From NCBI GenBank assembly GCA_944390355.1, contig CALXPT010000004.1:1077-65076 (forward strand): DNA of 64,000 nt, read 5' to 3'. Shown in pieces: positions 1-64,000 of the stretch (positions are counted from its first letter, which is position 1; the number at the start of each line of letters is the position of its first letter). Position numbers and translations under genes: made by a program. Under the pieces are notes generated by a model. That model was not told the origin of the DNA. It made no database searches and saw nothing but the letters and a program-made list of their open reading frames with translations. The DNA comes from an uncultured Alphaproteobacteria bacterium. GTDB lineage: Bacteria; Pseudomonadota; Alphaproteobacteria; RF32; CAG-239.

Positions 1-43
1 CGTACAAGTCATAAGTCCCTCGGACATTTTGCATTTTGCTCAT
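1..43 (-). CDS. hisS: First 14 codons of a probable histidyl-tRNA synthetase gene that runs off the left edge
   Basis: Minus-strand ATG at 41-43 preceded by AAGGA. Translation MSKMQNVRGTYDLY resembles the conserved HisRS N-terminus (Q-x-v-R-G-m-x-D). The rodZ-ispG-hisS order matches the enterobacterial arrangement. Confidence 0.4.
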   Translation of the reverse strand, partial: MSKMQNVRGTYDLY

Positions 44-57
44 TTTTTTATTCCTTA

Positions 58-1131
58 TTATTTTTCTTCTTTGGCCTTTGCTTCTACAAGATTGACCAAT
101 TCATCAACGATATTTTCATCTTTTACTTTTTTATAAGGCTTGCCCTTGACAAACAGCATATTGTCATCGTGTCCGCCGCACACGCCGAAATCAGAATGTG
201 AGGCCTCTCCGGGGCCGTTAACCACACAGCCCATAACCGCCAAAGTTATCGGCGCAGCAATATGGCTTAATCTTTTTTCAAGCTCTTCAACCGTTTTTTG
301 GACATCATAGCCTCTTCTTGCGCAGGTCGGGCAGGAAATTATCCTAACCCCTCTATGTCTTAAGTCCAGAGCTTTTAATATCTCATAACCGGTTTTAACT
401 TCTTCTTCAACATCTGCCGTTAACGACACGCGCAAGGTATCGCCGATACCCTCCATCAGCAACGCGCCTATGCCCATTGCCGATTTGACCGTACCCGCTC
501 TCAGCCCGCCGGCTTCCGTTACGCCCAAGTGCAACGGATAATCGCATTTTTCAGCCAGTTTTTTATAAGCGTCTATCATCATTAAGGTATTGGACGATTT
601 AACACTTATTTTAAACTCTCTAAAATCATTGTCCTCAAGCATTTTGGCTTGTTCCAACGCACTCTCCACCAAAGCGTCCGCACAAGGTTCACCGTACTTT
701 TCCAAAAGTTTTTTATCTAATGAACCGCCATTCACTCCAATACGAATCGAACAGCCATAATCTTTGGCTGCTTGAACAACCGTTTTAACCCTATCTGCTC
801 CGCCGATGTTTCCGGGGTTGATTCTCAAACATGCCGCCCCGTTTTCCGCCGCCAAAATTCCCAATCTGTAATCAAAATGGATATCCGCTACTACCGGAAT
901 GTTTACCTGTCTTGTTATCTCTTTCAACGCCAATGCCGAATCCCTGTCCGGACATGAGCAACGCGTTATATCGCACCCAACCCTCTCCTGACGTTTGATT
1001 TGCTCCACCGTGGCTTTTACATCTGTGGTCGGCGTATTCGTCATGGACTGAACCGAAATCGGCGAATCTCCTCCGACTAAAACATTTCCAACCCTTATTT
1101 GACGGCTCTTGCGGCGTTTTATTTTATCCAT
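58..1131 (-). CDS. ispG: 4-hydroxy-3-methylbut-2-enyl diphosphate synthase (GcpE/IspG, MEP pathway)
   Basis: Full-length 357 aa. N-terminal [28 protein letters not shown] and C-terminal Fe-S cysteines ([18 protein letters not shown]) are typical of IspG. Confidence 0.95.
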
Positions 1132-1205
1132 ATGCTTATTCCTTATAATGCAAAAGAAAATAGCAAGATAAAACCTGCTATTTTCTTTAACCTATTTTAT
1201 TTTTT

Positions 1206-2351
1206 TTAATGGTTTAAGGCTTTATCTATTATCTCATCAACCTTAATACCAGTTTTTTTGTCTGCTGTAAAGACCGGAGTTTTTTTGCCAAATACATAGA
1301 CATCTACAGCATCATAGCGTCCGGCCGAAATTATCATTCCTTTGGCATCGGGCACATTGTATGTATAACCGGCCTCAACTACCTTGCTGATATAGAGCTT
1401 GTCCGCATCTTTTGCCTCTATCCATGTTTCGGCTCTGGTTTTCATCACAACTTTTACATCCGTATCTATGGAATTTGGGCTTTCTGTTTTTATTTCCGTT
1501 GTTTCTTTATTATTTTCTTCTTTATTAACTTCCTCTTTAACCTCTTCTTTTTCTGCTATTTGAGAAGGTTGCTCTTCTGCTTTAGCCGAGCTTTCTTTCT
1601 TTGCTTCTTCAACTTTTGCTTTTCCGTCCTCAATTACCTCTTCAGAAAAGCTCTCGTTCGTCATAACGACCTGTTTCGTTTCCTTTTCTATTGACGAATC
1701 GGCATTTATTATCGGTAATGCTTCTTCCGATGCTTGCGAGAGTGTTTTTTCTTCTTCTGCCTTGTCATTTTCTACTTTTAGCGGGTAGGCTTCTACGCTT
1801 TCGTTTGTTTCTTTTTGTATTTTGCTTTCAATCAGGTCTTTATAGTTTTGTATATAGTAATTCCAACCAAAATATGCTCCCGCTATTATCAATAAACTGA
1901 TTATGATATATTTTAATTTCGGGGCAGTTGCTTCCGTTTCCGGCTCCGGTACATATAATTCGGAATCGGGATTCTTAGAATCGGTTTCCTCTTTATATAA
2001 TTGCGACATCCGAACTGCGTTTAACCCCAGATAGGCGGCATAACTTCTGACAAAACCCAGACCATATGGTGCTTCCGGTACTTCTGAGTAATTGCTATTT
2101 TCAATTGAAGACAAGTAAGCTTCCCTAATGCGTAGCTTTTGAGCTATTTCTTCCAATGTTTCACCCTTCTTTAAGCGGGTTTCTCTCAACATTGTTCCCA
2201 CTCGTCCGTCGTTATCCAAGGTTTTGTCTTCTTTTGGGACTTCCACCTTTTCTGTCTCTTGAGAATCGCTCTTTCGCTCTTCCTTTTTTATTTTCTTGTT
2301 TGTTTCTTTGGTGTTTTTTTGGTCAACATTATCTTTTTTGGCTGGCGTCAT
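1206..2351 (-). CDS. rodZ: RodZ-like cytoskeleton protein (XRE-type HTH, one TM, DUF4115-like C-terminal domain)
   Basis: HTH LRETRLKKGETLEEIAQKLRIREAYLSSIE, TM YIIISLLIIAGAYFGWNYYI, acidic linker and a C-terminal beta domain. It lies immediately upstream of ispG, as rodZ does in E. coli. Confidence 0.65.
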   Translation of the reverse strand: MTPAKKDNVDQKNTKETNKKIKKEERKSDSQETEKVEVPKEDKTLDNDGRVGTMLRETRLKKGETLEEIAQKLRIREAYLSSIENSNYSEVPEAPYGLGFVRSYAAYLGLNAVRMSQLYKEETDSKNPDSELYVPEPETEATAPKLKYIIISLLIIAGAYFGWNYYIQNYKDLIESKIQKETNESVEAYPLKVENDKAEEEKTLSQASEEALPIINADSSIEKETKQVVMTNESFSEEVIEDGKAKVEEAKKESSAKAEEQPSQIAEKEEVKEEVNKEENNKETTEIKTESPNSIDTDVKVVMKTRAETWIEAKDADKLYISKVVEAGYTYNVPDAKGMIISAGRYDAVDVYVFGKKTPVFTADKKTGIKVDEIIDKALNH

Positions 2352-2398
2352 TGTTTTTATGCTCCAAATTTGTTTTTTTTGTTAATTAAACACAGTTT

Positions 2399-4669
2399 TT
2401 AGAAAATTTCAACTCCGTGGTCATTTGCATATGCATATATTTGCGGACGTAGCGTTTTGCCGGTAGAATTCAGCAATTGGGTCATATAATCTTCTACCTC
2501 TGCTACATTTATGGTTCTTATCATACTCTTTACACGCCCGTATGTGGCTCCCGATGATGATAAATTTCTATACCCAAGACCTATTAAGGCAAATGCTTCT
2601 ACCGGTACGGAGGCCATTTCTCCGCATACGGAACAATAAACTTTGTGCTTGTTCGCCTTTTTTATTATCGTTCCCATTAACCTTAAAAACGGTGCCGATA
2701 ATACATCATAACGTTCGGATAAGCGCGGATTGCCTCTGTCGCAGGCAAAGAAAAATTGGGCTAAATCATTTGTTCCTACCGAAACAAAATCCGCCTGTTC
2801 CAATATCTCGTCTAACTGGAAAACTACGGAAGGGACTTCTATCATCAAACCGACGTTCATTTTGGCCGGTAGTTTGTCCGTGTTCTTTTTTACTTTTTCG
2901 TATTCAAGCATTAATGTCTCTTTGGCTTCTTCAAACTCAGATAAGTTTGATATCATCGGAAACATAACATTTAATTCTTTTCCCTCTGCCGCCTTGATAA
3001 ACGCATGAATTTGCTTACGCAAAATCGCCCTCCTGTCCAGCGTTATGCGAATCGAACGCCAGCCTATGGCCGGATTTTCTTCATCTAAGCCAGCCCAATA
3101 GGGCAAAAGCTTGTCTGAACCGACATCCAAACAGCGGAATATTACTTTGCGATAACCTGCCCTGTCCATTAATTCTTTATAATAGCCGATTTGTTGTTCT
3201 ACATTCGGCATTTCATTTGAGGCCATGAACGGTATTTCGGTTCGATATAAGCCTATCCCATCGCAATTTGTACTTTCTATATAATCCAAATCGAAATTCA
3301 TGCCGACATTGATATATTGTCCGATACGAACCCCATCAAGCGTTTGCGACGGCAATCTTTTTAGCTTAGCGAGTTTTTCTTGTTGCTGTTTTAATTCCTG
3401 TCGTTTGGCAATAAACCTTTTCTGCGTATCTTCGCTCGGATGCAAATAGACATAGCCTTCATTGCCGTCCAAGGCTATCAGCTCGCCGCTTTTGACTTCA
3501 TCATACAAGCCTTTAATCTTTACAATTACCGGTATATTCAAGGCTTTTGCTACTATTGCCACATGCATTGTCGGCGTTCCTTCTTCCAACAGCAAGCCTC
3601 TTATTTTGGTGTAATCGTAATCCATTAACTCTGCCGGACCCATGGTCTGCGCTATGATTACTATATCCTTGCTATCTTGTGCTATTTTGGCACTTTGCCC
3701 GAAATCTCCGTTCAAATATGCCAATAGGCGGTCTGACACATCTCTCAAGTCATGCAAACGTTCTTTAAGGTAGCCGTCCTGTGTGGACGAGAGACGATTC
3801 CACATGTCTTCATAAGCCCTTTCTACCGCCGCTTCCGCCGTTAAGCCGCCCATTACATTATCTGCTATTTTCTTAAACCACCCTTTATCTTTTGCAAACA
3901 TTAAGTAGGCATCTAAAATGTCTACATGCTCTCCCAGCCCTAATTTGGTTGAATTAAATTTCGAATCCAGATCATCATTCATTTGTTGATGGGCGATTGT
4001 CAACCTATCTAATTCTTTTTCTTTGTCTTCTGCAAAAATTTTGCTTACTGCATGGCGGCGATGATGCAATACGGCCTGTCCCAAACCGAATCCTTTGCTT
4101 AATGATATGCCCCTTATTTTGTCCTTGGACATTAATCCTCTGGACTTTATGAGTTCCGTTTTATATTCACTCATTTCATCTGACGATATTATGTCGGAAA
4201 TGAACATCGCCAACGTTTCCATCGTCTCTTGTTCTGTTTGTAAAAACTCATGTTTCTTTTTTGTTTGGGCTATCAAAACGCCTATTGCCTTATGACGAGA
4301 AACCAGCGGCACACCTAAAAATGATTTAAGCTCTTTTTCGGAAAACTTTTCTTTGGTTACAAATTTCGGATGCGATTGCGAATCCGATAAGGCCAGAGGA
4401 CGACAATTCTTGGCTACCGTTCCGACCAATCCTTCCCCTTGGCGCACGGATACCTTGTGCAGCGAATCCTCATTATATCCCGCAGAGGCAAACAGCTCAA
4501 AGTTGTTGTCTTCAAGCATGACAAAACATGACACACTATCATAATGCATCTCTTTTGAAATGATTTTTGTTATGACGTTCAGACGTCCAGATATATGTTC
4601 TTGTTCATCTGCCGTTTGTCTTAAAAGTTTTAGAATCCTAAATGCGGGACTTTCCGAATCTTTGGGCAT
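2399..4669 (-). CDS. ptsP: Phosphoenolpyruvate-protein phosphotransferase, nitrogen-PTS type (GAF + Enzyme I)
   Basis: 756 aa. N-terminal GAF-like region (GEGLVGTVAKNCRPLALSD), PEP-utilizer phospho-His region (TPTMHVAIVAKALNIPV) and a C-terminal TIM-barrel with GTNDLAQF and CGEMA motifs. Confidence 0.9.
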   Translation of the reverse strand: MPKDSESPAFRILKLLRQTADEQEHISGRLNVITKIISKEMHYDSVSCFVMLEDNNFELFASAGYNEDSLHKVSVRQGEGLVGTVAKNCRPLALSDSQSHPKFVTKEKFSEKELKSFLGVPLVSRHKAIGVLIAQTKKKHEFLQTEQETMETLAMFISDIISSDEMSEYKTELIKSRGLMSKDKIRGISLSKGFGLGQAVLHHRRHAVSKIFAEDKEKELDRLTIAHQQMNDDLDSKFNSTKLGLGEHVDILDAYLMFAKDKGWFKKIADNVMGGLTAEAAVERAYEDMWNRLSSTQDGYLKERLHDLRDVSDRLLAYLNGDFGQSAKIAQDSKDIVIIAQTMGPAELMDYDYTKIRGLLLEEGTPTMHVAIVAKALNIPVIVKIKGLYDEVKSGELIALDGNEGYVYLHPSEDTQKRFIAKRQELKQQQEKLAKLKRLPSQTLDGVRIGQYINVGMNFDLDYIESTNCDGIGLYRTEIPFMASNEMPNVEQQIGYYKELMDRAGYRKVIFRCLDVGSDKLLPYWAGLDEENPAIGWRSIRITLDRRAILRKQIHAFIKAAEGKELNVMFPMISNLSEFEEAKETLMLEYEKVKKNTDKLPAKMNVGLMIEVPSVVFQLDEILEQADFVSVGTNDLAQFFFACDRGNPRLSERYDVLSAPFLRLMGTIIKKANKHKVYCSVCGEMASVPVEAFALIGLGYRNLSSSGATYGRVKSMIRTINVAEVEDYMTQLLNSTGKTLRPQIYAYANDHGVEIF

Positions 4670-4763
4670 GTTTCTTACCTAAAAATTTTGCTTGCACTTC
4701 TTTTTTTATTTTCTATATTCTCTCTCATTAAGGTTAAATTTTTTCTTAAGAGGAGTTATTTTC

Positions 4764-5126
4764 ATGGCTAATTTATATCAAAAAGGTGATCATGACACGA
4801 GACCTTGGGGTACTTGGGAAGTTATTGACGGCGGCGAAAATTTTTGCGTCAAAAAAATTACCGTATTCCCTCAAGGAAAGCTCTCTTTGCAACTTCATCA
4901 TCACAGAGCCGAACATTGGATTATTGTTCAAGGTGAGGCCGTTGTTACTTTGGGGGATGAAAAGTTTGTTAAAAAGGCCAACGATGCTATTTATATTCCG
5001 GTTGAAACAAAACACCGCATTCAAAATGAGACTTCCGAAAATGTCGTGTTTATCGAAGTTCAGGCCGGCGACAGCCTTGATGAAAATGATATTGTTCGTT
5101 TTGATGATATTTACGGACGGGCTTAG
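4764..5126 (+). CDS. Cupin-fold mannose-6-phosphate isomerase type II C-terminal-like protein
   Basis: I moved the start to the ATG at 4764 (AGGAG 8 nt upstream). RPWGTWEV...KKITVFPQGKLSLQLHHHRAEHWIIVQGEA...IPVETKHRIQN is the cupin_2/MPI motif pattern. Confidence 0.7.
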   Translation: MANLYQKGDHDTRPWGTWEVIDGGENFCVKKITVFPQGKLSLQLHHHRAEHWIIVQGEAVVTLGDEKFVKKANDAIYIPVETKHRIQNETSENVVFIEVQAGDSLDENDIVRFDDIYGRA

Positions 5127-5145
5127 CTCGTTTCTTATCCCCCTT

Positions 5146-5171
5146 AAACCTGCCATAAGGCAGGTTTTTTT
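5146..5171. terminator. Bidirectional intrinsic terminator between convergent genes
   Basis: aaacctgcc-ataa-ggcaggttt stem-loop followed by a T-run. It sits between the cupin stop and the isochorismatase stop. Confidence 0.7.
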
Positions 5172-5718
5172 ATATTACATATTTACGGCTGATTTCCTTA
5201 AATACATCCGAACCGGCTTTTTCAAGCCACTCAAAAACTATCATCTCGTAGGTTACGACTTCTATATTGCAATGCGCCAATCGCTGCAATGCGTAAACGT
5301 GTTGCAAGTTTTTGCGCGAAGAGCAAGAATCTGCTACTACAAATACTTCAAACCCTTCTTCTTTTAATTCAAGTGCCGTTTGCAACACGCAAATATGTGT
5401 TTCGACTCCGGCTATGATAACTTGCTTTTTGCCTAATGTTTGCAGCCGCTTTTTTATCGTCTCATTTTTCCAGCACGAAAACTCTTGTTTGGCAAAATAT
5501 TGTGCTTGCTCTCCGGCCGCTTGTCTTATGTCTACTATCGTTTGCCCCAGACCTTTCGGATATTGCTCCGTTATCGTATACGGAATACTTAACAAATTTG
5601 CTACCGAAACCAGTCGCGCACAGTTGTTTATTACTTCTCGCGGGTTGTCCGTGGCAGGCACCAATCTCTCTTGCACATCAATAATCAATAGCTGGGAATC
5701 GTCTTTTTTTATAAACAT
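5170..5718 (-). CDS. Isochorismatase-family (cysteine hydrolase) protein
   Basis: 182 aa. LLIIDVQERL near the N-terminus, IIAGVETHICVLQTALEL with the catalytic Cys context, and a YcaC-like length. Confidence 0.8.
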   Translation of the reverse strand: MFIKKDDSQLLIIDVQERLVPATDNPREVINNCARLVSVANLLSIPYTITEQYPKGLGQTIVDIRQAAGEQAQYFAKQEFSCWKNETIKKRLQTLGKKQVIIAGVETHICVLQTALELKEEGFEVFVVADSCSSRKNLQHVYALQRLAHCNIEVVTYEMIVFEWLEKAGSDVFKEISRKYVI

Positions 5719-5809
5719 CAGGGCTTTCCTTTGCTTTAAGGTGTTGACTATCTACTTAAAATAATTAATACTGCTTTAAAATGTTGTTAACAATCGTTGA
5801 AGAAATATC

Positions 5810-6694
5810 ATGAATTTTATTGATTTAGGTTTAAGTGAAAAAACCATTAAGGCTATTAATGAATTGGGAATCGTCGAACCGACTACCGTTCAGAATGATG
5901 TTATTCCCTCCATCTTGGACGGAAAAGATGTTTTTACCATTGCACCGCAGAGCTGCGGAAAAACTTGCTCGTATGTATTCCCTTTGCTCGATATTATCAG
6001 CAATGCTAATGCCGACAAGTCGCAAAAAGGTCCTAACATTTTGATTATTACACCTGATTCTCAGCAATCCGTTGCCGTTTCCGATCAGTTGGCTATTTTT
6101 AACAAATATCACGAAATTAATGAAGCTACCATCAAAGATAAAGAAGAAAATATTGATAACGAAGCTAATGTTGTTATTGGCTCTCCCGATTTGTTGGTTG
6201 AGCTGCTCGAATCGGAAAAAATCGACCTTTCCAAAACTAATATCTTGGTAGTTGATGATATTAATCTTATCAAAAAAAGAAAACAACTCGCAAATTTGGT
6301 CAAAGTATTAGATATTTTGCCGGCCGATAAACAAAATATTGTTTATACTAATCGTCGCTCCAAAGAAACTCAGGATATTCTTGATAAAATTCTTAAAGCT
6401 CCGCAAGAAGTTAAAGTTGATAAGAACAAAGAGCAAGAAGTTCAGCAAATTTTGCCTGCCGATACCGAAAAAGCTCTATCTTCCGCTAAGGTTTTATCTT
6501 CAGAAAGTACTGAGAATCCTGTTATCGACAAAAAAACTCAAAATAAGCAAAATGAAAGTCGTGTTCCTCAATTTCAGAAATTTGTTTCTCCCGTTAAAGA
6601 CAGAGAGGCTATTGAGCTTGTCAAAAAATTTAATACATTTAATCACAAGACTCCCGATTTCTTGACTTATAAGGGGATTGTCGTTAAAGACTAG
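5810..6694 (+). CDS. Degenerate DEAD-box helicase domain-1-only protein with a basic/acidic tail
   Basis: Q-motif-like FIDLGLSEKTIKAINELGIVEPTTVQ and Walker A APQSCGKT are present. DEAD is replaced by VDDI, SAT by YTN, and there is no helicase C domain. Confidence 0.6.
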   Translation: MNFIDLGLSEKTIKAINELGIVEPTTVQNDVIPSILDGKDVFTIAPQSCGKTCSYVFPLLDIISNANADKSQKGPNILIITPDSQQSVAVSDQLAIFNKYHEINEATIKDKEENIDNEANVVIGSPDLLVELLESEKIDLSKTNILVVDDINLIKKRKQLANLVKVLDILPADKQNIVYTNRRSKETQDILDKILKAPQEVKVDKNKEQEVQQILPADTEKALSSAKVLSSESTENPVIDKKTQNKQNESRVPQFQKFVSPVKDREAIELVKKFNTFNHKTPDFLTYKGIVVKD

Positions 6695-6713
6695 TTTGTT
6701 CTTATTTTACAAA

Positions 6714-6749
6714 AACAGTCCCGTAACACAAAGCGGGGCTGTTTTGGTT
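6714..6749. terminator. Intrinsic terminator between the DEAD-like gene and the virB11 stop
   Basis: aacagtcccg / cggggctgtt stem (one G-U) with a 10-nt loop, followed by a T-run. Confidence 0.6.
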
Positions 6750-6753
6750 TTAC

Positions 6754-7728
6754 TTAGGTGATTTCCGTTACCGCTCTTAAGTTGCCTTCGCGGTTGATTT
6801 GGATTACGCGCAGTCTCCTGTGCATTTCTTGTATTGTCTTATTGCGGTCTGCCGTCGGGTAGGTATGCAAAATTCTATCCATAAATGCTTCATAGGCTGC
6901 TTCCGAACTCTCAGCATGGATGGTCGCTAAGCAGTTGTCGTGGCCCGAACCCATAAGCTCCCATATTGCGCCCGCATTTTGAGTCGATATCTCGCCCCCG
7001 ATAATTGCGTCCGGCGTAAACCTCACAACCAAGTCTATGATTTTGGCATAATCAAACTGGTTGGTTTGGTCGGTTCTGGACATCACCAAATGCACTCTGT
7101 TGGGGTGCGGAACTATCAACTCTCTCGTATCTTCTATTGTTACTATACGTTTATTTATATCAAGTATCTTCAACAAATTGTTCAAAAATGTTGTTTTTCC
7201 CGTCGATGTTGCTCCGCTTATTAAAATATGGTCGCCTCTCTTTATGCTTAACAATAGTCGCTCATAGGGATCACTTGGGTCTTTTATGTTCTTAAGCGGG
7301 TTTATCTTGTGCAGATTTTCTCCTTGCTTTATCCCGTAATCCTGCAAGCCAAATGCCACGTCATCGGCATGAACACGGATGGTTAGTGCTATGCCTCCGG
7401 TTAAGTCATTTTCATCATACATTACATTTTTGCCGCAAACTGCCGAAAAACGGTGGTCTCCGGGGATACTGGCATAAACTACCGGTGTTCCCGAAACCGG
7501 ATCAAACGGTAGTTCATATGTATTGGCTATAATATAAAGCAAGTCCGTCAGATATTCTTTGGAAAGTTTTTCATCTTTATACATTACCCACGGATATGCT
7601 CTCTTGCCACGCAGGCGCAACCATATCGTACCGGCATTATTTATTGCAACCTCTTCTATGTTGTCTTGGTTGTACCAATATGAAAGTGGTCTTAAGACTG
7701 ATTCTAATACCTTGAAACTGTCGGTCAT
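6754..7728 (-). CDS. virB11: VirB11-family T4SS ATPase
   Basis: 324 aa. Walker A ISGATSTGKTTFLNNLL, IVTIEDTRE, GGEISTQNAGA and the His-box CLATIHAES. It is the last gene of the virB-like operon. Confidence 0.9.
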   Translation of the reverse strand: MTDSFKVLESVLRPLSYWYNQDNIEEVAINNAGTIWLRLRGKRAYPWVMYKDEKLSKEYLTDLLYIIANTYELPFDPVSGTPVVYASIPGDHRFSAVCGKNVMYDENDLTGGIALTIRVHADDVAFGLQDYGIKQGENLHKINPLKNIKDPSDPYERLLLSIKRGDHILISGATSTGKTTFLNNLLKILDINKRIVTIEDTRELIVPHPNRVHLVMSRTDQTNQFDYAKIIDLVVRFTPDAIIGGEISTQNAGAIWELMGSGHDNCLATIHAESSEAAYEAFMDRILHTYPTADRNKTIQEMHRRLRVIQINREGNLRAVTEIT

Positions 7729-7737
7729 TTTTTCTCC

Positions 7738-10700
7738 TTAAATGAGCTTGACGACGCTATCGTCTGTTTCCGGTGTTTGATTGCTTGTTCCGCCGCTGTC
7801 TTGGTTTATTCCGGGTTTGGGGCCACTCGTGTTGCTCATTGGAACTGCCGGAACTAAGCCTGTGCTTGAAGGCGGCGGCGGTACGGAACCGTTTATATTA
7901 CTTCTTTTGTTTGATGTTTCCATTTCACTGTCGTCAATAAACTTTTTGCTTTCCGCTTCTTCTCCATTATTTTGATAAAGTGCCTGATTATTACTGCCAC
8001 TTACACCCGTTGTCGGTCGATTGGATACATCTTCCTTAGCGGCTTGTGCCTCAACCTCTTTGTCATCAATTAAAATATTGCGGCGATTAAGTTCGGAATC
8101 TTCATCACTTCTTTCCGGCGTTCTCATCCACAAATCTATATTCGGATAAACTATAATGCGCGTGCCGGCCGGTACATATGTCAAGGGTTGGATGTTGCTT
8201 TTGTCTTGCAAAATTTCATTAAACACTTGATCCATTTGTTCCAAAAAATTGTCGCGGGCATCATTGGCTGCTTGTTGTCTAGGCGTTTCCGTCTCACTGG
8301 AACTATTGCTTTTAGGTGCCATCAGATATGCACTATAACTTGTTAAGGCCGTGGTCATTACCGGCAAAGTATATTTCTTAAACAACTGCTGGTCCAAATA
8401 GCCTAACGCTCCTCCTCGACCCATCGCATCACCCGTAATTCCTTGGAACTTAAATAATACACCGTCCGGACGAACCAAGCGTTCCCATGTTATTTGTACC
8501 CTTGCCGATGTCGTCGTGCTTTCTGTTGAACCGGTCATCGAATTGATTGTTCCCATTATGCGGCTGCCGGCAGGTATTATTACGTTACGTCCTTCTTCCG
8601 CATAGACATTCCTCTCCACTATCGCTGTTACCGGCGTCGGGTTATTGGTGTCTATTGAGCGCGCTATTACCGCAGGTATAGGCTTATCCGAAAATATCAT
8701 TTCGCTTAAATCTACCCGCCATGATGATACGGCTTTGGTTACACCTTCTTCATCCCAGTTCTTTTGATAGCCGTCTACCGATGACGGATTTACTTTGCTT
8801 GCGACATGTCCTACCTGTATATTTTCTCGCCTCAAATTTTGGGCAGCGGCTAATGCTGCGGCTCGTTGCGGGTCATACCTTTCTCCGGGACCGGTGCCTC
8901 CTCCGGGGCCGATATTAATCCTTCTGTCTCCTGAGATATAGGCTTCCGGTGAAATCGGTATCTTTGGTACATACATATTTTTTGGTGTTTGCGTGCCAAT
9001 GTAGTCGCCATTATTATCTATTACATATCCGTCGGAATTTACACGGCCGATGATATTGCCATTCTCATCAACTACCGTTCCGTCTTCCAATATATCTCCC
9101 AAATATGTTCCATCCGGTGATAGGGCGATGTTGATTGAATTAAGCGTTTCTTTCTTATACTCAATGTCGTCGTCTTTCATTTTCTTTTTATATTCGCCCA
9201 CTTCCGGCAAATCTTTTTGCGACTTTTGCGGCTTTATTCGCTCATACCAATTTGTTCCGCTACCACCTAAAATTGATCCGTCCGTTCCATATGCCAAACC
9301 ATTTTCATCTATCGTCCCGATTATATTATTATTTTCGTCAACAACCGTATTCCCTTCTTTGTAGCCGATGACATTGCCGTTTGCGTCGTATATTTTTTCT
9401 CGCCCGTCTTCAATGCTATAATATTGCAGTGAGTTGGCGGTTGCTATCAATTTATTTTCCGAATCAAAAATATTGCCGTCTTTTCCAAGATGTCCAAGTA
9501 CCTCTCCTTGCATTGATACAAAGTCGCCGTTCATCTGTAGTTCGCCCAAGACATTATTACTATCGTCCAATATAAAATAGTCTCTGTTGCCTCGAGCTTG
9601 AACCACGCCTTCGCCGTTTACGAAAAAGCCTTTTAATATTTTACCTATTCTTGTTCCGTCCAAGGCTTTCAGCGAACCGTCAAAACCTATTACGGCTTTC
9701 GTATTGTTATTATTATCATAAACATACAAATCATACAACGCATAACCTATCGGTGTGTCTTTTTCATCTCTTACAAAACCTTTTACATCTGTTTTGCCGA
9801 TTGATTTCCCTTCCGAGGACATAACATTACCATCCGGTGCGACACGCCCCAAAAATTTGTTGCTATTCGAAAAAGCATAACGATAGCGAAATGCTCTTCC
9901 TATACCGACATTCGAATCGTTAATTGCATTGCCGTTGGGCAAAATACGGCCGATTAACTGCTGTTTGTCATTTACGATTGAACCATCTAAAATAATTCGT
10001 CCGATTATTTTATTATTAAAGTTCATAACCGTGCTATATACAAGGCGACTTCCCAATACCTCTTGATTTTGCGAAATCAAAAAGCCTCTTTTATTTACGC
10101 AGCCAAGCAGCTTGTTTTCCGAATCTAAGGCTTTTCCTTCGGCGGTTATTGTTCCCAATACCTTATTGTTGCCGACCACAATACCTTCCGTTAAGTTGTG
10201 CCCTATATAGGTACCGCTGTCGTTTACCGCCTGATTGTTTAAAAGCATTCGCCCTAATTTAACATTGCGGAAATTTTTAACCTCTCCTGAGGTATCTACA
10301 TAACCGACCGTTTGACAATTATCATTAACAACCGTTCGATTATCCACCAAACCGCCTATCGTTGCTCCATTATTGTCTACAACCGTTTTATCGGATGTTC
10401 CTCGCCCGATAACAGCTCGGCTTAAGTCCTTTATTATACCATTTTCATTCATATATCCAAGCAATGCACCGCTTAAATCCAGCGCGATATTGCTCTTAAG
10501 TGCTTGCCCTACCGACGGCGAAAAATTCGTTGAACTTTCCGAATCCGTGCTAACCACCGAATTATCCGGCAATATCTTTGCCAATATTTTGTTCTTTGTA
10601 TCTAAAATGCGATTACCGCCACCTAACAGTCCCAGCGAATTTCCGACGAATGTTAATGCTGCCTTCGGGGATATTATACCGCCTAAGATATTGCCATTTG

Positions 10701-12129
10701 TCCGTACGGCCACTCCTGACTGTGTCATGTGCGCTTCTATCTTCGTACCGTTTTGCGATAGCATTCCATCCGCCGAAATTACTGCCGCATTCAATCCATT
10801 TTGACCAAAGACAAAGCTGTTTTGCAATAAACGCCCGCCCGTTGTTCCGTCTCCGTTATAAACATAACCGTAAGGCGAGGTTTGCTTGGTTTCTTCGCCA
10901 TCAATTATTTTTCCTTGAATTCCGGCTATTCCCAAGGGTTTGTTATTTAAATCATATACCTGATTGTAATTTAGGGTTTTACCCAACATGCGACCGTTAC
11001 TTTCATACACGGTGTCAAAATTCACAAAACCTATCGGGGCTCCTTCCAAAGAAATTGCTTTTCCGCTCCTTGATGATATGCCCTTTATTGTGCCTTTGTA
11101 ATCAAATATCGGCCCTGTGATATTTATATATCCCATAACTTTATTGTCCTTATCTACTCCGGTTCCGCGTGCTCCGATTGAACCGATTATTTCTCTTGAT
11201 AAGGCAATTTTCCCTTCCGGCATTAGACGGCCGACATACTCGCCGTTTTCATCATTTAAAGTCGCTGCCAAATCCAAAGAGTAGCCTATTATCTTGCCCT
11301 CTTTATCCGCTATTTGTCCATCCAGCTGCAAATAGCCGATAACCTTTCCCTTGTTAGTTACCTCACCGTTATAGGTTACAAATCCGATATATTCTCCATT
11401 TATACCAAAGGCATATCCGCTTTTTACGGCTCTGCCGATTACTTCGCTTTTTTCGTTATATGCTATGCCGTTGGCGTGTATAAATCCTATCTCTTCGCCT
11501 TCAAAATTCGTTATCTTTCCTCCGGGGACCATGCTGCCGATAAACTCACCTTTCGGCGAAATTATCATTTTGCTTGAGATTAGTTTTCCTTCCAGAGATA
11601 CTTCTCCTCCCATGCGGCGGTAGGCGTATCCGTCCGGCGTCATAAATCCGGCAACTTCGCCTTCCAAATTCATATAGGCTCCGTCTCCGGTCAAACGCCC
11701 TATGGTTTTTCCTTCATCCGAATAAACCAACCCCGGAGACAAAACGCCGCCGATGACTTTATAATAATCATCTACTACCAATCCCGAAGGCAATGCCTTG
11801 CCGATTATCTTTCCCGATGATGAACGAACCGTGCCGTCATTATTTACTTTACCCAAAAGTTTGTTGTCTACGCCTATGGCTATTCCTTGCGGGACAACCC
11901 CTCCGATTAAGCTTCCTTCAAAATTGACAATCAGACTGTCGGCTGTTACATTGCCGATTAACTCATTTTCATAGCTGACAACTTTTCCATCCGGAATGAC
12001 CTTGCCGATTAGGTCGCCGTTAAAATCTATCGCGGTGATTTCCGCCGCAGAAACCGTTTTTAGGGCAAGTACCGTTCCAAGCATACTCACCAAAAATCTT
12101 TTTAATATTTTTTTGCTTTGGACTTCCAA
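7738..12129 (-). CDS. virB10: Giant VirB10/TrbI homolog: signal peptide, ~930 aa of 17-residue repeats, VirB10 barrel domain, Pro/Ser-rich tail
   Basis: TTG start at 12129 with GGAGGA upstream. The C-terminal segment (about 8125..8720) reads PIPAVIARSID...IIPAGSRIMGT...RVQITWERLVRPDGV...GDAMGRGGALGYLDQQL...YVPAGTRIIVYP, matching TrbI/VirB10. The N-terminal two-thirds is a degenerate repeat (see findings). Confidence 0.85.
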   Translation of the reverse strand: MEVQSKKILKRFLVSMLGTVLALKTVSAAEITAIDFNGDLIGKVIPDGKVVSYENELIGNVTADSLIVNFEGSLIGGVVPQGIAIGVDNKLLGKVNNDGTVRSSSGKIIGKALPSGLVVDDYYKVIGGVLSPGLVYSDEGKTIGRLTGDGAYMNLEGEVAGFMTPDGYAYRRMGGEVSLEGKLISSKMIISPKGEFIGSMVPGGKITNFEGEEIGFIHANGIAYNEKSEVIGRAVKSGYAFGINGEYIGFVTYNGEVTNKGKVIGYLQLDGQIADKEGKIIGYSLDLAATLNDENGEYVGRLMPEGKIALSREIIGSIGARGTGVDKDNKVMGYINITGPIFDYKGTIKGISSRSGKAISLEGAPIGFVNFDTVYESNGRMLGKTLNYNQVYDLNNKPLGIAGIQGKIIDGEETKQTSPYGYVYNGDGTTGGRLLQNSFVFGQNGLNAAVISADGMLSQNGTKIEAHMTQSGVAVRTNGNILGGIISPKAALTFVGNSLGLLGGGNRILDTKNKILAKILPDNSVVSTDSESSTNFSPSVGQALKSNIALDLSGALLGYMNENGIIKDLSRAVIGRGTSDKTVVDNNGATIGGLVDNRTVVNDNCQTVGYVDTSGEVKNFRNVKLGRMLLNNQAVNDSGTYIGHNLTEGIVVGNNKVLGTITAEGKALDSENKLLGCVNKRGFLISQNQEVLGSRLVYSTVMNFNNKIIGRIILDGSIVNDKQQLIGRILPNGNAINDSNVGIGRAFRYRYAFSNSNKFLGRVAPDGNVMSSEGKSIGKTDVKGFVRDEKDTPIGYALYDLYVYDNNNNTKAVIGFDGSLKALDGTRIGKILKGFFVNGEGVVQARGNRDYFILDDSNNVLGELQMNGDFVSMQGEVLGHLGKDGNIFDSENKLIATANSLQYYSIEDGREKIYDANGNVIGYKEGNTVVDENNNIIGTIDENGLAYGTDGSILGGSGTNWYERIKPQKSQKDLPEVGEYKKKMKDDDIEYKKETLNSINIALSPDGTYLGDILEDGTVVDENGNIIGRVNSDGYVIDNNGDYIGTQTPKNMYVPKIPISPEAYISGDRRINIGPGGGTGPGERYDPQRAAALAAAQNLRRENIQVGHVASKVNPSSVDGYQKNWDEEGVTKAVSSWRVDLSEMIFSDKPIPAVIARSIDTNNPTPVTAIVERNVYAEEGRNVIIPAGSRIMGTINSMTGSTESTTTSARVQITWERLVRPDGVLFKFQGITGDAMGRGGALGYLDQQLFKKYTLPVMTTALTSYSAYLMAPKSNSSSETETPRQQAANDARDNFLEQMDQVFNEILQDKSNIQPLTYVPAGTRIIVYPNIDLWMRTPERSDEDSELNRRNILIDDKEVEAQAAKEDVSNRPTTGVSGSNNQALYQNNGEEAESKKFIDDSEMETSNKRSNINGSVPPPPSSTGLVPAVPMSNTSGPKPGINQDSGGTSNQTPETDDSVVKLI

Positions 12130-12132
12130 CCT

Positions 12133-15100
12133 TTAATTCCTCCGGTTCTTTGCGACTTCCTGCAAGGCATAGCCTGCAACTTTTTTATCTAAATCTATAT
12201 AGGAGCCGTTATTTTTGATATAGCCGATGTTGTTTCCTTCTTTACTTAAAACACTGCCATCTGCTGCCAATCGGCCGATGTATTCCCCGCCGTTACTCAA
12301 AATTGTTGCTCCGATTTTGAATACTCTTCCGAGTATATTATTTTTCTCATCAATTGCAAGCTCATTGCTCAGTAAATGCCCAATTACAACTCCGTCTTTG
12401 GATTTTACCGTGCCGTCCAACATCACATAGCCGGCAAACTTATCTTTATTATCTATAACAATATCGCCGTCTATTAACTCACCTGAAAGTTTGCCGTTTT
12501 TATTCACGATGCTGCCATCCGATAAAACTCGGCCAAAATTGCTATTATCTTCATTCACAACCGTGCCGTCCGGCATAACCGCTCCACTTACTTTTCCCTT
12601 AAAATCTATATATGAACTCCGCTTTAAGATATTTAAATCTTTATCCGTGGAGCCTCCGGGCAAAATTGCCGTTATATTATCATTTTTCAAATCCAACACA
12701 TTGCCCAAAGAATTCATCCGCCCTTTGTAGGTTCCCCATATATCTATCATGATATTTTCCGGTATTATTTCGCCGATGATTTCTCCGCTATTATTAATTA
12801 CTTGTTTATCTGACGTGGCTTTACCGATTTTTTTGCCTTCGGGTGAAATGACGCTACCATCCGAGACAACATTTCCCAGAAATGCTCCGTCATATCCTAT
12901 GGCAGGACCTTTGGATATTACACCGCCTTTATATTCGCCTTTATTGTCGATAAAACGTCCCTGTGCGTCAACTCTTCCCAGCGTATCTCCAAAGCGGCTT
13001 AGCACTATACCGTCATACACAACTTTACCCAAATCGTTACCAAAGAAATCAACAACCATTCCGGTCGGAATCGACTTTCCCAAAATACCATTATAAAAAT
13101 TAAAGCCATCTCCTTTTATGTTCCCTACGGATTTGCCTCCGGCATCATATACCAATCCATCCGGAAAAACACGACCGATAAAACTTCCTTGAGAATCGAC
13201 TATTATGGTCTGCGGATTAAGTGCTACTCCCTTTATTTGGTTTGCATCATTTACCAATACATTATTTGAAAGGAGGTGGTATGTACCATCTTTGGTTTTT
13301 AATTCGCCTTTATTATCCAGCGTATTTAAAAACTTGCCATCCATATCATAGCCTTGGATATGTGTTTGAATATGCCCAATATAACCACCGGATTTATTAA
13401 AAACATCTCCGTACGCACCGATACAACCTACCGGCAGACTGGCGGCATTAATTATTAAACCGTCATCTGAAACACGCCCAAGATATTCGCCGTCAAAAGA
13501 AACCGCTATTCCTTCTTTTTTGGCTCCGCCGATTATCTCTCCTTTATCATTTAAAACCGTACCATCCGGATTTATACAGCCGACATATTCACCTTTTTTA
13601 TTCCTTACCGTCCCATCATTTTGAATTTCTCCGATATAGTAACAATTATTGTCAAAGGCAGGGCCGGTACGAACCACCTCTCCTATGTAATTATTACTCT
13701 CATCGACAACTATACCTTCGGGCATAATTCTATACGGCAATTCTTGTGATTGCGCATCGCGTATCTTTCCGTCTTTTTCTAAAAATCCAACATTCCTACA
13801 ACCATAACCCACGACCAATCCGCCTTTAACCATGCGCGCTACTACTTTTGAACCATTTGCGTCTTTTACCAAATCATTTGATAAAACGCGGCCTAAAACA
13901 TCTCCCGTCGGACTAACAACGCTCCCGTCGTTTTTAACCTCTCCCAAAACTTCTCCTTTCGGGGTTATCGGGATTAAGTCTACCGATACCAATGAACCGA
14001 TTTCTCTTTGAATGGTTGAAACTATATTGCCGTCTTTATCTACATATCCGATAACCTTGCCGTTTTTATCAATTACTTTGCCATCCGGCGTTACATAGCC
14101 TATGATATTACCATTTTCATCTACCGCTAATTGAACCATTTCTCCCGCTCGGCCTATCACATTGCCGTCTTTATCAACCAACGTTCCGTCTTCCAGCATT
14201 TTTCCTATAATATTGCCGTTAAAATCAACGACATTGCCGTTTTCATCTATATAGCCGATTACATTGCCGTCTTTGTCATAGGCTAATCTTCGTTGGATGC
14301 TCGGTTTTCCAAGCTTTTCTGACGTTGTAACATTGCCGTTCTCGCCTATGCGCCCTATTATATTGCCATTGGCATCTACAATTGTTCCATCCGGCATAAC
14401 TACACCTATGGGATTGCCATTTTCATCGACTGCCACGCGCCCTGGTTTAGAAATTGTTCCTATGATATTACCATTGAGGTCGACAACCTCGCCATTCTCA
14501 TTTACGCGACCAATTACGTTGCCGTCCATATCAACAACCGTGCCGTCGGCTAAAACTCGTCCTATTATATTGCCGTCTTTGTCATAAACATAACCTGTTT
14601 CTACGGCTTTTCCTATGATTTCTCCTCGGTCATTAACTATACTGCCGTCCGGAAGCTTCTTGCCTATTTTTTTTCCTTCTTTATCATAGACTATGTCATC
14701 TGAGCCTATATATCCTAGGACATTGCCATTTTTATCTATGCCTATTTGACTATTGGATGCAACACCAACTACATTGCCATCCGCATCTACTACTAAGCCT
14801 TGAGAATTAACTCTTCCGATTATATTTCCATTCTTGTCGCGGACGTAGCCTTCTTTGTCAACCCAACCGATTTCTTTGCCATCAGGTCCAACTGCCATAC
14901 TGATTTTTTCATAATCTTTATTCACATCTTTGGCGGTTAAATTTCCCTCGGTTATACCTTCACAAAAATTACAATCTTCTTTTCTGATAGCATTTCCTAT
15001 GACCGGAACTTTTTCTGATTTTGTGTTTGCTTCGCCCAAATTGGTTTCATACCAACTTATGATGAAATTATTTTGCACGTTTCCGGCGATAACCGGCGTC

Positions 15101-15564
15101 CATTTCATTACGATATTACACGTTTCCTTGCCAGTTAGCGTAACTCCCGTACACTCCTCATTAAACACAAAACCATCTGCCGGAGGTTCTGCCAGATTCA
15201 CCGAAACAATTTTTATCGTACTCTTTCCGGTTGTTCCTACTGTTAAAACATTGTCGGCGGACGTTCCTAACACAACTTGCCCTAACGGTACGGGATTTGG
15301 CGTCAAGGTTATCGGCAAGGCTGCATCCTCGACATCACCAAATTGGATAATGTCGGAATTTAAAGGGCTGACGGCTCCAATATTCAGCGCATCATCATTA
15401 TCGGTAAAAATCGGGTCAGTATAATCTTTTGTTTCTTCTCCGCCGGTGGCTAATAAGTACAAACCAAACAAAAAAATTGATAAACAAGTTACGCCAATCA
15501 CAAGCATTATGCGGTTGGTTTTCTTAACATACGCTTCTGAATGTGTTAAGACTTCTTTACTCAT
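12133..15564 (-). CDS. Membrane-anchored giant repeat protein (N-in TM anchor, ASH/Ig-like beta-sandwich, ~900 aa of the same 17-residue repeat as VirB10)
   Basis: ATGA overlap with the virB9 stop, and it ends 3 nt before the virB10 start. TM IMLVIGVTCLSIFLFGLYLLA. The beta-sandwich-like region reads LGQVVLGTSADNVLTVGTTGKSTIKIVSVNL...CTGVTLTGKETCNIVMKWTP. Repeats follow, e.g. DKDGNIIGRVLADGTVVDMDGNVIGRVNENGEVVDLNGNIIG. Confidence 0.8.
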   Translation of the reverse strand: MSKEVLTHSEAYVKKTNRIMLVIGVTCLSIFLFGLYLLATGGEETKDYTDPIFTDNDDALNIGAVSPLNSDIIQFGDVEDAALPITLTPNPVPLGQVVLGTSADNVLTVGTTGKSTIKIVSVNLAEPPADGFVFNEECTGVTLTGKETCNIVMKWTPVIAGNVQNNFIISWYETNLGEANTKSEKVPVIGNAIRKEDCNFCEGITEGNLTAKDVNKDYEKISMAVGPDGKEIGWVDKEGYVRDKNGNIIGRVNSQGLVVDADGNVVGVASNSQIGIDKNGNVLGYIGSDDIVYDKEGKKIGKKLPDGSIVNDRGEIIGKAVETGYVYDKDGNIIGRVLADGTVVDMDGNVIGRVNENGEVVDLNGNIIGTISKPGRVAVDENGNPIGVVMPDGTIVDANGNIIGRIGENGNVTTSEKLGKPSIQRRLAYDKDGNVIGYIDENGNVVDFNGNIIGKMLEDGTLVDKDGNVIGRAGEMVQLAVDENGNIIGYVTPDGKVIDKNGKVIGYVDKDGNIVSTIQREIGSLVSVDLIPITPKGEVLGEVKNDGSVVSPTGDVLGRVLSNDLVKDANGSKVVARMVKGGLVVGYGCRNVGFLEKDGKIRDAQSQELPYRIMPEGIVVDESNNYIGEVVRTGPAFDNNCYYIGEIQNDGTVRNKKGEYVGCINPDGTVLNDKGEIIGGAKKEGIAVSFDGEYLGRVSDDGLIINAASLPVGCIGAYGDVFNKSGGYIGHIQTHIQGYDMDGKFLNTLDNKGELKTKDGTYHLLSNNVLVNDANQIKGVALNPQTIIVDSQGSFIGRVFPDGLVYDAGGKSVGNIKGDGFNFYNGILGKSIPTGMVVDFFGNDLGKVVYDGIVLSRFGDTLGRVDAQGRFIDNKGEYKGGVISKGPAIGYDGAFLGNVVSDGSVISPEGKKIGKATSDKQVINNSGEIIGEIIPENIMIDIWGTYKGRMNSLGNVLDLKNDNITAILPGGSTDKDLNILKRSSYIDFKGKVSGAVMPDGTVVNEDNSNFGRVLSDGSIVNKNGKLSGELIDGDIVIDNKDKFAGYVMLDGTVKSKDGVVIGHLLSNELAIDEKNNILGRVFKIGATILSNGGEYIGRLAADGSVLSKEGNNIGYIKNNGSYIDLDKKVAGYALQEVAKNRRN

Positions 15565-17165
15565 TGGGTTCTTACTACGCTACAAAATACACCGTTTCTG
15601 CCTAAATGACTACAAATTAAATCTCCTTCATCCAACTTGCCTATCGGCCCTATCCTCAAATGAAACAGTTCTTTGCCATGTCCGTCTGCCGGTGTGTCTA
15701 CCGAATAAAACGGCTCATACCCTTTTAACAAGCTCGGGTATTTTTTGGTTAAATCCGCCCATAATGCTTCAAGATTTTCGACATTTGAATCGACACCTAA
15801 CTCTATTGAAACATCTCCGTCACCGGCTCCGCTTAGCCCTTGTCCATAGCCGACCGCTCCGGCAAATTGATTGTTTTGATAATGCCTATTATTTGCTATA
15901 TGCTGCATATTTGCATAGTCAAACCCATTAGCATCCGATAAGTGAGCGTCGCCCGTGCCAAAATCTCCCGTACTGTTATAACTGCCGTTATAACCGCCGC
16001 CGTTGGTCGTCGGGTAGCCTAAATTTCCTGGCATTCCGCCTGAAAGTTCCGGTGTTGTCGGTCCTCTGCCGTCTAATATATTTCCGTCTCCGCGCTCTTT
16101 GCTGTTCCTCCCCGGAATCGGTGCTTGAACATACCATTCATTCTCAAATAAATCGTCTGCATAGCTGACATTTTCCATGCCGACATCATCTGAACGGCGC
16201 ATTTTTAAACAGACAATCCTCTTGCCGTTGCGCAAGACCATGTCGCCTATTCCTTCAACAATTATTAAGCGATTATTCGGACCTTTGGTGCGGAATCCGA
16301 CAGGTACTTCCGAACGCTCGACTATCATCGTTACAATCGGGCGTTGGGTCATATTCAATGCTTTTGCCCCTAAATCAATATAGGTGAAAATGTCGTCTCT
16401 CCATACTCGTTCCGGTGCTATCACTACATCGTCCGGATTTGGAACATAAATCTCTATATCGAATCTGAATTTTGACGGGTCTACCGGAATTTCTTCAATC
16501 CAATTATTTCTTTGATTCCTTTTGGTTAGCTTGGATGTTACCGATTTTCCAGATGCCGAATAATTTCCTGCACCGCGGCTATTGCCATAAGCGTGATTGC
16601 CGCCCTCGCTACCATTTTCCAGAACTTCTATATCAATTATTGAATTGGTCAAACGCTCGGTATTTACGCCCTCGCTCTTAACATAAAATACATATCGATT
16701 GCCGGAACGACCAAATAAAATCACGTTGGTATCTACACCTACATTCGCTCCTTTTCGAGGATATAAGAGAATCGTGTTCGGCCCCGTGATTTGGCCGTCA
16801 ATCGTTGCATTATCGCCTATATACATATCCTCAATTAATTCCCAATCCGGAAAATTAACCAGTGTCATCATCCCTTCTCTTAAGCGAATTGGCAAAACCA
16901 AATCCGGAGACCAATAGTATTTTGAATAGGCAGGACGGCTCTGTCCTTCTCCGAGATTTTGCAAAGGGTCAAGCCAAGCGGCCTGTGTCATTCCAAGCGA
17001 ACTAAAACCAGCATAGTCCATATTCATCGGAGCGTATGAGCCTTGGCTTTGGTCGGCATTTTGATCCAAATTATTCATTGTTACTTCGGCAAAAGACTGC
17101 TTGATTAATGCTACCGCCGCTACGCCTAGAATGAGATATTTAGTGAACTTAGAAACCATTTTCAC
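15561..17165 (-). CDS. virB9: VirB9/CagX-family outer-membrane core component with a Gly/Asn-rich linker and a C-terminal SPOR domain
   Basis: Signal peptide ILGVAAVALIKQSFA|EV. VirB9 N-domain (LVLPIRLREGMMTLVNFP...NRYVFYVKS) and C-domain (WRDDIFTYIDLG...IVCLKMR). The last ~85 aa fit the SPOR pattern (EALWADL...LFHLRIGPIGKLDEGDLICSHLGRNGVFCSVV). Confidence 0.85.
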   Translation of the reverse strand: MKMVSKFTKYLILGVAAVALIKQSFAEVTMNNLDQNADQSQGSYAPMNMDYAGFSSLGMTQAAWLDPLQNLGEGQSRPAYSKYYWSPDLVLPIRLREGMMTLVNFPDWELIEDMYIGDNATIDGQITGPNTILLYPRKGANVGVDTNVILFGRSGNRYVFYVKSEGVNTERLTNSIIDIEVLENGSEGGNHAYGNSRGAGNYSASGKSVTSKLTKRNQRNNWIEEIPVDPSKFRFDIEIYVPNPDDVVIAPERVWRDDIFTYIDLGAKALNMTQRPIVTMIVERSEVPVGFRTKGPNNRLIIVEGIGDMVLRNGKRIVCLKMRRSDDVGMENVSYADDLFENEWYVQAPIPGRNSKERGDGNILDGRGPTTPELSGGMPGNLGYPTTNGGGYNGSYNSTGDFGTGDAHLSDANGFDYANMQHIANNRHYQNNQFAGAVGYGQGLSGAGDGDVSIELGVDSNVENLEALWADLTKKYPSLLKGYEPFYSVDTPADGHGKELFHLRIGPIGKLDEGDLICSHLGRNGVFCSVVRTQ

Positions 17166-17184
17166 GACACCTTAATTTTGAATC

Positions 17185-17910
17185 TTATTTTAATTTATTA
17201 TAGGTTAATGAATATTGCAAAACCGTAAACCCTACCGGATTTTTTAATCTCTCTCCATATTTTACCGTTTTAGGACGATAGGCTATACGTAAGCTGGCCG
17301 TCCAATAGTTAATATCCGGTGATTTTGATTCCGGATACATGTCTTGCGTTTCATACTCGACTTGCCATAACCCACGACCAAGCTCATTTACCGTTAATAT
17401 GCGAACTTTTCTTTCCAGATTACGTTTTTGAATAATCTCAAGCGCGGGTTTTGCCGTATTCTTCAAAAAATCATCATAAACTGCCTGAGACGACATATCC
17501 TGCAGCATGCTCCCCGGCATCCAGCGTGATTCCATCTCGGGGACATCTCTTTCAAATGTGCTTCGCAGCAAAACATATTCTCGAACAAAAACCTCGGTAA
17601 TGGCGTTTTCATCTTCCATTCCTTCTATCTGCTTGATATTATAAACTTGTTCTTCTTTGTTTTGAAAAGTTAACAAAAAAGGCTCAACCCTATATAACGG
17701 CAATACCTGTGTTATCGCCAACAGCAACACTATATTGCAACATAAGCTGATTGCCGTTATGATTGCAAAAGCTCTTGCCGTCCACAGATAGCGTTTCTCA
17801 CCTACATTACTCACAAAGATATCTTTATCCTCACGCATTTTTAGCTTTTCGCGCGGGGCTTGCCCTATGAGTTTTTGCTTGGTATTATTTTCACCGATTT
17901 GGTCGACCAT
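17185..17910 (-). CDS. virB8: VirB8-family bitopic inner-membrane T4SS protein (copy 1)
   Basis: 241 aa. The N-terminal cytoplasmic stretch and TM (AFAIITAISLCCNIVLLLAI) are followed by an NTF2-like domain ending WTASLRIAYRP...NPVGFTVLQYSL. Confidence 0.8.
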   Translation of the reverse strand: MVDQIGENNTKQKLIGQAPREKLKMREDKDIFVSNVGEKRYLWTARAFAIITAISLCCNIVLLLAITQVLPLYRVEPFLLTFQNKEEQVYNIKQIEGMEDENAITEVFVREYVLLRSTFERDVPEMESRWMPGSMLQDMSSQAVYDDFLKNTAKPALEIIQKRNLERKVRILTVNELGRGLWQVEYETQDMYPESKSPDINYWTASLRIAYRPKTVKYGERLKNPVGFTVLQYSLTYNKLK

Positions 17911-17928
17911 CTGAGCTTTCTCTCTCGG

Positions 17929-18117
17929 TTAAATTGTTTCGATATACCAATCCGGCAGATTTTTAGGCAAATCTAATTGCAAACACGAGCACGGAGAAAG
18001 TTTTAGTTCATCTATGCCTTTTCCTACTCCTATCGGTTCCGCTTCGTAATATGAGCCAAATATACCACAGGCTGTCAACAAAGCCGCAGATAAAATGATT
18101 AATATTTTTTTTGACAT
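17929..18117 (-). CDS. virB7: Small lipoprotein in the VirB7 position
   Basis: 62 aa with lipobox LLTAC|G. It sits between the two virB8 paralogs and upstream of virB9. The assignment rests on size, lipobox and position only. Confidence 0.5.
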   Translation of the reverse strand: MSKKILIILSAALLTACGIFGSYYEAEPIGVGKGIDELKLSPCSCLQLDLPKNLPDWYIETI

Positions 18118-18246
18118 TTCGAGGCCTTCCGCTTTGCGCTTAATTATAAAAAAGTATACTTATTAGTATTGATATACTTTTTTATTTCAATTGTATAGAC
18201 GCTAGCCCATAAAATCCCCAACTTATCTTAATTAATTCTTATTTTT

Positions 18247-18996
18247 TTAAAATGAAACTTCTGTTTGTGAATATCTGGTTACAGTGAAACCCAACGGATT
18301 AATCAACCTTAGTCCGACAAACTGGCGTTCAGGAAAGAAAAATGCCGTTACCGATGCCGTCCAATATCCTACCGAAAGCGTCATGCCCTTGGTTTTATCA
18401 TTGCTACCGTCGGACAAATCATAAGTTATAAAATCAACTTTCCATATCGGACTATTCTCTCCGCCCAATTTGTTTATGGATATTATTTCAACCTCCCTGA
18501 CCATTTTGCTTTTTATTATCAGAGGCCACATCTCTTCGCGATATTCATCAAATTTTGAAAATACATATTCAGATGATAAAAAGTTTATCATTCCTCCGGG
18601 GTACCAGCGCAACATCATTTCTCGCTCATCCCTTATAATGGTATTGCGGAGAATAACATATTGTTTTACGAAAAGCTCCATTAATTGTTTTTTGGAGGCC
18701 ATGTCTTTGGCTATCGGCTCATAGCGCACAATTCCGTCCGATGTATCTTGCTTGATTATCAAAAACGGCTCTACCGTTACCTGCGGTGCCAAATTAAACA
18801 ATGACAATGATGCACTTAAAAACAGCAACAAAGACAGAACCGCAAACATTATAAACATTCTAGATAACCATCTGTAATAATGGTATTTTGCGGTGATTAT
18901 TCTTTTTTCTTCCTGTTCTATGAAATCAGGATGATTGGGGGTTTTATCTTCAATACCTAATGTCTTAACATTATTTAACTGCGGTTCGCTATTCAT
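18247..18996 (-). CDS. virB8: VirB8-family protein (copy 2, divergent paralog)
   Basis: 249 aa with the same topology as copy 1 (TM FIMFAVLSLLLFLSASLSLF) and the same C-terminal signature WTASVTAFFFP...NPLGFTVTRYSQ. Confidence 0.8.
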   Translation of the reverse strand: MNSEPQLNNVKTLGIEDKTPNHPDFIEQEEKRIITAKYHYYRWLSRMFIMFAVLSLLLFLSASLSLFNLAPQVTVEPFLIIKQDTSDGIVRYEPIAKDMASKKQLMELFVKQYVILRNTIIRDEREMMLRWYPGGMINFLSSEYVFSKFDEYREEMWPLIIKSKMVREVEIISINKLGGENSPIWKVDFITYDLSDGSNDKTKGMTLSVGYWTASVTAFFFPERQFVGLRLINPLGFTVTRYSQTEVSF

Positions 18997-19005
18997 TCGT
19001 CTTCC

Positions 19006-22000
19006 TTAATATGTCGCACAATACGGCGCGGGCAGCGTATTCATTTGTTTTTCAAATTCTTCGTCGGCTTGCTTTTGGTACTCATTGGCCGCGGCTCGAT
19101 TGGTTTCTTCCTCCTTCAGATCTTCCTCAAACGAAGAATCTGCTTGTGTTGCCTCGGAGATTGTCAACAACTCCTTGTTATCTAGCTGCAGTGCCAATAA
19201 CAAATTCCTCAGAATCGCCAATCTGTCTTCAACGACAACGTTTCCTTGGGTCTTTATTTTTGATAAATCTTCTTCTGCCGATTTAATCCATGTTGCTTTC
19301 AACTCGTCCAGTTTTTCTACTATCGAAGTATATTCTTTTTCATCCGTCAAATCCAAATCTTCGGAAACGCTAAAACCCGCATTAGATAATTCTTCAATTA
19401 ATTCTTCTTTGGTTTCTTGTATTTTATTTTCCATTTCATCTAATTTTTGTTTGGCTTCTTGCTCCATGTCCATAAATTCCAAAAAATCGCCGATTTGATT
19501 CTTGGTATATTCTCCTTTTAACAAAAGCGAATCTTTTATGTTGTCTTCATATTCTTCATCTTGTTCAACATATATTCTGGTTGCCAAATCATAAGATTCT
19601 TTTGCTAATGGTCTATACATAAACTTATTATCTTCATATGTCATAAAAGTGCCTAATTCACTTTTATCCCCACTTTGCAAACCCGATGACAAACTTGGTA
19701 CCTGCGTATCATTTTTTTCCAATTCCAAATCTTTAACTCGAGCTTGGGTTATAGTCAGTCCCGTGCAGGCTAATAAGCCATAGTCCTTATTGTTTTGAAA
19801 TATTGTATACATCTTCTTGTCTACATCTGCATCTATACCATAAGTACCATTATAGTGGCAAGGCAAGTTCCCTCCGCGAAGGAAATATAAATCTTCTTTA
19901 TCTACCGACAATGCACTCTCTAAGTCTATATCCTTTTCGACATAGGCCGGATTTTTCAGCATATACTGCCACACTTGCGGAATTTTGTGCCCATATTCCT
20001 GCAATCCCTTTTTGGAAATGCTTCCATCTGCCAATTTGGGAATATTGTTGTAATCTATATAATCCAGATATACAACTTCTCGTGCAGGTGCCGTGGTGGT
20101 TTCCGGTGCTGCTTTCGGCCCCACAAAATCCCTAAACTTGCCGTTCATGCTTACAAAATAATCTTCATCAGCCTCCGTACATTTGTTATCCTCACATATT
20201 TGACCGATTAATGCTGATGTAAATATCTGGTTTACAATAGATGCTCCTTCGCTCCAATCTATTATTTGTTTCACGTTGTCTTTTTGTTTGGCTATCTGAT
20301 TCAGCGAAATTCCTCTTAACGAATCTATTAATTCTTTATGACGCTCGAGAACCTTTTCTCCGCCCGATGTCAAATAGATTTCATCTCCTATTGCATATAT
20401 ATCCGTCCTTGCCTTTTCTATCTCTTCTATTGCATAATTTTTTATGTCTGTTGTTATTCCGTTTGCTTCGCTTATCAAAGACACGAAACGAGGCATGGCC
20501 AAATTTAATATTTCTTGCGTGATTTCGCCCCCTATACCGGCATTTAACGTTCCCTCCAGCTTTTTAGATAGAGGTCGTGCTATATTACCAAGTGCTTGAG
20601 CATACTGTTGTTCAATTTTTTGCTCTTTGCGGATATATTCTTTTTGGTATTCCAGAATTTTGGCATCTATATTATCCAGCTCGGTTGTTTTTTCTGCAAT
20701 TTTCTCATTTTGTGTTTTTATATCTTCTTTTGTTCCGTCAATATCAACCGTTTCATCTATAATATCTTCCGTTCGCCCTTCAATTTGGCCACTATTTAAA
20801 TCCGAGGACAAATTATTTTTTGTTTCTTGCTCCAAATCCAGCTCCGTTACCGTTACTTTTCTGCCTTCTGCCATTTGGGCTAATATCTTTTGGAAATTTT
20901 TATCCAGTTCTTCTATTGCTTCTTTTTTCTCTCCTGCAATTATTGTAAAATCATCCTCTTGCGTGCTTTCTTCCAGAATCGGATTGTTTTTAAGCGATGC
21001 ATACATTGAACTTAATTGGTTATTTATTATTTTTTTTACCAATTTGCTCGCATTTGATTTATCGTTCAAGTACATGGCTATCTGAACGCCTATGGCCCTT
21101 AAGTCCATTCGTTCAACGACTTTTTTCATGTTATCGTATTTGCCGTCTATATACTGACCATAAAAATTTTTTTGGTCGGTCCAGACCGGAAATTTGTTAA
21201 TCACCTCGCCCCATTGCGGTTCTTCCAAATATTGGTCTTTTGCCAGCATTTCGGTTGCTTCCGAACCGATATTCCATGCCAACAAGGATATTTCTCGCTC
21301 GGATTCATTTGTGTTTTCTTCCTTTGTCTTGGTTTTATGTCCGCTGAAATTTTTTTCTTCAACTTGGCTTTTAACCTCTTCCTCTTGCTCGGATGTATTT
21401 ACATAACTTTCCGTGGTCATAATATCCGGATTAATTTCCATTTCGGCGAAGTTTTCTTTATCGACACCATCTACTTTTTCGCTTTTAGCTGTTTCGTAGC
21501 TGTCTATTGCCCAACGGGACAGTCCTTCTCTCAAGTCATAATCCGTAATCTGATCGCCGATATAAACATCTCCATACCATGTCTTTTCCGGTTCTTTGTA
21601 ATATCGGCCGATGAAATTCATTACACATTGGTCGGATGTTTTTACTCTTTCTACCAATTTTTCATGCAGCTTTTCATATTGATGATATTTATTAAATATA
21701 TCTCTTTTCGTCGGCAATCCCTGTATCATGTTATGTACTTGTATTGCCGCTAGAATTTTATGATATGTCGGATCAATTGCCGCTAAATCTTCTATTGCTT
21801 CTTGATTTTCCGAATATGGAGACCCCTCATCTGATGACGGCATATCCATAAATGAAACATTTGACTGGCTGGCCGCATCGTATCTAAATTTATATTTTGA
21901 TGCATCCGTTTCCGGTACTCCTTCCTCGGCATCCGAATCCGATATATTCCGGTTTTCGTAGCTCTCTGTCGGCTGATAATATTCTTCCTGCTTCTCTGTC

Positions 22001-22890
22001 AAACCCATATTGTTTAGTATGTCATCCAAACTCTCTTCTTGAGAAACTTCGTTACCACTCATTAACTGACCAAATGCCATTGTCGATTTATAAAGCGGGG
22101 TTTGGTATTCTGCTAGCTGAATTTGCTCTCGTTGTTGATTTAATGAGCTTTGGCGATATGTGCCATCCGGCATCGGCTCTAACTTCGGGATTTCGTTGCG
22201 CATGGCTTTGGCGGCTATAAACTGTGCCTCCATTGCAACCAACTCCTCGTACATCTGCATCAAATCATCTAATGTTTTGTATACATTGTACTTATTCTTC
22301 CAGCCTGCATTCTCACTATCTCCTACTTCGGCTCCATTTTCTCCACTTAGAATATCGGTGGGCATATTATCAACTTTTTCCTGCAATTCCGAATTGAATT
22401 TCTCCTCCAATTTTATTGCCGCCGTATTTAATTCAATCATCGTGTCTATATAAAACTGGCTTATCTTTTGGTCGCATTTGTTTTGTACGGCCTTATCTCG
22501 TGAAGGATAGGTCATGAACAAATCATATACCGCCTTCTGTATTGCTACAGGATCATCTGCTTTGGCTAATGAGGAATCCTCTATCGTTCTTGTTCCGTTA
22601 AGCGGAGGCTTGTTCTCCCCATTCATGACCCCGATATAATCATTTTTATATTGTTCATATTTCGACTTTAACAACTCTATGTTGCTCTGTATTTTTTTGG
22701 TATATGTCGTAAATCCTGTTTTTAATGTCGTACCAATGTTTACGGTCGTTTGTCCGGCATCCGTTACGGCATCCAATGTCGAGGTGCCTCCGCCGATAAA
22801 ACCGAAAGCTCCGCTTGTTTTGGATACAAGAGATAATACTGCGGCCATGAAAAATATTTTTACAAACCTGTTATTCATTGCCGCCTCCAT
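19006..22890 (-). CDS. 1294-aa secreted, acidic, coiled-coil-rich protein of unknown function inside the T4SS operon
   Basis: Signal peptide (FFMAAVLSLVSKTSGA) and no further hydrophobic segment. It overlaps the stop of the upstream gene. I saw no recognisable catalytic motif. The start may be the second Met at 22878. Confidence 0.7.
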   Translation of the reverse strand: MEAAMNNRFVKIFFMAAVLSLVSKTSGAFGFIGGGTSTLDAVTDAGQTTVNIGTTLKTGFTTYTKKIQSNIELLKSKYEQYKNDYIGVMNGENKPPLNGTRTIEDSSLAKADDPVAIQKAVYDLFMTYPSRDKAVQNKCDQKISQFYIDTMIELNTAAIKLEEKFNSELQEKVDNMPTDILSGENGAEVGDSENAGWKNKYNVYKTLDDLMQMYEELVAMEAQFIAAKAMRNEIPKLEPMPDGTYRQSSLNQQREQIQLAEYQTPLYKSTMAFGQLMSGNEVSQEESLDDILNNMGLTEKQEEYYQPTESYENRNISDSDAEEGVPETDASKYKFRYDAASQSNVSFMDMPSSDEGSPYSENQEAIEDLAAIDPTYHKILAAIQVHNMIQGLPTKRDIFNKYHQYEKLHEKLVERVKTSDQCVMNFIGRYYKEPEKTWYGDVYIGDQITDYDLREGLSRWAIDSYETAKSEKVDGVDKENFAEMEINPDIMTTESYVNTSEQEEEVKSQVEEKNFSGHKTKTKEENTNESEREISLLAWNIGSEATEMLAKDQYLEEPQWGEVINKFPVWTDQKNFYGQYIDGKYDNMKKVVERMDLRAIGVQIAMYLNDKSNASKLVKKIINNQLSSMYASLKNNPILEESTQEDDFTIIAGEKKEAIEELDKNFQKILAQMAEGRKVTVTELDLEQETKNNLSSDLNSGQIEGRTEDIIDETVDIDGTKEDIKTQNEKIAEKTTELDNIDAKILEYQKEYIRKEQKIEQQYAQALGNIARPLSKKLEGTLNAGIGGEITQEILNLAMPRFVSLISEANGITTDIKNYAIEEIEKARTDIYAIGDEIYLTSGGEKVLERHKELIDSLRGISLNQIAKQKDNVKQIIDWSEGASIVNQIFTSALIGQICEDNKCTEADEDYFVSMNGKFRDFVGPKAAPETTTAPAREVVYLDYIDYNNIPKLADGSISKKGLQEYGHKIPQVWQYMLKNPAYVEKDIDLESALSVDKEDLYFLRGGNLPCHYNGTYGIDADVDKKMYTIFQNNKDYGLLACTGLTITQARVKDLELEKNDTQVPSLSSGLQSGDKSELGTFMTYEDNKFMYRPLAKESYDLATRIYVEQDEEYEDNIKDSLLLKGEYTKNQIGDFLEFMDMEQEAKQKLDEMENKIQETKEELIEELSNAGFSVSEDLDLTDEKEYTSIVEKLDELKATWIKSAEEDLSKIKTQGNVVVEDRLAILRNLLLALQLDNKELLTISEATQADSSFEEDLKEEETNRAAANEYQKQADEEFEKQMNTLPAPYCATY

Positions 22891-24073
22891 CCGTTGTCTC
22901 GCTGCATATGTATTTATCTAATGTAAATGTTGCTATATCCGAATCTACCGCGCTATCTATCTTTTCAAATTTAGCCATTTCGGCTGAAGTTTTTAACTTT
23001 AAGTCCATAGTCTTCAGTTTTATTAATTTTGCAAGCTCTTTAATTATCATGATTGTCGTTTGCGTATCCGTTGCATTTGCTCCGATTGAACCATCGGTTG
23101 TGTCGGTTCGATTTGCCAACTTTTGGGTTAATATTTTGGCATCGTTCAAATCTCTTTTAATTACGGCTGCCTGTATAAACGTATCTACTGCCGTATTTGC
23201 CGCCGTATTCGTCCGATTGGCTCGGCGCGATGTTATGCTTTCTTGATCTACCGGTGAGCCGTCTGCTACAAAGTTCTTTTCCGTATTTTGTTTTAATTCT
23301 TCTTCCGGATTAAATGATTTTACATCTGAGAGTAATTTATCCGTTACTTTCTGCGTCCACTCTTGTGCTTGCTTATCCGCTGCTGCTTTCATGCTTGTCA
23401 ACGCAGCGTTTACATCCGTCAGCTTGGCAACATCTTCGCTTGTAACCTCTTTTTCCGTTGCCAGCATTAATGTTTGATACTCTTTTATTTTGGTATTGTT
23501 TTTTTCTAACTGTTTGGTTAATTCTTCCTTCTTTTCCGGATGTTCCTTTATTTCATTTTGTATTTCTTGATTGTTTTTTTGCAGTGCTTCTATCTTTCCT
23601 TGATACTCTTTATTGCTGGCTTCTCTTTTGGTGTTTATTTGGTCTAAAAGCTCCTGTTGTTGCTGCTCCAAATCTGTCATTTTTTGCACTTTTTCTATCT
23701 TCTCGGTTAAGTTTGTGGCAAAGCCATCTTCTTCTGCTTCCTGCTCCTTTTGAGCTTGTTCCTCTAATTTTTCTTCTGCCAAATCTATGCTTGCTCCCAG
23801 AGGGTCTTCTTTAATCTGTTCGGCTGTTGTCTTGGCATCATTTATGATTGTTTGCATTTGTTTGGCGTCTTCTACATACGAACCTATTGTTTTGATAACT
23901 GCCGAATTGCCGACATTATCCATTGTCTTTTTGGCATTATCAAAAAAATTGCTTACCGCGGTTACAACCGTTTTGGGCGAATTTCCTACATCTATTTTCA
24001 ATTTTGCTTCTGAAATATTTGCGGATATCATCCACATCATGAGCCAGGAAGTCAAAATAATTACTTTTTTCAT
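22871..24073 (-). CDS. 400-aa secreted coiled-coil protein (T4SS operon)
   Basis: Signal peptide MKKVIILTSWLMMWMISANISEA and long E/K/Q-rich helices. Its start overlaps the upstream gene and its stop overlaps the downstream gene. Confidence 0.65.
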   Translation of the reverse strand: MKKVIILTSWLMMWMISANISEAKLKIDVGNSPKTVVTAVSNFFDNAKKTMDNVGNSAVIKTIGSYVEDAKQMQTIINDAKTTAEQIKEDPLGASIDLAEEKLEEQAQKEQEAEEDGFATNLTEKIEKVQKMTDLEQQQQELLDQINTKREASNKEYQGKIEALQKNNQEIQNEIKEHPEKKEELTKQLEKNNTKIKEYQTLMLATEKEVTSEDVAKLTDVNAALTSMKAAADKQAQEWTQKVTDKLLSDVKSFNPEEELKQNTEKNFVADGSPVDQESITSRRANRTNTAANTAVDTFIQAAVIKRDLNDAKILTQKLANRTDTTDGSIGANATDTQTTIMIIKELAKLIKLKTMDLKLKTSAEMAKFEKIDSAVDSDIATFTLDKYICSETTDGGGNE

Positions 24074-24960
24074 TGTCCTGTCTCCTCCGGCAAAATACTT
24101 TCTGTTTGCGAATTACTTGTTTTTTCCGAATCTCCCAATATCGGATCTTTGCTGCCTGTTTGGCTACTTTCATCTGTTGATGATTTATCTATAAACTCTT
24201 TACTGCCTCTCATTGCTTCATATTCTAAAATATCTGCCTCTAATTCTAAAATTCGGGTTAATCTTGTTATTGCTCGTGTCGATACATCTGCCGTATTTTG
24301 AATTAAAATACGTTGATTGCTTGTGTCTATCTCCGGCTGCGCAGCGGACTTTTCTTCCGCAATTGCCACTCGCATAACCATCGCTTTTGCATACATGGTT
24401 GATATATTTTGGCGCATGATATCATAAATCTTTTCCATTTGTTTGGCATAGGCAGTCGGATTTTCGGTTGTTATATTTTTCGGTACTGTGTTTTCTTCAA
24501 CATCTTTTTTAGATTGGGTCAAATTCTTTACATTTGACATGAAACTCGGAATTTGGGTCTTTAATGTTTCCATCGGATTGGTTGATAGACCATTTAAATC
24601 ATTGGCTACAGATGCTGCCGCATTGACTTGTTTATCACTTAATGCATTTTCTCCGGTTACTAATGTTGAGCCTTGGTTAACTGCGCTCGTTCCCGCCGCA
24701 ACTGCTCCTGAAATGTCGCCATTTTTTATTGCCGTACCAACATTCTTTACGGAGCTGAGTGTTCCTTTGATTCCGGCATATGTGCTTTGATAAAATCTTT
24801 TGGCCTTTTGATACTCTTCCAATAAATTTATGGCAAAGCGTTCAATTGTATCCATTTTCTTCAGCACTGACTGTATTACTTCTTTGTCGGCATACGCTGA
24901 GGGTATGTTCATTAGCATGAAACATATTATCATTCCGATTATTGCCCCCAGCTTCTTCAT
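24070..24960 (-). CDS. 296-aa secreted helical protein (T4SS operon, possible VirB5-like minor pilus component)
   Basis: Signal peptide ending SAYA|DK and helical composition. It starts 4 nt after the stop of the TrbJ-like gene. Confidence 0.6.
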   Translation of the reverse strand: MKKLGAIIGMIICFMLMNIPSAYADKEVIQSVLKKMDTIERFAINLLEEYQKAKRFYQSTYAGIKGTLSSVKNVGTAIKNGDISGAVAAGTSAVNQGSTLVTGENALSDKQVNAAASVANDLNGLSTNPMETLKTQIPSFMSNVKNLTQSKKDVEENTVPKNITTENPTAYAKQMEKIYDIMRQNISTMYAKAMVMRVAIAEEKSAAQPEIDTSNQRILIQNTADVSTRAITRLTRILELEADILEYEAMRGSKEFIDKSSTDESSQTGSKDPILGDSEKTSNSQTESILPEETGQ

Positions 24961-24963
24961 CTT

Positions 24964-26661
24964 TTACGCTCCTTTTTCCGTTGTTTTTTCGTCGGTTCCG
25001 GAGCTTGTGTCCGCTGTGCTCGAATTTACATCTTTAAGTTGGTATTGTGTGGCTTCATTTAGTCCTTCATAAAGTAATCTGCTGGCATATATTTTATTTA
25101 CATTTGCCATTAGTGCCTGAAGTAATTTTACATTGCTTGATAAAACTTTTATATCATCTCTCGTATCTGTTTGAGATTTGTTTTCATCTGTTTTTTTAGG
25201 TCCTAGTACATCGGTTTTATAGTTGCTGGCGACATTTTTATAATATGCGGCTTCTGCCGTCAAGGCTATTGCGGCATCATACAACACGCTATATACAAAA
25301 TTTTTACCCTTTTCGGCTGTCGTCATGTTCGTTTCCGACTGATAGGCTATCAGCTTCTCCAAACAATCTCTTATTTCACTTTCGCTTGCTTTGTTTATAT
25401 TCAAATTGCAATACTGAGCCAATTCATCGGATATTATATATTCGTCCGTTGCGGCATTTTTTCCGGTCGGCGCATCCGTTAAAGGCGTTGTTTCATCCGT
25501 TGTCTCTTCTTTTGCAAACTTTAATGTCTCCGTTCTTGAATACGAGGCCGTAAAAATCTCTTTTTTCGAATTTAGTTCGCTTCTCCTGTCAAACACTTCA
25601 TTTTTATCAATTGTTTGAATTTTCCTAAATCCTCTAGAGGTGTTTTCTTTGTTCGGTTCGGTTATTGTTTCTGGCAAATCGCTCGTTTCTTCTGTTGGAT
25701 TATCCGATGCCTCTTCTGTCGGCAATCCATCGTTTGATGATGTTTCTTCAAATTCCCCGTCCGAATTTGTTGATAAACCTTCTTCCTGCTCTTTGTATTT
25801 TTTAAGCTCTGCTTTTAATTTAGCTATTTCTTTTTTTGCTGCATTTAAATCTTCCGGCGAAACATATTCTTGTGTGTTATTTTGTCCCATTAATTCTGCC
25901 AACTGCGCTTTCAGCATTTCTATTTCTGATAATGCAGCTTGCAATTCTTGTTCTTCTTCCGATGTTTTTTCATTTGCCAAATTCTGAGAAGAATTTGTAC
26001 TTTGCGGGGTATTAATTTCTATCTGCGTCGGTACGCTATTTTGCGTTATTTCTTCCGTTTTACTCTCATTTCTTGAAGTTTCTGTCGGCTGATAATTACT
26101 CTCGCCTCCGTAATTATATTGGTTTGTTCCGGCGGAATTACCTGTTTTATTCTCCGTATTCTTGCTGTCGGTATTATTTTCCAACGAATCAAGCGTTTCT
26201 GTTGCCGCTGTATATGTTTCTTGGGCTTGGCTATAGGCACTCTGCGCTTCGCTTATACCTTTTTCAAGTTCTTCTTTGTGCTTTTGTAAACGTTCTTTGT
26301 TTTCTTCGGCTGCTTGTTTGGCACTCTCATATTTTTCTTTATATTCTTCATACGCCTCTTTGGCTTTTTCAAAATTTTCTTTTTCTTTTTTGGCCTTTTC
26401 AATTGCTTCGGCAGCTTCGCTATTCTCCAAATCTGATAATGATGACTTGGCCGTGCCTATCGCCGATTTGATTTCTCCCGCCTCTTTGGTGGCTTCGGTT
26501 ACTATTTTGGACTGTTTGACCAACTCTATATTGGTCATTATTCCTTCGGCTATTGCTGACGCATCTATCGTCGGAATCGGGGCAAATGCATGGCTTGGCG
26601 ACGCCTCAATAAAAAACGCGCAACTTAACATTAAGCTAAGATATTTTTTGGATTTTTTCAT
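24964..26661 (-). CDS. virB5: Expanded VirB5/TrbJ-like secreted protein (565 aa)
   Basis: After the signal peptide (SPSHAFA) the mature N-terminus PIPTIDASAIAEGIMTNIELVKQSK resembles the TrbJ/VirB5 start (IPV-x-D...IM..IE). It sits directly after virB4. A long acidic low-complexity insert follows. Confidence 0.55.
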   Translation of the reverse strand: MKKSKKYLSLMLSCAFFIEASPSHAFAPIPTIDASAIAEGIMTNIELVKQSKIVTEATKEAGEIKSAIGTAKSSLSDLENSEAAEAIEKAKKEKENFEKAKEAYEEYKEKYESAKQAAEENKERLQKHKEELEKGISEAQSAYSQAQETYTAATETLDSLENNTDSKNTENKTGNSAGTNQYNYGGESNYQPTETSRNESKTEEITQNSVPTQIEINTPQSTNSSQNLANEKTSEEEQELQAALSEIEMLKAQLAELMGQNNTQEYVSPEDLNAAKKEIAKLKAELKKYKEQEEGLSTNSDGEFEETSSNDGLPTEEASDNPTEETSDLPETITEPNKENTSRGFRKIQTIDKNEVFDRRSELNSKKEIFTASYSRTETLKFAKEETTDETTPLTDAPTGKNAATDEYIISDELAQYCNLNINKASESEIRDCLEKLIAYQSETNMTTAEKGKNFVYSVLYDAAIALTAEAAYYKNVASNYKTDVLGPKKTDENKSQTDTRDDIKVLSSNVKLLQALMANVNKIYASRLLYEGLNEATQYQLKDVNSSTADTSSGTDEKTTEKGA

Positions 26662-26756
26662 CTTATCCTCCGCCGCCCAATAATCTTTTTATCTGCCTTT
26701 TCGGCCTTATTCTTTTGATTATAGCATATTATTTGTTACAGTTGTGTGAATTTATA

Positions 26757-29189
26757 TCATGCAATATTTAAATATTTGGTTACGAAATTATCCTCACCAT
26801 ATTCTTTTATCAATTCTTCTACCAAAAGCACATTCTTACGACCCGAATTGTACAATTTCAGATATGGGCCTAAGCCGCTTAAATCTACATCCAAAATTAC
26901 CGACTCTCCCGTTGCCGGTCTTGACAGCAAAATCGCATACGGAAAATCACGATAACTCTTACCGAAAATAAAATCCAGTTCCCTTTGGGTTAAGTTCCAA
27001 TTTACATAATCTTCCGGCATGGCTTGCGGGTTGCGGAAAAAAATTATCGTTTGGCACTGTCCGCGAATCACCTCGCCTACGCCTAATTTATCTATTATAT
27101 TGGGCTGTTGAAAGGCACAAAGATATGCTTGGCGTTTTTTACGACCTTCTTGCAAACCTATCGTAAAATAGTCCCTAAACATCGGGTGCTTTAACATCGG
27201 TGCCGTTTCATCTATCATGATTAATGACGGAACACCCGTTTCTCCCGTCTCGATTTGAATACGGTGCATGATATAGCTGATAACGGCCGGTGCCAAGCTC
27301 TCATCTTCAAATATATGGGTAAAGTCAAAGGCAAAAAAGCGTTTTTGATGTAAATCCAAGCTATCATTCTGCGAATTAAAAATATTGCCATACTGTTCCG
27401 GATTAACCCAACGGAAAAGCTCTCGACGCATATTGCCCGTCGGCGAAAAGCAACTCTTGTAAAGATTGCTCATCATCCGCTCTTCGGGTTTCAGATAGTC
27501 AAAGGCTGTGGTTACCGCTCGGCTTATTTCTTTTTCAGATAGGGCATCGTCCACCAAAGTTATTGATTTCATCCAGCGTTGCAGAAATGCTCTGTTTACG
27601 GCATTATCCTTACAATCAAACGGGTTTAGAGAAACATTCTTTTCATCTCCGTCAAAGCCGACATATGCTCCACCGATTGCTCTCGTAAAAATTTCCGCAC
27701 CGCGATAACGATCAAAGAAAAATACTTTTAAGTCTGCATGACGCATCGCCTGACCTGCCAAAAATGTCAGCAAAGTTGTTTTTCCTTGTCCGGTCGGACC
27801 GATAATACAACAGTGGGCTACGGCTGATTCCTCACTCGAAACATGGAATTGAAAGCGGTATGCCGAACCGGTTGCCGTCTTAAAAACCGTAATTGCTCCA
27901 GGACCCCAGTCGCTCTTTGTAAATCCTTCCGACGGTTTGTCAAAGCATACCGCGGCGGCTACTACTCGTGACAAATAACGGTACGTTCTGGGGTATGTTT
28001 CGTAGGTCGGAAACTGATTGAAAAACGAAGCTTGTGTTACCCAGCCTTCTCTTACCGGCGTTACACTAAACAAGCGACATATACGTTGGACTTCTCCCTC
28101 GCCAAAATCAATCTCTTCTTCACTTTCGCCTTTTAGAATTATGGTCATTGCATATTCGGTTAACGCTTGGTGATCTCCGGAGCTATCTTCAATCGCCGAT
28201 AATGCTTCGCTATATTGTTCAACTACGTCGGCCGAAAAGCTGGTTACCTGAGCCATGCGCTGCTGTTGCAGGAGCAATGCCCGCGCATATGGCTTAAATA
28301 ACGGCTTGATGTTATGGATGAGTATCATTTCGCAATCGATTGAGAGCAATGTCGAAATCATAGACTCATCCATATAATCTCCCGATGAGCGTATTCCCAT
28401 GCTGATTTCGTAAACCGATTTATCTCCGGAGAAAAAGTGTATTACTCCTCGTTCTCCCGTAAAATGAATATGGTCTGCCGTTAACAACTCATTTAGTTGA
28501 TAGCCCTCTGCTCCTCTGACTTTGGGTTCAGGCTGTGTTATCGGGCTGCAGATTTTGGAAAAAACATATAACGGGCTGTCTTTCGCGGCACTATCTGCCG
28601 TTTCATATAAAGTTTGTATGCCATAATCATTTAATGTTGCCAACAAAGCCTGCGAGGCATAGTTCAAATCTTTTAGTGCATCCGGACGATCTAATACCGA
28701 TAATATTATATAATGTGTATTGGTATATACTCTATCCAGATTTTGTTCCCAAATATGAGATATCTGCTCTAACAAGGGATTGTTGAAGTTATTTTGGTTT
28801 TCTTCCAAAGATATTCGTTCCCGCATGGTGATTACTCGGCAGATTATCTGCATATCCGACATGTTATCTATCCATGACTTCCGTGCCTCAAACATGGATT
28901 CACTTTTTTCTTCCGTGGCAAAGGTCAAATCAACCCCCGTTACACGAAATACTCGCGCATAAGCTCCATTATAGCAACGTATGGTTATGCCGTCAGACAT
29001 AAGCTTATTAAACGGCAAAAAGTCGGCTACCCTTGATTCGTAGGGTTGCGGCAATATCTTTTGCCCAAGCTTTGTCGCCCAGAATCCGGCAAAAGCCGCC
29101 GCCGATATTATTCCGATAAAGGCTACGAAGACTTCTAAAGTGCTTAAACCTTGCACAAAAACACTAAAAAAACTAAAATCAGGGCTCAA
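26757..29189 (-). CDS. virB4: VirB4-family T4SS ATPase
   Basis: 810 aa. Walker A IIGPTGQGKTTLLTFL and Walker B SLIMIDETAPML. The N-terminal membrane-associated segment overlaps the virB3 stop. Confidence 0.95.
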   Translation of the reverse strand: MSPDFSFFSVFVQGLSTLEVFVAFIGIISAAAFAGFWATKLGQKILPQPYESRVADFLPFNKLMSDGITIRCYNGAYARVFRVTGVDLTFATEEKSESMFEARKSWIDNMSDMQIICRVITMRERISLEENQNNFNNPLLEQISHIWEQNLDRVYTNTHYIILSVLDRPDALKDLNYASQALLATLNDYGIQTLYETADSAAKDSPLYVFSKICSPITQPEPKVRGAEGYQLNELLTADHIHFTGERGVIHFFSGDKSVYEISMGIRSSGDYMDESMISTLLSIDCEMILIHNIKPLFKPYARALLLQQQRMAQVTSFSADVVEQYSEALSAIEDSSGDHQALTEYAMTIILKGESEEEIDFGEGEVQRICRLFSVTPVREGWVTQASFFNQFPTYETYPRTYRYLSRVVAAAVCFDKPSEGFTKSDWGPGAITVFKTATGSAYRFQFHVSSEESAVAHCCIIGPTGQGKTTLLTFLAGQAMRHADLKVFFFDRYRGAEIFTRAIGGAYVGFDGDEKNVSLNPFDCKDNAVNRAFLQRWMKSITLVDDALSEKEISRAVTTAFDYLKPEERMMSNLYKSCFSPTGNMRRELFRWVNPEQYGNIFNSQNDSLDLHQKRFFAFDFTHIFEDESLAPAVISYIMHRIQIETGETGVPSLIMIDETAPMLKHPMFRDYFTIGLQEGRKKRQAYLCAFQQPNIIDKLGVGEVIRGQCQTIIFFRNPQAMPEDYVNWNLTQRELDFIFGKSYRDFPYAILLSRPATGESVILDVDLSGLGPYLKLYNSGRKNVLLVEELIKEYGEDNFVTKYLNIA

Positions 29190-29469
29190 ATTTACTCCCC
29201 TTTACTTTATAGAGATTTTGCGTTACTCGTCTTGTTTCACCATAAGATTGCATCATTGTTGAAATATGCGGCTCTTTGGCGCTATAAATTGCGATTGCCG
29301 TATGAACGCAGATTATTGAAATTAAAAATATTAACGGGTTTAAGTCAAATACTCCGATTGCCATAAACATTAAGGGCATTTGCACGAATAAATTTATCAT
29401 AGCCGGCATTGCCGACGCCCACAAAATTCTGGGCGGGTTTGCAACTGCTTTTAATATTCCTTCCCGCAT
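29179..29469 (-). CDS. virB3: VirB3-family small inner-membrane protein
   Basis: I moved the start to the Met at 29469 (GGGGAGG upstream). About 96 aa with two hydrophobic helices (PAMINLFVQMPLMFMAIGVF, LIFLISIICVHTAIAIY). Its position is directly upstream of virB4. Confidence 0.75.
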   Translation of the reverse strand: MREGILKAVANPPRILWASAMPAMINLFVQMPLMFMAIGVFDLNPLIFLISIICVHTAIAIYSAKEPHISTMMQSYGETRRVTQNLYKVKGSKFEP

Positions 29470-29600
29470 TTTGCCTCCCCTTGTTATTTTCAACATAGCC
29501 AAACAAAAACTTTGGCGCAATCATAAAGTCATTTATGCACCTTATTTATTTTAGCTTTATTTTATGAAAAACTTATTAATTATTTGTGTAGATTAAATTT

Positions 29601-29987
29601 TTAGTTTGCATTTGCCAGAGAATCTTGTATGGCAATCGAACTGGCGGCGTCATCTCCGCCGATAAATTTCAACAATCCTGCCGTTCCGGCTATTATCATC
29701 AAGCCTATCATTATGGCCGAGAGCCATTTCCAGTTAACCGAGCCGAAAAAACTCCCTACGGCAATACCTACAATTCCGAATCCAGTAACGGCAAATATAA
29801 TTCCTTTTAGCCCCTCAAAAATTTCGGAACCGCTTTGGGTTAAATTCTCAAATAAGGCATATGCATTTGTTGTTGATACCATTAAGCACAACGCAACAAC
29901 TAATACATATTTATATGCTCTTTTTATTTTTATATTTTTAAAAAGGGAAAGAATACCAGAAAGTTCTCTTAGGTTGACCTTTTTCAT
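29601..29987 (-). CDS. virB2: VirB2/TrbC-type T-pilin paralog 2
   Basis: I moved the start to the ATG at 29987 (GGGGA RBS). Long leader ending TNAYA|L, then two hydrophobic helices. It shares FG-x-VG-x-A...NWKWLSA with paralog 1. Confidence 0.75.
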   Translation of the reverse strand: MKKVNLRELSGILSLFKNIKIKRAYKYVLVVALCLMVSTTNAYALFENLTQSGSEIFEGLKGIIFAVTGFGIVGIAVGSFFGSVNWKWLSAIMIGLMIIAGTAGLLKFIGGDDAASSIAIQDSLANAN

Positions 29988-30024
29988 ATTCTTTCCCCTT
30001 GTTTTTATTTCATTCGATTTGGAA

Positions 30025-30375
30025 TTACAAATTACCGAATGATGTTCCCAACTTATCCGTTGCAGCACTTGAACCGGTTGCATATTCTACAATTGCACTT
30101 GCAGCGGCCAAAATTGCCAAACCGGTTGCCAGAGCTGCCAGCCACTTAAAGTCAACTTTCTTGAAAATTGCAGCCCATGCCAAACCGACCAAACCGAAGC
30201 CGCCTAAAATATACACAATCGTCTTAACCGATCTAAACACATTACCGACTTTGGTGGCTGCCGTATCCATCACCGTATCACCACTTGCCGCAAAAGCATT
30301 TCCCGATATTAAACTCAAAAATGCAAATATCAGCGTCGACAATGTCCATACATTATTTTTTAAGAATTGCATCAT
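30025..30375 (-). CDS. virB2: VirB2/TrbC-type T-pilin paralog 1
   Basis: I moved the start to the ATG at 30375 (AGGAG RBS). Leader ending GNAFA|A, two hydrophobic helices (TIVYILGGFGLVGLAWAAIF, LAALATGLAILAAASAIV). It is the first gene of the operon. Confidence 0.75.
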   Translation of the reverse strand: MMQFLKNNVWTLSTLIFAFLSLISGNAFAASGDTVMDTAATKVGNVFRSVKTIVYILGGFGLVGLAWAAIFKKVDFKWLAALATGLAILAAASAIVEYATGSSAATDKLGTSFGNL

Positions 30376-30659
30376 CTTTCTCCTTCTTATTAACATACCT
30401 ATCTATTATGATATATTATTCTTGGTCTTTTGACCAGTTTTTTTTCATTATCACAATACATAGCAACATATTGTATATTCACGATATTTTGTTTTGAAAC
30501 AAAACTTTAACATTATCTCAATCGTAAATGTTATTCTTTTTCTAGCATAAAAAAGTAAATTTTTTGATAATATTAATTTCCGCAAAATTCTGGGTATAAC
30601 ATGACAAAGCCTTTGCCAAGTTTTGCTTTTTGTTTTATTTAGTTTTTTAGAGGAATATA
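30376..30659. promoter_or_regulatory. Divergent intergenic control region between the T4SS operon (minus) and the pilus operon (plus)
   Basis: 284-bp AT-rich gap between two divergent first genes. It contains small palindromes TGGTC-tttt-GACCA (30423..30436) and GTTTTG-aaa-CAAAAC (about 30491..30505). I could not place -35/-10 boxes confidently. Confidence 0.4.
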
Positions 30660-32582
30660 ATGATAAAAACAGGCTTGACATCTTTTATTTACAGTTTTGT
30701 TTTGTCTTTGTTTGTATTTTTTGGTATAGACAAGGCTTTTTTTTCTACGCAAAAAAAAGCCGAAACATCCCTTCCTCGAGGAAATATCTCTCTTTTTTTA
30801 AAGAAAAATACGGTTCATGATGAGAGGGGCAGACTCTCTGAAAATAAAATTAATTTATTTAAATCGTCTTTTTCTACTGACGAAGCCTTATTGCCGCCCG
30901 CATCCCGCGACGATATTGTTGAAGCAGACATAAATGATATTTTGGTTTCATCCCTCGCCGATAATGATGTTGCTCATAAGGAAAAGGCAAATCTGCATAA
31001 TCTTAAAGAAAATACCTCCAAAGAAAATGATACAAGTACTTTTACTTCCTCTAACGAGATTGCCCCTCCCCTCTTAGAGAATGAGGGCAAAGAACTAAAT
31101 ATTGTTTCCGAAAAAGAACACCGCTCTCAAATGGTTTTAGCTTCGGTCAAAGCTCTTTCGGACACAGAAGAAGAAAATCATCAGATTTCTTTTAATGATG
31201 AAGATGATACCGACATGATTAAGGTAGATGTTAAAACTTCTTTCTCTCAACCTATCGTTCTAAGCAAAGCCTCTACGGGATCGGCAAGTGATGAAGATGT
31301 TTCCATGCGGGCTCAACCATTCCAAGTTGCCGAAAACATTAATACACCCAAACAGCTCATTCAAAAAGTGAGAACCAATGAATTATTAATTCCTCTGCAA
31401 AAAAACAAAGCATTACCTCAGTTCGCATCAAAAAAAATTCATATCAATACCGATGTTGCCGATGCTCAAGTGGCTATGTTGAATTTTGACAAACCCATTG
31501 ATTCAATTATAGACAAAGAGAAAGAAGAAAAAAAGTCCCAACAAGCTCAAGAGACAAAATGGCAGACCATGTCCTCTATCTCCGGTGAAGAAATAAAGAA
31601 GAGAGAAGTTAAAGATATTTATAATACTTCTCAAGTCGACACTCTGACTTCAGACAAATTACCCGATAGTGAAAAAGCTTCGACATCGTTTAGCGAATCC
31701 AGCGAAACTTCCTCATCTCCTTGGGTCGCTGTCAAAGGAACGAAATTTCCTAAAAACAGCGAAATACTCAATAAACCTTATTACTTAGATGCCGATGAGG
31801 AGAAAATTTCAGGAATTTTGAATAAAAAAAACAGCTCTACCCCCAATGAGGTTAAAGTTGCCGGCGAAGTCTTGGACAATATTTTAATTCCTATTCCTCA
31901 AGATATTTTAGATAACAAAGATTTAATGCCCAATTTGGTTTCTGATCCCGACAATAAAAAACTAGAGAATGAACTTTTAGCCAAAGAAACCGGCACTGTT
32001 TATACCGATAAAGATGATGATGTTCCTTTTATCGGCGAAGAAGAAAATAAAAACAGCGAATCCAACAATGAAAAAGGTGAGAAAAAAAACATTTTTCAAA
32101 GTATCGCGTCTTTTTTCACCCCTTCAAGCGATACATCCGAGGAAGGTGTTTCCTTAGGTCTTCAAAATAACGAACGATTACTCGCCACGCAGAAACATGC
32201 CAAACGATTTTCTAATCAAGAAAAAATCAGATCTAACGGGAAAATTCTTCCTTCAGAAATGAGATTGTCTTTTCAAAACGGAAAAGCTGAAATTTCCGGA
32301 AAAACGCTTGATTGGATTAAAGCATTCGGACAGAAAGCTTTAACCAACAGCGATCAAATTTTGGAAATTCGTATTGACGGAACCAGTTCTATCGATATCC
32401 AGCAAAAAAGATTAAATTTGTTATACAATATTTTAACTAATTTGGGATTAGAATACAGCAAAGTCAATACAGTTTTCACGCACAGAGGAGCAAATACTTT
32501 TATTCTCCGCGTCGTGAAAGCCGGCGAAGACAGTGACAAGAAGCGCTATGACCCTGCTTCGATTTACTACAGAAAGTGGTGA
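30660..32582 (+). CDS. 640-aa membrane-anchored acidic protein of unknown function, first gene of the pilus operon
   Basis: AGAGGA RBS and N-terminal TM (FIYSFVLSLFVFFGI). It has about 500 aa of D/E/S/K-rich low-complexity sequence. The last ~100 aa (LSFQNGKAEISGKTLDWIKAF...ILEIRIDGTSS...RLNLLYNILTNLGL) look weakly OmpA_C-like, without clear peptidoglycan-binding residues. Confidence 0.6.
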   Translation: MIKTGLTSFIYSFVLSLFVFFGIDKAFFSTQKKAETSLPRGNISLFLKKNTVHDERGRLSENKINLFKSSFSTDEALLPPASRDDIVEADINDILVSSLADNDVAHKEKANLHNLKENTSKENDTSTFTSSNEIAPPLLENEGKELNIVSEKEHRSQMVLASVKALSDTEEENHQISFNDEDDTDMIKVDVKTSFSQPIVLSKASTGSASDEDVSMRAQPFQVAENINTPKQLIQKVRTNELLIPLQKNKALPQFASKKIHINTDVADAQVAMLNFDKPIDSIIDKEKEEKKSQQAQETKWQTMSSISGEEIKKREVKDIYNTSQVDTLTSDKLPDSEKASTSFSESSETSSSPWVAVKGTKFPKNSEILNKPYYLDADEEKISGILNKKNSSTPNEVKVAGEVLDNILIPIPQDILDNKDLMPNLVSDPDNKKLENELLAKETGTVYTDKDDDVPFIGEEENKNSESNNEKGEKKNIFQSIASFFTPSSDTSEEGVSLGLQNNERLLATQKHAKRFSNQEKIRSNGKILPSEMRLSFQNGKAEISGKTLDWIKAFGQKALTNSDQILEIRIDGTSSIDIQQKRLNLLYNILTNLGLEYSKVNTVFTHRGANTFILRVVKAGEDSDKKRYDPASIYYRKW

Positions 32583-32678
32583 GGTTGTATTGGTTATAAG
32601 TTGCGTCTCGAGCTTGATTAATTGTTTTCAACATGTATTATAGGTATTAAGAACATGAGAATTTATTGCTTAAGGAAT

Positions 32679-33317
32679 ATGAAAATGAATGCAAAAACAA
32701 ACTTAACGGCACTCGGGCTGATTTTGTTTGCTCTTTCAGGCTGTGCTTCTTCAGCTCCAGTCGTTCAGGTTGTCCCTTGCGATCAAGAAATGTCTGGCGG
32801 CAATTTTGCTCCTTCCAGTGATGATGCCACGCTTGTTAATTATACGCAAACAGACGGTAACTACAGAGAGTTTGGTGAAAGAGCTCCTCGTGATCAATAT
32901 ATTACTCAAGCCGGTGCGGGAAATAATATTTCTGCCTCAATTCCCCCTCGCGCCGATGATGAATATTTGGATTATGAGGAAGAGTTAATTGATGAGAATC
33001 CTGACGGAGATGCTTCTGCCGGTAGTGAAAGCGGATATAATGTTGAAGATCCTGTCGATGACTGGTTGGCAGAAGAAGGAAAGTCTTTGAAAGCTTTGCT
33101 GTCGGAATGGAGTGAAAAATCCGGTTGGCGTTTGATATGGAAATCTAACCGTAATTATACTTTAACAGCAGGTGCTATGTTTAGAGGACGATTTGCAGAT
33201 GTCAGTTCTGCTTTAATTAGAGCCTTTGCTCGCGCAAAGCCTGCTCCTATCGGCACATTTTACAAAGGTAACAGAGTTTTAGTTGTAGAGACATTGGAGG
33301 ATGAAAATGCGTTTTAA
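32679..33317 (+). CDS. pilL: PilL-like lipoprotein with a TcpQ-type C-terminal domain (R64/PAPI-1 nomenclature)
   Basis: Lipobox FALSGC|A. The C-terminus DDWLAEEGKSLKALLSEWSEKSGWRLIWKSNRNYTLTAGAMFRGRFADVSSALIRAF matches the TcpQ/PilL domain pattern. The start could be 32679 or 32685. Confidence 0.65.
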   Translation: MKMNAKTNLTALGLILFALSGCASSAPVVQVVPCDQEMSGGNFAPSSDDATLVNYTQTDGNYREFGERAPRDQYITQAGAGNNISASIPPRADDEYLDYEEELIDENPDGDASAGSESGYNVEDPVDDWLAEEGKSLKALLSEWSEKSGWRLIWKSNRNYTLTAGAMFRGRFADVSSALIRAFARAKPAPIGTFYKGNRVLVVETLEDENAF

Positions 33318-34908
33318 TGGGTTTATAAAATATGGCGTATGCTTGGCATTTTTTTCTATAGCCGCCGCATGCTCAATGTCTACTGGAATGGATGCTCTTT
33401 TAGAGAAAGAGGTAAAGAATGCAGCAACGTTACAAGAAGTTGCCAAAGCTCCGACGGATATTGCGCCTGATGATGTCGTTCGTGTGAAAAATGATATTTG
33501 GCTCGGAGATTCAAGCGAAATTGAGTATGAAGGACAGCCTATTCCGTCTTATCTTGAAGGAAAAGAAGGAATTACTTTGATTAGTAATCGACCTATTTCT
33601 CTTTATGAAATCGGCGATATGATTAATAAAATTACTTCTTTGAAAGTCAGATTTGCTCCTTCCTTGGAAAAAGATATTCAGTCTGTTGCCGCGGAAAATA
33701 AACCTGATTTGGAGACTGTTAATTCTGATTGGGCTGAACCAACAAAGATGCTGGTCTCCTACAGAGGCCCATTAAGCGGCTTATTAGATGAGTTAGCTTC
33801 TCGTTTTGGTATTTGGTGGAAGTATGATAAAAAAGAAATTTATTTCTATAAATACCAGACAAGAACATTTGTTTTGTATAGCTTGCCGACAAAACCAACC
33901 TTGAGTGTTAATGTCGGCGGTTCTGCAGAAGGCGGCGGCGGAAACTCTGCTTTGACTTTGTCAAGTTCAGCTGAAGTGGAATTATGGGGAAATATTGAAA
34001 AAGCCATTACATCAATGATTTCCGAGGGCGCAAAATTAACGATCGATTCTGCAAACGGCACAATTTCGTTAACGGCTACACCTACCGATATTGCAAAGGT
34101 TGCTAAGTTTATCAATGAGCAAAATGCCAGATTATCAAGACAGGTTGCCATTAGCGTTAAGGTTTTGCAAGTTTCCGTTGATGACGGGGATTCTTACGGC
34201 TTGAATCTTAATGCTGCTTTTGATGATGGAAAATCCAGCGTTTCTATTTTGAGCCCGAACAGCGTACTCTCAAGTGATGCTTCTAATAATTTGGAAATGC
34301 GTGTTATGCCAGGAAATTGGAATATTAATGCAAGCATCACTGCCTTGTCTACTCAAGGAAATACGAATATGGTTACAAGCGGCACAATTACAACATTAAA
34401 CAATAAGCCAGCTCCTATCCAGGTTGTTCGTAAACAAAACTACATTTCCGAAATTACAAAGACAAATAGTGGCGGAGATGGGGATTACTATGATGTTTCT
34501 ACGGAAACGGAAGAAATTGAAACAGGTTTTACTTTAGATGTTTTGCCTAGAATTTTGGAACACGGGCGTTTGCTTTTGATGTTTAATTTGACCTTGTCTG
34601 ATTTGATTTCTTTGGAGAGAGTTCCTTTGAGTAATAATGATGATGGTCAATATATCCAGAACCCGATTATCGAATCTAGAGGTTTTACGCAAGAAGTTGC
34701 TTTGAAGTCGGGCGAATCCTTGGTTTTGACCGGATATGAAAGAGTTGAGAATTCTGCTGATAAGGCAGGTGTTGGCTCGGCAACTAATTCTTTATTAGGT
34801 GGTTCCGTGCAAGCTACCAGAAAACGTAGCATTTTGGTTATCATCTTAACGCCCGTTGTTTTGGAATCCCCTTTGAATCCTGAAACAAGAGTCACGAACA
34901 GCATTTAA
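33307..34908 (+). CDS. pilN: Type IVb pilus secretin lipoprotein (PilN-like)
   Basis: I chose the start at 33307 (GGAGG 6 nt upstream). Lipobox IAAAC|S. Secretin core: VAISVKVLQVSVDDGDSYGLN...LSTQGNTNMVTSGTITTLNNKPAPIQV...GFTLDVLPRI. Confidence 0.85.
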   Translation: MRFNGFIKYGVCLAFFSIAAACSMSTGMDALLEKEVKNAATLQEVAKAPTDIAPDDVVRVKNDIWLGDSSEIEYEGQPIPSYLEGKEGITLISNRPISLYEIGDMINKITSLKVRFAPSLEKDIQSVAAENKPDLETVNSDWAEPTKMLVSYRGPLSGLLDELASRFGIWWKYDKKEIYFYKYQTRTFVLYSLPTKPTLSVNVGGSAEGGGGNSALTLSSSAEVELWGNIEKAITSMISEGAKLTIDSANGTISLTATPTDIAKVAKFINEQNARLSRQVAISVKVLQVSVDDGDSYGLNLNAAFDDGKSSVSILSPNSVLSSDASNNLEMRVMPGNWNINASITALSTQGNTNMVTSGTITTLNNKPAPIQVVRKQNYISEITKTNSGGDGDYYDVSTETEEIETGFTLDVLPRILEHGRLLLMFNLTLSDLISLERVPLSNNDDGQYIQNPIIESRGFTQEVALKSGESLVLTGYERVENSADKAGVGSATNSLLGGSVQATRKRSILVIILTPVVLESPLNPETRVTNSI

Positions 34909-34928
34909 TTTTCGTAAGGATATTTACC

Positions 34929-36206
34929 GTGTTAGAAGATGCTAAATTGTTAGACCAAGATTACGAATCCAATACTACGAGAGTTTCTCCTCATATTACT
35001 ATTGGAGACGTTACCTATGCGACAGGTTTATTTTGGCAGCCTCTGCAAAATACTGATGATCCGGTTAGCGAGGTAAGTGATGCGTCTTCCGGTATTTTAG
35101 AAGGTGCAGATCTTTTTTGCATAAAGCAAGGAAAGGCTCCGCAGTTTGGTATTTGTGCTTCATCTCAAGGTTATAAGACGGGGCAATTTGCCGGAGCAGT
35201 AACCCTTTCAACTGCATTAGGGAACTTATCTTCTTTTGTTGCTGTATTTAAAGTTGACAAGGGTTGGTGGTATGTATGTGTCAGAAATGATATCATTCTA
35301 TCTGATGGTGATATTGTTTTCTTGAATGAGAAAGAAGCTAAGGATCAATTTGTTTCTATGCTTGCCGTGCCTGATTGGGGACGAAAAATTGCGCCTAAGG
35401 AATGGGGGATTGACGGGACAGAAGATGTTGACGTTGCTTCGTTGATGAGCAAAGGTGTTCGTGTTAAATTACAAAAGATAAAGGCTTTACGAGGAACAAA
35501 ATTGTATATGGTTATTGCAATTTCTTCAATTGTTGCTTTATGGCTAATATCTGCTGTTATTAATAATATTCTTTTAGCTCCGCCTAAGAGACCAATGATT
35601 CAGCCTATTCAACCAAAGGCTATTGTAAAAAAAGAAGTTCCTTTGCCTCCGGAAGATATTCCGTGGGAGAAGTTAAAAGATCCAGTCAGTATTTTAGAGA
35701 GATGCTATAATAATATTGCGGCATTGGCTCAAATTTCAACTCCTGGCTGGGTTATGAGTGAGATTACGTGTAATGCCGGAGGAGCATCTACTTCGTGGAT
35801 ACGAAGTACTGGGCGTATTCTGTATGTTAATGATGCTATGGAGAAATCTGGTTTAAATTTTGCATCTAAGAGTTTTGATGCTGAAGGAAATGTGCTTGCG
35901 GCAAGTGTTTCGATTGGGGATATTTCTGTTAGAAATGACAAGCCAAACAGGAATATTAATGACTTGAGAAATACTCTCAACGATTTTTTCCAAGCAATTA
36001 ATCATGATGTTGCACTAATGGATGGTGAATATACTTCTAATAGGAAAAATATTTATCGTTTCATTAAGTTTAAGTTTTCATCTGTTAACAATCCTATGGT
36101 ATGGAAAGATTTGTTAACAAAATTTTCAGGACTTGAGATTAGTATGATTAAATATAATAATAATGGAAACTTGTGGGATTATGAAGGAGTCATCTATGCG
36201 TTATAA
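34929..36206 (+). CDS. pilO: PilO-like type IVb pilus assembly protein (bitopic)
   Basis: GTG start with AAGGA 8 nt upstream. 425 aa with a central TM (LYMVIAISSIVALWLISAVI). Size and position after the secretin match R64 PilO / PAPI-1 PilO2. I saw no diagnostic motif. Confidence 0.55.
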   Translation: MLEDAKLLDQDYESNTTRVSPHITIGDVTYATGLFWQPLQNTDDPVSEVSDASSGILEGADLFCIKQGKAPQFGICASSQGYKTGQFAGAVTLSTALGNLSSFVAVFKVDKGWWYVCVRNDIILSDGDIVFLNEKEAKDQFVSMLAVPDWGRKIAPKEWGIDGTEDVDVASLMSKGVRVKLQKIKALRGTKLYMVIAISSIVALWLISAVINNILLAPPKRPMIQPIQPKAIVKKEVPLPPEDIPWEKLKDPVSILERCYNNIAALAQISTPGWVMSEITCNAGGASTSWIRSTGRILYVNDAMEKSGLNFASKSFDAEGNVLAASVSIGDISVRNDKPNRNINDLRNTLNDFFQAINHDVALMDGEYTSNRKNIYRFIKFKFSSVNNPMVWKDLLTKFSGLEISMIKYNNNGNLWDYEGVIYAL

Positions 36207-37650
36207 GTTTAGAAATATTTTATCGACAACAGCTTTAGCCTTGATATTAGGTTTAGCAATGTCTTCACCTGCAAGTGCCGTGGACACTGTTGCGCAACCG
36301 GGGGGGATTGTCGGGGCTCCTGTTAACAATAATGTTATTACGCCCAGTGATCCTGTATTGCCCAATGCAAGTTCTCAGAATGCGGATCCTTTGCTTGGTA
36401 TGGCTAATGTGTCGGAAGGAAATGCTAATAATGATACGGCTAAAGCTCCTGCAGTAGCACCTTCTCCTTTGGCGTCTAAGAATCAAGGAAATGACGTTCC
36501 TCAGCTTTCTAAAGTAATGGCTAATGTGTCGGAAGGAAATGCTAATAATGATACGGCTAAAGCTCCTGCAGTAGCACCTTCTCCTTTGGCGTCTAAGAAT
36601 CAAGGAAATGACGTTCCTCAGCTTTCTAAAGTAGTTGATTCTTCTTATAATCCTTCATTAGATCCGATGCCAGACAATGAATTCGGAGAAAATATTTTGA
36701 ATAAATTTGATGATAATTTATTCTCTAAAATGTCTGATATCGAGAAACAATCAGCTTTACTGTCTTTGGAACTCAGAAGAGAAAAAATAAAAAGCGAAAT
36801 TGCCGCTATTCAAGCTCAACGTAAAAAAGCCGAAGCGGAGGAAATAGCCGCTTTAGAAGAAAGAGAAAGAAAAAAGCGTGAATGGGAAGAGGCTCAGGAG
36901 AAGATTCGTTTTGAACGAGAGCAAAAACGAAAAGAGCTTGAGATGAAGATGGAACGGCTTCGTCAAGAGAGAATTGTTAAGGCCTACAAGAACCAAATGC
37001 TTGTTGAAAAGCAGAAATGGATTGAAAACACTCAAAAGGTTTATAAAGAAATAGAGGAGATTGAAAAGGATAGAGCTTTTATTATTAGTGATTTTAAGAG
37101 AAAATTGAATAATTTGCGTAGTATTGCTGCGGCTGTCGTGGTTGAGGCAGGAAATGCAAAGAAACGTCATGAGAAAGATGTTTCAACTTTGAAGATGCAG
37201 ATTTCTGTTCTTAAAGCAAGATTGGAAGCAGAGCGGGCAGCTTGCAAAAAGGACAACCCTTTTTCTCAACTGCCGGCAGAAAAACAGATTAGGCTCGCCG
37301 ATGTTTATGCCGTCATGGAAATTGTCGGTAAAGGTGAAAATTTAGTTGCTAAATTGATTAATAAAAACGGCGATTATTTCTTGGTTAAGGAAGGAACCGT
37401 ATTACAGAGCGGGCATGTCGTTGATGAAATTTCTGAAACTTATGTTCGCGGTGATATTGACGGCGTAAAAGATTATCTTTATTTCGCAGCCGGCGGTATT
37501 TTGCAAAATGAGCCAGAATCCAGCAATGTATTGAATAGTTTGGCCGAAAACAAAGATACTCAAGACGGTGGCACTAAGGCTAAAACCCCCGGAGGGAATT
37601 TGATTCAATCTTCTCTTCCAAGCTTAGGAAATAGTATGTTTGTTAAGTAG
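36196..37650 (+). CDS. pilP: PilP-like pilot/alignment protein, expanded by a duplicated 39-aa segment and a long coiled coil
   Basis: I moved the start to the ATG at 36196 (AAGGAG 6 nt upstream). Signal peptide ALILGLAMSSPASA|V. The C-terminal beta domain IRLADVYAVMEIVGKGENLVAKLINKNGDYFLVKEGTVLQSGHVVDEI fits the PilP pattern. Confidence 0.55.
   Translation: MRYKFRNILSTTALALILGLAMSSPASAVDTVAQPGGIVGAPVNNNVITPSDPVLPNASSQNADPLLGMANVSEGNANNDTAKAPAVAPSPLASKNQGNDVPQLSKVMANVSEGNANNDTAKAPAVAPSPLASKNQGNDVPQLSKVVDSSYNPSLDPMPDNEFGENILNKFDDNLFSKMSDIEKQSALLSLELRREKIKSEIAAIQAQRKKAEAEEIAALEERERKKREWEEAQEKIRFEREQKRKELEMKMERLRQERIVKAYKNQMLVEKQKWIENTQKVYKEIEEIEKDRAFIISDFKRKLNNLRSIAAAVVVEAGNAKKRHEKDVSTLKMQISVLKARLEAERAACKKDNPFSQLPAEKQIRLADVYAVMEIVGKGENLVAKLINKNGDYFLVKEGTVLQSGHVVDEISETYVRGDIDGVKDYLYFAAGGILQNEPESSNVLNSLAENKDTQDGGTKAKTPGGNLIQSSLPSLGNSMFVK
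36400..36633 (+). repeat. Perfect 117-bp tandem duplication (2 copies) inside pilP
   Basis: 36400..36516 and 36517..36633 read identically by eye. Both encode MANVSEGNANNDTAKAPAVAPSPLASKNQGNDVPQLSKV. Confidence 0.9.
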
Positions 37651-37664
37651 CCGGAGTAAAAACC

Positions 37665-39356
37665 TTGGCAGAAGATACGGACGAAAAACAAGAGAATTTG
37701 CTTGATAGTGAAGGAACTGCAGATGCAAAACCTGCAGTTTCTTCCGATATTGAAAATACTGACAGCTATGATGTGCAAGCTGAGAAGGCACCCAATAAAA
37801 TTCAGTCTTATTTTCAGCATGGAAATCGTTTGTTAACTCTACCAAGTAATCCTGATCTTGTAATTAACGATGATACCAGACGTTTAGTCGCACTTTTTTC
37901 TGACGGACTTTTTTTAGTTGCCGAAACGCATAAGTTTGATGGTCGTGTTTTAAGTTTTGAAGTTTTAGCAAGAAAGAAAAAACTAAGTATCAGCAAACCT
38001 CAATATGTCAGTCAAAATGAGCTGAATGCTGTTTATGCTATCGGTGAACGAACAAATATTAATATTGAAGCTGATGAAGACTTAGCCCAATTGCAAATGC
38101 AGAAGGACTTTGTTAATGTGGTGTCTCGTGCAGCTTCTTCAAAGGTGTCTGATATTCATATCGTTGTTGGTAGCAGCACCCAAATTATGTTTCGTGTCAA
38201 CGGAATGATGGCGACCGTTATGGAATATAACAAAGACTGGGGTGAAGCATTTGTTCGTGCGGCTTTTGCTTCTGCAGATATTTCCGATTCAAACTATGCT
38301 CAAAACGAATTTCAGGGCGCACAAAAACTGGGAGCAACACCATTACGTGGTTCTAAAGGAAAATTGATGTTGCCTCACAATATATTGGCTATTCGTTTGC
38401 AATTTAATCCAATTGCTTTTGGTACGCAATATTTGGTTATGCGCTTGCTTTATGCCGATGATAACCCTGAAGGTTCTGGTGATTTGGCGTCTTTAGGCTT
38501 TGGCGAATATGAAGAAAATTTATTTTATCGTTTGCGAGCCGTTCCGACAGGATTAAGTATTGTGGCAGGACCTACCGGTTCCGGAAAAAGTACGACTTTG
38601 CAAAGAAACATGATTAAGCTTTTGCAAGAAAAGAACTACGAGATTAACTTAATTACCGTGGAAGACCCTCCTGAGTATCCGATTCCAGGGGCAAGGCAAA
38701 TGCCGGTTACCAATGCTAATACTGAAGAAGAAAAAGATGAAGAATTTACAAAAGCTTTGTCGGCGGCGTTGCGTTCTGACCCTGACGTTATGATGATTGG
38801 TGAAGTGCGCTCTATTGCTGCGGCAGAATTGACTTTTAAGGGGGCGTTGTCAGGACACGGTGTATGGACGACTTTGCACGCTAACTCGGCTCCTGCTATC
38901 ATTACTCGTTTGCGGGATATGGGCGTTAAAACTTTTATGCTTAATGACCCCGAACTCGTTAAAGGCCTTATTTCTCAACGTTTGTTTAGAAGATTGTGTC
39001 CTCACTGCAGAGTTTCGGTTAAAACTATGCTCGATTCCCCTGCCGTTCAACGTTTACGTACTGCTCTTGGTGATTTTGGGGTGGAGAATACTTATGTTCG
39101 CGGTTCAGGATGCAAATATTGTGATAATACGGGTATTCGCGGACGTATGTGTGTGCCTGAAATTATTTTACCAGATGCTACGTTTTTGGATTTAATGATT
39201 TCGGGAGAAACTCGTAAGGCTATTGATTATTGGACTAGCGATTTAAATGGTAGACCACTTAAAGATGCCGCTATTGAACGTATGCTTAAAGGCTACATTG
39301 ATTTGGAAGAAGTCGAAAGATGGTGTGGGTTGCTTGATCAACGTCCGGCTTATTAA
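37665..39356 (+). CDS. pilQ: GspE/PulE-family pilus assembly ATPase (PilQ in R64 nomenclature)
   Basis: TTG start with GGAG 9 nt upstream. Walker A VAGPTGSGKSTT, MIGEVRS and the His-box GHGVWTTLHAN. Tetracysteine CPHC...CKYC. Confidence 0.9.
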   Translation: MAEDTDEKQENLLDSEGTADAKPAVSSDIENTDSYDVQAEKAPNKIQSYFQHGNRLLTLPSNPDLVINDDTRRLVALFSDGLFLVAETHKFDGRVLSFEVLARKKKLSISKPQYVSQNELNAVYAIGERTNINIEADEDLAQLQMQKDFVNVVSRAASSKVSDIHIVVGSSTQIMFRVNGMMATVMEYNKDWGEAFVRAAFASADISDSNYAQNEFQGAQKLGATPLRGSKGKLMLPHNILAIRLQFNPIAFGTQYLVMRLLYADDNPEGSGDLASLGFGEYEENLFYRLRAVPTGLSIVAGPTGSGKSTTLQRNMIKLLQEKNYEINLITVEDPPEYPIPGARQMPVTNANTEEEKDEEFTKALSAALRSDPDVMMIGEVRSIAAAELTFKGALSGHGVWTTLHANSAPAIITRLRDMGVKTFMLNDPELVKGLISQRLFRRLCPHCRVSVKTMLDSPAVQRLRTALGDFGVENTYVRGSGCKYCDNTGIRGRMCVPEIILPDATFLDLMISGETRKAIDYWTSDLNGRPLKDAAIERMLKGYIDLEEVERWCGLLDQRPAY

Positions 39357-39379
39357 AATAGAAAAGAAAGAGGTTAATT

Positions 39380-40498
39380 ATGGCAGAAAATAGAAAATCC
39401 ACTTCTCTTGACAGGGCTATGAAAAGGCTTGGTACAATTGAGGTTTATTATGCAAAAATTATTTGCCGTACGTCCAATAAGACGCGTTTGAAGCTGTATC
39501 GTAAATTGGCATCTTTACTCAGAAACAGATTTTCATTAATGAATGCTTTGGATTTGTTGCACAATTCTGCAAGTAACAGAGGGAAAAATCCAGGAGAGCC
39601 ATTGGCTATTGCCATTGCTTCTTGGGGCAAAGCTTTGCAAAACGGTTTGCCTTTTTCTGAAGCATTAAAAGGGTGGGCTCCTGACCGTGAAAGATTAATG
39701 CTTTCGGTTGGTGATGTTTCCGATATGGAAAGTGCTTTGATGAATTTGATTCGCGTTTCTGAGGGCTCTACCAAAATGATTCGTCCAATTGTCGGTGCTA
39801 TTACCTATCCATCGTTTCTATTTATGATGTCAGTTTTGATTATTTATGCTATTGGTGTTTATATGGTGCCTCCTATGCTTGAGGCAGCTCCAAATGTTAT
39901 TTGGCGAGGAACTGCGGCAACTTTGGTTGATATGTCAGCTTGGATTAGAGATAATTGGCTTTTGGCCTTTTCGGTGTTGCCGGTTGTTGGTATTATTATT
40001 TATCTTACTCTTGGTATTTGGACGGGACGGTTACGGGCTTTGTTTGATAGTATTCCGCCTTGGTCTTTGTATAAAATTTTTACCGGTATCAGTTGGCTCT
40101 TGGCTCTTTCGGCGTTGGTTAAAAGCGGAACTCCCGTCTCTACCGCAATGCGTGCTTTGAGACGCGATTCGACACATTATCTTCAAGAGAGAATCGATAA
40201 GACTTTGCTCTTTATTAATAACGGTGATAACCTTGGAAAAGCACTGTCGAAAACCGGATTAGAGTTTCCTGACAAAGAAATCATCAGCGATTTGGAAATT
40301 TATTCCGAATTAGATAATTTTGAAGAAGCTCTGGAAAATTTAGCAAACGAATGGCTGGATGAAAGTGTATACTTAATTGAAAATAAAGCTGCTATCTTAA
40401 ATATGGTGGCTATTTTGACTGTTGCCGGTATTATTGCATGGGCCGTATTCGGTGTATTCGAAATGCAAGACCAAATTACCAGCTCAATGGGAATTTAA
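39380..40498 (+). CDS. pilR: GspF-family polytopic platform protein (PilR in R64 nomenclature)
   Basis: 372 aa with two T2SSF-like halves and three hydrophobic segments. It directly follows the ATPase. Confidence 0.85.
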   Translation: MAENRKSTSLDRAMKRLGTIEVYYAKIICRTSNKTRLKLYRKLASLLRNRFSLMNALDLLHNSASNRGKNPGEPLAIAIASWGKALQNGLPFSEALKGWAPDRERLMLSVGDVSDMESALMNLIRVSEGSTKMIRPIVGAITYPSFLFMMSVLIIYAIGVYMVPPMLEAAPNVIWRGTAATLVDMSAWIRDNWLLAFSVLPVVGIIIYLTLGIWTGRLRALFDSIPPWSLYKIFTGISWLLALSALVKSGTPVSTAMRALRRDSTHYLQERIDKTLLFINNGDNLGKALSKTGLEFPDKEIISDLEIYSELDNFEEALENLANEWLDESVYLIENKAAILNMVAILTVAGIIAWAVFGVFEMQDQITSSMGI

Positions 40499-40502
40499 GC
40501 TT

Positions 40503-41093
40503 ATGAAATTTCCTTTTTTCAAAAAGAAGACTCCATTATCTCGCTTTCAAGTTCTGTGGAAGCGGCAGAAGGCTTTATGTGTCTTGCTTTTTTTGATTGT
40601 TATCATCGGAGTTATTTATTTGCTCCCTCATTCTGAAAAGAAAGCTGATTTGGCGGCTCAACAAGTTATGAAAGTTGCTGAGAATATTCGGAAGTTTTAT
40701 CAAACAAAACCTAATTATTGGGGATTGCAAACTAATTATGCATTGCGAAATGGTTTGTTTCAAGGTTTACGAATCCAAAATAATGTTGCTTTTCACTCTT
40801 TGGGTGGAAAGGTTTATGTCGGACAAGGTGTTAACGGTGACGTGGTTATGCCTGGGGAAAACGGCTTTGACGTGATTTATCCTGATATTAATCGGATTCA
40901 ATGTATTGCTCTTCTGGCTCATAAATTTAGCGATGAACAAAATTTGGGGTTGCAACATATTGCGGTTTTTGATGAAAAAGGTATATTAATTGCTGAATTT
41001 GGGTGGAGTGGTTTGAATAGGCTGCCAATCCATGAAAATATGGCGGAAAATATATGCATGAATAATAATTTTATTGTTTGGAGTTTTGAATAA
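40503..41093 (+). CDS. Pilin-like protein lacking a canonical prepilin cleavage motif
   Basis: I moved the start to the ATG at 40503. Basic N-terminus plus TM (ALCVLLFLIVIIGVIYLL) and no G|xxxxE motif. The globular part parallels the two pilins downstream (IRKFY..., DVIYPDINRIQCIALL..., terminal IVWSFE versus ITWEYR). Confidence 0.5.
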   Translation: MKFPFFKKKTPLSRFQVLWKRQKALCVLLFLIVIIGVIYLLPHSEKKADLAAQQVMKVAENIRKFYQTKPNYWGLQTNYALRNGLFQGLRIQNNVAFHSLGGKVYVGQGVNGDVVMPGENGFDVIYPDINRIQCIALLAHKFSDEQNLGLQHIAVFDEKGILIAEFGWSGLNRLPIHENMAENICMNNNFIVWSFE

Positions 41094-41311
41094 ATAATGA
41101 TATTTTTTTTTAATGTTTTTGAAAAAATTAATTCCCTTTTTGATGTATATGGATATTTGATTAAGTTATTATTTACTTTTGTTGTTTATTCTATAACTAA
41201 GGATATAGTCATGGAAATATGTCTAAAGACAGGCTTGTAAAAGTACTAAAATTGCGATAAAGTTATGCTATGAGGATATTTATGAAAAATTATTCTAATG
41301 GGAGAAAGAAG

Positions 41312-41872
41312 ATGAAGAAATTCGTTGAATCGGAACAGTCCGGTCGTTCAATGGTCGAAATGCTCGGCGTGCTTGCAATTATCGGTGTCTTGTCTGTCGG
41401 TGGTATTTCCGGTTATTCTAAGGCTATGGCTAAATATAAAATCAACCAATGTTTGGATCAAATTTCTACTTTGATTGTTAATATTCGTAGTGTGTTTGTT
41501 AATCAGACTTCTTTTGCCGATGCGACTACTGCCAATATTATTGCACTTGGTATTCCGACTGCCGATATGTTAAATGCTGACGGAACTGCCATGGTAAACC
41601 CTTTTAACGGAGCTATTACAATTACCCCAGGAACTGGAAGTACTTCATTTAAGGTAACTTATGCTGGTTTTGATAAAAATACTTGTCAAAGTATTGCTTT
41701 GGCTGACTGGGGTGCTGCGGCTTCTTCCGGTTTGATTTCATTACAAATAAATAATAGTACCGCACATACTTGGGGCGGTACTGATGCTGCTTTGCCGTTA
41801 TCTATTGCAAAAGCGGCTACGGAATGTGCTAATGATACAAATACTAACTCTATTACTTGGGAATACAGATAA
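41312..41872 (+). CDS. pilS: Type IV prepilin, copy 1
   Basis: I moved the start to the ATG at 41312 (GGAG RBS). Class III signal MKKFVESEQSG|RSMVEMLGVLAIIGVLSVGG with Glu at +5. C-terminal Cys pair (NTCQSIA ... TECAND). Confidence 0.85.
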   Translation: MKKFVESEQSGRSMVEMLGVLAIIGVLSVGGISGYSKAMAKYKINQCLDQISTLIVNIRSVFVNQTSFADATTANIIALGIPTADMLNADGTAMVNPFNGAITITPGTGSTSFKVTYAGFDKNTCQSIALADWGAAASSGLISLQINNSTAHTWGGTDAALPLSIAKAATECANDTNTNSITWEYR

Positions 41873-41896
41873 AATACCTGATTTCTCTTTCGTAAA

Positions 41897-41927
41897 GGCG
41901 TTTGGAATACCAAACGTCCTTTTTTTA
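41897..41927 (+). terminator. Intrinsic terminator after pilin 1
   Basis: ggcgtttgg-aata-ccaaacgtcc stem-loop followed by T7. Confidence 0.7.
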
Positions 41928-42014
41928 TAAAAAAATTTATTCGTTAAACATTTTGTTAATATATATACGTTATAAATGGTGCTATAGGTTATTTTAAATT
42001 TAGGTGGTGAAATA

Positions 42015-42587
42015 ATGTTAGAAGCTAATAAGGTTAAATTTTCGGAACAATCCGGTCGTTCTATGGTGGAAATGCTTGGCGTGCTTGCAATTATCGGCGT
42101 TTTGTCCGTCGGTGGTATTTCCGGTTATTCTAAGGCTATGGCTAAATATAAAATCAACCAATGTTTGGATCAGATTTCTACTTTGATTGTTAATATTCGT
42201 AGTGTGTTTGTCAATCAAACTTCTTTTGCTGATGCTACTACGGCCAATATTATTGCTCTTGGTATTCCAACCGGTGATATGCTTAATGCTGCCGGAACTG
42301 CCATGGTAAACCCTTTTAACGGAGCTATTACAATTACCCCAGGAACTGGAAATGCTTCATTTAAGGTAACTTATGCTGGTTTTGATAAAAATACTTGTCA
42401 AAGTATTGCTTTGGCCGACTGGGGGGCTGCTGCTTCTTCCGGCTTGATTTCATTACAAATTAACAATAAGACTGCTCATACTTGGGGTGGTAAAGATAAT
42501 GCTTCTTTGCCATTATCCATCGCTAGTGCTGCGTCTGAGTGTGATCAAGAAACTAATGCTAATTCCATTACTTGGGAATACAGATAG
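42015..42587 (+). CDS. pilS: Type IV prepilin, copy 2 (tandem paralog)
   Basis: MLEANKVKFSEQSG|RSMVEMLGV... The mature sequence is near-identical to copy 1, except for clustered C-terminal differences. Confidence 0.85.
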   Translation: MLEANKVKFSEQSGRSMVEMLGVLAIIGVLSVGGISGYSKAMAKYKINQCLDQISTLIVNIRSVFVNQTSFADATTANIIALGIPTGDMLNAAGTAMVNPFNGAITITPGTGNASFKVTYAGFDKNTCQSIALADWGAAASSGLISLQINNKTAHTWGGKDNASLPLSIASAASECDQETNANSITWEYR

Positions 42588-42612
42588 TTTTTCTCCTTTG
42601 CCAATACCTAGG

Positions 42613-42638
42613 CCGCTTGGAAACAAGCGGTTTTTTTT
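42613..42638 (+). terminator. Intrinsic terminator after pilin 2
   Basis: ccgcttg-gaaa-caagcgg stem-loop followed by T8. Confidence 0.75.
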
Positions 42639-42724
42639 GTGATGAAACGCCTTTTCAATATTTTATTAATACATCTGTGCTAAAGTTATACTTAGGTTTA
42701 TTTGTTTACGTTAGGTGATTACAA

Positions 42725-43690
42725 ATGGTTAAAATTAATGATGTTAAATTCTCGGATATTTATGTTACTCCAGACAGAAAAGCTTTTATTCCCGATGGAA
42801 AAACACGGAATGGTTTGGCTATCTTAGATGCTGAAGATTTTGATGAATTTTACAAACAGCTTGAAGATGCTTGGGATGGCGATAACCCTAGCTATTCGCT
42901 CTTGTATGAGGGCGTGTTTTATCGTATTGAACGCACCTTGAGCATTTATGGACCGCAATACTGCGGTCGTAAGATGCCTAAGCAAGTGCCGCCGCTTTCT
43001 TCTCTTGGATTTTTGCCTCAACTGGTTACTTATTTGAAGTCTCTCTCAAATGCATCCGGTTTAATTCTTTGGGCCGGTCCTACAGGACAAGGAAAAACGA
43101 CTTCTTTATCCGCTTTGTTGAAAGAATATTTGCAAACCGAAGGTGGGTTTGCCTATACGATTGAAGACCCTTGCGAAATGCCTCTTGACGGCGTGTATCA
43201 TGCCAGCAAAGGCGGGCTTGGTCTTTGCAAGCAAAATATTCCGCCTGAGGGCGACTGGGGGGCTGGTTTGAAGTCTGCCTTGCGTTCTAAACCGAGATAT
43301 ATTTTGGTTGGTGAGATTCGTACCCCTGAAACGGCTAGTGAGGCCTTGCGTGCCGCTACTTCCGGACACTTGGTGCTTTCATCCATCCACGGAAATAACG
43401 TTACCGATGCCATTACTTCTGTCGTGAAATATGCTTCTTCCACCTCTATGTCCGAAGAATTGGCTTACGATTTGTTTTCGCGCGGTATGCTTGTGGTTTT
43501 GCACCAAACTTTGGTCGGCGTCGGCGCGGCCAAGCATCCGGAAATTACTTATTTGCTCGCGAATCCTGACACAACCAAAGGTGATCAGGTCAGAGGTATT
43601 ATTAAAACCGGAAAACTCAATCTTGCAACAACCATTGAACTGCAAAAAACGCGTATGGAAAAAGGTATTGAGCTTTTCCCCGATATCTAA
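42725..43690 (+). CDS. PilT/PilU-like (T2SSE-family) hexameric ATPase, short form
   Basis: 321 aa. Walker A WAGPTGQGKTTSL, YTIEDPCE, VGEIRTPETA and the His-box GHLVLSSIHGNN. It lacks the N-terminal domains and zinc cysteines of the assembly ATPase. Confidence 0.8.
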   Translation: MVKINDVKFSDIYVTPDRKAFIPDGKTRNGLAILDAEDFDEFYKQLEDAWDGDNPSYSLLYEGVFYRIERTLSIYGPQYCGRKMPKQVPPLSSLGFLPQLVTYLKSLSNASGLILWAGPTGQGKTTSLSALLKEYLQTEGGFAYTIEDPCEMPLDGVYHASKGGLGLCKQNIPPEGDWGAGLKSALRSKPRYILVGEIRTPETASEALRAATSGHLVLSSIHGNNVTDAITSVVKYASSTSMSEELAYDLFSRGMLVVLHQTLVGVGAAKHPEITYLLANPDTTKGDQVRGIIKTGKLNLATTIELQKTRMEKGIELFPDI

Positions 43691-43712
43691 TTGTTTATAT
43701 TATAATATTATC

Positions 43713-43748
43713 AAAAAAACACCGGCTTGATAAAAGTCGGTGTTTTTG
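43713..43748. terminator. Bidirectional terminator between the PilT-like gene and the convergent 513-aa orphan
   Basis: A-run, acaccggc / gtcggtgt stem (one G-U), 9-nt loop, T-run. Confidence 0.65.
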
Positions 43749-43752
43749 GTTT

Positions 43753-45294
43753 TTAATCCAAGAGTTTTTGCATTTTTTGCAATTCATCAAGTGTAGGAAG
43801 TTTGTTTTTGCCTTTCAAAACTTCTAACTCTTGCTTAAATTGCAAAATTTTGTTCATGTTTTGCAAATATTCGCGATATTTTTGCAGGGTGAACTGTTGA
43901 AGCTTTTGATTGTTTGCAGATAAATCTTTTATCTGTTTTTCTCCTTCAACTTTCAGTTTTTTCTTATCTTTTACACAAGCTATATCAACTGCATCGGCAA
44001 AACCGTCTGATTCTCCATCAAGTCCGTATAAGTCAGCAAACAATGCGGCTGGAACTTCACCTGAGGAAAGCCTTAATAATGATCCCCCTGCTCCCGCGTC
44101 TCTTATACCGGTTTGAGAGGCAAGAAAGAAAAAATGTTCCCATTTCTCTTCTATTTGGAATCGTCTGTTTAGATACATTTTCCAATATATGTCTTTTATT
44201 GTTTCTTTAACTTGATTGAGGGAAACGCTTGTTGCTTGTGCATATTCCGCAAAATATTTACTAAGAGAGGCTAACGCTTTTGAAAACTCCATTTTCATAT
44301 CTGCTAGTAATTCCAGTACATTGCTTGTGTAGAAAAAAGCTCGATTAGGACATTCTGTTGTATTGGGGCTAACAAAACGCTCAATCCATAGCCAATCATT
44401 CTTTCCTTTTACAAATTCACCGAACATTGACGACATCTCAAGCGTTAGATGATTATCAATATCATAATCTCCCTTTTCTCCATTTTTTTTGTAAACATGC
44501 CAATATAAATAATGGACTATTTCTAATGGTGATAGTAAGGATGAGGCTTGAACCTCCCAATCATAAACTCTTTGTTTGAGACATTCATCTCCCTTAAAAA
44601 GCTGATGTTGTTTTTCATAATAGGGTTCATGCTCTATTTTATAGAAGTTGATTGCTCCTATCCGGAAACTCATCGGCTCATAGATACATTCCTCGTACCA
44701 TGAATCCTCATATTTACCGGTTAAAGCGCTTTGCTCATCTCCGCTGTTGTGTGACAGCCATTTACAAAAGCTTCGTTTTTCATTTGGCTTTTTGCGTTCT
44801 AAAAAGCCGTAATTTATTTCATCATTTCTTACGGCATTTGCATAATCGCGAAAGCAAATCTGCCCAGACATAACATCAAAATAAACCTTGATGACGTCTA
44901 GTTTATTGTCAAAGGAGAGCCAACTATTTTCCCAATTTTTATTACTATATTTATCGGTCAGAGCCGTAAATATGGTATTTGTACCTGGGATTTGTTCTAA
45001 AATAGAGCGTAAATCATCTTTAGGTTCAGAATTTTGCTTTATTTTAGCATATTCTTTGACCAATTTTTCCCAACACCAACCAGATTTCGGTTTATAGGCA
45101 ATTGTTTCATAAACCAAATTATAACCTAGGCTGTTGTCAAAAAATTTGGGTTTATTTTCGGGATTAAAACGAACTTGTGCAAAAAACACATCACAACAAT
45201 AGTAGCCGTTTTCTCGCAAATATTTGCTTAGAAAAGCGCGCATCAAGCGTGTGTCTAAAAACTCTTGATGTAAATTAAAATAAAAATTTTCCAT
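43753..45294 (-). CDS. 513-aa hypothetical protein (Trp/Tyr/Cys-rich globular part, C-terminal coiled coil)
   Basis: Long uninterrupted ORF with no signal peptide or TM. I recognise no motif. It sits monocistronically between two terminator/AT-rich gaps. Confidence 0.6.
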   Translation of the reverse strand: MENFYFNLHQEFLDTRLMRAFLSKYLRENGYYCCDVFFAQVRFNPENKPKFFDNSLGYNLVYETIAYKPKSGWCWEKLVKEYAKIKQNSEPKDDLRSILEQIPGTNTIFTALTDKYSNKNWENSWLSFDNKLDVIKVYFDVMSGQICFRDYANAVRNDEINYGFLERKKPNEKRSFCKWLSHNSGDEQSALTGKYEDSWYEECIYEPMSFRIGAINFYKIEHEPYYEKQHQLFKGDECLKQRVYDWEVQASSLLSPLEIVHYLYWHVYKKNGEKGDYDIDNHLTLEMSSMFGEFVKGKNDWLWIERFVSPNTTECPNRAFFYTSNVLELLADMKMEFSKALASLSKYFAEYAQATSVSLNQVKETIKDIYWKMYLNRRFQIEEKWEHFFFLASQTGIRDAGAGGSLLRLSSGEVPAALFADLYGLDGESDGFADAVDIACVKDKKKLKVEGEKQIKDLSANNQKLQQFTLQKYREYLQNMNKILQFKQELEVLKGKNKLPTLDELQKMQKLLD

Positions 45295-45424
45295 AACATA
45301 ATATTTAAGTATTAATAATATTTTTTCGAAGTTAAGATATGCTTTTTTGTTTAAATTGTCAATTATTAAATGCTAATTCAGATTGATGACTATGGCATAT
45401 CTTCAAATGATTTAATAAGTTTCT

Positions 45425-45859
45425 TTATTCAACGTCCCACGGGAAAACAACCCATTGTTCCGGAAGGCGGCGAGCAATGATGTCTGCGTCCTTAAAGCCC
45501 TTTTCTTTCGCATAAACCGCCGCAAATTTAGCTTGGGGCATAAGTGTTCTGACCAAGCGAAACGTGCGCCCCGTGTCTGATAAATCGTCTATTATCAATG
45601 TATGCTCGTTTACATCCGTAATATTAAAATCTATCTCTATCTCTTCATCTGCTCGGCGCGAATCGTTGTCATAACTCGAAATATTTATGGCCTGTGAATT
45701 GCGAATATCAAGTTCATATGCCAAAATGCCCGCCGGAAGCAAGCCTCCACGGCTTATCGCTATTATCTTATCATAACTGCCACTCGCTTTTATCTTTTCT
45801 GCCAACAGTTTTACATCTTGGTGAAACGTCGGCCAATCTATGTAATATTTTTCTGACAT
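45425..45859 (-). CDS. gpt: Xanthine-guanine phosphoribosyltransferase
   Basis: 144 aa. IIAISRGGLLPAGILAYEL and PRPP loop LIIDDLSDTGRT, with a C-terminal WVVFPWD. Confidence 0.85.
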   Translation of the reverse strand: MSEKYYIDWPTFHQDVKLLAEKIKASGSYDKIIAISRGGLLPAGILAYELDIRNSQAINISSYDNDSRRADEEIEIDFNITDVNEHTLIIDDLSDTGRTFRLVRTLMPQAKFAAVYAKEKGFKDADIIARRLPEQWVVFPWDVE

Positions 45860-45864
45860 TTGTT

Positions 45865-46395
45865 CTATCCGTGCAATGCCTTAATTTTATATATATACTC
45901 AATTACTCTTTCATCGCTCCAATCTGCCGATCCTCTTAAACGTCCGATTTCTTGTCCGGCACGGTTTATCAATACCGCGTTCGGTGAGGTGAATATCCCA
46001 AAGTCAGCCGCCAAATTACTGGCCTTGTCTATATAAAACTCCAGATTATTTACTCCAAAACGAGCTAAAAACTCTTTTTGTTCGTCCACCGACTTCCACT
46101 CGTTTGACGGTGATATTAACAACAGCTTGATGCCGTCTGCGTGGGTCTTATCCGCAAAAATTTGCAGCGTATTTAATTCACTCAAACACGGGCCACAGTG
46201 GCGCGACCAAAATAATGCTATTACAAATTCATCTTTGAAATCCGTCAGTTTTACAAATGTTCCGTCTGAGCGCATAAACTCCCGTGTCGGCAATTCTCGC
46301 GGTTCCTCAAATATATTGGCTCCGCCCTGCGAGGCTTGCGCTACTGCAAAGGTGGCCGATAATAGTATAAATGCTGCTACGAAATATTTTATCAT
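45865..46395 (-). CDS. TlpA-like periplasmic thiol:disulfide oxidoreductase
   Basis: Signal peptide and thioredoxin motif FWSRHCGPCLSEL. Confidence 0.8.
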   Translation of the reverse strand: MIKYFVAAFILLSATFAVAQASQGGANIFEEPRELPTREFMRSDGTFVKLTDFKDEFVIALFWSRHCGPCLSELNTLQIFADKTHADGIKLLLISPSNEWKSVDEQKEFLARFGVNNLEFYIDKASNLAADFGIFTSPNAVLINRAGQEIGRLRGSADWSDERVIEYIYKIKALHG

Positions 46396-46476
46396 CTTGA
46401 TAACTCAAATATAAATTTTGTGTTTCACGACTAATGTGTATATAGTGTTAGCATAACAAATAAAGGTTTCTAAATA

Positions 46477-46605
46477 ATGAAGAAAAATTTTATTCGTATA
46501 TTGGTCGCGGCTTTGTTTGTAGTGGCAATGTCTGCTTGCGGCAAAATGGCGAATCCCGTTCCTTATGAAGGGTCCGGTTATCCGCATTCTTATCCGAGAG
46601 GTTAA
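46477..46605 (+). CDS. Possible 42-aa lipoprotein (below the ORF-track cutoff)
   Basis: Translation MKKNFIRILVAALFVVAMSAC|GKMANPVPYEGSGYPHSYPRG has a clean lipobox. It ends 6 nt before the vWA gene. The RBS is weak (AAAGG). Confidence 0.35.
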   Translation: MKKNFIRILVAALFVVAMSACGKMANPVPYEGSGYPHSYPRG

Positions 46606-46611
46606 ACTTTT

Positions 46612-47304
46612 ATGGTTGATGAGCATTCTAAAATTCCCGATGAAATGATTCCTTATGTGGAATTTGCCGATAACGCGAATGAACGTACGCCTTGTGTGCT
46701 GGTTCTGGATTGTTCCGGTTCTATGCGCGGCGAGCCGATTAAGCAGCTTAATGCCGGACTGAAAGCCCTTGAAAAAGAGCTTAAGGATGATATTGACGCT
46801 TCGTCTCGCGTACAGCTCCTTATCATTAAAGCGTTTGGAAAAGATGAAACCGAAACAACTTCCGACTGGGTCGATGCCATGAATTTTACCGCTCCGGTTA
46901 TGAAGGCAGGCGGGCTTACGCCACTCGGAAAAGCCATGGATGAAGCTCTCAAAAAAATTGAGGAACAGAAAGCTTTATATGACAGCTGCGGTATTACGTC
47001 CAAACGGCCTTGGATTTTCTTAATCAGCGACGGCGAGCCGACCGATTATGACTGGGAAATCATTGCTGCAAAGTGCCGCGAAGCTCAGATGAACAAAAAA
47101 GTTGTTATTCACGCCGTCGGTACTCAAGGGGCTAATTTGGAAAAACTCGCTAAGTTCTCTACCATTGCGCCAAAACGTTTGACCGGTCTTAAATTTACCG
47201 AATTTTTCTTGTGGTTATCTCGCAGCGTGTCTTGTGTTTCCAAGGCGGCTCCTAATGTTCCCGATTTGTTGGATGATACTGGCGATTGGAATGACGAAGA
47301 ATAA
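46612..47304 (+). CDS. TerY-like von Willebrand factor A protein (TerY-P triad component 1)
   Basis: MIDAS residues LVLDCSGSMRGEPI, GGLTPLG and LISDGEPTD. The C-terminal FTEFFLWLSRSVS is typical of TerY/YegL-type vWA proteins. Confidence 0.8.
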   Translation: MVDEHSKIPDEMIPYVEFADNANERTPCVLVLDCSGSMRGEPIKQLNAGLKALEKELKDDIDASSRVQLLIIKAFGKDETETTSDWVDAMNFTAPVMKAGGLTPLGKAMDEALKKIEEQKALYDSCGITSKRPWIFLISDGEPTDYDWEIIAAKCREAQMNKKVVIHAVGTQGANLEKLAKFSTIAPKRLTGLKFTEFFLWLSRSVSCVSKAAPNVPDLLDDTGDWNDEE

Positions 47305-48040
47305 AAAAATTAAGGTCGTGGCTGCAAGTGTTTGCGGGCCGATGCATCGTTATAAAAAACTCCCCTGTCAAGATTGCTTCAAACATAAAAACGGCAAAAA
47401 AAATTTTGTGGCCGTTGTTTCTGATGGAGCGGGGTCGGCTAAGTATGGCAAAATCGGCGCAAATATCATTTGCAACACTATGGTCGACTTGCTTGCCAAC
47501 TGCGAATTTGCCGATATTAAGCAACACATCATTAAGGCTGTTGAAGTGGCTCGCGCAAAAGTTTTGCGCCATCGCTTTAATAAAACAAAAGATGCTGACG
47601 GTATGATGGAATTTTCCGCGACCTTGGTCGGGGCTGTTTATCATCAGGGAAAAGGTATTTTCTTTCATATCGGAGATGGTGCCGGAATCGCTCTACACAG
47701 CAATCAATATGACCGTTTCATTGCTACCAGACCTGAAAACGGAAATTTCTCTTGTGAAACCTTTTTTTATACCATGGATGATTGGCGGCATTCTCTTCGT
47801 TTTACCTCTTTTGATGAGGCGGACACGTTGTTTTTAATGAGCGACGGTCTTACTAACTTTGCTTTTACACCCGATTTTCAACAAATTGAAAAAGGCTTTT
47901 TGTTGCCGATTAATGATTTTTTGATTCAGGATATTACCAAGCAAAAAGCTGAACGGGCGTTGAGCAATACTCTTAATACGCCCATTGCCAAACGCCTTAA
48001 TTCCGATGATAAAACTTTGCTCTGGGCGAGGCTGTCATGA
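47291..48040 (+). CDS. PP2C-family Ser/Thr phosphatase (TerY-P triad component 2)
   Basis: I moved the start to the ATG at 47291, which overlaps the vWA stop. Motifs: AVVSDGAGSAKYG, FHIGDGAG and LFLMSDGLTNF. Confidence 0.75.
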   Translation: MTKNKKIKVVAASVCGPMHRYKKLPCQDCFKHKNGKKNFVAVVSDGAGSAKYGKIGANIICNTMVDLLANCEFADIKQHIIKAVEVARAKVLRHRFNKTKDADGMMEFSATLVGAVYHQGKGIFFHIGDGAGIALHSNQYDRFIATRPENGNFSCETFFYTMDDWRHSLRFTSFDEADTLFLMSDGLTNFAFTPDFQQIEKGFLLPINDFLIQDITKQKAERALSNTLNTPIAKRLNSDDKTLLWARLS

Positions 48041-49512
48041 TTATGAAAGAACAGCCAAATCTTGAAGGTATGCCTTTTGCCGCAATTTTTTCTAATCGTA
48101 AATTTGAGCGTATTACATTGGGCGAACTCATTAACCGCGGCGGGGCAGCGGGGCGAATCTATCGTGTGAAGGAATTTCCTCAATATGTTGCCAAAATCTT
48201 TCACTCTAAAAGTAAAAGCGCAACAAATCGCCAAAAACTCGAATCGATGTTGCTCAATCGGCCTAATTTTCCTCCGGCCGTTAAAGACGGAGTCGAGTAT
48301 GTGCAAATTGCTTGGCCAGAAGCTATTTTGGATGATGAAAACGGTTTTTGCGTCGGATATCTCATGCCCTTTGTCAATATGGATGAAGCCGTTTCTCTTG
48401 ACCATTTAATGCAAAAAGCCATTCGCCATAAACTCGGGTTGTCCGAAAAATATTCTTACCGCGTGTTTGCAGCCTATAATGTGGCGGCTATGGTTGCGGC
48501 TTTACACCGTGCAGGGCATTATATCGTGGATTTGAAACCTTCTAACGTTTCGGTTTACAAAAACTCCATGATTGTTGCCATGGTTGACTGCGACGGTTTT
48601 TCCATTAAAGGTGAAAAAGGGAATCGTTATCCGGCAGAATTTGTCAGCGAAGAATATATTTATCCCGAAGGTATGGAACTTGACTGTGAAGATATGGGCG
48701 AAGAACAAGATAAATTTGCTCTGGCCGTTATTATTTTCAAACTCCTAAATAACGGTATTCATCCCTTTTCCGGAACGCCCAGAAAAAAAGACGATGAAAT
48801 GTTGACTATTCAAAACCGAATCGAGCAATATCATTATGCCTATGGTTTGTGGCCTGATTCTTATCAAGCTCCCCACCCTTATTCCATCCATGAATATTTT
48901 GACGTTAAAACTTTGGAGCTATTTGAAAGAGCTTTTGTCCGCGGAGGAAAACGTCCGAGTGCAGAAGAATGGCAGAAACATCTGCACTATCTTCTCAAAA
49001 ATCTTAAACCTTGCCCTAAAAATCAGGATCATTCTTATTTTACGGCAAAAGGATGCGGTCTATGTGTGGCTGAGGAGCGTTTTCGCGGTCGTTTACAGGC
49101 CGAAAGTCAAAAAATACACACCCCGCAAACTCTCCGCGGTATGGAGATTTCGGCCTTGTCGGTTGAAAGCATGGAAAAAGACCGCGCAAAAAAAAGGCAC
49201 GACGCAATCAAAATTCAACGAATCACGTTAGCAGGTATTGCTCTTTATTTCATTTTTTTCGGTTTGTTGTTCCAAATACTCCAACCGCTTGCCGATATGC
49301 TTAAAAATATCGGCTTTGCAGCGCAAGCTTTTATTATCACGCTCGTTATGTTTGCCATTAACCGCTTTATTCGTACTTATCAAAAAAAGCTCCCGTTGCT
49401 TAAAAACCGCGGTTTGACCCAGATGTTGCAGGTCTATGCTTTTATTTGTTTGATTGTGGCTCTCCTTTTTTTTAACGAAATTCCTCAGGATATTTTCCTC
49501 CCCGCCTTATAA
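48037..49512 (+). CDS. Ser/Thr protein kinase with three C-terminal TM helices (TerY-P triad component 3)
   Basis: ATGA overlap with the phosphatase. Gly-loop GGAAGRIYRV, VAKIF lysine, catalytic loop IVDLKPSNV and MVDCDGF in the DFG position. Hydrophobic C-terminus. Confidence 0.8.
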   Translation: MIMKEQPNLEGMPFAAIFSNRKFERITLGELINRGGAAGRIYRVKEFPQYVAKIFHSKSKSATNRQKLESMLLNRPNFPPAVKDGVEYVQIAWPEAILDDENGFCVGYLMPFVNMDEAVSLDHLMQKAIRHKLGLSEKYSYRVFAAYNVAAMVAALHRAGHYIVDLKPSNVSVYKNSMIVAMVDCDGFSIKGEKGNRYPAEFVSEEYIYPEGMELDCEDMGEEQDKFALAVIIFKLLNNGIHPFSGTPRKKDDEMLTIQNRIEQYHYAYGLWPDSYQAPHPYSIHEYFDVKTLELFERAFVRGGKRPSAEEWQKHLHYLLKNLKPCPKNQDHSYFTAKGCGLCVAEERFRGRLQAESQKIHTPQTLRGMEISALSVESMEKDRAKKRHDAIKIQRITLAGIALYFIFFGLLFQILQPLADMLKNIGFAAQAFIITLVMFAINRFIRTYQKKLPLLKNRGLTQMLQVYAFICLIVALLFFNEIPQDIFLPAL

Positions 49513-49603
49513 TCGTTTAAAAAATTGATATTTAAACTACACAAAATGATTTTTTTATGTTACTCTCTCTCCAGTTTTAATTTGATAATATGGGAATTTA
49601 TCC

Positions 49604-50992
49604 ATGATTAATTTGAATCCGATTATGATTTCCGGAAAAGAAGTTCTCCCTTTGATTGAAGGCGGAAAGGGGATTAATGCCAGCAACGGTTTTAGCTCCG
49701 GTGCTTGGGCTAAAGAAAATTGTGTTGGAACTTTTTCCGGCGTTTCTCCTGATTTTTATGACGATAAAGGAAATGTCGTTATTGAGACTTTTATGAAAAA
49801 AATCAGAAAAGACCGTCATGAGGAAATGATTGAATATGCAATTAAGGGTGGGGTGGCTCAAGCTGAAGTAGCTCATGAAATTTCTAACGGAAACGGACGT
49901 ATCCATATGAATATGCTTTGGGAAATGGCTGATTCCGAACGGATTATTACTGGTGTGTTGGAACGGGCTAAAGGGCTTATTCATGGAATTACCTGCGGTG
50001 CGGGGCTGCCTTATCATTTGGGCGAATTGGCCTCTCGTTTCGGGGTTTATTACTATCCTATCGTATCTTCGGCTCGCGCTTTTCAAGTTTTGTGGAAAAG
50101 GGCTTATTCAAAATTTACCGATTATCTCGGCGGCGTGGTTTATGAAGACCCTTGGCTTGCCGGCGGGCATAACGGCTTGTCTAATGCCGAAGATCCTAAT
50201 CAACCACAGAAACCCTATCAAAGGTTGGTCGAACTCAGAAAGTTCTTGACTTCCATTAACCTCAAAGATTTGCCTATCATTTTAGCAGGCGGCGTTTGGT
50301 CTTTGGATGAATGGAAAGATTATATCGATAACCCCGAAATCGGCAAAATCGCTTTTCAATTCGGAACACGGCCGATGATTACTAAAGAAAGTCCGGTTAG
50401 CGACGCTTGGAAAAAAGTGATGATGCAAGTCAAAAAGGGCGATGTGATTTTGCAAAAATTCAGCCCTACCGGATTTTTCTCTTCCGCAATCAAAAATACT
50501 TTCTTGGAGCGTTTGATTGAGCGCAAAAACGGCGAAGTCGCTTTCAAAAACGATGCCGATGCCGAATTTTCTCATCCGCTGCAAATCAGCGAACACCGCT
50601 TGGTTTATATCAAACCCAGTGATGCACCTAAAGCAGAAAAGCAACTCTCGGCCGGCTTTACCGACATTCAAGAAACGCCTGATTCTACCGTCGTGTTCAT
50701 GACGCCGCAAGAAGTGGCGCAGATGAAAAAAGATCGTGCTGCTTGTGTCGGCTGTTTGTCTCAATGCCAGTTCTCTACTTGGTCGCGGGCTAGCGGCACA
50801 ACAGGAAAGCTCCCTGACCCACGGTCTTATTGCATTCATAAAACACTTTATGAAGTCGGACATGGCGGCAGCGTCAAAGACCATTTGTTGTTTGCCGGTC
50901 ATCAGGTCTATCGTTTTGCGACTGACCCGTTGTATCGTAACGGTATTCCCTCGGTTAAAGAGCTTATTGAAAAGATTAAAATCGGTCAGTAA
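49604..50992 (+). CDS. Nitronate monooxygenase / 2-nitropropane dioxygenase-family FMN oxidoreductase (long form)
   Basis: 462 aa. IEGGKGINASNG, ITCGAGLP and ILAGGVWS suggest a TIM-barrel flavoenzyme. The family assignment is from memory of the pattern only. Confidence 0.55.
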   Translation: MINLNPIMISGKEVLPLIEGGKGINASNGFSSGAWAKENCVGTFSGVSPDFYDDKGNVVIETFMKKIRKDRHEEMIEYAIKGGVAQAEVAHEISNGNGRIHMNMLWEMADSERIITGVLERAKGLIHGITCGAGLPYHLGELASRFGVYYYPIVSSARAFQVLWKRAYSKFTDYLGGVVYEDPWLAGGHNGLSNAEDPNQPQKPYQRLVELRKFLTSINLKDLPIILAGGVWSLDEWKDYIDNPEIGKIAFQFGTRPMITKESPVSDAWKKVMMQVKKGDVILQKFSPTGFFSSAIKNTFLERLIERKNGEVAFKNDADAEFSHPLQISEHRLVYIKPSDAPKAEKQLSAGFTDIQETPDSTVVFMTPQEVAQMKKDRAACVGCLSQCQFSTWSRASGTTGKLPDPRSYCIHKTLYEVGHGGSVKDHLLFAGHQVYRFATDPLYRNGIPSVKELIEKIKIGQ

Positions 50993-51000
50993 CTTTTTTT

Positions 51001-51033
51001 AATCTCAGGTGCTTTTCCTGAGATTTTTTTTGT
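51001..51033 (+). terminator. Intrinsic terminator
   Basis: aatctcagg-tgcttttc-ctgagatt stem-loop followed by T8. Confidence 0.75.
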
Positions 51034-51069
51034 GCTATGATATAAAAAAATGTTTGAGGATATTGCTCT

Positions 51070-51972
51070 ATGCCTTTTGTTAACAGACTAAAAAACAAGT
51101 GCGGCGGAAAAGATGCTTTTTATATCGCCAAAAGTACTTCACCTTTGGTGTGGTCGGATGAATTTTCTTATCCCGACAGTCTCATCTCTCAAAAGCAAAA
51201 GGATAAAGGCGTGCGCTTACTCTATTACCCTATGGTTTATACCATTAAGCGGGATGAAAAAGACGGCTCACTGGTGTTGAAAGATATTTCCAATCAAAAT
51301 CAGCCGCTACCCAAAACTCTCGCCGGTTTCAAAGATGTCGGCTTTCCGCAAATTACGGTTTACGGATATATGCTTGCAATTGATGACGGCCTTAAAGAAT
51401 CTTTATCTGCTCAAGAACAAAAGAAAATTGAGGCTTTTGTTAAACATTTTGAAAAAATCAAGGCGCAGAATCCGGCTCTTTCGGTTGCGCATGAACTCAC
51501 ACATTTGGACAACCGGACGGCCTTTCTTGAGGCACATAAAAAATTTGAAAACTTAAAACTCTCTCCCGAAGATTTTTTGAAACTGCGCTTTGCAGATGAA
51601 ATTTTTGCCTCTGCCAAAGAACAGCTCGTTGCCCAAAATCCAACCACCCAAGAAGATATGGAAAAAATTGTGCGTGATATACAGCAAAACTGGCTCAAAG
51701 ATGAAAATAAAAAGCACTATTATCAAGATGAGAGCAGCGACTTTGCTTCACAACTCGACCAATATAACAATATTACAAAAAATCGTAAGGTTGATAGCAA
51801 GCATTTGATGTTTCAAGAACTCCTAGATGCTTATACTTCGTTTGAAAGGGACGGCAAAACTTATCATCTGTCCTCGGTGATAAACCTTGATTTCAATATG
51901 CCCGAAAAGCTCAAAAAATATGCCGGAATAAGCTCTCCCCTTTCTTTTTCAAAAGCATCTTTGGAGAGATAA
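51070..51972 (+). CDS. 300-aa hypothetical protein with an HExxH motif
   Basis: Single ORF between two terminators with no signal peptide. The only recognisable element is SVAHELTHLDN. Confidence 0.55.
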   Translation: MPFVNRLKNKCGGKDAFYIAKSTSPLVWSDEFSYPDSLISQKQKDKGVRLLYYPMVYTIKRDEKDGSLVLKDISNQNQPLPKTLAGFKDVGFPQITVYGYMLAIDDGLKESLSAQEQKKIEAFVKHFEKIKAQNPALSVAHELTHLDNRTAFLEAHKKFENLKLSPEDFLKLRFADEIFASAKEQLVAQNPTTQEDMEKIVRDIQQNWLKDENKKHYYQDESSDFASQLDQYNNITKNRKVDSKHLMFQELLDAYTSFERDGKTYHLSSVINLDFNMPEKLKKYAGISSPLSFSKASLER

Positions 51973-51978
51973 AATAAA

Positions 51979-52013
51979 AGAACCGAAAGTCTTTTTAACT
52001 CTCGGTTCTTTGT
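51979..52013. terminator. Bidirectional terminator
   Basis: agaaccga / tcggttct stem with a 15-nt loop, between convergent genes. Confidence 0.55.
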
Positions 52014-52018
52014 TTGTT

Positions 52019-52603
52019 TTAATCTTCAATGACTGACAGCTTGTTTCCGTCATATGTCAGATGGCAAAATTCGCAATTTGACATGATGCATTCTTTTTGC
52101 TTGAGTGAAGCTTTCACCAAACCGATTAAGCCACCGTGAGAAATGATTGCTATGTTGCTTTCCGGCAATTTCATCATATCTTTTAAGGCAAACATAAAGC
52201 GGTTATATGCGTGCTGTTGGGTTTCGCCCCTTGGGAATTTGGTTGAAAATGTATCCGGTGCAGGGTGAATCCACAAATCATACAGTCTGGTGTATTTTAC
52301 CTTTATGGTTTCTATCGGAAGGCCTTCAGAATCGCCAAAATTGCATTCATTTAAACGCGCATCCATCAAATTTCCGATATTAAGTCCGGAAGCAATGATA
52401 TTACCGGTTTGTTTGGCTCGTTTCAATGCGCTACTGACAACCAGATTTATGTTCTTGTCCTTGAGTTTTTCAAGCAACTTTTTGGCCTGTGCAATACCTG
52501 TGTCATTTAAGCTTAAATCAACACTTGTTCCCTGCCATAGCCCCTGTAAATTGGCATTGGTTTGGCCGTGGCGGCATAAATAAAAATGTTTTTCCATACG
52601 CAA
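52019..52603 (-). CDS. Histidine phosphatase (phosphoglycerate mutase-like) family protein
   Basis: FYLCRHGQTNANLQGLWQG carries the RHG catalytic motif, and IAIISHGGLI carries the second His. Confidence 0.8.
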   Translation of the reverse strand: MRMEKHFYLCRHGQTNANLQGLWQGTSVDLSLNDTGIAQAKKLLEKLKDKNINLVVSSALKRAKQTGNIIASGLNIGNLMDARLNECNFGDSEGLPIETIKVKYTRLYDLWIHPAPDTFSTKFPRGETQQHAYNRFMFALKDMMKLPESNIAIISHGGLIGLVKASLKQKECIMSNCEFCHLTYDGNKLSVIED

Positions 52604-52700
52604 TAATATTTTAATGATAAAAATTTCGTCCGCTACTCTAACACAAAAATTTTTTTGTGCAAGAAAAAAGCCCTGAAAATTTGTCCAGAGCCCTTTCTTC

Positions 52701-53216
52701 TTAATCTATCACTTCGTCCGCATATACGCCAAACATATTGCGACGCGGTACCCAGCCTTCTATATTATCAAATTTTATGAGGCAAAAAGAACTCCCAGAC
52801 GGGCACTTTTTGACCTGACCAATGACCTGATCCTCAACCTTGGCTACAACTCGCGATTGATAGTCATCCGATGCATAAATATTACTCTCGCCTTTTGCCG
52901 TCATTTTTATGGTTCTGGTTCCCGATAACATTGATTTATGAACCCATGTTTGTGAACCTTCCCAATCTTTTATCTTGCGCCAAAGTTCAAACTCGGCCGT
53001 GATTTCAACCGGCGCGCCTTTTTGCTGGTAGACCCATTCTATCGGATAACGCGCTCCGGGGCCGGAACGGGCATTAATTAAATTTGAACGCAGCGAAACC
53101 ATGCGCGGAAGTGCTAATCCGCTCTCCTCCCCTTCTTCTTTGTCCTGTGCATTTGCCATTCCTACCGTCATGACAAACATAACAAACGTGATTATTGCCA
53201 ACCATATCGTTTTCAT
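52701..53216 (-). CDS. Secreted SH3-like domain protein (DUF1058 type)
   Basis: Signal peptide, then LPRMVSLRSNLINARSGPGARYPIEWVYQQKGAPVEI...WRKIKDWEGSQTWVHKSMLSG, the alphaproteobacterial DUF1058 pattern. Confidence 0.7.
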   Translation of the reverse strand: MKTIWLAIITFVMFVMTVGMANAQDKEEGEESGLALPRMVSLRSNLINARSGPGARYPIEWVYQQKGAPVEITAEFELWRKIKDWEGSQTWVHKSMLSGTRTIKMTAKGESNIYASDDYQSRVVAKVEDQVIGQVKKCPSGSSFCLIKFDNIEGWVPRRNMFGVYADEVID

Positions 53217-53299
53217 TTCTTCCTCTGCTGTTTTTTTAATCTTTTCTTATTATATTTATGCGTAATAATATCTATAAAGCGTAAAAAAATTGCTAAAGG

Positions 53300-54424
53300 A
53301 TGATAAAAATGGATTTAATTAAGACAATTGAACAACTTATTCAATTTAGAACCGAAACCGGAAACACTATAGAAATTGACAAGTGTTTGGATTATGCCAA
53401 AAATTTGTTTGACGGCACTGAGGCGAAAGTCGATATCTGCCGCTTTGACAACGCCTCTCCGGTGCTGTTTGTCCGAAATATTGACACCGATGATTATGAT
53501 GTGGTTTGTCTTGGGCATTTGGATGTGGTGCCGGCTGATGAAAAAATGTTTCATCCCTATATCGAAAACGGAAAAATGTTCGGCCGCGGAACTTTGGATA
53601 TGAAGTCTTTTGCAGCTGTGGCGTTTAACTCCATGTTCCATGTGTTGCAAAACAAGCTGCCGATTAAATTTGCCGTCATTCTCTCTACCGATGAGGAAAA
53701 AGGCAGCGCAAGCACGCATGCTTTTATGAATGCGCATCCGAATCTGAAATCTAAAATCGTGTTGGACAACGATGTCGGCGGTGATATTCTTAAACTGGTT
53801 ACAAAATGCAAAAACCCCGTGTTTGTTAAAATCATATCCGAAGGAAAAGAGGCGCACGGCTCTACGCCTTGGGAGGGAATCGACGCTAATGAAAAGTTGA
53901 TGCAGGTTTGGCAGAACATCCGCAAAATTTATCCTTATTATTCCAAAGAGCTCCCTCAACCCAAAGATACTTGGTTTGACACCGTGCATTTTGCCAAGAT
54001 TGAGGGGGGGCAGGTGTCCAACGTGATTTCGAATCATGCCGTGGCGTTGCTTGATTTTCGTTTAACCGAAAATTCCAGCGTTGAAAACCTCAAAAAGAAT
54101 CTGGATAAATGTATGGAAAGCGGCGTTACTTACAAAATTGTTTCCGACAGCACGCCGGTGGTGATGGATGAAGCGAATCCTTATATTTTGGATTATAAGC
54201 AGTTTGCCGAAGATATTTTAGGCAAGAAAATTGAGTTTGAACATATCGGCGGGGCAACGGACTCTCGCTCCTTTGCCATTCGCGGGTCAATCGTGATTAT
54301 GCATTCGGGCACGGGTGAAGGTATGCACGCTAACGGCGAATATGTGGAAGTTGACAGTGTTAAGCAAATTGCCGAAATTCAAACCCGTTTCCTCGACAAG
54401 CTTGCTAAAGATTTGAATAAGTAA
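53300..54424 (+). CDS. M20-family metallopeptidase/deacylase (ArgE/DapE-like)
   Basis: CLGHLDVVPAD, GRGTLDMKS, STDEEKGS and HGSTPWEGI metal/catalytic motifs. The start may be the Met at 53309. Confidence 0.8.
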   Translation: MIKMDLIKTIEQLIQFRTETGNTIEIDKCLDYAKNLFDGTEAKVDICRFDNASPVLFVRNIDTDDYDVVCLGHLDVVPADEKMFHPYIENGKMFGRGTLDMKSFAAVAFNSMFHVLQNKLPIKFAVILSTDEEKGSASTHAFMNAHPNLKSKIVLDNDVGGDILKLVTKCKNPVFVKIISEGKEAHGSTPWEGIDANEKLMQVWQNIRKIYPYYSKELPQPKDTWFDTVHFAKIEGGQVSNVISNHAVALLDFRLTENSSVENLKKNLDKCMESGVTYKIVSDSTPVVMDEANPYILDYKQFAEDILGKKIEFEHIGGATDSRSFAIRGSIVIMHSGTGEGMHANGEYVEVDSVKQIAEIQTRFLDKLAKDLNK

Positions 54425-54444
54425 AACTTGTTTTTAATTAGATT

Positions 54445-54470
54445 AAGCCCGCTCTTTGTAAGCGGGCTTT
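54445..54470. terminator. Bidirectional terminator
   Basis: aagcccgct-ctttgta-agcgggctt stem-loop between convergent genes. Confidence 0.7.
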
Positions 54471-54478
54471 GTATATCC

Positions 54479-55219
54479 CTAAAAAGTAATCATTTTAGGC
54501 ATATAAAATTGACTTAGAAATTGTTCCAACCCAGCTCTATTACCATAATAAGTCTCATTCATATCTTCTCTTTTACATGACCTATACATACGCGGTATAG
54601 CCACATAAACATTTCCATCTGGATGTTCTTCAACAACAAACGGGTCATAATAAGGAGCAGTAAAATATCCATACAAATGTGTATTATTATTCAAGGCAGT
54701 ACAAATCAGTTGTCCTGCCCGAAATGTATCATACACTTGACTATTAACAAACTCTAAAGTCATTCTTTTAACCTCTCGGAGAGACATAGCTTTACATTTT
54801 CCATTTTCTTTTGCATAAACAAAATATCCCCCATTCTCTGTTACTAATGAAAAACTATAACAACTAGAACCATTGTAAAGATCTCCCACTTGACATCCGT
54901 TGCAGGCTTGGCTATACCCGCCAGTTCCTGACCCAGAGCCAGTCCCTGAACCGGAACCGGAACCCGAGTTATTCTCCAATTTAGTAATTCGGTTAAGTAT
55001 ATTGGTTATACTTGAGTTAATAGAATTTATTTTTGTCGTGTTATTAGGCCCTGTGCAGTTCCAAGCGTTTCCGAACGGGCATTTAATACCGCCGTCACAG
55101 GAAGAACTCGAAGTATAACCCAAGCTTGAACAACTCGGGGTTTGGATACACGCTGCCTCAGCCACACCACTCATCGTAAAAGCCACCAAAATTGTTGAAT
55201 ATAATAAAAACTTTCTCAT
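54479..55219 (-). CDS. Secreted Cys-rich protein with a (GS/GT)n linker
   Basis: I moved the start to the ATG at 55219 (AGGAG RBS). Signal peptide ...MSGVAEA|A. Cys-knot-like N-module CIQTPSCSSLGYTSSSSCDGGIKCPFGNAWNC, linker NSGSGSGSGTGSGSGTGG, and a ~140-aa C-domain. Confidence 0.65.
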   Translation of the reverse strand: MRKFLLYSTILVAFTMSGVAEAACIQTPSCSSLGYTSSSSCDGGIKCPFGNAWNCTGPNNTTKINSINSSITNILNRITKLENNSGSGSGSGTGSGSGTGGYSQACNGCQVGDLYNGSSCYSFSLVTENGGYFVYAKENGKCKAMSLREVKRMTLEFVNSQVYDTFRAGQLICTALNNNTHLYGYFTAPYYDPFVVEEHPDGNVYVAIPRMYRSCKREDMNETYYGNRAGLEQFLSQFYMPKMITF

Positions 55220-55323
55220 TTTCTTTCTCCTGTAGGCGGGGCCTACTGCCATCAATTTTGCATTGTGGCCAGACCGCCGCTTTGTTAATAATTATGGTTG
55301 TTTCCCTCTCCCTTGGCCTTGAA

Positions 55324-56202
55324 CTATTGTTCAAAAGCACAATAGTCGCACCAGTCGGTGCAACCAGACTTACAGCCGGTTACAATGTATAAATTCGAGC
55401 ATTCTTCAAACGTGCAAACCGTGCACGGAGGGCATTCGCTCTCCGTACCTAAGTTCGGGCATTTTTTGCATTCCGAACACAAGGTTGTATTGCCGCTTTG
55501 ACAAGCGGTTGCGCCGTCCACACAGCCCATTTCCCCGCAATCAAGATAGCCGGTGCAGTCTTTCTCTTTGATTTTGTATTTTTCCTTGATTTTGAAGCCA
55601 CCTTCATCACATTCTTCGCAGGGTTCACCGTCTGCTTCATAACCGTCGGGAATTGAACCGAGTGTGTATTTGTATTCCGCCGGACACGTCGGGGTACAGC
55701 AGTCTTTGTATAACCCATTGCCGCAGACCGTACCGACACCTTTTAACGGTGCTTCACAAGTTACGTAATTACTCGGACAATCCGGAATACATTCGGCAAA
55801 ATATTTATTATTCAGCGGGCAATATTTGTTGCCCTTATAGCCGCTCGGACACGAGGTTTTATTATACCCCATTCGGATACAGCTTTCGGCATCTCCTCCC
55901 CCTGGGGGTATAACTTCCGGTGTGCCGCCTTCCAAATCCGTGCCGACAAAGTCCGCTCCGCCGCAATCTTCCGTATCCGTTATCCAGCAAACTTGAGCAA
56001 CTTTAATCTCCGGCCGCCCCCTAAAACTCTCGGGAGACAAATGTCGAGCTATGAGGTGTGAAGTATGCGATGTGTGTAATTTAGCATAGCTCGGAACGGG
56101 AGGTGCTTTTAGATTAAAATTAATTGATGCCTGAACTTGATTATCCAAACAAGCCAAGCTTAATGCTGTAGCACACAGCAAAAGGCAACCCTTTTTCATC
56201 AT
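55324..56202 (-). CDS. Secreted, extremely Cys-rich protein
   Basis: Signal peptide LLLCATALSLA. It has dozens of Cys, including a module CIRMGYNKTSCPSGYKGNKYCPLNNKYFAEC related to the neighbouring gene. GAGGTG RBS. Confidence 0.65.
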   Translation of the reverse strand: MMKKGCLLLCATALSLACLDNQVQASINFNLKAPPVPSYAKLHTSHTSHLIARHLSPESFRGRPEIKVAQVCWITDTEDCGGADFVGTDLEGGTPEVIPPGGGDAESCIRMGYNKTSCPSGYKGNKYCPLNNKYFAECIPDCPSNYVTCEAPLKGVGTVCGNGLYKDCCTPTCPAEYKYTLGSIPDGYEADGEPCEECDEGGFKIKEKYKIKEKDCTGYLDCGEMGCVDGATACQSGNTTLCSECKKCPNLGTESECPPCTVCTFEECSNLYIVTGCKSGCTDWCDYCAFEQ

Positions 56203-56351
56203 AATACACCTCGTAAAAAGTTCTAATTACATTTGTCTCCACGACTCGTATTATACCACAAAAGAAAATCCCTTTCAATAGAAATTTTCAAGGCTGGACA
56301 AGGGTTTGGGCGAACTCTTTTGCATAAAAAATTGGAATTGATTTTTTCTTT

Positions 56352-56391
56352 TATAAAAAAATAGCCTGCTTTTTTTTCAAACAGGCTATTC
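56352..56391 (-). terminator. Intrinsic terminator downstream of the 56409..56786 lipoprotein gene
   Basis: Minus strand reads aatagcctg-(loop)-caggctatt followed by a T-run. Confidence 0.65.
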
Positions 56392-56408
56392 TCTCTTATG
56401 TTCTCTTT

Positions 56409-56786
56409 TTATCTCGTCAACAGTTCCGGACTGCCTTGATTCAACTGAGGTATTTGTGCTTCCGGAATATCCGAATAAGGAACATAGTCTGATGGTGTAT
56501 TACTATATTTTGGGGAATTGTTTTGTTGTTGCTGTTGTCTGTAATTCTGCTTATAGATATACGGAATTTCTTGTTCCTTGCCTTCAATATTAATCTCGGG
56601 ATTTACAAAACCCATGTTCCCCTTTTCAACAAAATAAAAATCACGACGAATCATTGCCTTATCTTTAATCGATAACTCATTCCACTCCTTTTCCGTCATC
56701 CCATACGGATAATTTTGCACCGGCTCACTGTTATATGCGCAGGCCGCCGTTAATCCTATTAAGCATGTGGCTATAATTCTTTTCAT
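56409..56786 (-). CDS. Small lipoprotein, Gln-rich C-terminus
   Basis: I moved the start to the ATG at 56786 (GGGGAG RBS). Lipobox GLTAAC|A. Confidence 0.6.
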   Translation of the reverse strand: MKRIIATCLIGLTAACAYNSEPVQNYPYGMTEKEWNELSIKDKAMIRRDFYFVEKGNMGFVNPEINIEGKEQEIPYIYKQNYRQQQQQNNSPKYSNTPSDYVPYSDIPEAQIPQLNQGSPELLTR

Positions 56787-56879
56787 GATAACTCTCCCCC
56801 ATATCTTTACTTCTAGAGAGGAGTATATCACAAATTGCTTAACAGCAAAATACTTATTTTTATTTTTTACTCAGATGTT

Positions 56880-58025
56880 TTATATATTTATGCTAAATCC
56901 ACCTATTAAACTGTAGCCCTTATTACTATCCGATGGACTGTTCTCCATACCACGAAAACGGACATGCGCTAAGACAGCGTATAGCGTCAAATGTTTGTTT
57001 ATCTGGTACTGATTCAAAAACTGTATATACCGGTCTTTGTTCGGTGTCCTGTCGGCATTGGTTTCAAAATAGGTCAAAGCAGTTGTCCAGTTCTCATATG
57101 TATAACTCGCTCCGATATTCCATGCATGTCCTTCGCGATAACCATCGTAATAATCCGGCGTCAGACTCGGATTGATTTGAACATTTATCGGATCATCACT
57201 GCCGGTTACGTTCGTTTGTCGGTATGACCCTCCAATGTTCCACCCCTTATATGCGATACTCAATCCTAAGCCTAGATCCTCGTTGCTGTTTACATAAATT
57301 CCATATCCGGCATATGATGAAACGGTTATGTCTCCAAGATTGTATTGATTCGATAGTGCAAATACATATGCCGAATCGTTGTGATATGGCGCATATTTAC
57401 TTATCATCCCTTGGTTATTATAGGCTCTCGGCATATAGGAAAAACCAAATGTCGTACCATGTATGGTGGGGGATATATAGCTGTATTTGTTGCTTATACT
57501 ATCCGAATCTAACTGTGTGGAATTTAGTGTCGGATAAAATGCTGTCGGGCCGCCGTCTCTGTCCCAGTTGGGATTGTCTATAAAATCTGTTATATACGAA
57601 TTGTTCACATACAACGGAGCTAAAGCAGGTGCTCCGACGTAAAATTGATAGGCTACGTTGTAATTTGGGCCGACTTGGATTTGTCCGTAAGGGGTTTGTA
57701 GTGCTCCGTATCCTTGATTTATCCACTCATGGCCTTCATAGTCTTTCAAATATTCCGTACCGGAACTATTGGGCAAATAATATAACCCTAACCGGTAGTC
57801 CTCATTAAAATTATAAGCCGCTGATAAGGTTACATATACAGAGGAAAATGTTTCATCTTTGTCGTTTTGCTCCTCATATTTTTTAGGGTATTTATTATAT
57901 CCATACAACACCGTTGCATTTACTCCGGCGTTTAATGTCCATGGGCCGTGTTTAAATTCCATGGCTTGCGCCACATCTATATTTATTAAAGCCAGTCCCA
58001 GTCCAAGCATTAACTTTTTCTTCAT
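56880..58025 (-). CDS. Outer-membrane beta-barrel, porin-like
   Basis: Signal peptide LGLALINIDVAQA|M. The body is Tyr/Gly/Asn-rich with alternating hydrophobicity throughout. The C-terminus is GGFSINI. There is no specific family signature. Confidence 0.5.
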   Translation of the reverse strand: MKKKLMLGLGLALINIDVAQAMEFKHGPWTLNAGVNATVLYGYNKYPKKYEEQNDKDETFSSVYVTLSAAYNFNEDYRLGLYYLPNSSGTEYLKDYEGHEWINQGYGALQTPYGQIQVGPNYNVAYQFYVGAPALAPLYVNNSYITDFIDNPNWDRDGGPTAFYPTLNSTQLDSDSISNKYSYISPTIHGTTFGFSYMPRAYNNQGMISKYAPYHNDSAYVFALSNQYNLGDITVSSYAGYGIYVNSNEDLGLGLSIAYKGWNIGGSYRQTNVTGSDDPINVQINPSLTPDYYDGYREGHAWNIGASYTYENWTTALTYFETNADRTPNKDRYIQFLNQYQINKHLTLYAVLAHVRFRGMENSPSDSNKGYSLIGGFSINI

Positions 58026-58109
58026 GGCTATTCTTCCTTACTTTAGTCGGTTGCCTTTGATATAATCTATTCCTCAAAAATTTCTACTCGTCTTTATTTT
58101 TTTATCAAA

Positions 58110-58208
58110 ATTATATAAAATTAACTTGCTTTTTTATTATTTAAATTATAACAAAAAAGTAGACGTCGGCGTAGCTCATCAGGATAGAGCAACAGTTTCC
58201 TAAACTGT
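58110..58208 (+). repeat. Left arm of an inverted duplication (tRNA-Arg promoter plus tRNA positions 1-43)
   Basis: My hand alignment to the reverse complement of 60487..60586 gives roughly 80% identity. It includes the ttaacttgctttttatt promoter block, D-arm and anticodon arm. Confidence 0.8.
58165..58208 (+). pseudogene. Truncated tRNA-Arg(CCT): 5' half only (acceptor 5' strand, D-arm, anticodon arm)
   Basis: gtcggcg-ta-gctc-atcaggat-agagc-a-acagt-ttcctaa-actgt. Similarity to a tRNA then stops (tgctcgttatttttt), and there is no T-arm or acceptor 3' strand. Confidence 0.8.
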
Positions 58209-58363
58209 TGCTCGTTATTTTTTAATATTTCAGCTTGCCTTTTTATCTTATTGTAATATACTGTTTTACATAGAAATTTAATAATGCTTCTTCATCGCTT
58301 GCTTTTCTTGATTTTCTCAAAATAGATAAAAAAGTAGGCACTGTGTAGGCACGGAATAGACAC

Positions 58364-59527
58364 ATGGATAAGAAATTCAAATTCACAAATGCAAATATTA
58401 AAAACTTACCAGCTCCGACAAAAAGGACTTTTGTTTATGATACAATAGAGGTTGGTTTGTCGCTTCAAATAACCCCAAACGGAGCGAAGAGCTTTTACTA
58501 CCGAGGAGTTGTTTTAGGAAAACAAATACGCGTTAAGCTCGGAGAGCCTTCCTATATGAGTGTTGACGATGCCCGACAAGCCGCTCGTAAGGCCAAAATC
58601 AATATGAAAGAAGGTATCAACCCTATTGAGGAACGAAAAAAGATAACGGGCGAATCCTCTCTTGAACAATTATATACTCGTTTTATGGATGAAAAAGAAC
58701 AACATATCCGTCCGATAACAATGGAATATTATAAGGATTTGTGGAAACGTTATCTATCTACACTTGCCAATAAGAAAATATCCCAAATAACACCTGACGA
58801 ACTTAAGATACTTCATAAAAGATTGACATTGAACAATGGTAAGCGTTGTGCAAATCAAACAATCGTTCTTCTGCGAACCATTTATAACCATTTCATCAAA
58901 CAAAACATATATCAGGGATTTAATCCGGGTAATGCCGTGCAGCTTAATAAGCAAATCGCAAGAACAAGGCATCTAAGCGGAAATGAATTAGAATCGTTTA
59001 GAGATGCTATCAATGAAACTGAGGATTCTATACCAAAATTTGCAATTATGATGCTTTGGTTTACAGGAGCAAGAAGACGTAATGTCTTTTCAATGAAATG
59101 GGAAGACATTAAACTTGAAGAAAAGCTTTGGACGATTCCCGAAACAAAAACCCAAAATGACGCTAATGTTGTTTTAGTAAATGCAGCAATAGATATTCTC
59201 AATCAATTAAAAGATATGAGATACAATGAATATGTGTTCTTCTCGACAACATCCAAAAGTGGACATATTGGCGGAGTTCGAAAGACGTGGGAAGGAATCT
59301 TAAAGAGAGCAAAAATAACCAATTTTCACCTGCATGATTTAAGACATACCTTTGCGACATCATTATTAGCCAATGGGGCTGATGCTTTTATGGTCAAAAA
59401 AGCCCTCACCCACAAATCATTACAGAGCACGCAAATCTATGTAAATCTGGAAGTTGATGATTTACGAGAAAAACTAAATGAAACCGTTAATAAAATGATA
59501 GGAAAGAAAGATGAGCAAGCCCTATAA
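58364..59527 (+). CDS. int: Tyrosine recombinase, P4-like integrase with a DUF4102-type arm-binding N-domain
   Basis: N-terminus FTNANIKNLPAPTKRTFVYDTIEVGLSLQITPNGAKSFYYR...LGEPSYMSVDDARQAA. The catalytic region has GARRRNV, HLHDLRHTFATSLL and STQIYVN (R-H-R-Y set). Confidence 0.9.
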   Translation: MDKKFKFTNANIKNLPAPTKRTFVYDTIEVGLSLQITPNGAKSFYYRGVVLGKQIRVKLGEPSYMSVDDARQAARKAKINMKEGINPIEERKKITGESSLEQLYTRFMDEKEQHIRPITMEYYKDLWKRYLSTLANKKISQITPDELKILHKRLTLNNGKRCANQTIVLLRTIYNHFIKQNIYQGFNPGNAVQLNKQIARTRHLSGNELESFRDAINETEDSIPKFAIMMLWFTGARRRNVFSMKWEDIKLEEKLWTIPETKTQNDANVVLVNAAIDILNQLKDMRYNEYVFFSTTSKSGHIGGVRKTWEGILKRAKITNFHLHDLRHTFATSLLANGADAFMVKKALTHKSLQSTQIYVNLEVDDLREKLNETVNKMIGKKDEQAL

Positions 59528-60452
59528 CCCAACAAAACATTTGAAACTAAACAAATTTAAGCAAGAAGGTTATGCTTACTTTGAAAACATAGATTTTTCT
59601 GCTTCTGATAATAAAGATATATTAGCGACTATGCTTTTAGATTTTCCAAGGATTGTTTTCCAAAAATGTATTTTCAAATCTCTTATAGCAACCAAACAGA
59701 TTTTTAACGCTACTATATCTTTTGATGAATGTAAGTTTGCGGGTGAAGTTGACTTTAGCGAATCCATATTTAATAAAGTTGTATCTTTTAAGAACTCTTC
59801 CTTCCATGGCAAAACTTTGTTTATAAACACTGTATTTAAAAGCACTTTGGAGTTCTTTAATAATGTAATCAAGCCCAATATAAAAGGCGAAGTCAGCTTC
59901 AAAGTAGATAAAGCCATTGGAGAAAGTGATGTTTTCAGCGGTCTTCAATTCAACAATGTTAAGTTTGGAACTGAGACATCTTTCTTTGGTAGGGACTTTG
60001 GTCTTGTTGGCTTTCTTAAAAATACAGAGTTTGGGGATTTGTTTTGGATGACAAAATCTTCATTCGGAGAGAAGTTTGAAATGTCAAACCTTAACTTCAC
60101 AGGAGCAAAAAGAACTGAGTTTCTAAAATGCTTGGAAATATTTAAGAATTCGCTCAAACGCTCTTCTTTTGACTTATATGCTGATGAAGTAAACAAATAC
60201 GAAGAGCTTATGAGAAGTAAGGTTTCACAGCCCGTCATAAATATTCATAATATGCCGATTCCTGAAATACCTGTCAAAGAAGGTGATTACAATCTATATA
60301 CGACTGAAGAAGCGGCCACGATTCTCCATGTAAAACAAAATACTTTGGAAAGATGGCGTTGTGAAAGGAAAGGCCCCAAAGCAACCAAAATAGGCCGTAA
60401 AGTTTTTTATAAGAAATGTGATTTAGATGAATATATAAACAAATATAAATAA
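59511..60452 (+). CDS. Fusion protein: Phe-periodic beta-solenoid (pentapeptide-like) N-domain plus a C-terminal excisionase/AlpA-type HTH
   Basis: It overlaps the int stop. Phe recurs every 5-6 residues over about 170 aa (ISFDECKFAGEVDFSESIFNKVVSFKNSSFHGKTLFINTVFKSTLEF...). The C-terminus LYTTEEAATILHVKQNTLERWRCERKGPKATKIGRKVFYKKCDLDEYI matches the Xis-family HTH pattern. It ends 1 nt before the tRNA 3' end. Confidence 0.7.
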   Translation: MSKPYNPTKHLKLNKFKQEGYAYFENIDFSASDNKDILATMLLDFPRIVFQKCIFKSLIATKQIFNATISFDECKFAGEVDFSESIFNKVVSFKNSSFHGKTLFINTVFKSTLEFFNNVIKPNIKGEVSFKVDKAIGESDVFSGLQFNNVKFGTETSFFGRDFGLVGFLKNTEFGDLFWMTKSSFGEKFEMSNLNFTGAKRTEFLKCLEIFKNSLKRSSFDLYADEVNKYEELMRSKVSQPVINIHNMPIPEIPVKEGDYNLYTTEEAATILHVKQNTLERWRCERKGPKATKIGRKVFYKKCDLDEYINKYK

Positions 60453-60453
60453 A

Positions 60454-60530
60454 TGGCGTCAGCGGCGGGACTTGAACCCACTACCCCTGGTTTAGGAAAC
60501 CAGTGCTCTATCCGGATGAGCTACGCTGAC
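60454..60530 (-). tRNA. tRNA-Arg (anticodon CCT), CCA encoded
   Basis: Minus strand: gtcagcg-ta-gctc-atccggat-agagc-a-ctggt-ttCCTaa-accag-gggta-gtggg-ttcaagt-cccgc-cgctgac-g-cca. All four stems pair. Confidence 0.9.
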
Positions 60531-60586
60531 TACCTAGCCTTTGATTATAATTAAAAAAAATAAAAAGCAAGTTAAAATTATATATT
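60487..60586 (-). repeat. Right arm of the inverted duplication (promoter plus 5' 43 nt of the intact tRNA-Arg)
   Basis: See the left arm at 58110..58208. Confidence 0.8.
60544..60570 (-). promoter_or_regulatory. Candidate sigma-70 promoter of tRNA-Arg
   Basis: Minus strand reads TTGCTT-(15 nt)-TATAAT, ending 13 nt before tRNA position 1. The same block is conserved in the left repeat arm, where the -10 is TATAAC. Confidence 0.4.
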
Positions 60587-60932
60587 TTTAAGCCATCTTT
60601 TGCTCTTTGTTTTAATTAGTCAAAGATTAAACTGCGGCATATTCCATATATAGGAATAAGAAAAAACTATCGTTATTATCTCCATCTGGGGATTACATAA
60701 CAAATAGGATAAAGAAAGTAATTATTTCTACAATTAAACAGATATTCTTATTGAAAAATCAACCTTTTTACTTTAACGTATTCTAAAAACGAAGAAACAG
60801 ATAAAAGCAATAATATTGTATTAAGAGCTAATAATATCAATTTAGCAACGAAAAAATTAGATTTATCTGATTTAAAATATTTAAAGGAAGATTTTGTTAT
60901 AGATAGTAACCCTTGATGAAAAAAGAGAGACA

Positions 60933-61313
60933 TTGTCAAGCTTTGATAAAACAAAATCTCAAAAAATTGAAAAGCATATAAACGAGAAGTTATTAGAACA
61001 CAAAAAAGTTGAAAATACTATTTCTCAAACGGTTGTTTTTTATTGGGACACAGCACGATTTAATAAATCAAAACCATTTAATTATAAAGGGATATGCAGA
61101 AAAATATCACCAAATCCATATAATGTCATTTTTGATGACGAAAAGGTTAAAAATTATATGACAAGAGAGAGTCATTTAGATAAGCCGTGGCAGGATTTGT
61201 GCTATGTTGTAGATATTGAATTTACGGAAGGAAAATCAAAACCTGTTTATAAAATTACCAAAGTTTATGAAGACCAAACATTCTTTCAAGAAACTGAAGA
61301 TAATGAGAACTAA
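60933..61313 (+). CDS. 126-aa hypothetical protein
   Basis: The ORF has a TTG start only and no convincing RBS. Its stop overlaps the start of the DUF4160-like gene, which suggests coupling. Confidence 0.35.
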   Translation: MSSFDKTKSQKIEKHINEKLLEHKKVENTISQTVVFYWDTARFNKSKPFNYKGICRKISPNPYNVIFDDEKVKNYMTRESHLDKPWQDLCYVVDIEFTEGKSKPVYKITKVYEDQTFFQETEDNEN

Positions 61314-61668
61314 TTTTATAGAAATTCCTGAGTTATCAGAAAAACTAACTGAGCTTTTTAATAGACCGTATCATTTTTATAAAAATATAGTTTATTTCTG
61401 TGAAGAGAGAACCGTAGGTGGGTATAAAAATGTGCAATTTATTGTTAATACCAATGACCATCCACCGCTTCATTTTCATATAGAAACAACTAATCCTGAT
61501 GGAGCATATAAAGTCTTTCTAGATGAAAAGTATTCTATTGTAAGATTTGATATAATATATGGAAAACGTTTGCCAAAAAGAATCATAAAAACCATAAACT
61601 ATTGGTATGAAGAACAAGATGGGAAAAGAAAAGTTTTGGAAGAATTACATAGAGTAGGAATGATATGA
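61303..61668 (+). CDS. DUF4160-like small protein
   Basis: I moved the start to the ATG at 61303. NTNDHPPLHFHIETTNPDGAYKVFLDE resembles the DUF4160 signature (N-D-H-x-P-P-H-F-H). Confidence 0.5.
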   Translation: MRTNFIEIPELSEKLTELFNRPYHFYKNIVYFCEERTVGGYKNVQFIVNTNDHPPLHFHIETTNPDGAYKVFLDEKYSIVRFDIIYGKRLPKRIIKTINYWYEEQDGKRKVLEELHRVGMI

Positions 61669-61698
61669 ATATTTTTAACATTATTGCATAAAGGCCAC

Positions 61699-62418
61699 TC
61701 ATTGCAGTGGCCTTTGTTGTGATTCTAGCTTTATCTGTGTGAGTTCGGCAAGAAGTCTGTCGGCTCGTGATTTTTCAAATTCGTATTGTTTTTGGTAGTA
61801 TTCGGCGTCTCGTTGAAAGTTCAGGGCTTCTTGCAGGATTATGCGTTTATCAACGTTGCTTAAATCTACGCAAGAAATGGTTAAGTATGGTTTGTCGGTT
61901 AGTTCTAACATTCTGCGGCCGTGGGTATCCATTGATTTAATAAGATACCCTTCACGGATACACTATCTAAAGCCATACAAGAAATAAAATCTTTTGAATC
62001 TCCAACTAATTTTGTTACAAATTGATTCATTCTTAAATAGTAGGTAAAAATTTCTTCATAAACACTTTTTAACACAAAATAATCACACTCATCAGATGAT
62101 TCTTTAGGAAAATCGAAATCAAAATAATCAAATATATTTATAGTTCCAATACTTACACATTCTATTGGTGTTTGATAACGATTCAAAGTATCTTCAATGT
62201 AGCAATCTATATTTCTCTATAAATTCATCATACCCATTCTCTGAAAATCTTTTTAACTTCAATAGAGCATTTTCTGCTTTGCCATTTTCAACCATTTGCA
62301 GTCTCCTTTGCTTTGTTGTAACCATAAATAGTATATTCTTTTGTTTATGAAACGCAAATAATTTACTCAATAACATCACAACAAATAACGACGACACACA
62401 ATTATCTTTAAAAATCAA
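61699..62418 (-). pseudogene. Three consecutive small minus-strand ORFs in three different frames, possibly one decayed gene
   Basis: 62194..62418, 61905..62186 and 61699..61932 abut or overlap (7-nt gap, 28-nt overlap) with shifted frames. No homology recognised. Confidence 0.25.
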
Positions 62419-62593
62419 CTAATTATCTTTTAATTAAAGATATTTTTCTATTTTAAATGACAAACATTCGCGGCCAAAAGAAATATCAAAACAAACAAAT
62501 CTTTACATTTTTAAGTTTTCGCAATGATTTTGATGAATATTATGTAAAAAGGAAATCTTTTAAAAACTTTTTTATAAATTTCTAAAAAACTTA

Positions 62594-62622
62594 TTGAAAT
62601 ATAGAAGTTTTTTATATATATT
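62594..62622 (+). promoter_or_regulatory. Candidate sigma-70 promoter for the AAA ATPase gene
   Basis: TTGAAA (62594..62599), a 17-nt spacer, then TATATT (62617..62622). GAGGGGG RBS before the ATG at 62643. Confidence 0.45.
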
Positions 62623-62642
62623 GATAATGAGGGGGATTTGCT

Positions 62643-63866
62643 ATGATAGATAGACCATTATATTTAAATAAGTTAATGTCTTGGAAAGATAAAGATATTA
62701 TCAAGGTCATTACAGGTATTAGACGATGCGGAAAATCTAGAATATTAGATAGCTTTGCCTTGAAATTAAAAGAACAGGGAATCACTGAAGAACAAATTAT
62801 TCACCTGAATTTTGAAGAAATGGGTGATGAGCAAATTTCCGATGCAAAAACTTTGCACGATATGATTGATAGCCGCCTAAAAGCAAATAAAGATAAAATG
62901 ACTTATATTATGCTTGATGAAGTGCAAAAAATACCTGAATGGGAAAAAGCTGTTGTATCTCTACGTTTGCGAAAGAATGCTGATTTATATTTAACCGGTT
63001 CAAACGCCTATATGCTTTCTTCAGAATTGGCTACTTTCTTATCAGGAAGATATGTAGAAATAAAAATGCTTCCTTTATCTTTTAAGGAATTTTTGACTTT
63101 TCATAAATTTCCTAATGATATGTCAATGGAACGCAAATTTGCCTTATATATTAAATTTGGCGGAATGCCATCGTTAAAAGATTTTGATTTTAGCGAAAGA
63201 CAGTCTTATGAAGTTCTTGATGGTATATATAATACAGTTTTGATAAAAGATGTAGCTTCTAGAGCTAAGAATACAAATACCCAAGTAATTGAAAAAATCA
63301 TCCATTTTCTAGCTGATAACATTGCCAACATAAGCAGCGTTAACAGTATTACGAACACATTATATAATGAAAAGAGTATCGAAAGTAAAAATAATGCTTA
63401 TGTAAATGATTGTATTGGCTTATTAGAAAAAGCTTTTATTTTTTATCCTGTCCAACGCTATGATGTTAAAGGAAAAGAACTTTTACGAAGTTTGGAAAAA
63501 TACTATATTGTTGATAATGGATTGCGGTATCGTATTTTAAACCGAGTTTCCGATAATGGTCGGATTCTGGAAAATATTGTTTATTTTGAGCTTTTAAGAC
63601 GTGGTTATACGGTTTTTATTGGTAAGTATGAAGATAAAGAAATAGACTTTATTGCAACCAAACAAGATGAAAAGCTATATATTCAAGTAAATGATAGAAT
63701 GGATGCCAACAAAACATTTAGTCGCGAATTAGGAGTTTTACAGCAGATTCGTGATAGTCATCCCAAAATGGTTTTAACGAATGATGAAATGTTGGTTGGC
63801 AGCACAGAAGATGGTATAAAGATAGTATCTTTGCTTGAATGGCTATTAAAGGATTATGAAGCATAA
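62643..63866 (+). CDS. AAA_14 / DUF4143-family ATPase
   Basis: 407 aa. Walker A ITGIRRCGKS, Walker B IMLDEVQKIPEW, and a C-terminal DUF4143-like nuclease-fold region (IDFIATKQDEKLYIQV). Confidence 0.75.
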   Translation: MIDRPLYLNKLMSWKDKDIIKVITGIRRCGKSRILDSFALKLKEQGITEEQIIHLNFEEMGDEQISDAKTLHDMIDSRLKANKDKMTYIMLDEVQKIPEWEKAVVSLRLRKNADLYLTGSNAYMLSSELATFLSGRYVEIKMLPLSFKEFLTFHKFPNDMSMERKFALYIKFGGMPSLKDFDFSERQSYEVLDGIYNTVLIKDVASRAKNTNTQVIEKIIHFLADNIANISSVNSITNTLYNEKSIESKNNAYVNDCIGLLEKAFIFYPVQRYDVKGKELLRSLEKYYIVDNGLRYRILNRVSDNGRILENIVYFELLRRGYTVFIGKYEDKEIDFIATKQDEKLYIQVNDRMDANKTFSRELGVLQQIRDSHPKMVLTNDEMLVGSTEDGIKIVSLLEWLLKDYEA

Positions 63867-64000
63867 CCCAATAAGAAAACACTATTCGTCTAATGTTTTA
63901 TTGATAAAAAAAGGAATAAACCTCTTTGCAGACCATCATAAAATCCTTGATTTTTAAGTATCATTGACTAATATAACTACATAATATTTGGAGTAGAGAT

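Follow-up and report, generated by a model that had tools for sequence, protein, structure and literature searches.

Several described type IV secretion systems (T4SSs) offer points of comparison for the locus analysed here. The Bartonella Trw adhesion T4SS has a conjugation-type origin, no coupling protein at its locus and multiplied pilin and VirB5-type genes. The Rickettsiales vir homologue (rvh) is not known to have a VirB5, and its VirB6 genes are multiplied, enlarged and located directly after VirB4. In the Helicobacter pylori Cag T4SS, the VirB10 protein (CagY) is enlarged by a very large repeat region. The present locus lies in a 64-kb stretch of DNA, analysed as a whole and called the window, from an uncultured alphaproteobacterium for which metagenome assemblies are the only source. 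Like the canonical type IVA (MPF-T) systems Agrobacterium VirB, R388 Trw and pKM101 Tra, it has homologues of VirB2, VirB3, VirB4, a VirB5-like protein and VirB7 to VirB11 in canonical order. Judged from sequence, we consider it reasonably likely that three things hold together: the window carries, intact, the main operon of a P-type (VirB-like) T4SS that is functional and fixed in the chromosome, its VirB6 is encoded elsewhere, and the system is a domesticated conjugation machine.

Gene content and integrity of the operon

The initial annotation had recognized a VirB-type T4SS, and Pfam and NCBIfam searches confirmed this identity. The operon (6754-30396) has all its parts on the minus strand of the window, in the order two VirB2, VirB3, VirB4, four Sec-signal coiled-coil proteins, VirB8, VirB7, VirB8, VirB9, a 1143-aa repeat protein, VirB10 and VirB11. 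All parts named in the initial annotation were recovered, but the repeat protein between VirB9 and VirB10 had been left out. The features are as follows.

6754-7728, minus strand: VirB11 ATPase (TIGR02788 VirB11 4e-41; Pfam T2SSE 1.9e-21)
7738-12129, minus strand: giant VirB10, 1463 aa, with signal peptide, about 1100 residues of beta-flower repeats and a C-terminal TrbI/VirB10 domain (Pfam)
12133-15564, minus strand: R1143, predicted inner-membrane-anchored beta-flower repeat protein (Pfam Bflower_2 4.6e-62, 10 stretches; one N-terminal TM segment)
15561-17165, minus strand: VirB9, 534 aa (Pfam CagX 3.7e-11)
17185-17910, minus strand: VirB8 paralogue b (Pfam VirB8 3.1e-23)
17929-18117, minus strand: VirB7-like lipoprotein, 62 aa (lipobox LLTAC and conserved ...LKxSPCxC... 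motif)
18247-18996, minus strand: VirB8 paralogue a (Pfam VirB8 4.8e-14)
19006-22890, minus strand: S1294, large secreted protein, modelled mainly as long helices with a small beta-rich domain (AF2 mean pLDDT 65)
22871-24073, minus strand: S400, secreted coiled-coil protein (N-terminal alignment to S565)
24070-24960, minus strand: S296, secreted helical protein of unassigned family (signal peptide)
24964-26661, minus strand: S565, secreted VirB5-like protein containing a long insert of coiled-coil, low-complexity sequence (VirB5 profile alignment)
26757-29189, minus strand: VirB4 ATPase, 810 aa, one N-terminal TM helix (Pfam CagE_TrbE_VirB 3.3e-12; TIGR00929 3.9e-111)
29179-29520, minus strand: VirB3-like protein, 96 aa from its likely start (weak matches, NCBIfam VirB3 0.0045 and Pfam VirB3 0.046; two TM segments)
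29601-30083, minus strand: VirB2/TrbC pilin paralogue 2, likely start near 29987, giving about 128 aa (Pfam TrbC 5.8e-7)
30025-30396, minus strand: VirB2/TrbC pilin paralogue 1, 123-aa ORF, 115 aa in gene callers (Pfam TrbC 2.5e-9; signal and two TM segments)
30397-30659, no strand: intergenic region separating the divergent T4SS and type IVb pilus operons (promoter-like sites on both strands)
30660-43690, plus strand: type IVb pilus operon, conserved partner of the T4SS operon (Pfam TcpQ, Secretin, PAP_PilO, T2SSE, T2SSF, two PilS/Bundlin and a second T2SSE)

All 15 operon genes are intact and tightly packed, with intergenic gaps of at most 129 bp, and the GC content of the operon is that of its flanks. 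The same gene order was found in two related lineages (loci L013 and L014), which also share the head-to-head arrangement with the pilus operon. Compared with the orthologues at these loci, VirB4 is about 80% identical, the pilins 43-55% (54-55% for VirB2 paralogue 1) and the secreted proteins 24-40%; the components that are likely at the surface appear to evolve fast. VirB4 matched more than 120 protein clusters at 79% identity or more, and within the species it showed 14-15 synonymous and 0 non-synonymous differences. Within-species dN/dS of the four secreted genes was 0.09-0.5 (S1294, 0.09-0.15). The operon genes are under purifying selection. The intact reading frames, the within-species substitution pattern, the conservation of VirB4 and the recurring gene order together argue that the genes are functional.

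VirB2 paralogue 2 was called with 126-128 aa on six same-species contigs. The VirB3-like gene overlaps the start of VirB4, and a homologue precedes VirB4 in every relative. The two VirB8 paralogues share 33% identity, the top PDB sequence matches of paralogue b are Bartonella VirB8 structures, and a third VirB8 is located outside the window, about 17.5 kb beyond VirB11. The VirB7-like lipoprotein is 71-81% identical in L013 and L014, and its ...LKxSPCxC... motif is common to the small gene preceding VirB8 in L016, L018, L019, L021 and L041. R1143 shares its repeats with the N-terminal 1100 residues of VirB10 (Bflower_2 5e-58), whose TrbI domain (7.2e-35) covers residues 1145-1334. Since the junction of R1143 and VirB10 has a TAA stop, a GGAGG Shine-Dalgarno site and a TTG start, the two are separate genes.

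Secreted proteins in the VirB5/VirB6 slot

As initially annotated, the slot between VirB4 and VirB8, where virB5 and virB6 normally sit, is occupied by four genes for secreted proteins (565, 296, 400 and 1294 aa), and hhalign comparisons now indicate that at least two of them are VirB5 relatives. All four carry a signal-like segment at the N-terminus, beyond which no hydrophobic stretch exceeds KD 1.3. In S565, the signal peptide together with the first helix (IPTIDASAIAEG...) aligned with the VirB5 of plasmid relatives (hhalign probability 90%, E 1.7e-6), while Pfam gave no match and identity to positional orthologues was only 25%. A B5/TrbJ-like gene is thus present as proposed, but the clearest one is this 565-aa gene and not the 296-aa gene. 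The N-terminus of S400 aligned with that of S565 (probability 82%) and its C-terminal 100 residues weakly with the VirB5 C-terminus (probability 32%, E 4.7e-4); its single-sequence AF2 model was all-helical with low confidence. S400 is a probable second VirB5 paralogue. S296 has a positional orthologue in L013 and L014, but no match was found in Pfam, NCBIfam or PDB sequences, and profile comparison showed no similarity to VirB5 or to X, the VirB5 paralogue of conjugative relatives described below. For S1294, thirteen homologue clusters of 39-100% identity were found, none with Pfam domains; the protein itself had no Pfam or NCBIfam match, and Foldseek with its model gave no PDB match at E ≤0.001.

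Search for VirB6, VirB1, coupling protein and relaxase

The initial annotation reported that VirB6, VirB1, a coupling protein (T4CP) and a relaxase were missing from the window, and this held for Pfam families and custom HMMs alike. No window ORF matched Pfam TrbL, SLT, T4SS-DNA_transf/TraG or relaxase families, coupling-protein and MobA/MobL HMMs had no match in the window, and nothing of the four kinds was found in the 64 kb plus about 31 kb of flanks (about 95 kb). TM prediction likewise agreed that no polytopic VirB6/TrbL equivalent is present, the only polytopic minus-strand ORFs in the operon being pilins. A VirB6 HMM built from 13 canonical proteins, which recovered held-out controls at about 1e-71, gave nothing in the six frames of the window (best E ≥2), so the frameshifted virB6 remnant that might have been overlooked in the operon is not there. 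HMMs from the VirB6 proteins of the clade described below gave no match either, be it in the window and its flanks or at L013 and L014.

The VirB4 clade and VirB6 in trans

On the VirB4 neighbour-joining tree, the system belongs to a distinct alphaproteobacterial clade, in which all loci lacking an in-operon VirB6 group together (171 of 200 bootstraps). In this clade VirB6 is never inside the operon, and secreted VirB5 paralogues fill the slot between VirB4 and VirB7 instead; VirB1, when a member has it, is likewise encoded away from the operon, on the same replicon. At 15 of 15 canonical alphaproteobacterial loci and on the Paracaedimonas plasmid, a gene with 4-7 TM segments directly follows VirB4/VirB5; Pfam TrbL matched 13 of the 13 such genes that were aligned (12 of the 15 canonical loci plus the Paracaedimonas gene). 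L017, L018, L019, L021 and L041 are conjugative modules with the order relaxase, B2, B3, B4, B5, X, B7, B8, B9, B10, B11 and no canonical VirB6; hhalign identified X as a VirB5 paralogue (probability 97%, E 3.7e-11). In four of these five, the gene immediately after B11 is VirD4; in the MAG of L017, the VirD4 locus tag is about 7 genes beyond VirB11. Scattering of T4SS genes is also seen among chromosomal relatives, where L015, L016, L022, L023 and L042 have only B3-B4 or B3-B4-B7-B8-B9.

We considered a clade without any VirB6, but rejected it when a full scan of Sphingosinicella plasmid p1 revealed a diverged TrbL/VirB6 gene. This gene, which neighbours an SLT gene at a distance of about 18 kb from the operon, encodes a 441-aa protein with a signal and 6 TM segments that matched Pfam TrbL at 4.2e-5 (profile positions 3-191 of 215; 23.8 bits, just below the gathering threshold of 25.9). 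A 45.7% identical homologue on the Erythrobacter aureus plasmid is annotated as a T4SS protein, and on a Microvirga plasmid a homologue of 626 aa lies about 17 kb beyond VirD4 (clade HMM E 1.8e-10). Such a gene is therefore found at a matching position, 17-19 kb from the virB operon, in three of three complete plasmids with the closest T4SS, whose VirB4 is 35-38% identical to that of the window; a further copy stands alone on JGI contig L053. All clade members in which VirB6 was found in trans are plasmid-borne.

The initial annotation left two options, a VirB6 encoded elsewhere or a machine that works differently, and the first is favoured. Because VirB6 in trans is a trait of the plasmid relatives and T4SS genes are scattered in the genome of the window, as the third VirB8 shows, the gene for VirB6 probably lies in another part of the genome, beyond the roughly 95 kb that were read. 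A coupling protein could be elsewhere in the genome as well.

Proposed origin and working of the system

The system looks like a domesticated conjugation machine, since the MobA/MobL relaxase upstream of VirB2 and the VirD4 after VirB11 in conjugative relatives have both been lost from those positions. The sites are held here by the pilus operon, and by a convergent DEAD-box gene followed by housekeeping genes. Domestication is also suggested by L016, whose T4SS genes adjoin the same RodZ-HisS-RF1 neighbourhood as here although its VirB4 is only 41% identical, together with the lack of any T4CP or relaxase signal in about 95 kb.

By analogy as far as function is concerned, the machine likely works as follows. 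VirB4 and VirB11 would power the building of a VirB2 pilus or channel that passes through an outer-membrane core (VirB7/9/10), which the beta-flower repeats may enlarge. The fast-evolving VirB5-like S565 and S400, perhaps with S296 and S1294, would be stalk, tip or adhesin subunits, or Sec-dependent cargo. The outcome may be adhesion of the Trw type, or secretion of the Ptl/Brucella type in which no coupling protein takes part, in concert with the neighbouring type IVb pilus.

It is unlikely that the machine truly has no VirB6, with the VirB5-like/coiled-coil set building the stalk and pilin-assembly platform, perhaps with the extra VirB8s and the VirB4 TM helix. No VirB6 signal came from the 95 kb or the two 80%-related loci even with clade-specific HMMs, VirB8 is triplicated, and the slot holds four secreted proteins, at positions conserved across the lineage, against one or two in conjugative relatives. 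Furthermore, VirB5 sits directly on VirB6 in the stalk of the R388 structure (PMC9259494), so a VirB5-derived substitute is geometrically conceivable. However, the same work describes VirB6 with a membrane-embedded pilin recruitment helix (PMC9259494), which the slot proteins, having no hydrophobic segment after the signal peptide, could not supply. The trans homologue retained on three of three complete replicons indicates that the clade as a whole is not VirB6-less, and the evidence for absence from this genome covers about 95 kb only. A rather improbable alternative is that the operon serves the transfer of an integrated conjugative element whose relaxase, coupling protein, VirB6 and VirB1 lie outside the window. 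The closest relatives with complete modules are conjugative and carry MobA/MobL and VirD4, some conjugative elements typically combine a T4SS with an adjacent type IVb pilus operon, and p1 also has a T2SSE/T2SSF pair. Against this, other genes hold the relaxase spot immediately upstream of VirB2 and the VirD4 spot, the GC content equals that of the flanks, and the RodZ-HisS-RF1 neighbourhood is common to a distant relative. The borders of the operon are free of integrases and tRNAs, the only ones being 28 kb off beside a separate low-GC island, and, as a weak point, no T4CP from this lineage was among the 120 best matches of the clade T4CP profile. Four canonical functions are missing at the locus, as they would be in a decaying, non-functional conjugation remnant that had already lost VirB6, VirB1, VirD4 and the relaxase, but this is very improbable given 15 intact, tightly packed genes, the Shine-Dalgarno site at the R1143/VirB10 junction, VirB4 polymorphism that is synonymous only and dN/dS well below 1 in the secreted genes. 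Operon content and order have also been kept between lineages while the surface proteins diverged to 24-40% unbroken.

Comparison with known systems

Compared with canonical type IVA systems, the operon lacks VirB6 and VirB1 and has VirB5 paralogues and unassigned secreted proteins in the slot. Two VirB8 genes lie in the operon and a third elsewhere. Beta-flower repeats make up about 1100 residues of VirB10, a separate gene for a repeat protein precedes it, and no VirD4 or relaxase is near. The VirB10 enlarged by a very large repeat region appears analogous to CagY; however, its repeats are beta-flower units (Pfam PF21785, PF21784), and Cag-specific components are absent.

Like Bartonella Trw, the system appears conjugation-derived, has no coupling protein at the locus and has multiplied pilin and VirB5-type genes. 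In contrast to Trw, whose VirB6 (TrwI) is in the operon, this operon has none, and its multiplied genes are highly divergent, not tandem near-copies. With rvh (PMC2653234) it shares a chromosomal location, vertical inheritance, scattered and duplicated parts and several VirB8 genes around a VirB7. The situation is nevertheless reversed: the genes multiplied behind VirB4 are VirB5-like ones, and VirB6 is not seen. The PDB sequence matches of its VirB8 are Bartonella proteins and not Rickettsia structures, which are presumably also in the PDB.

The closest relatives are plasmid modules of Sphingosinicella sp. BN140058 (p1), Erythrobacter aureus YH-07 and Microvirga sp. VF16 (pMVF16-3), which are uncharacterised and for which we located no literature. 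They share with the window the VirB4 clade, the VirB7 motif, the VirB4 N-terminal TM helix and VirB5 paralogues replacing an in-operon VirB6. Unlike the window, they are conjugative and encode a MobA/MobL relaxase, VirD4 and a DnaB_C-like ATPase. They have a single VirB8, a VirB10 of normal size, one additional VirB5 paralogue (X) and a demonstrable VirB6 in trans 17-19 kb away.

Composition of the T4SS operon and its surroundings

The T4SS operon of the window carried most of the parts of a type IVA (VirB/D4, MPF-T) system, namely a VirB4-family ATPase, an outer-membrane core made up of a VirB7 lipoprotein with VirB9 and VirB10, and VirB2, VirB3, VirB8 and VirB11, of which VirB3 was the weakest match. 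The clade named in the list is the VirB4 group that comprises the window, three plasmids and chromosomal MAG loci.

Features of the T4SS operon and of the rest of the window
30396 down to 6754, minus strand: T4SS operon, 15 closely packed genes
in operon, minus strand: VirB2/TrbC pilins, two copies (Pfam TrbC twice)
in operon, minus strand: VirB3 (weak scores, 0.0045 and 0.046; topology typical, position in support)
in operon, minus strand: VirB4, 810 aa (Pfam PF03135, 3.3e-12; TIGR00929, 3.9e-111)
in operon, minus strand: VirB8, two paralogues on either side of VirB7 (Pfam VirB8 twice)
in operon, minus strand: VirB7, 62-aa lipoprotein (PCxC motif conserved in the clade)
in operon, minus strand: VirB9 (Pfam CagX, 3.7e-11)
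in operon, minus strand: VirB10, 1463 aa (TrbI domain at the C-terminus, 7.2e-35)
in operon, minus strand: VirB11 (VirB11 profile, 4e-41)
7738-15564, minus strand: repeat protein R1143 and VirB10, two adjacent giants of beta-flower repeats (Pfam PF21785, PF21784, DUF3659)
30660-43690, plus strand: type IVb pilus operon, complete, divergent from and head-to-head with the T4SS operon
46612-49512, plus strand: three-gene set of a VWA-domain protein, a PP2C phosphatase and a Ser/Thr kinase with C-terminal TM segments
58364-64000: tyrosine integrase and HTH/pentapeptide gene beside tRNA-Arg(CCT) (60454-60530)

Between VirB9 and VirB10, a 1143-aa protein (R1143) had one N-terminal TM helix followed by ten beta-flower repeat matches, and the same repeats filled the first ~1100 residues of VirB10. 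That the two were a single gene broken by a stop codon was considered and rejected: the junction combined a TAA stop with a GGAGG site and with a TTG start that leads into a good signal peptide, indicating two genes. Together they resemble a VirB10 that has been divided, around a very large repeat region, into one part for anchoring and one for the core.

The pilus operon encoded, in its first part, a 640-aa protein without assignment, TcpQ, a secretin, a PilO-like protein and a 495-aa protein without assignment, and in the remainder a T2SSE ATPase, a T2SSF platform protein, three PilS/bundlin-type pilins and a second T2SSE ATPase. Elsewhere the window had housekeeping genes, among them those for GcpE, RodZ and PtsP. 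At the integrase genes GC fell to 28-34%; this island is separate, small and unrelated to the T4SS.

Missing components and controls

The initial annotation had claimed that VirB6, VirB1, a coupling protein and a relaxase were lacking in the window, and Pfam, HMM and hydropathy analyses bore this out. No ORF of the window matched the Pfam TrbL, SLT, coupling-protein or relaxase families. The TM check proposed in that annotation was run as a six-frame hydropathy scan of the window, in which the pilins were the only polytopic minus-strand ORFs in the operon; apparently polytopic plus-strand ORFs (e.g. 21103-21750) were antisense artefacts of Lys/Glu-rich genes. As a validation, the scan found a gene with 4-7 TM segments directly after VirB4/VirB5 in all 15 canonical alphaproteobacterial T4SS loci and in a Paracaedimonas plasmid (16/16 controls). 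Thirteen of these control VirB6 proteins (12 of the 15 canonical ones plus the Paracaedimonas gene) were aligned, and 13/13 matched Pfam TrbL. The HMM built from them recovered held-out controls at ~1e-71 and Rickettsiales VirB6 at 3e-4. Over the six frames of the window its best match had an E of 2 or worse, so the window holds no frameshifted virB6 remnant of the kind that the annotation had allowed for.

The flanks were reconstructed from same-species contigs, ~21 kb on the left (L007 and L052) and 10 kb on the right (L010-L012). Apart from a third VirB8 they contained housekeeping genes only, and no VirB6-like gene, coupling protein or relaxase adjoined the operon in these ~31 kb. The window, the ~31 kb of flanks and two related loci with 80% VirB4 identity (L013 and L014) were thus all negative for VirB6/TrbL, and HMMs made from the clade's own VirB6 proteins likewise found nothing in the ~95 kb available, nor in L013 and L014. 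In the same ~95 kb there was no match to Pfam T4SS-DNA_transf/TraG or to the clade's coupling-protein HMM. When the lineage's own coupling protein was sought with a profile of the clade, the best 120 matches were all environmental conjugative relatives. No relaxase adjoined the mating-pair-formation genes, as judged by the relaxase Pfam families and a MobA/MobL HMM.

The orphan VirB8 (L007:17847-18623, minus strand) was located outside the window, ~17.5 kb beyond VirB11, and was 34% identical to VirB8b and 27% to VirB8a. Its presence there means that the T4SS genes of this genome are scattered. It was convergent with a gene for a 277-aa polytopic protein (L007:17008-17841), which followed dnaE in the same orientation. 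This protein was evaluated as a VirB6 analogue and rejected, with no Pfam match and an hhalign probability against VirB6 of 0.08%. Strains of the species differed in this region, HEPN_AbiU2 and 156-aa genes lying between RF-1 and dnaE in L052 (3381-4493) and being absent from L007.

Relatives of the VirB4 protein

In a full-library search the nearest VirB4 clusters showed 52%, 41%, 39% identity and below, and all were from uncultured Alphaproteobacteria. Two kinds of context were found among the relatives. The chromosomal ones (L015, L016, L022, L023 and L042) had only B3-B4 or B3-B4-B7-B8-B9 amid housekeeping genes, one of them adjoining RodZ-HisS-RF1, which is the window's own neighbourhood. 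The others were conjugative modules (L017, L041 and plasmids of Erythrobacter aureus, Sphingosinicella sp. BN140058 and Microvirga sp. VF16) with the order MobA/MobL relaxase, B2, B3, B4, B5, X, B7, B8, B9, B10, B11; a DnaB_C-like ATPase between the relaxase and B2, and VirD4 directly after B11, were each present in four of the five. VirD4 of conjugative relatives was often ~1050-1200 aa long (e.g. P0409, P0414 and P0427), the long proteins carrying intein/homing-endonuclease domains (PF05203, PF05204, PF14528). The extra gene X encodes a secreted protein of 393-555 aa that begins with a VirB5 paralogue of ~220 residues (hhalign probability 97%).

In the VirB4 tree these loci formed one clade (171/200 bootstraps), and loci carrying VirB6 inside the operon fell outside it. 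The window shared this grouping, the PCxC motif of VirB7 and, probably, the VirB5 paralogue(s) between VirB4 and VirB7.

VirB6 encoded in trans on the plasmids

Since the five conjugative modules had no VirB6 within 10-15 kb, a VirB6-less clade was adopted as a working hypothesis and tested by reading the whole 347-kb Sphingosinicella plasmid p1 (NZ_CP035502.1). The hypothesis was rejected, as the scan revealed a TrbL-like gene encoded in trans. The plasmid had one VirB4, and the canonical VirB6 HMM gave no match on the whole of p1. Encoded ~18 kb from the operon, next to an SLT transglycosylase, was a protein of 441 aa that had a signal peptide and six TM segments; it matched nearly the whole Pfam TrbL profile at 4.2e-5, just under the curated cut-off, and the VirB6 alignment with an hhalign E of 1.6e-4. 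The two other complete plasmids had homologues in the corresponding position. Its homologue on the Erythrobacter plasmid was 45.7% identical, lay ~19 kb past VirD4 and was annotated by PGAP as a T4SS protein. The Microvirga homologue (626 aa; L056:14622-16502, corresponding to pMVF16-3, 703621-705501) lay ~17 kb past VirD4 and was detected with the clade HMM at E 1.8e-10. By eye its N-terminal ~200 aa resembled a lysozyme/VirB1-type glycosidase, so it may be a VirB1-VirB6 fusion; on p1, SLT and VirB6 are encoded by separate genes next to each other. A 228-aa slot protein of Microvirga with three TM segments was also considered as a mini-VirB6 and was unsupported (hhalign 0.4%).

All three complete plasmids therefore carried a diverged VirB6/TrbL gene in trans on the same replicon. 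What marks the clade appears to be that VirB6, along with VirB1, has moved and diverged rather than been lost, with VirB5 paralogues in the vacated slot. A search of JGI metagenomes for the VirB6 of the window's lineage yielded one more plasmid-type lone copy and two Paracaedimonas-type operons.

Plasmid p1 also has a T2SSE/T2SSF pair. It is unusual in encoding its own DnaE, DnaN, DnaB, primase, ligase, RNR, RecA, ClpX and sigma factors, along with some ten DNA methyltransferases and small hypothetical proteins in the hundreds. Its MOB-suite type is no more than 'mobilizable' despite the full T4SS and trans VirB6.

Secreted slot proteins and conservation of the operon

The slot from VirB4 to the first VirB8 held four proteins of 565, 296, 400 and 1294 aa (S565, S296, S400 and S1294), each with a signal-like N-terminal segment and with no hydrophobic stretch later on. 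None had a family match in Pfam or NCBIfam, and Pfam PF07996 (VirB5) matched no protein of the operon. By hhalign, S565 had an N-terminal helix in common with the VirB5 proteins of the clade (probability 90%), and S400 showed weaker VirB5-like ends; the single-sequence model of S400 had a pLDDT of 51. A PDB sequence search with S296 found nothing. A fold assignment for S1294 was dropped, its AF2 model being moderate (pLDDT 65) and its Foldseek matches in the PDB generic coiled coils only.

An identical VirB4 protein occurred on ~100 metagenome contigs, and VirB4 was at least 79% identical in more than 120 protein clusters. Between strains there were 14-15 synonymous and 0 non-synonymous differences in VirB4, and dN/dS of the four secreted genes was 0.09-0.5. 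The operon is alive. The synteny comparison suggested in the initial annotation gave a consistent picture, L013 and L014 having the same order as the window (pilus operon, pilins, B3, B4, four secreted genes, B8, B7, B8, B9), with the pilus/T4SS pairing kept, the slot again occupied by four secreted genes, and extra pilin-like genes added. Identities between the window and these loci were 60-67% for VirB8, 71-81% for VirB7 and 43-55% for the pilins; those of the four secreted proteins were only 24-40%. This is what one would expect of a conserved motor bearing exposed parts that evolve quickly. L013 (7373-9580, 735 aa) and L014 (7311-8513, 400 aa) encode, between pilin 2 and VirB3, an additional protein whose VirB2 core is flanked by long extensions at both termini and which is absent from the window; these genes were rejected as VirB6 candidates on account of their pilin core.

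Interpretation

The reading of the locus as a VirB-type T4SS with these absences stood. Where the initial annotation had left it undecided whether VirB6 is encoded elsewhere or the machine works differently, the results favour the former. That the window's lineage encodes VirB6 elsewhere in its genome is the most economical reading and, with a relocated gene on each complete plasmid, we regard it as likely. A true absence of VirB6 from the lineage appears improbable. In that case the T4SS would run without VirB6, four fast-evolving secreted proteins replacing the base of the stalk with help from the three VirB8 proteins. At least two of the four slot proteins would be VirB5-derived on this explanation; given the plasmids, we still consider such a machine unlikely, and the remaining probability goes to other readings.

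In R388 the stalk has VirB6 as its inner-membrane base, and pilin recruitment and assembly are proposed to take place there (PMC9259494). Current T4SS models put VirB6 at the centre, so a VirB6-less clade would have been remarkable, and a literature search found no paper on natural T4SSs without VirB6 or on these plasmid modules. Were the VirB6-less alternative true, this would be the first natural Gram-negative T4SS without the subunit thought to recruit and assemble pilin; a complete genome showing no VirB6 would add much to the importance of the finding, and only then would interest be high. The loci described here make up a sizeable alphaproteobacterial T4SS clade with virB6 and virB1 out of the virB operon and virB6 at the edge of Pfam detection. 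In practice, tools that detect or annotate T4SSs by their operons will rate such systems incomplete or non-mobilisable, and MOB-suite typing in PLSDB lists these plasmids as 'non-mobilizable' or 'mobilizable'. Cultured strains are available in which the roles of the uncoupled VirB6 and the extra VirB5 paralogue can be tested.

The relaxase and VirD4 keep fixed positions in four of the five conjugative modules; in the window the position of the relaxase is taken by the pilus operon, and that of VirD4 by housekeeping genes. Since other genes occupy these positions, a distant chromosomal relative shows synteny with the locus and its GC content is that of the flanks, the system is best seen as a domesticated conjugation machine. 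This chromosomal version is highly conserved, has diversifying surface parts and a giant repeat-bearing VirB10 and is linked to a type IVb pilus. It can be regarded as a candidate organelle for contact with hosts or other cells in an uncultured lineage that is common among metagenome assemblies.

Among known systems, the rvh system of Rickettsiales is not known to have a VirB5 and has several enlarged VirB6 proteins after VirB4 (the Rickettsiales control locus L026 had a 953-aa gene with seven TM segments there), whereas in the window VirB5-like proteins were present and no VirB6 was seen. By analogy with Bartonella Trw, the machine might form a pilus or serve as an adhesin organelle. Alternatively, it might secrete without a coupling protein, as Bordetella Ptl and Brucella VirB do, and the Sec-dependent proteins of the slot might then be its cargo and not structural parts.

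What the first reader, a model, noticed from the sequence alone, without database searches (positions are those of the whole stretch)
7738..15564. VirB10 appears split or duplicated across two giant genes that share a ~17-residue repeat I do not recognise from any T4SS
The VirB10 homolog (1463 aa) starts with what looks like a cleavable signal peptide (LALKTVSA|AE), not the usual N-in TM anchor. About 930 aa of a degenerate 17-residue unit follow. My hand consensus is [VL]-x-x-[DN]-G-x-[VI]-x-[DN]-x-x-G-x-x-[IL]-G-x. Consecutive units are VIPDGKVVSYENELIGN / VTADSLIVNFEGSLIGG / VVPQGIAIGVDNKLLGK / VNNDGTVRSSSGKIIGK. Only after these come the TrbI/VirB10 barrel domain (about 8125..8720) and a Pro/Ser-rich tail. 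The gene just upstream (1143 aa, ATGA-coupled to virB9) has the piece this VirB10 lacks. That piece is a short cytoplasmic N-terminus plus one TM anchor. It then has an ASH/Ig-like beta-sandwich and about 900 aa of the same repeat, but no barrel. The inner-membrane anchor and outer-membrane barrel halves of VirB10 therefore seem to sit on two polypeptides linked only by a shared repeat module. By length, each has roughly 50 units. Known oversized VirB10s use different repeats: H. pylori CagY, and Legionella DotG with pentapeptide repeats. A regular Gly/Asp-punctuated 17-mer suggests a beta-hairpin stack or solenoid, which could form a very long periplasmic or surface structure.
Basis: partly seen in the sequence, partly recalled or inferred. 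Interest (0 to 1): 0.85.

Follow-up and report, generated by a model that had tools for sequence, protein, structure and literature searches.

The report
Giant VirB10 naturally split in two
In a group of uncultured gut Alphaproteobacteria, the type IV secretion protein VirB10, which normally links the inner and outer membranes as one chain, carries about 2,000 residues of a 17-residue beta-hairpin repeat and has been cut into two adjacent genes, which gives a natural test of whether that link must be covalent.

Summary

- **Gene B (7738-12129, minus strand, 1463 aa):** signal peptide, about 1,020 aa of a 17-residue hairpin repeat, a TrbI/VirB10 barrel, and a disordered tail.
- **Gene A (12133-15564, minus strand, 1143 aa):** short cytoplasmic tail, one transmembrane helix, an ASH/PapD-like sandwich, and about 53 hairpins of the same repeat. 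It has no barrel.
- **The repeat has a name but no known function.** It matches Pfam's beta-flower families (PF21785, PF21784) and DUF3659. These were defined from AlphaFold models only.
- **The split is conserved.** The A/B pair lies between virB9 and virB11 in 70 related gut species, mostly in different reading frames.
- **An unsplit form exists.** About 25 sister-lineage species carry one 2,032-2,683 aa gene with anchor, ASH domain, repeats and barrel in a single chain.
- **The nearest repeat-free VirB10s (500-630 aa)** share A's anchor-plus-ASH N-terminus.
- **The split is derived.** A barrel-domain tree nests the split forms inside the fused forms (193 of 200 bootstraps), so this is one fission event.
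- **The new ends are the best-conserved parts of the repeat regions.** These are A's C-terminus (...EVAKNRRN) and B's mature N-terminus (EITAIDFNGD...). I infer that the two halves re-associate in the periplasm; this was not tested.

I found no literature on it. Verdict: a new variant of a known kind.

The parts
12133..15564 (-). Gene A (1143 aa): the N-terminal half of the split VirB10. It contains the inner-membrane anchor, the ASH domain and about 53 beta-hairpin repeats, and has no barrel.
   Evidence: ORF. Pfam Bflower_2 4.6e-62, DUF3659 1.2e-26, Bflower 9.4e-24. AF2 mean pLDDT 81.7, pTM 0.68. Colinear with the N-terminal half of fused orthologues, E = 5.6e-132.
15448..15564 (-). A aa 1-39: conserved cytoplasmic motif (MSKEvLTHSEaYVKKTNRIIL) followed by a single transmembrane helix.
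   Evidence: Kyte-Doolittle maximum 2.49. AF2 helix at aa 9-39. Conserved in all A orthologues and in fused and repeat-free VirB10s.
14986..15312 (-). A aa 85-193: ASH/PapD-like beta-sandwich with invariant cysteines C138 and C149. C198 and C201 lie just after it.
   Evidence: Pfam ASH E = 1.8e-4, below the cut-off. Foldseek 6fvi TMt 0.64, 2e6j TMt 0.65, prob 1.0. Invariant Cys. Matched in repeat-free VirB10s.
12166..14901 (-). A aa 222-1133: array of about 53 17-residue beta-hairpins (beta-flower type).
   Evidence: Lag-17 autocorrelation z = 16. 106 short strands in the AF2 model. 10 Bflower_2 profile stretches. Foldseek found no solved-structure match to the repeat array.
12136..12225 (-). 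A aa 1114-1143: most conserved segment of A, ending in ...EVAKNRRN with a short predicted C-terminal helix. Candidate docking end.
   Evidence: 85% identity to the window across 70 species, against 31-81% for the other 30-aa blocks of A. EVAKNRRN occurs in 61 of 70. The motif is absent from fused proteins. It is present in deep-branching split lineages.
12130..12143 (-). A/B junction: Shine-Dalgarno GGAGGA (12138-12143, inside the end of A), TAA stop (12133-12135) and one spacer codon AGG (12130-12132) before B's TTG start.
   Evidence: Sequence read. In related species the stop-to-start gap is typically 0-6 nt.
7738..12129 (-). Gene B (1463 aa): the C-terminal half of the split VirB10. It contains a signal peptide, about 60 hairpins by length, the TrbI barrel and a disordered tail.
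   Evidence: ORF. Pfam Bflower_2 5e-58 and TrbI 7.2e-35. NCBIfam VirB10 domain 2.2e-30. Colinear with the C-terminal half of fused orthologues, E = 3.7e-148.
12046..12129 (-). B aa 1-28: Sec-type signal peptide (KKILKR n-region, 12-residue h-region, VSA|AE cleavage site).
   Evidence: Least conserved block of B at 18% identity. AxA rule met in 72 of 72 orthologues. Hydrophobicity below transmembrane level, maximum 1.52.
11680..12045 (-). B aa 29-150: highly conserved mature N-terminus (AEITAIDFNGDLIGKVIPDGKVV...). Candidate docking end.
   Evidence: 69-81% identity (30-aa blocks from aa 31), as high as the barrel, while the rest of the repeats reach 20-57%. The motif is absent from fused proteins.
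8980..12045 (-). B aa 29-1050: 17-residue hairpin array, degenerate in the middle.
   Evidence: Lag-17 z = 10.2 overall and 3.7 for aa 340-640. 7 Bflower_2 stretches.
8128..8697 (-). B aa 1145-1334: TrbI/VirB10 beta-barrel, including the two-helix antenna (aa 1246-1312, nt 8194-8394).
   Evidence: Pfam TrbI. phmmer against PDB: ComB10 2.9e-21, plus CagY, TrwE, TraF and Xanthomonas VirB10. The top 25 Foldseek hits are all VirB10-family barrels, TMt 0.35-0.64. Helices in the AF2 model.
7741..8127 (-). B aa 1335-1463: acidic then Pro/Ser-rich tail after the barrel, mostly predicted disordered.
   Evidence: pLDDT below 50 for model residues 490-583, which are B aa 1370-1463. Identity only 19-25% over aa 1351-1440.
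15561..17165 (-). virB9 (CagX family, 534 aa), ATGA-coupled to gene A.
   Evidence: Pfam CagX 3.7e-11. Overlap read.
6754..7728 (-). virB11 ATPase, immediately downstream of gene B.
   Evidence: Pfam T2SSE 1.9e-21.
17185..18996 (-). Two virB8 paralogues (17185-17910 and 18247-18996) flanking a 62-aa lipoprotein ORF (17929-18117) that resembles VirB7.
   Evidence: Pfam VirB8, two hits. Lipobox LLTAC in the small ORF. The ORF is called as a gene in independent assemblies. It has no Pfam hit.

Best explanation
Shown:
- Genes A and B are the two halves of a giant VirB10 that underwent gene fission.
- The ancestor was a VirB10 built as cytoplasmic tail, transmembrane helix, ASH domain, linker and TrbI barrel (about 500-630 aa).
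- In a lineage of gut Alphaproteobacteria, about 2,000 aa of 17-residue beta-hairpins (Pfam beta-flower/DUF3659 type) expanded between the ASH domain and the barrel.
- In one sub-lineage, which includes the window's organism, the gene was cut inside the repeat array.
- The upstream product (A) keeps the inner-membrane anchor. The downstream product (B) gained a signal peptide.

Inferred:
- A sits N-in in the inner membrane, with its ASH domain and about 53 hairpins in the periplasm.
- B is exported by Sec and its signal peptide is cleaved.
- B's barrel assembles with VirB9, and probably the small lipoprotein, under the outer membrane. Its two-helix antenna forms the pore, and its hairpin array hangs into the periplasm.
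- The two arrays then re-associate without a covalent bond, most likely through the newly created ends: A's C-terminus ...EVAKNRRN and B's mature N-terminus EITAIDFNGD.... This would rebuild the inner-to-outer-membrane connection that VirB10 normally provides as a single chain.
- Array length varies widely between species. The array is therefore more likely a bulky periplasmic ring or cage around the channel than a straight ruler.
For: Identity of the parts:
- B's barrel: Pfam TrbI 7.2e-35, phmmer ComB10 2.9e-21, and Foldseek top 25 hits all VirB10-family barrels.
- A: AF2 pLDDT 81.7 with a transmembrane helix, an ASH sandwich and 106 short strands.
- Both proteins: beta-flower profiles far above the Pfam cut-offs.

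Split is real and conserved:
- 70 species pairs, only 16 of 73 in the same frame, tight coupling between the genes.
- Identical A and B in independent assemblies: 59 blocks listed, 23 contigs read.
- Deep-branching split lineages also have A with ...EVAeNRRN or ...EVAqNRRN directly before B.

Fused form:
- 24 uninterrupted loci carry one 2,032-2,683 aa gene between virB9 and virB11.
- At least 17 further fused clusters at 50% identity occur in the global library.
- A aligns with the N-terminal half and B with the C-terminal half.

Homology of A's N-terminus to VirB10 N-termini:
- HMM hits at 24-60 bits on repeat-free VirB10s, placed N-terminal to their TrbI domain.
- One of these (P0287) lies in a canonical virB8-virB9-virB10-virB11-virD4 locus.

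Direction of the event:
- Split forms are monophyletic in 184 of 200 bootstraps and nested inside the fused forms in 193 of 200.

Topology:
- The AxA rule holds in 72 of 72 B orthologues.
- B's signal region is the least conserved block.
- Conserved cysteines in A's ASH domain and repeats fit a periplasmic location.

Docking inference:
- The two new termini are the most conserved parts of the repeat regions, and their motifs are absent from the fused proteins.

Ring rather than ruler:
- A+B ranges from 2,549 to 3,510 aa and the fused form from 2,032 to 2,683 aa.
Against: - No direct test of an A-B interaction was possible. There was no multimer prediction and my chimera alignments failed.
- Signal-peptide cleavage is inferred from sequence rules and conservation. 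No dedicated predictor or proteomic data were used.
- The AF2 model of B's C-terminal part is of low confidence (pLDDT 53).
I could not tell whether the hairpins close into separate five-petal flowers or form a continuous sheet.
- The tree is neighbour-joining on 234 columns. Strict monophyly of all giant forms against the outgroup has weak support (57 of 200).
- The exact cut point could not be mapped onto the fused proteins, because the repeats align ambiguously.
- No VirB6, VirD4 or relaxase was found in the window. The function of the machine as a whole is therefore unknown.
Confidence: 0.72

Rival explanations
1. Functional uncoupling. A and B come from one VirB10 but no longer touch. B alone builds the outer-membrane core with its own periplasmic array. 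A forms a separate inner-membrane-anchored structure. The machine works without any VirB10-mediated link between the membranes.
For: The covalent link is gone in 70 or more species and the machine's genes stay intact. Nothing here shows contact between A and B. Array lengths vary widely, which argues against a precisely fitted joint.
Against: The two new termini are under the strongest constraint within the repeat regions, and their motifs are specific to the split lineage. That is hard to explain if they are free ends. The genes remain tightly coupled.
Confidence: 0.25
2. A is an independent accessory or adhesin-like beta-flower protein that happens to sit in the operon and shares repeats with VirB10. 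It is not a piece of VirB10.
For: A has no barrel. Public sources call it only "DUF3659 domain-containing protein". The same repeat is attached to an unrelated machine component, CpaB/RcpC of a Tad pilus, so the module can move between proteins.
Against: A's transmembrane-plus-ASH N-terminus is homologous to the N-terminus of fused giant VirB10s and of repeat-free VirB10s. A aligns colinearly with residues 8-1192 of the fused protein. No fused-lineage locus has an extra A-like gene.
Confidence: 0.03
3. One gene broken by a nonsense mutation or a sequencing error. In this window A and B are in the same frame, separated only by TAA and AGG, so the locus would be a pseudogene or a read-through gene.
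For: Same frame with a single stop codon between them.
Against: 57 of 73 related loci have the two genes in different frames. The identical stop is seen in independent assemblies, with 23 contigs read. A consensus Shine-Dalgarno sequence and a start codon with a signal peptide follow the stop. Both new ends are conserved.
Confidence: 0.02
4. The hairpin arrays are displayed on the cell surface, as proposed for the CagY repeat region, and act as an adhesin or antigenically variable coat rather than a periplasmic structure.
For: Giant VirB10s with large repeat regions are known from host-interacting systems (CagY; my own knowledge). The organisms live in guts. Repeat number varies between species.
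Against: The arrays lie N-terminal to a barrel that sits under the outer membrane, and A's array is tethered to the inner membrane, so both are made in the periplasm. The DNA repeats are degenerate and have no recombination cassettes. The sequences are fairly conserved rather than hypervariable.
Confidence: 0.07

Closest known systems
Canonical VirB10/TrbI (A. tumefaciens VirB10, pKM101 TraF, R388 TrwE, Xanthomonas VirB10)
   Same: C-terminal TrbI barrel with a two-helix antenna. The gene lies between virB9 and virB11. The N-terminal cytoplasmic tail and single transmembrane helix are present in A, in the fused orthologues and in repeat-free relatives.
   Different: Here the anchor and the barrel are on two polypeptides, and the barrel half has a signal peptide. 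An ASH domain and about 2,000 aa of hairpin repeats take the place of the short Pro-rich linker. A disordered tail of roughly 130 aa follows the barrel.
H. pylori CagY (1,927 aa VirB10 homologue)
   Same: Oversized VirB10 with a very large repeat region N-terminal to the barrel. The barrel matches at E = 2.8e-8 by sequence and TMt 0.62-0.64 by fold.
   Different: CagY is a single chain. Its repeats are a different kind and are encoded by long, near-identical DNA repeats that recombine (my own knowledge). Here the repeats are 17-residue beta-hairpins and the DNA copies are only about 60-80% alike over 20-56 nt.
Legionella DotG (VirB10-like with pentapeptide repeats)
   Same: Inner-membrane-anchored protein with a long repeat region and a C-terminal VirB10-like domain (Foldseek 9ngw TMt 0.55, 7muq TMt 0.53).
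   Different: The period here is 17, not 5, and there was no Pentapeptide profile hit. DotG is a single chain (my own knowledge).
Beta-flower fold families (Pfam PF21784/PF21785, clan CL0395; Durairaj et al. 2023, PMC10584680) and DUF3659
   Same: Profile matches far above the cut-offs. The [DNEQ]xxG hairpin-tip motif and short antiparallel strands are present.
   Different: The described beta-flowers are small single domains of about 96 residues and unknown function. Here 50-60 hairpins per protein are strung together and built into a secretion-machine subunit. No link to T4SS was found in the literature.
CpaB/RcpC with beta-flower repeats in a Tad pilus locus (P0311, L110)
   Same: The same repeat family is attached to an inner-membrane-anchored periplasmic component of another envelope-spanning machine, encoded next to its secretin.
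   Different: It is a different machine and a different anchor domain, has about 650 aa of repeats, and is not split.

Membership tests
VirB10/TrbI | C-terminal TrbI beta-barrel domain | tested here: met
   Pfam PF03743 at 121 bits against a cut-off of 35. phmmer against PDB: ComB10 2.9e-21, plus CagY, TrwE, TraF and Xac VirB10. The top 25 Foldseek hits are all VirB10-family barrels.
VirB10/TrbI | Two-helix antenna inserted in the barrel (outer-membrane pore) | tested here: met
   The AF2 model has helices at B aa 1246-1269 and 1283-1312, separated by a polar loop. Local pLDDT is only about 45-69, so the model is modest. The ComB10 alignment spans this region.
VirB10/TrbI | N-terminal cytoplasmic tail and single transmembrane anchor on the same polypeptide as the barrel | tested here: not met
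   B starts with a signal peptide. The anchor is on A. The feature is met in fused orthologues and in repeat-free relatives.
VirB10/TrbI | Gene located between virB9 and virB11 in a virB-type locus | tested here: met
   Order is virB8, virB8, virB9, A, B, virB11, with virB4, a virB3-like ORF and two virB2 genes upstream.
VirB10/TrbI | Assembly into a 13/14-fold outer-membrane core with VirB7 and VirB9, and ATP-dependent conformational switching | not testable with these tools
   Needs a structure or biochemistry.
Beta-flower (PF21785/PF21784, CL0395) and DUF3659 | Profile match above the gathering score | tested here: met
   A: Bflower_2 207 bits (cut-off 38), Bflower 84.5 (25), DUF3659 92.8 (24.8). 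B: 194, 50.6 and 35.7 bits.
Beta-flower (PF21785/PF21784, CL0395) and DUF3659 | Semi-conserved [DNEQ]xxG motif at the hairpin tip | tested here: met
   Unit consensus VDENGNVIGRVVPDGIV. Motif as described in PMC10584680.
Beta-flower (PF21785/PF21784, CL0395) and DUF3659 | Closed shallow barrel of 8, 10 or 12 strands with 4-, 5- or 6-fold symmetry | tested here: inconclusive
Pfam tiles A with 10 five-hairpin stretches. No super-period at 68 or 85 residues stands out in the sequence.
CagY-type giant VirB10 | Long near-identical direct DNA repeats that allow in-frame recombination | tested here: not met
   The best repeat families are 20-56 nt, with most copies at 60-80% identity. TRF finds nothing relevant.
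DotG-type giant VirB10 | Pentapeptide (period 5) repeats | tested here: not met
   The period is 17 and there was no Pentapeptide profile hit.
Rhs/YD-repeat proteins | YD repeats forming a shell, with an Rhs core and a toxin domain | tested here: not met
   There are weak RHS_repeat (33.7 bits) and TIGR01643 (41 bits) hits. There is no Rhs core or toxin domain, and no YD-shell structure appears among the top 50 Foldseek hits. The hits probably reflect hairpins of similar shape.

The most novel reading that the evidence does not exclude
The two beta-flower arrays form a non-covalent hetero-oligomeric periplasmic superstructure. With about 14 copies each it would reach several MDa. It would replace the covalent continuity of VirB10. 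If so, either signals between the inner-membrane ATPases and the outer-membrane pore can cross a non-covalent joint, or a working T4SS does not need a continuous VirB10 at all. It would also give the beta-flower fold its first known biological role, as a building block for envelope-spanning machines (also seen on CpaB of a Tad pilus).
Probability: 0.4. Interest if true: 0.85.

Novelty: new variant of a known kind. Interest (0 to 1): 0.72.

Why it matters
VirB10 is the T4SS subunit usually described as spanning both membranes in one chain and passing energy-dependent conformational signals from the inner-membrane ATPases to the outer-membrane pore (established knowledge from the Agrobacterium and pKM101 systems).

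This lineage provides the fused and the split form side by side in related organisms. That is a natural experiment on whether covalent continuity matters, and it is directly testable by fusing A to B or by splitting a fused orthologue.

It also shows a third, independent way of making a giant VirB10, after CagY and DotG. It places the beta-flower fold, so far known only from AlphaFold models, inside a defined molecular machine.

The locus is chromosomal and conserved across many species of common but uncultured gut Alphaproteobacteria, whose biology is almost unknown. Public annotation calls both proteins "hypothetical", "DUF3659" or "YD repeat" proteins, so this VirB10 is currently missed.

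Tried and rejected
- Mapping the cut point onto fused proteins. BLAST of A's C-terminal and B's N-terminal 90 aa hit several repeat positions, so the result was ambiguous.
- A pseudo-complex for AF2, built as A's C-terminus, a linker and B's N-terminus with an unpaired alignment. MAFFT misaligned the A rows onto the B part in both attempts (A2, A3). I dropped the idea and used the last AF2 job on B's C-terminal region.
- The first bootstrap with Biopython timed out. I redid it with my own neighbour-joining code.
- L081 first looked like a 276-aa gene plus a 1906-aa gene. The break is a 10-N scaffold gap, so I did not count it and used gap-free loci instead.
- The listing of cluster members returned no organism or product names for outgroup or fused proteins.
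- Literature searches found nothing relevant for RF32 + T4SS, VirB10 + Bflower, DUF3659, CAG-239 + T4SS, or VirB10 + fission.
- phmmer of A against PDB sequences gave no hit.
- A search for a 68- or 85-residue super-period, which would indicate four- or five-hairpin modules, gave no clear signal.
- Rejected readings: cagY-like recombination cassette; alternative genetic code or read-through (TAA stop, mostly different frames in relatives); Rhs/YD shell.

Full report
**What is in the window.**
On the minus strand the genes run in this order:
- two virB2 genes (30025-30396 and 29601-30083), a virB3-like ORF and virB4 (26757-29189);
- four signal-peptide proteins with no significant family match (19006-26661);
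- virB8 (18247-18996), a 62-aa lipoprotein ORF (17929-18117) and a second virB8 (17185-17910);
- virB9 (15561-17165), gene A (12133-15564, 1143 aa), gene B (7738-12129, 1463 aa) and virB11 (6754-7728).

The flanking genes are housekeeping genes: ispG, rodZ, ptsP and an isochorismatase. A's ATG overlaps the virB9 stop as ATGA. A ends in TAA. One codon later B starts at TTG, with GGAGGA 9 nt upstream.

**Checking the observation.**
The 17-residue period is very strong. Glycine autocorrelation at lag 17 is 0.52 in A (z = 16 against shuffles) and 0.32 in B (z = 10), with harmonics at 34 and 51. The barrel shows none. An iterated HMM gives the unit VDENGNVIGRVVPDGIV.

Pfam places both proteins in the beta-flower families: Bflower_2 at 194 and 207 bits, plus Bflower and DUF3659. 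B's aa 1145-1334 fall in TrbI.

The beta-flower fold was described from AlphaFold models only. It has a [DNEQ]xxG hairpin-tip motif and no known function (PMC10584680).

AF2 models A with mean pLDDT 81.7 and pTM 0.68. The model has a helix at aa 9-39, a disordered linker, a sandwich at aa 85-193, and then 106 short strands up to aa 1133. Foldseek matches the sandwich to ASH/PapD-like domains (CEP192 and HYDIN, TMt 0.64-0.65). It finds no solved-structure match to the repeat array.

B's barrel matches solved VirB10-family structures:

| Method | Matches |
|---|---|
| phmmer against PDB sequences | ComB10 2.9e-21; also CagY, TrwE, TraF, Xanthomonas VirB10 |
| Foldseek on the AF2 model | top 25 hits all VirB10-family barrels, TMt 0.35-0.64 |

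The AF2 model of B's C-terminal part is weak (pLDDT 53). It still shows the barrel strands and the two long antenna helices.

At the DNA level the repeats are degenerate. Most copies are 60-80% identical over 20-56 nt, and TRF finds no tandem arrays.

**Two genes or one broken gene?**
In this window A and B happen to be in the same frame. A scan of one genome per species, using B's barrel as the query, returned 80 loci from uncultured gut Alphaproteobacteria. These include "Candidatus Scatocola", "Azospirillum sp." MAGs and CAG:495.

- Wherever enough upstream DNA is present, the order is virB8, virB9, A-like (1,068-1,574 aa), B-like (1,420-2,194 aa among the 70 complete pairs), virB11. There are 70 complete pairs.
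- Only 16 of 73 pairs share a frame, and the usual gap between the genes is 0-6 nt.
- The identical A, followed by the identical B, recurs in independent metagenome assemblies. It is listed in 59 blocks, and 23 contigs were read.

The split is therefore real and old.

**Topology.**
Every full-length A begins with a conserved motif (MSKExLTHSExYVKKTNRIIL) followed by a hydrophobic helix of about 22 residues.

Every B begins with a poorly conserved, positively charged then hydrophobic stretch that ends in an AxA site. Position -1 is A in 64, S in 7 and G in 1. Position -3 is A in 51, V in 11, L in 5, T in 3 and S in 2. A near-invariant EITAIDFNGDLIGKV follows.

This pattern of a variable leader and a conserved mature start is what a cleaved signal peptide looks like. 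No dedicated predictor was available, so cleavage is an inference.

Invariant cysteines in and just after A's ASH domain (C138, C149, C198, C201) and in its repeats (C589, C641, C663, C714) fit a periplasmic location.

**The unsplit form.**
A divergent hit (P0159) led to locus L081, where a transmembrane-plus-ASH ORF and a repeat-plus-TrbI ORF are separated only by a scaffold gap. Using its N-terminal module as the query returned 27 loci of a sister lineage. These include "Acetobacter sp. CAG:977", UBA6411 and UMGS1296.

In 24 gap-free loci a single ORF of 2,032-2,683 aa lies between virB9 and virB11. It carries anchor, ASH domain, repeats and barrel.

A aligns colinearly with residues 8-1192 of such a protein (E = 5.6e-132). 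B aligns with residues 880-2307 (E = 3.7e-148).

A full HMMER scan of 1.84 billion representative proteins found the following:
- 106 clusters at E < 1e-30;
- among them at least 17 further fused-type clusters (1,498-2,406 aa, N-terminus SSSEQYVKKSNR plus a transmembrane helix);
- about 11 split-type clusters;
- below these, ordinary VirB10s of 500-630 aa with a transmembrane N-terminus and no repeats.

**A's N-terminus is a VirB10 N-terminus.**
An HMM of the transmembrane-plus-ASH module, built from A and fused proteins, hits the repeat-free VirB10s at 24-60 bits. The hits lie at residues ~15-210, N-terminal to their TrbI domains.

The best of these, P0287, lies in a canonical virB4 ... virB8-virB9-virB10-virB11-virD4 locus of a Rhodobacterales MAG.

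The subfamily's ancestral architecture is therefore transmembrane helix, ASH domain, linker and barrel. The repeats were inserted between the ASH domain and the barrel.

**Direction of the event.**
I built a neighbour-joining tree of the barrel domain with 73 sequences and 234 columns. The split forms are monophyletic in 184 of 200 bootstraps. They are nested among fused forms in 193 of 200.

Deep-branching split lineages already have an A ending in ...EVAeNRRN or ...EVAqNRRN directly before B.

The outgroup is single-chain, so one fission event is the most economical reading. A+B has a median of 2,657 aa against 2,307 aa for the fused form. This argues against a large partial duplication.

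**Mechanism (inferred).**
Within the repeat regions, the best-conserved parts are exactly the two ends created by the split.

| Segment | Identity to the window across ~70 species |
|---|---|
| A, last 30 residues | 85% |
| A, other 30-aa blocks | 31-81% |
| B, signal peptide | 18% |
| B, mature aa 31-150 | 69-81% |
| B, rest of the repeat region | 20-57% |
| B, barrel | 62-86% |

EVAKNRRN occurs in 61 of 70 A orthologues. Neither end motif occurs in the fused proteins.

The simplest account is that the two ends, or the arrays next to them, dock in the periplasm and restore the bridge between the inner and outer membranes. The main rival is that the bridge has simply been given up.

Total array length varies by more than 900 residues between species. 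A straight spacer of fixed length is therefore unlikely, and a bulky ring or cage is more plausible.

The same repeat is also fused to CpaB/RcpC in a Tad pilus locus (P0311 in L110). This suggests it is a general periplasmic building block for envelope-spanning machines.

**Comparison and novelty.**
The barrel half is a VirB10 by sequence, fold and gene position, but it fails the "anchor on the same chain" criterion.
- Compared with CagY and DotG, the repeat type differs (beta-hairpins with period 17), the DNA is not recombinogenic, and the protein is split.
- Public sources label these proteins hypothetical, DUF3659 or YD-repeat proteins.
- Five literature searches found no description.

I class it as a new variant of a known kind, of clear interest to T4SS specialists.

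**Limits.**
- No multimer modelling was possible and no model coordinates were available.
- No signal-peptide predictor was available.
- The tree is distance-based.
- The cargo and role of the machine are unknown. No VirB6, VirD4 or relaxase was found in the window.

Noticed in passing
window 30660-43690 (+): A complete type IVb pilus locus lies next to the T4SS. It contains a TcpQ-like protein, a secretin, a PilO-like protein, two T2SSE ATPases, T2SSF, and two bundlin/PilS-type pilins at 41270-41872 and 42015-42587. Three of its ORFs (640, 495 and 223 aa) have no family match.
   Followed up: partly
window 19006-26661 (-): Four consecutive proteins (1294, 400, 296 and 565 aa) start with signal-peptide-like sequences and have no significant Pfam or NCBIfam match. 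They occupy the place where virB5 and virB6 normally lie. No polytopic VirB6-like membrane protein was found anywhere in the window.
   Followed up: partly
window 17929-18117 (-) and about 29179-29469 (-): A 62-aa lipoprotein ORF (lipobox LLTAC) lies between the two virB8 genes and is probably a VirB7 equivalent. A small two-helix ORF between virB4 and virB2 is probably VirB3. Neither has a Pfam hit.
   Followed up: partly
window 29601-30083 and 30025-30396 (-): There are two VirB2/TrbC pilin paralogues and two VirB8 paralogues. This duplication pattern resembles the Rickettsiales vir homologue system (resemblance from my own knowledge).
   Followed up: no
L110:1349-4051 (protein P0311): A 900-aa CpaB/RcpC protein in a Tad/Flp pilus locus (secretin, CpaF-like ATPase, TadB/C, TadE) carries about 650 aa of the same beta-flower/DUF3659 repeat. 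The module is therefore also attached to another envelope-spanning machine.
   Followed up: partly
protein P0275 (381 aa, 1.6-kb contig): This is a barrel-only VirB10 with a signal- or lipoprotein-like N-terminus. It groups inside the fused clade in the barrel tree. It may be a second, independent split just before the barrel, or a gene-calling artefact on a short contig.
   Followed up: no
window 5810-6694 (+): The DEAD-box helicase ORF is only 294 aa and has no Helicase_C domain. It ends facing virB11. In L081 the orthologue is 482 aa with Helicase_C and lies on the virB8 side of the T4SS block. This suggests a rearrangement breakpoint at the edge of the locus.
   Followed up: no
window 46612-49512 (+): A cluster of a VWA-domain protein, a PP2C phosphatase and a eukaryotic-type Ser/Thr kinase.
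   Followed up: no
window 58001-64000: GC content drops to 0.285-0.338, against about 0.40 elsewhere in the window. This may be an island or an AT-rich intergenic stretch.
   Followed up: no
L055:12092-17352 and similar loci L056-L078: In some split-lineage species, four further genes (about 800, 200, 425 and 230 aa) follow virB11. They have no Pfam match, so they are not a recognisable VirD4. In the window's sub-lineage housekeeping genes follow virB11 instead.
   Followed up: partly
window 15561-17165 (-): VirB9 is unusually long (534 aa) and matches the CagX profile only over aa 81-321. The remainder is unassigned.
   Followed up: no

What the first reader, a model, noticed from the sequence alone, without database searches (positions are those of the whole stretch)
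58110..60586. Inverted duplication of the tRNA-Arg(CCT) promoter plus 5' half brackets a 2.2-kb integrase/excisionase module
An intact tRNA-Arg(CCT) lies on the minus strand at 60454..60530, with a TTGCTT-N15-TATAAT promoter. About 2.3 kb to the left, on the plus strand, is a second copy of the promoter block and of tRNA positions 1-43. It stops exactly at the 3' side of the anticodon stem. The two arms are about 80% identical by eye. The anticodon stems differ by compensatory changes (acagt/actgt versus ctggt/accag), so the fragment descends from a once-functional, diverged tRNA gene rather than from a fresh local copy. Between the truncated end and the 3' end of the intact tRNA lie only a P4-type integrase and an Xis-like gene. 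The Xis-like gene ends 1 nt before the tRNA CCA. Canonical tRNA-targeting islands leave direct repeats of the tRNA 3' part. An inverted 5' half plus promoter is not what simple integration produces. One option is an element that disrupted a resident tRNA-Arg at the anticodon arm and brought a replacement copy. In that case the island would extend rightward to include 60.6-64 kb and beyond. Another is an inversion between two tRNA-associated elements. A third is a remnant of recombinase-mediated rearrangement.
Basis: seen in the sequence. Interest (0 to 1): 0.65.

Follow-up and report, generated by a model that had tools for sequence, protein, structure and literature searches.

The report
Island splits tRNA-Arg, carries replacement copy
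A 5.9-kb mobile island has cut the host's only tRNA-Arg(CCT) gene in two at the anticodon loop and brings its own complete copy of that tRNA, a way of integrating already described for some phages, so the "inverted duplication" is simply the dead host half facing the island's replacement gene.

Summary
Arms 58107-58208(+) and 60487-60589(-) are 80/102 identical and are the two best inverted repeats in the window. It is not a local duplication or an inversion.

The left arm is the promoter and 5' half of the resident tRNA-Arg(CCT). This gene was split in its anticodon stem-loop by a 5,918-bp integrative island. The orphan 3' half lies on the + strand about 112 nt past the window end. A 15-bp direct repeat, AGTTTCCTAAACTGT, marks attL and attR.

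Contigs with a 100% identical flanking porin protein carry the precise empty site, with 0/320 mismatches to the prediction. 108 of the 119 genome stretches returned, each from a different assembly, carry the intact resident-type gene.

The island does not rebuild the tRNA. It carries a complete tRNA-Arg(CCT) with its own promoter, abutting a pentapeptide/HTH_17 gene and a P4-type integrase. Variable defence cargo and a conserved PDC-S01 ATPase gene follow.

The island module is 98-99% identical in hosts whose flanking M20 gene is only 70-74% identical, which indicates horizontal transfer.

The mechanism matches "tRNA-dependent lysogeny" (Guerrero-Bustamante & Hatfull 2024), here in a small non-phage island of gut Alphaproteobacteria.

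The parts
58107..58164 (+). Promoter-like block of the resident (now split) tRNA-Arg(CCT) gene: TTGCTT 58126-58131, 15-nt spacer, TATAAC 58147-58152.
   Evidence: Read. It is present unchanged in front of the intact tRNA in same-species empty sites L138 and L139. It is 45/58 identical to the island tRNA promoter. Promoter function is inferred.
58165..58208 (+). 5' half of the resident tRNA-Arg(CCT): acceptor 5' strand, D arm and the whole anticodon arm. It is truncated by the island and forms attL.
   Evidence: In empty sites the same 44 nt continue into GGGTAGTGGGTTCGAGTCCCGCCGCTGACGCCA. The acceptor 5' strand covaries with the orphan 3' half across hosts: GTCGGCG/CGCTGAC versus GTCCCCG/CGGGGAC.
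58194..58208 (+). attL copy of the 15-bp common core AGTTTCCTAAACTGT. The second copy (attR) lies outside the window at equivalent position 64112-64126.
   Evidence: One search finds exact cores at both island ends in L001, L002, L004, L008, L010, L012 and L014. L008 is the same contig as the window, with offset 48363 and 7 mismatches in 15.6 kb.
58187..58223 (+). Junction hairpin plus T-tract: GAGCAACAGT-TTCCTAA-ACTGTTGCTC followed by GTTATTTTTT. It is a perfect 10-bp inverted repeat around the anticodon loop that exists only in the integrated state. It is a likely pair of strong core-type Int sites and/or an intrinsic terminator that stops the resident tRNA promoter before int.
   Evidence: The terminator scan calls it. 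The RNA fold gives -17.2 kcal/mol, z = -3.5. An equivalent structure, GCAACAGT...ACTGTTGC plus a T run, is present in the 82%-identity lineage L151. Function is inferred.
58209..58363 (+). P' arm of attP (island left end). It holds an int promoter-like site, TTGCCT-16-TATACT at 58235-58262, and two arm-type repeats GTAGGCAC at 58335-58342 and 58346-58353.
   Evidence: AGGCAC(C) repeats recur in the other attP arm and, in 2 to 5 copies, upstream of int in relatives L150, L144 and L147. Binding is inferred.
58364..59527 (+). Tyrosine integrase of the P4 type (Arm-DNA-bind_3, SAM-like and Phage_integrase domains), 387 aa.
   Evidence: Pfam E-values are 3e-29 and 2.2e-13. The identical protein is indexed in 138 blocks of the assembly collection.
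59511..60452 (+). ORF313: N-terminal pentapeptide repeats fused to a C-terminal HTH_17 (excisionase/AlpA-type) domain. It overlaps the int stop by 17 nt. It is a candidate recombination directionality factor or regulator.
   Evidence: Pfam HTH_17 4.9e-12 and Pentapeptide_3 4.7e-10. TIGR01764 'excise' scores 22.8 bits, below the 28.8 cut-off. The protein is conserved beside every related integrase sampled, down to 46% Int identity.
60454..60530 (-). Island-borne complete tRNA-Arg(CCT), the replacement gene. Its anticodon stem is CTGGT/ACCAG.
   Evidence: ARAGORN. The sequence is identical in every copy of this island in different hosts, while the split resident gene varies. It is the only intact tRNA-Arg(CCT) matched in island-bearing MAGs.
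60531..60589 (-). Promoter-like block of the island tRNA (TTGCTT-N15-TATAAT).
   Evidence: It travels with the island. The closest chromosomal relatives are the resident tRNA promoters of L070 and L101, at 49 and 48 of 58.
60590..62642 (.). Variable cargo segment. Here it holds small ORFs, including a DUF4160 protein at 61216-61668. In other copies it holds type I, type II and other restriction-modification systems, Abi, SIR2, PIN, AAA_15 or ankyrin genes.
   Evidence: No PADLOC hit for the small ORFs of this copy.
62643..63866 (+). AAA_14/DUF4143 ATPase, equal to PADLOC defence candidate PDC-S01. It is the conserved last gene of the island.
   Evidence: Pfam. PADLOC PDC-S01 E = 3.7e-146. It is found at the right end of the island in L001/L010, L002/L008, L004, L012 and L014.
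63867..64000 (+). Start of the conserved P arm of attP (245 nt in all). The arm-type repeats, the attR core and the orphan 3' half of the resident tRNA (equivalent 64112-64159) fall just beyond the window end.
   Evidence: read from L008, which is the same contig.

Best explanation
The window holds a 5,918-bp integrative island, spanning window 58209 to equivalent position 64126. Its P4-type tyrosine integrase recombined a short attP core with the anticodon stem-loop of the host's tRNA-Arg(CCT) gene.

The shared core is only 15 bp, AGTTTCCTAAACTGT. It covers three base pairs of the 5' stem, the 7-nt anticodon loop (the probable strand-exchange region) and the 3' stem. Because the core is so short, the tRNA is not rebuilt. 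The promoter and 5' half stay at attL (58107-58208). The 3' half is displaced 5.9 kb to attR, just outside the window.

The island makes up for the loss with its own complete tRNA-Arg(CCT) gene and promoter (60454-60589, minus strand). This gene sits directly behind the int/pentapeptide-HTH_17 module and happens to face the dead 5' half. That arrangement produces the apparent inverted duplication.

Shown here: the split, the direct repeat, the exact empty site, the island boundaries, the constancy of the island tRNA across hosts, and horizontal spread.

Inferred:
- The island tRNA is needed because the host has no other tRNA-Arg(CCT).
- Strand exchange takes place in the anticodon loop.
- AGGCAC repeats are arm-type Int sites.
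- ORF313 is the directionality factor.
- The perfect inverted repeat plus T-tract created at attL terminates transcription from the orphaned tRNA promoter before int.
For: 1. The orphan 3' half lies on the + strand after the AAA_14 gene, preceded by an exact second copy of the 15-bp core, in L001, L002, L004, L008, L010, L012 and L014. L003, L005 and L006 reach only the right end and show the same attR junction.
2. The two halves covary. GTCGGCG pairs with CGCTGAC in the window host. GTCCCCG pairs with CGGGGAC in L012 and L014.
3. Same-species contigs with a 100% identical porin protein (L138, L139) equal the predicted empty site with 0 mismatches over 320 nt.
4. 108 of 119 genome-contig stretches, each from a different assembly, carry the intact resident-type gene. 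It is usually in the same SH3-M20-(porin)-tRNA context. 18 carry exactly the reconstructed window gene.
5. ARAGORN finds no tRNA at attL or attR. The attL sequence continues as TGCTCGTTATTTTTT.
6. The island tRNA is identical in all copies of this island. Only one tRNA-Arg(CCT) match per assembly was found, including the island-bearing MAGs.
7. The module 58209-60589 is 98.4-99.1% identical in hosts whose M20 gene is 70-74% identical. G+C drops from about 0.40 to 0.27-0.34 across the island.
8. The same int / pentapeptide-HTH / tRNA-Arg(CCT) design occurs in lineages with 82% (L151) and 66% (L027) Int identity. Both target the same core. L150 (64% Int identity) has the same design at the corresponding position of a CCGGT-stem tRNA-Arg(CCT). 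L027 and L150 are in the opposite orientation.
9. Domains and arm repeats fit a heterobivalent integrase.
10. The mechanism has an experimentally established precedent (PMC10865867).
Against: No excised circle or attP junction was found in viral or metagenome contigs. The available runs are assembled contigs that cannot show rare junctions, so current excision activity is unproven.

The need for the replacement tRNA is not shown. In E. coli the CCU isoacceptor gene (argW) can be deleted (own knowledge, not tested here).

The promoter spacers are 15 nt, outside the usual 16-18 range.

ORF313 is far larger than known excisionases, and its match to the NCBIfam 'excise' model is below the cut-off.

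RNA evidence is limited to low-depth metatranscriptome contigs over int, ORF313 and AAA_14, which could be DNA carry-over.
Confidence: 0.9

Rival explanations
1. The island tRNA is ordinary cargo, or a hitch-hiking captured host gene, and is not needed to compensate for the split gene. Loss of tRNA-Arg(CCT) would be tolerated because tRNA-Arg(UCU) can read AGG.
For: CCU-type tRNA-Arg is dispensable in some bacteria (own knowledge). Relatives with 46-51% Int identity sit next to a 3' fragment of a CAT-anticodon tRNA and show no replacement tRNA in the 9 kb read.
Against: A tRNA-Arg(CCT) is kept directly beside the int module in every lineage that targets this gene, at 100%, 82%, 66% and 64% Int identity. 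Only one intact gene per assembly was found. In L118 an inverted intact tRNA is retained next to a dead 5' half although int is gone.
Confidence: 0.15
2. Inversion or another recombinase-mediated rearrangement between two tRNA-associated elements produced the inverted arms.
For: The arms are inverted, and a tyrosine recombinase lies between them.
Against: An exact empty site with one + strand tRNA exists in the same species. A 15-bp direct repeat bounds a 5.9-kb insert whose two flanks join seamlessly. The right arm is internal to the mobile unit and identical in hosts where the left arm differs.
Confidence: 0.02
3. The minus-strand tRNA is the resident gene, and a canonical 2.3-kb int-xis mini-island is integrated at its 3' end. 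The left fragment is unrelated debris.
For: The int module abuts the 3' end of the intact tRNA, as in many canonical islands.
Against: Empty sites have no minus-strand tRNA at this locus. No 3'-end direct repeat of the minus-strand tRNA exists in the window. The minus-strand tRNA, its promoter and the cargo to its right travel together between species.
Confidence: 0.01
4. A recent local inverted duplication of the tRNA promoter and 5' half.
For: There is sequence similarity of 78% over 102 nt, including the promoter.
Against: There is 22% divergence. The left arm is chromosomal and host-specific, while the right arm is island-specific. The promoter block AACTTGCTTTTT...TATAAT is a shared feature of tRNA-Arg(CCT) genes across this clade. 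The island promoter is closer to those of L070 and L101 (48-49/58) than to the window's own (45/58).
Confidence: 0.01

Closest known systems
tRNA-dependent lysogeny of actinobacteriophages, e.g. Fionnbharth, LeBron and Gaia (Guerrero-Bustamante & Hatfull, mBio 2024, PMC10865867)
   Same: A tyrosine integrase with an arm-binding domain is used. attB lies inside a tRNA gene. The common core is only 8-17 bp (15 bp here), so no functional tRNA is rebuilt at the junction. [quoted passage not shown] Related integrases switch between tRNA targets and between rebuilding and non-rebuilding modes.
   Different: This element is not a phage. It is a 5.9-kb island (about 5.2 kb to more than 12 kb in other copies) with int, an HTH protein, a tRNA and defence cargo. 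It has no structural, replication or repressor genes, so 'lysogeny' does not apply and the transfer route is unknown. The host is a Gram-negative gut alphaproteobacterium. The requirement for the tRNA is untested here.
Lj965 prophage of Lactobacillus johnsonii, and phage-related sequences in Sinorhizobium meliloti that substitute a host tRNA gene (cited in PMC10865867; PMC11476347, PMC12429752)
   Same: Integration fails to rebuild the tRNA, and the element brings a cognate tRNA that resembles genes of other taxa.
   Different: These are prophages or prophage-like regions. No compact int / pentapeptide-HTH / tRNA module and no defence-island role was described in the passages read.
Canonical tDNA-integrating genomic islands with anticodon-centred attP (site 'A' of Williams 2002 / Islander, PMC4383910)
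   Same: A tyrosine integrase is used. The crossover is centred on the anticodon loop, with the symmetric stem as flanks. Direct repeats lie at both ends. The int gene sits at one end of the island.
   Different: Canonical islands carry the 3' (or 5') tDNA part in attP and regenerate the gene. Here attP has only the 15-bp core and both resident halves are dead. Islander's orientation and configuration filters would reject the pairing of the intact tRNA with the inverted fragment.
P4-family integrases (Arm-DNA-bind_3 / DUF4102 N-terminus, e.g. P4 Int, CP4-57 IntA)
   Same: The domain architecture is the same. Repeated arm-type motifs lie on both sides of the core.
   Different: Sequence relatedness to characterised members was not measured here. 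The best NCBIfam matches are generic Xer/integrase models far below their cut-offs.

Membership tests
tRNA-dependent integration ('tRNA-dependent lysogeny', PMC10865867) | A tyrosine integrase recombines attP with an attB that overlaps a host tRNA gene. | tested here: met
   The int domains are present. The split resident tRNA-Arg(CCT) has a 15-bp core at both junctions. Exact empty sites exist.
tRNA-dependent integration ('tRNA-dependent lysogeny', PMC10865867) | The common core is short (about 8-17 bp), so no functional tRNA is rebuilt at attL or attR. | tested here: met
   The core is 15 bp. attL continues as TGCTCGTTATTTTTT, and attR is preceded by GGTTTATAT. ARAGORN calls no tRNA at either junction.
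tRNA-dependent integration ('tRNA-dependent lysogeny', PMC10865867) | [quoted passage not shown] | tested here: met
   tRNA-Arg(CCT) lies at 60454-60530 inside the island in every copy.
tRNA-dependent integration ('tRNA-dependent lysogeny', PMC10865867) | The element tRNA is required for survival of integrants, because the host tRNA is single-copy or essential. | not testable with these tools
   Only indirect support is available. One tRNA-Arg(CCT) match per assembly was found among 119 assemblies. The tRNA is retained in all lineages.
tRNA-dependent integration ('tRNA-dependent lysogeny', PMC10865867) | The element is a temperate phage. | tested here: not met
   The 5.9-kb island encodes int, ORF313, a tRNA, five small ORFs and an AAA_14 ATPase. 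No phage structural, replication or repressor domains were found. Other copies carry restriction-modification and Abi cargo.
Canonical tDNA genomic island (Islander definition, PMC4383910) | An island-borne tDNA fragment regenerates the target. An intact tDNA lies at one end and a displaced fragment in the same orientation at the other. | tested here: not met
   Both resident halves are fragments. The only intact gene is internal to the island and inverted relative to them.
Canonical tDNA genomic island (Islander definition, PMC4383910) | A tyrosine integrase gene lies inside the island, which is bounded by direct repeats. | tested here: met
P4-type (heterobivalent) integrase | An N-terminal Arm-DNA-bind_3 domain plus a C-terminal catalytic domain, with arm-type repeats on both attP arms. 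| tested here: met
   Pfam PF13356 2.2e-13 and PF00589 3e-29, covering 3-168 of 172 profile positions. AGGCAC repeats lie in the P' arm (58335-58353) and the P arm (equivalent 64011-64030). Binding was not tested.
Excisionase / RDF of the HTH_17 (AlpA/Xis) family | A small (about 60-100 aa) winged-helix protein encoded next to int. | tested here: inconclusive
   The C-terminal 51 aa match HTH_17 at 4.9e-12. The protein is 313 aa with an N-terminal pentapeptide-repeat domain, and TIGR01764 'excise' scores below its cut-off. It is conserved beside int in all relatives.
Invertible segment, or transposon bounded by terminal inverted repeats | The inverted repeats are the recombination sites or ends of the mobile or invertible unit. 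| tested here: not met
   The left arm is chromosomal and stays in empty sites. The right arm is internal to the island. The mobile unit is bounded by 15-bp direct repeats.

The most novel reading that the evidence does not exclude
The island family drives turnover of the tRNA-Arg(CCT) gene in gut Alphaproteobacteria, and its tRNA is built to escape its own integrase.

In four lineages that target the ACAGT/ACTGT-stem gene, the island tRNA carries a CTGGT/ACCAG stem. This changes 4 of the 15 core positions, so the island has no internal attB. When int decays, the locus would be left with an inverted, target-less tRNA allele that can no longer be invaded. Candidates for this state are L118, and possibly L078 and L087.

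The junction hairpin plus T-tract at attL would be a built-in terminator that exists only in the integrated state. It would shield int from the strong orphaned tRNA promoter.
Probability: 0.2. Interest if true: 0.55.

Novelty: new member of a known kind. Interest (0 to 1): 0.38.

Why it matters
This finding shows that integration which breaks a tRNA gene and supplies a whole replacement is not confined to actinobacteriophages. A compact, horizontally spreading defence island of uncultured gut Alphaproteobacteria uses it too. The identical integrase is indexed in 138 blocks of the assembly collection, and the runs and assemblies that hold the island come from chicken, other bird, human and other animal gut samples.

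Such islands are invisible to finders that look for an intact tDNA plus a same-orientation fragment. A reader of raw sequence sees a puzzling inverted tRNA duplication. Recognising the pattern (two dead halves with a short direct repeat and one whole xenologous tRNA inside) gives exact island boundaries. It also exposes a hypervariable defence-gene slot.

The int/attP/tRNA module is small (about 2.4 kb plus a 245-nt arm). Its attB is known and conserved across the many species sampled here, which could make it useful as an integration tool for this uncultured clade.

Tried and rejected
1. Excised-circle search. The attP junction GGTTTATAYAGTTTCCTAAACTGTTGCTC gave 0 hits in viral contigs and in metagenome contigs. 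This says nothing either way, because rare circles are not assembled.

2. Read-level evidence for excision. All DNA runs that hold the locus are kept only as Logan contigs. The unitigs break at 58165-58208, where depth is about double. This fits the 5' half being shared with other genomes in the sample, but no clean attB or attP junction could be read.

4. RNA evidence. Metatranscriptome contigs cover parts of int, ORF313 and AAA_14 at depth 2-8 and do not cover the porin. This is too thin, and possibly DNA, so it cannot support or refute the terminator idea.

5. The 'self-immunity by stem recoding' idea was not adopted as the main explanation. In L150 the island tRNA has the same CCGGT stem as the orphan fragment beside its int. 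In L118 the intact tRNA differs from the core at a single position. Free-living CTGGT and CCGGT alleles also exist (L078, L087, L070, L101), so the stem difference may simply reflect the donor lineage.

6. The single donor of the island tRNA could not be named. L078 and L087 have the identical 77-nt tRNA but another promoter. L070 and L101 have the closest promoter but a tRNA that differs at several positions, one stem pair among them.

7. Williams 2002 (PMC100330) is not held in the library. The sublocation classes are cited through PMC4383910.


Full report

Yes. ARAGORN finds a single tRNA in the window, tRNA-Arg(CCT) at 60454-60530 on the minus strand.

The repeat finder lists 493 inverted pairs in the 64 kb.
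- 58107-58156 vs 60540-60589: the promoter block, 50 nt, 82% complementary.
- 58165-58205 vs 60490-60530: tRNA positions 1-41, 88% complementary.

Aligned end to end, 58107-58208 and the reverse complement of 60487-60589 share 80 of 102 positions. The local score is 58, against a mean of 9.4 and a maximum of 15 in 500 shuffles. The promoter part alone gives 45/58, above all 1000 shuffles.

The similarity ends at 58208, the last base of the anticodon stem. Among ORFs of at least 120 aa, only two lie between the arms:
- A 387-aa integrase with Arm-DNA-bind_3 and Phage_integrase domains.
- A 313-aa protein with pentapeptide repeats and a C-terminal HTH_17 domain.

The stop codon of the second ORF ends 1 nt before the tRNA 3' end.

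**2. What is it?**

G+C falls from about 0.40 to 0.27-0.34 at 58 kb and stays low to the end of the window. This pointed to an insert running rightward.

I looked up contigs that encode the identical integrase and the identical AAA_14 protein (62643-63866). This returned the window's own contig (L002/L008, offset 48363, 7 mismatches in 15.6 kb) and many others.

A search for the tRNA halves in these loci found the missing 3' half of the left-hand gene. It lies on the + strand, 245 nt after the AAA_14 stop, at window-equivalent 64112-64159, about 112 nt beyond the window end.

The two junctions read:
- attL: ...GAGCAAC-AGTTTCCTAAACTGT-TGCTCGTTATTTTTT...
- attR: ...GGTTTATAT-AGTTTCCTAAACTGT-GGGTAGTGGGTTCGAGTCCCGCCGCTGACGCCA

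A 15-bp direct repeat therefore bounds a 5,918-bp insert. Joining the flanks gives a perfect 77-nt tRNA-Arg(CCT).

**3. Three independent confirmations**

(a) The halves covary between hosts. The acceptor strand GTCGGCG pairs with CGCTGAC in the window host. GTCCCCG pairs with CGGGGAC in L012 and L014. The island-borne tRNA is identical everywhere.

(b) Contigs from other samples encode a 100% identical porin, the gene just left of the arm. They show UDP-glucose dehydrogenase, tRNA and porin with no island. L138 and L139 equal the predicted empty site at 320 of 320 positions.

(c) A scan of one genome per species for intact forms of the gene returned 119 stretches, all from different assemblies of uncultured gut Alphaproteobacteria. 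Of these, 108 have the resident-type anticodon stem ACAGT/ACTGT, mostly in the same SH3-M20-(porin)-tRNA context. Eighteen are identical to the reconstructed window gene. A permuted tmRNA in L010 also fits Alphaproteobacteria.

**4. The island**

Its parts, from left to right:
- The P' arm (58209-58363). It holds a promoter-like site in front of int and two GTAGGCAC repeats.
- int.
- ORF313.
- The complete tRNA-Arg(CCT) with its own promoter, on the minus strand.
- A variable cargo slot.
- The AAA_14/DUF4143 gene, which matches PADLOC defence candidate PDC-S01 at E = 3.7e-146.
- A conserved 245-nt P arm with two more AGGCAC repeats.

In other copies the cargo slot holds type I restriction-modification with Abi, SIR2 or PIN genes, DpnII-type restriction-modification, other restriction-modification systems, or AAA_15 and ankyrin genes. 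This includes different cargo at the same site in the same species.

The int-ORF313-tRNA module is 98.4-99.1% identical at the nucleotide level in hosts whose flanking M20 peptidase gene is only 70-74% identical. The island has therefore moved recently between species. The runs that hold it are chicken, bird and other gut metagenomes.

**5. Why the arms look like an inverted duplication**

The left arm is chromosomal and the right arm is part of the mobile unit. They resemble each other because both are tRNA-Arg(CCT) genes of this clade.

The AACTTGCTTTTT...TATAAT promoter block is common among resident genes. The closest chromosomal relatives of the island promoter are the genes in L070 and L101, at 48-49 of 58. 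The identical 77-nt tRNA occurs free-standing in L078 and L087. The island tRNA is thus a captured host-type gene, not a local copy.

The inverted orientation is incidental. In L027 (Int 66% identical) and L150 (64%), the int end of the island abuts the orphan 3' half, and the island tRNA points the same way as the split gene.

**6. Mechanism**

The core comprises three base pairs of the 5' anticodon stem, the 7-nt loop and the 3' stem. This is the anticodon-centred site used by many tDNA integrases (PMC4383910). I infer that strand exchange takes place in the loop.

At attL, the chromosomal GAGCAACAGT and the island's ACTGTTGCTC form a perfect 10-bp inverted repeat around the loop, followed by GTTATTTTTT. 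The terminator scan calls it. As RNA it folds to -17.2 kcal/mol, z = -3.5. The 82%-identity lineage L151 has the equivalent.

This structure may be two strong core-type Int sites, a terminator that stops the orphaned tRNA promoter before int, or both. None of these roles has been tested.

ORF313 is the constant partner of this integrase family down to 46% identity. It is the candidate directionality factor, but its size and pentapeptide domain are unlike known excisionases.

**7. Comparison with what is known**

The defining features are a tyrosine integrase, an attB inside a tRNA gene, a core too short to rebuild the gene, and an element-borne tRNA of the same anticodon. These are exactly those of tRNA-dependent lysogeny, shown experimentally for mycobacteriophages and found in several actinobacteriophage clusters with cores of 8-17 bp (PMC10865867).

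That paper also cites prophage Lj965. Two papers on Sinorhizobium meliloti report host tRNA genes substituted by genes brought by integrated phage-related sequences.

What differs here is the kind of element. It is a small island of 5.9 kb here (about 5.2 kb to more than 12 kb in other copies) with no phage genes. It is a defence-gene carrier in gut Alphaproteobacteria. I therefore file it as a new member of a known kind.

It fails the canonical-island definition, which requires a regenerated tDNA plus a same-orientation fragment. Islander-type filters would reject the intact-tRNA/inverted-fragment pair.

**8. What remains open**

- No circle junction was found, and the runs available are contigs only. 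Present-day excision is therefore unproven, although empty and differently filled sites in one species argue for ongoing turnover.
- Dependence on the island tRNA is supported only by the single-copy count and by its universal retention.
- The idea that the recoded anticodon stem protects the island from its own integrase is weakened by L150 and L118 and is kept only as the novel reading.
- The transfer route of an island without conjugation or phage genes is unknown.

Noticed in passing
window 17185-30083 (-) and 30660-43690 (+): Two divergent gene blocks meet near 30.3 kb, where the GC skew changes sign. On the minus strand is a type IV secretion set: a VirB4/TrbE-like ATPase at 26757-29189 and a TrbC/VirB2 pilin at 29601-30083. 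On the plus strand is a type IVb pilus set: TcpQ at 32622-33317 and PilS/bundlin-like pilins. This may be a conjugative element. Whether it could mobilise the island was not examined.
   Followed up: partly
window 41270-41872 and 42015-42587: Two tandem PilS/bundlin-like pilin paralogues share a 300-nt stretch at 93% identity (41330-41629 vs 42042-42341) and an identical 28-nt motif after each.
   Followed up: no
window 7738-15564 (-): Two very large repeat proteins (1463 and 1143 aa) are built of about 51-nt periodic repeats. The second matches beta-flower (Bflower_2, 4.6e-62), DUF3659 and RHS repeats.
   Followed up: partly
window 36400-36633: A perfect 117-nt tandem duplication (2 copies, 100% identical) lies inside ORF 36163-37650, which has no Pfam match.
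   Followed up: no
window 54479-56831 (-): Cysteine-rich secreted proteins without Pfam domains (258 and 292 aa) and a 140-aa ORF lie between the M20 peptidase and the porin. This segment is present in the window species but absent in many related genomes, where M20 lies directly beside the tRNA. The left flank of the tRNA is therefore also variable.
   Followed up: partly
L144-L149 (Int 46-51% identical to the window integrase): These relatives sit next to a 3' fragment of a CAT-anticodon tRNA (…CTCATAACCTGAAGGTCGTAGGTTCAAATCCTGCCCCCGCAACCA). The fragment is cut at the 5' edge of the anticodon loop. An AbiEii/DUF6088 pair lies between int and the pentapeptide-HTH gene. No replacement tRNA was found in the 9 kb read, so this lineage may rebuild its target or carry the tRNA farther away.
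   Followed up: partly
L118 (JAFUXF010000026.1), tRNA-oriented coordinates 1999-2075 and 2487-2530: An intact tRNA-Arg(CCT) with a CCAGT/ACTGG stem faces a dead 5' half about 410 nt away. The dead half ends in the island-type ACTGT. No integrase lies between them. It looks like a decayed relative of the window arrangement.
   Followed up: partly
L078, L087; L077, L100, L117, L043: In some species the only tRNA-Arg(CCT) lies convergent with the M20 gene, the opposite of the usual orientation. In L078 and L087 it is 77/77 identical to the island tRNA but has no int. These could be donors of the island gene or fossils of island-driven gene replacement.
   Followed up: partly
L009, L013, L014 versus L008: The rpsA-cmk-rsmE-response regulator block lies right of the island in the window species. 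In the species of L009, L013 and L014 it lies about 8 kb to the left of the tRNA, in the same orientation. The neighbourhood of this tRNA is therefore rearranged between species.
   Followed up: no
L135, 7568-8662: In one otherwise window-like copy of the island the integrase is called as 364 aa instead of 387 aa, and no longer overlaps ORF313. This suggests a truncating change near its 3' end.
   Followed up: no
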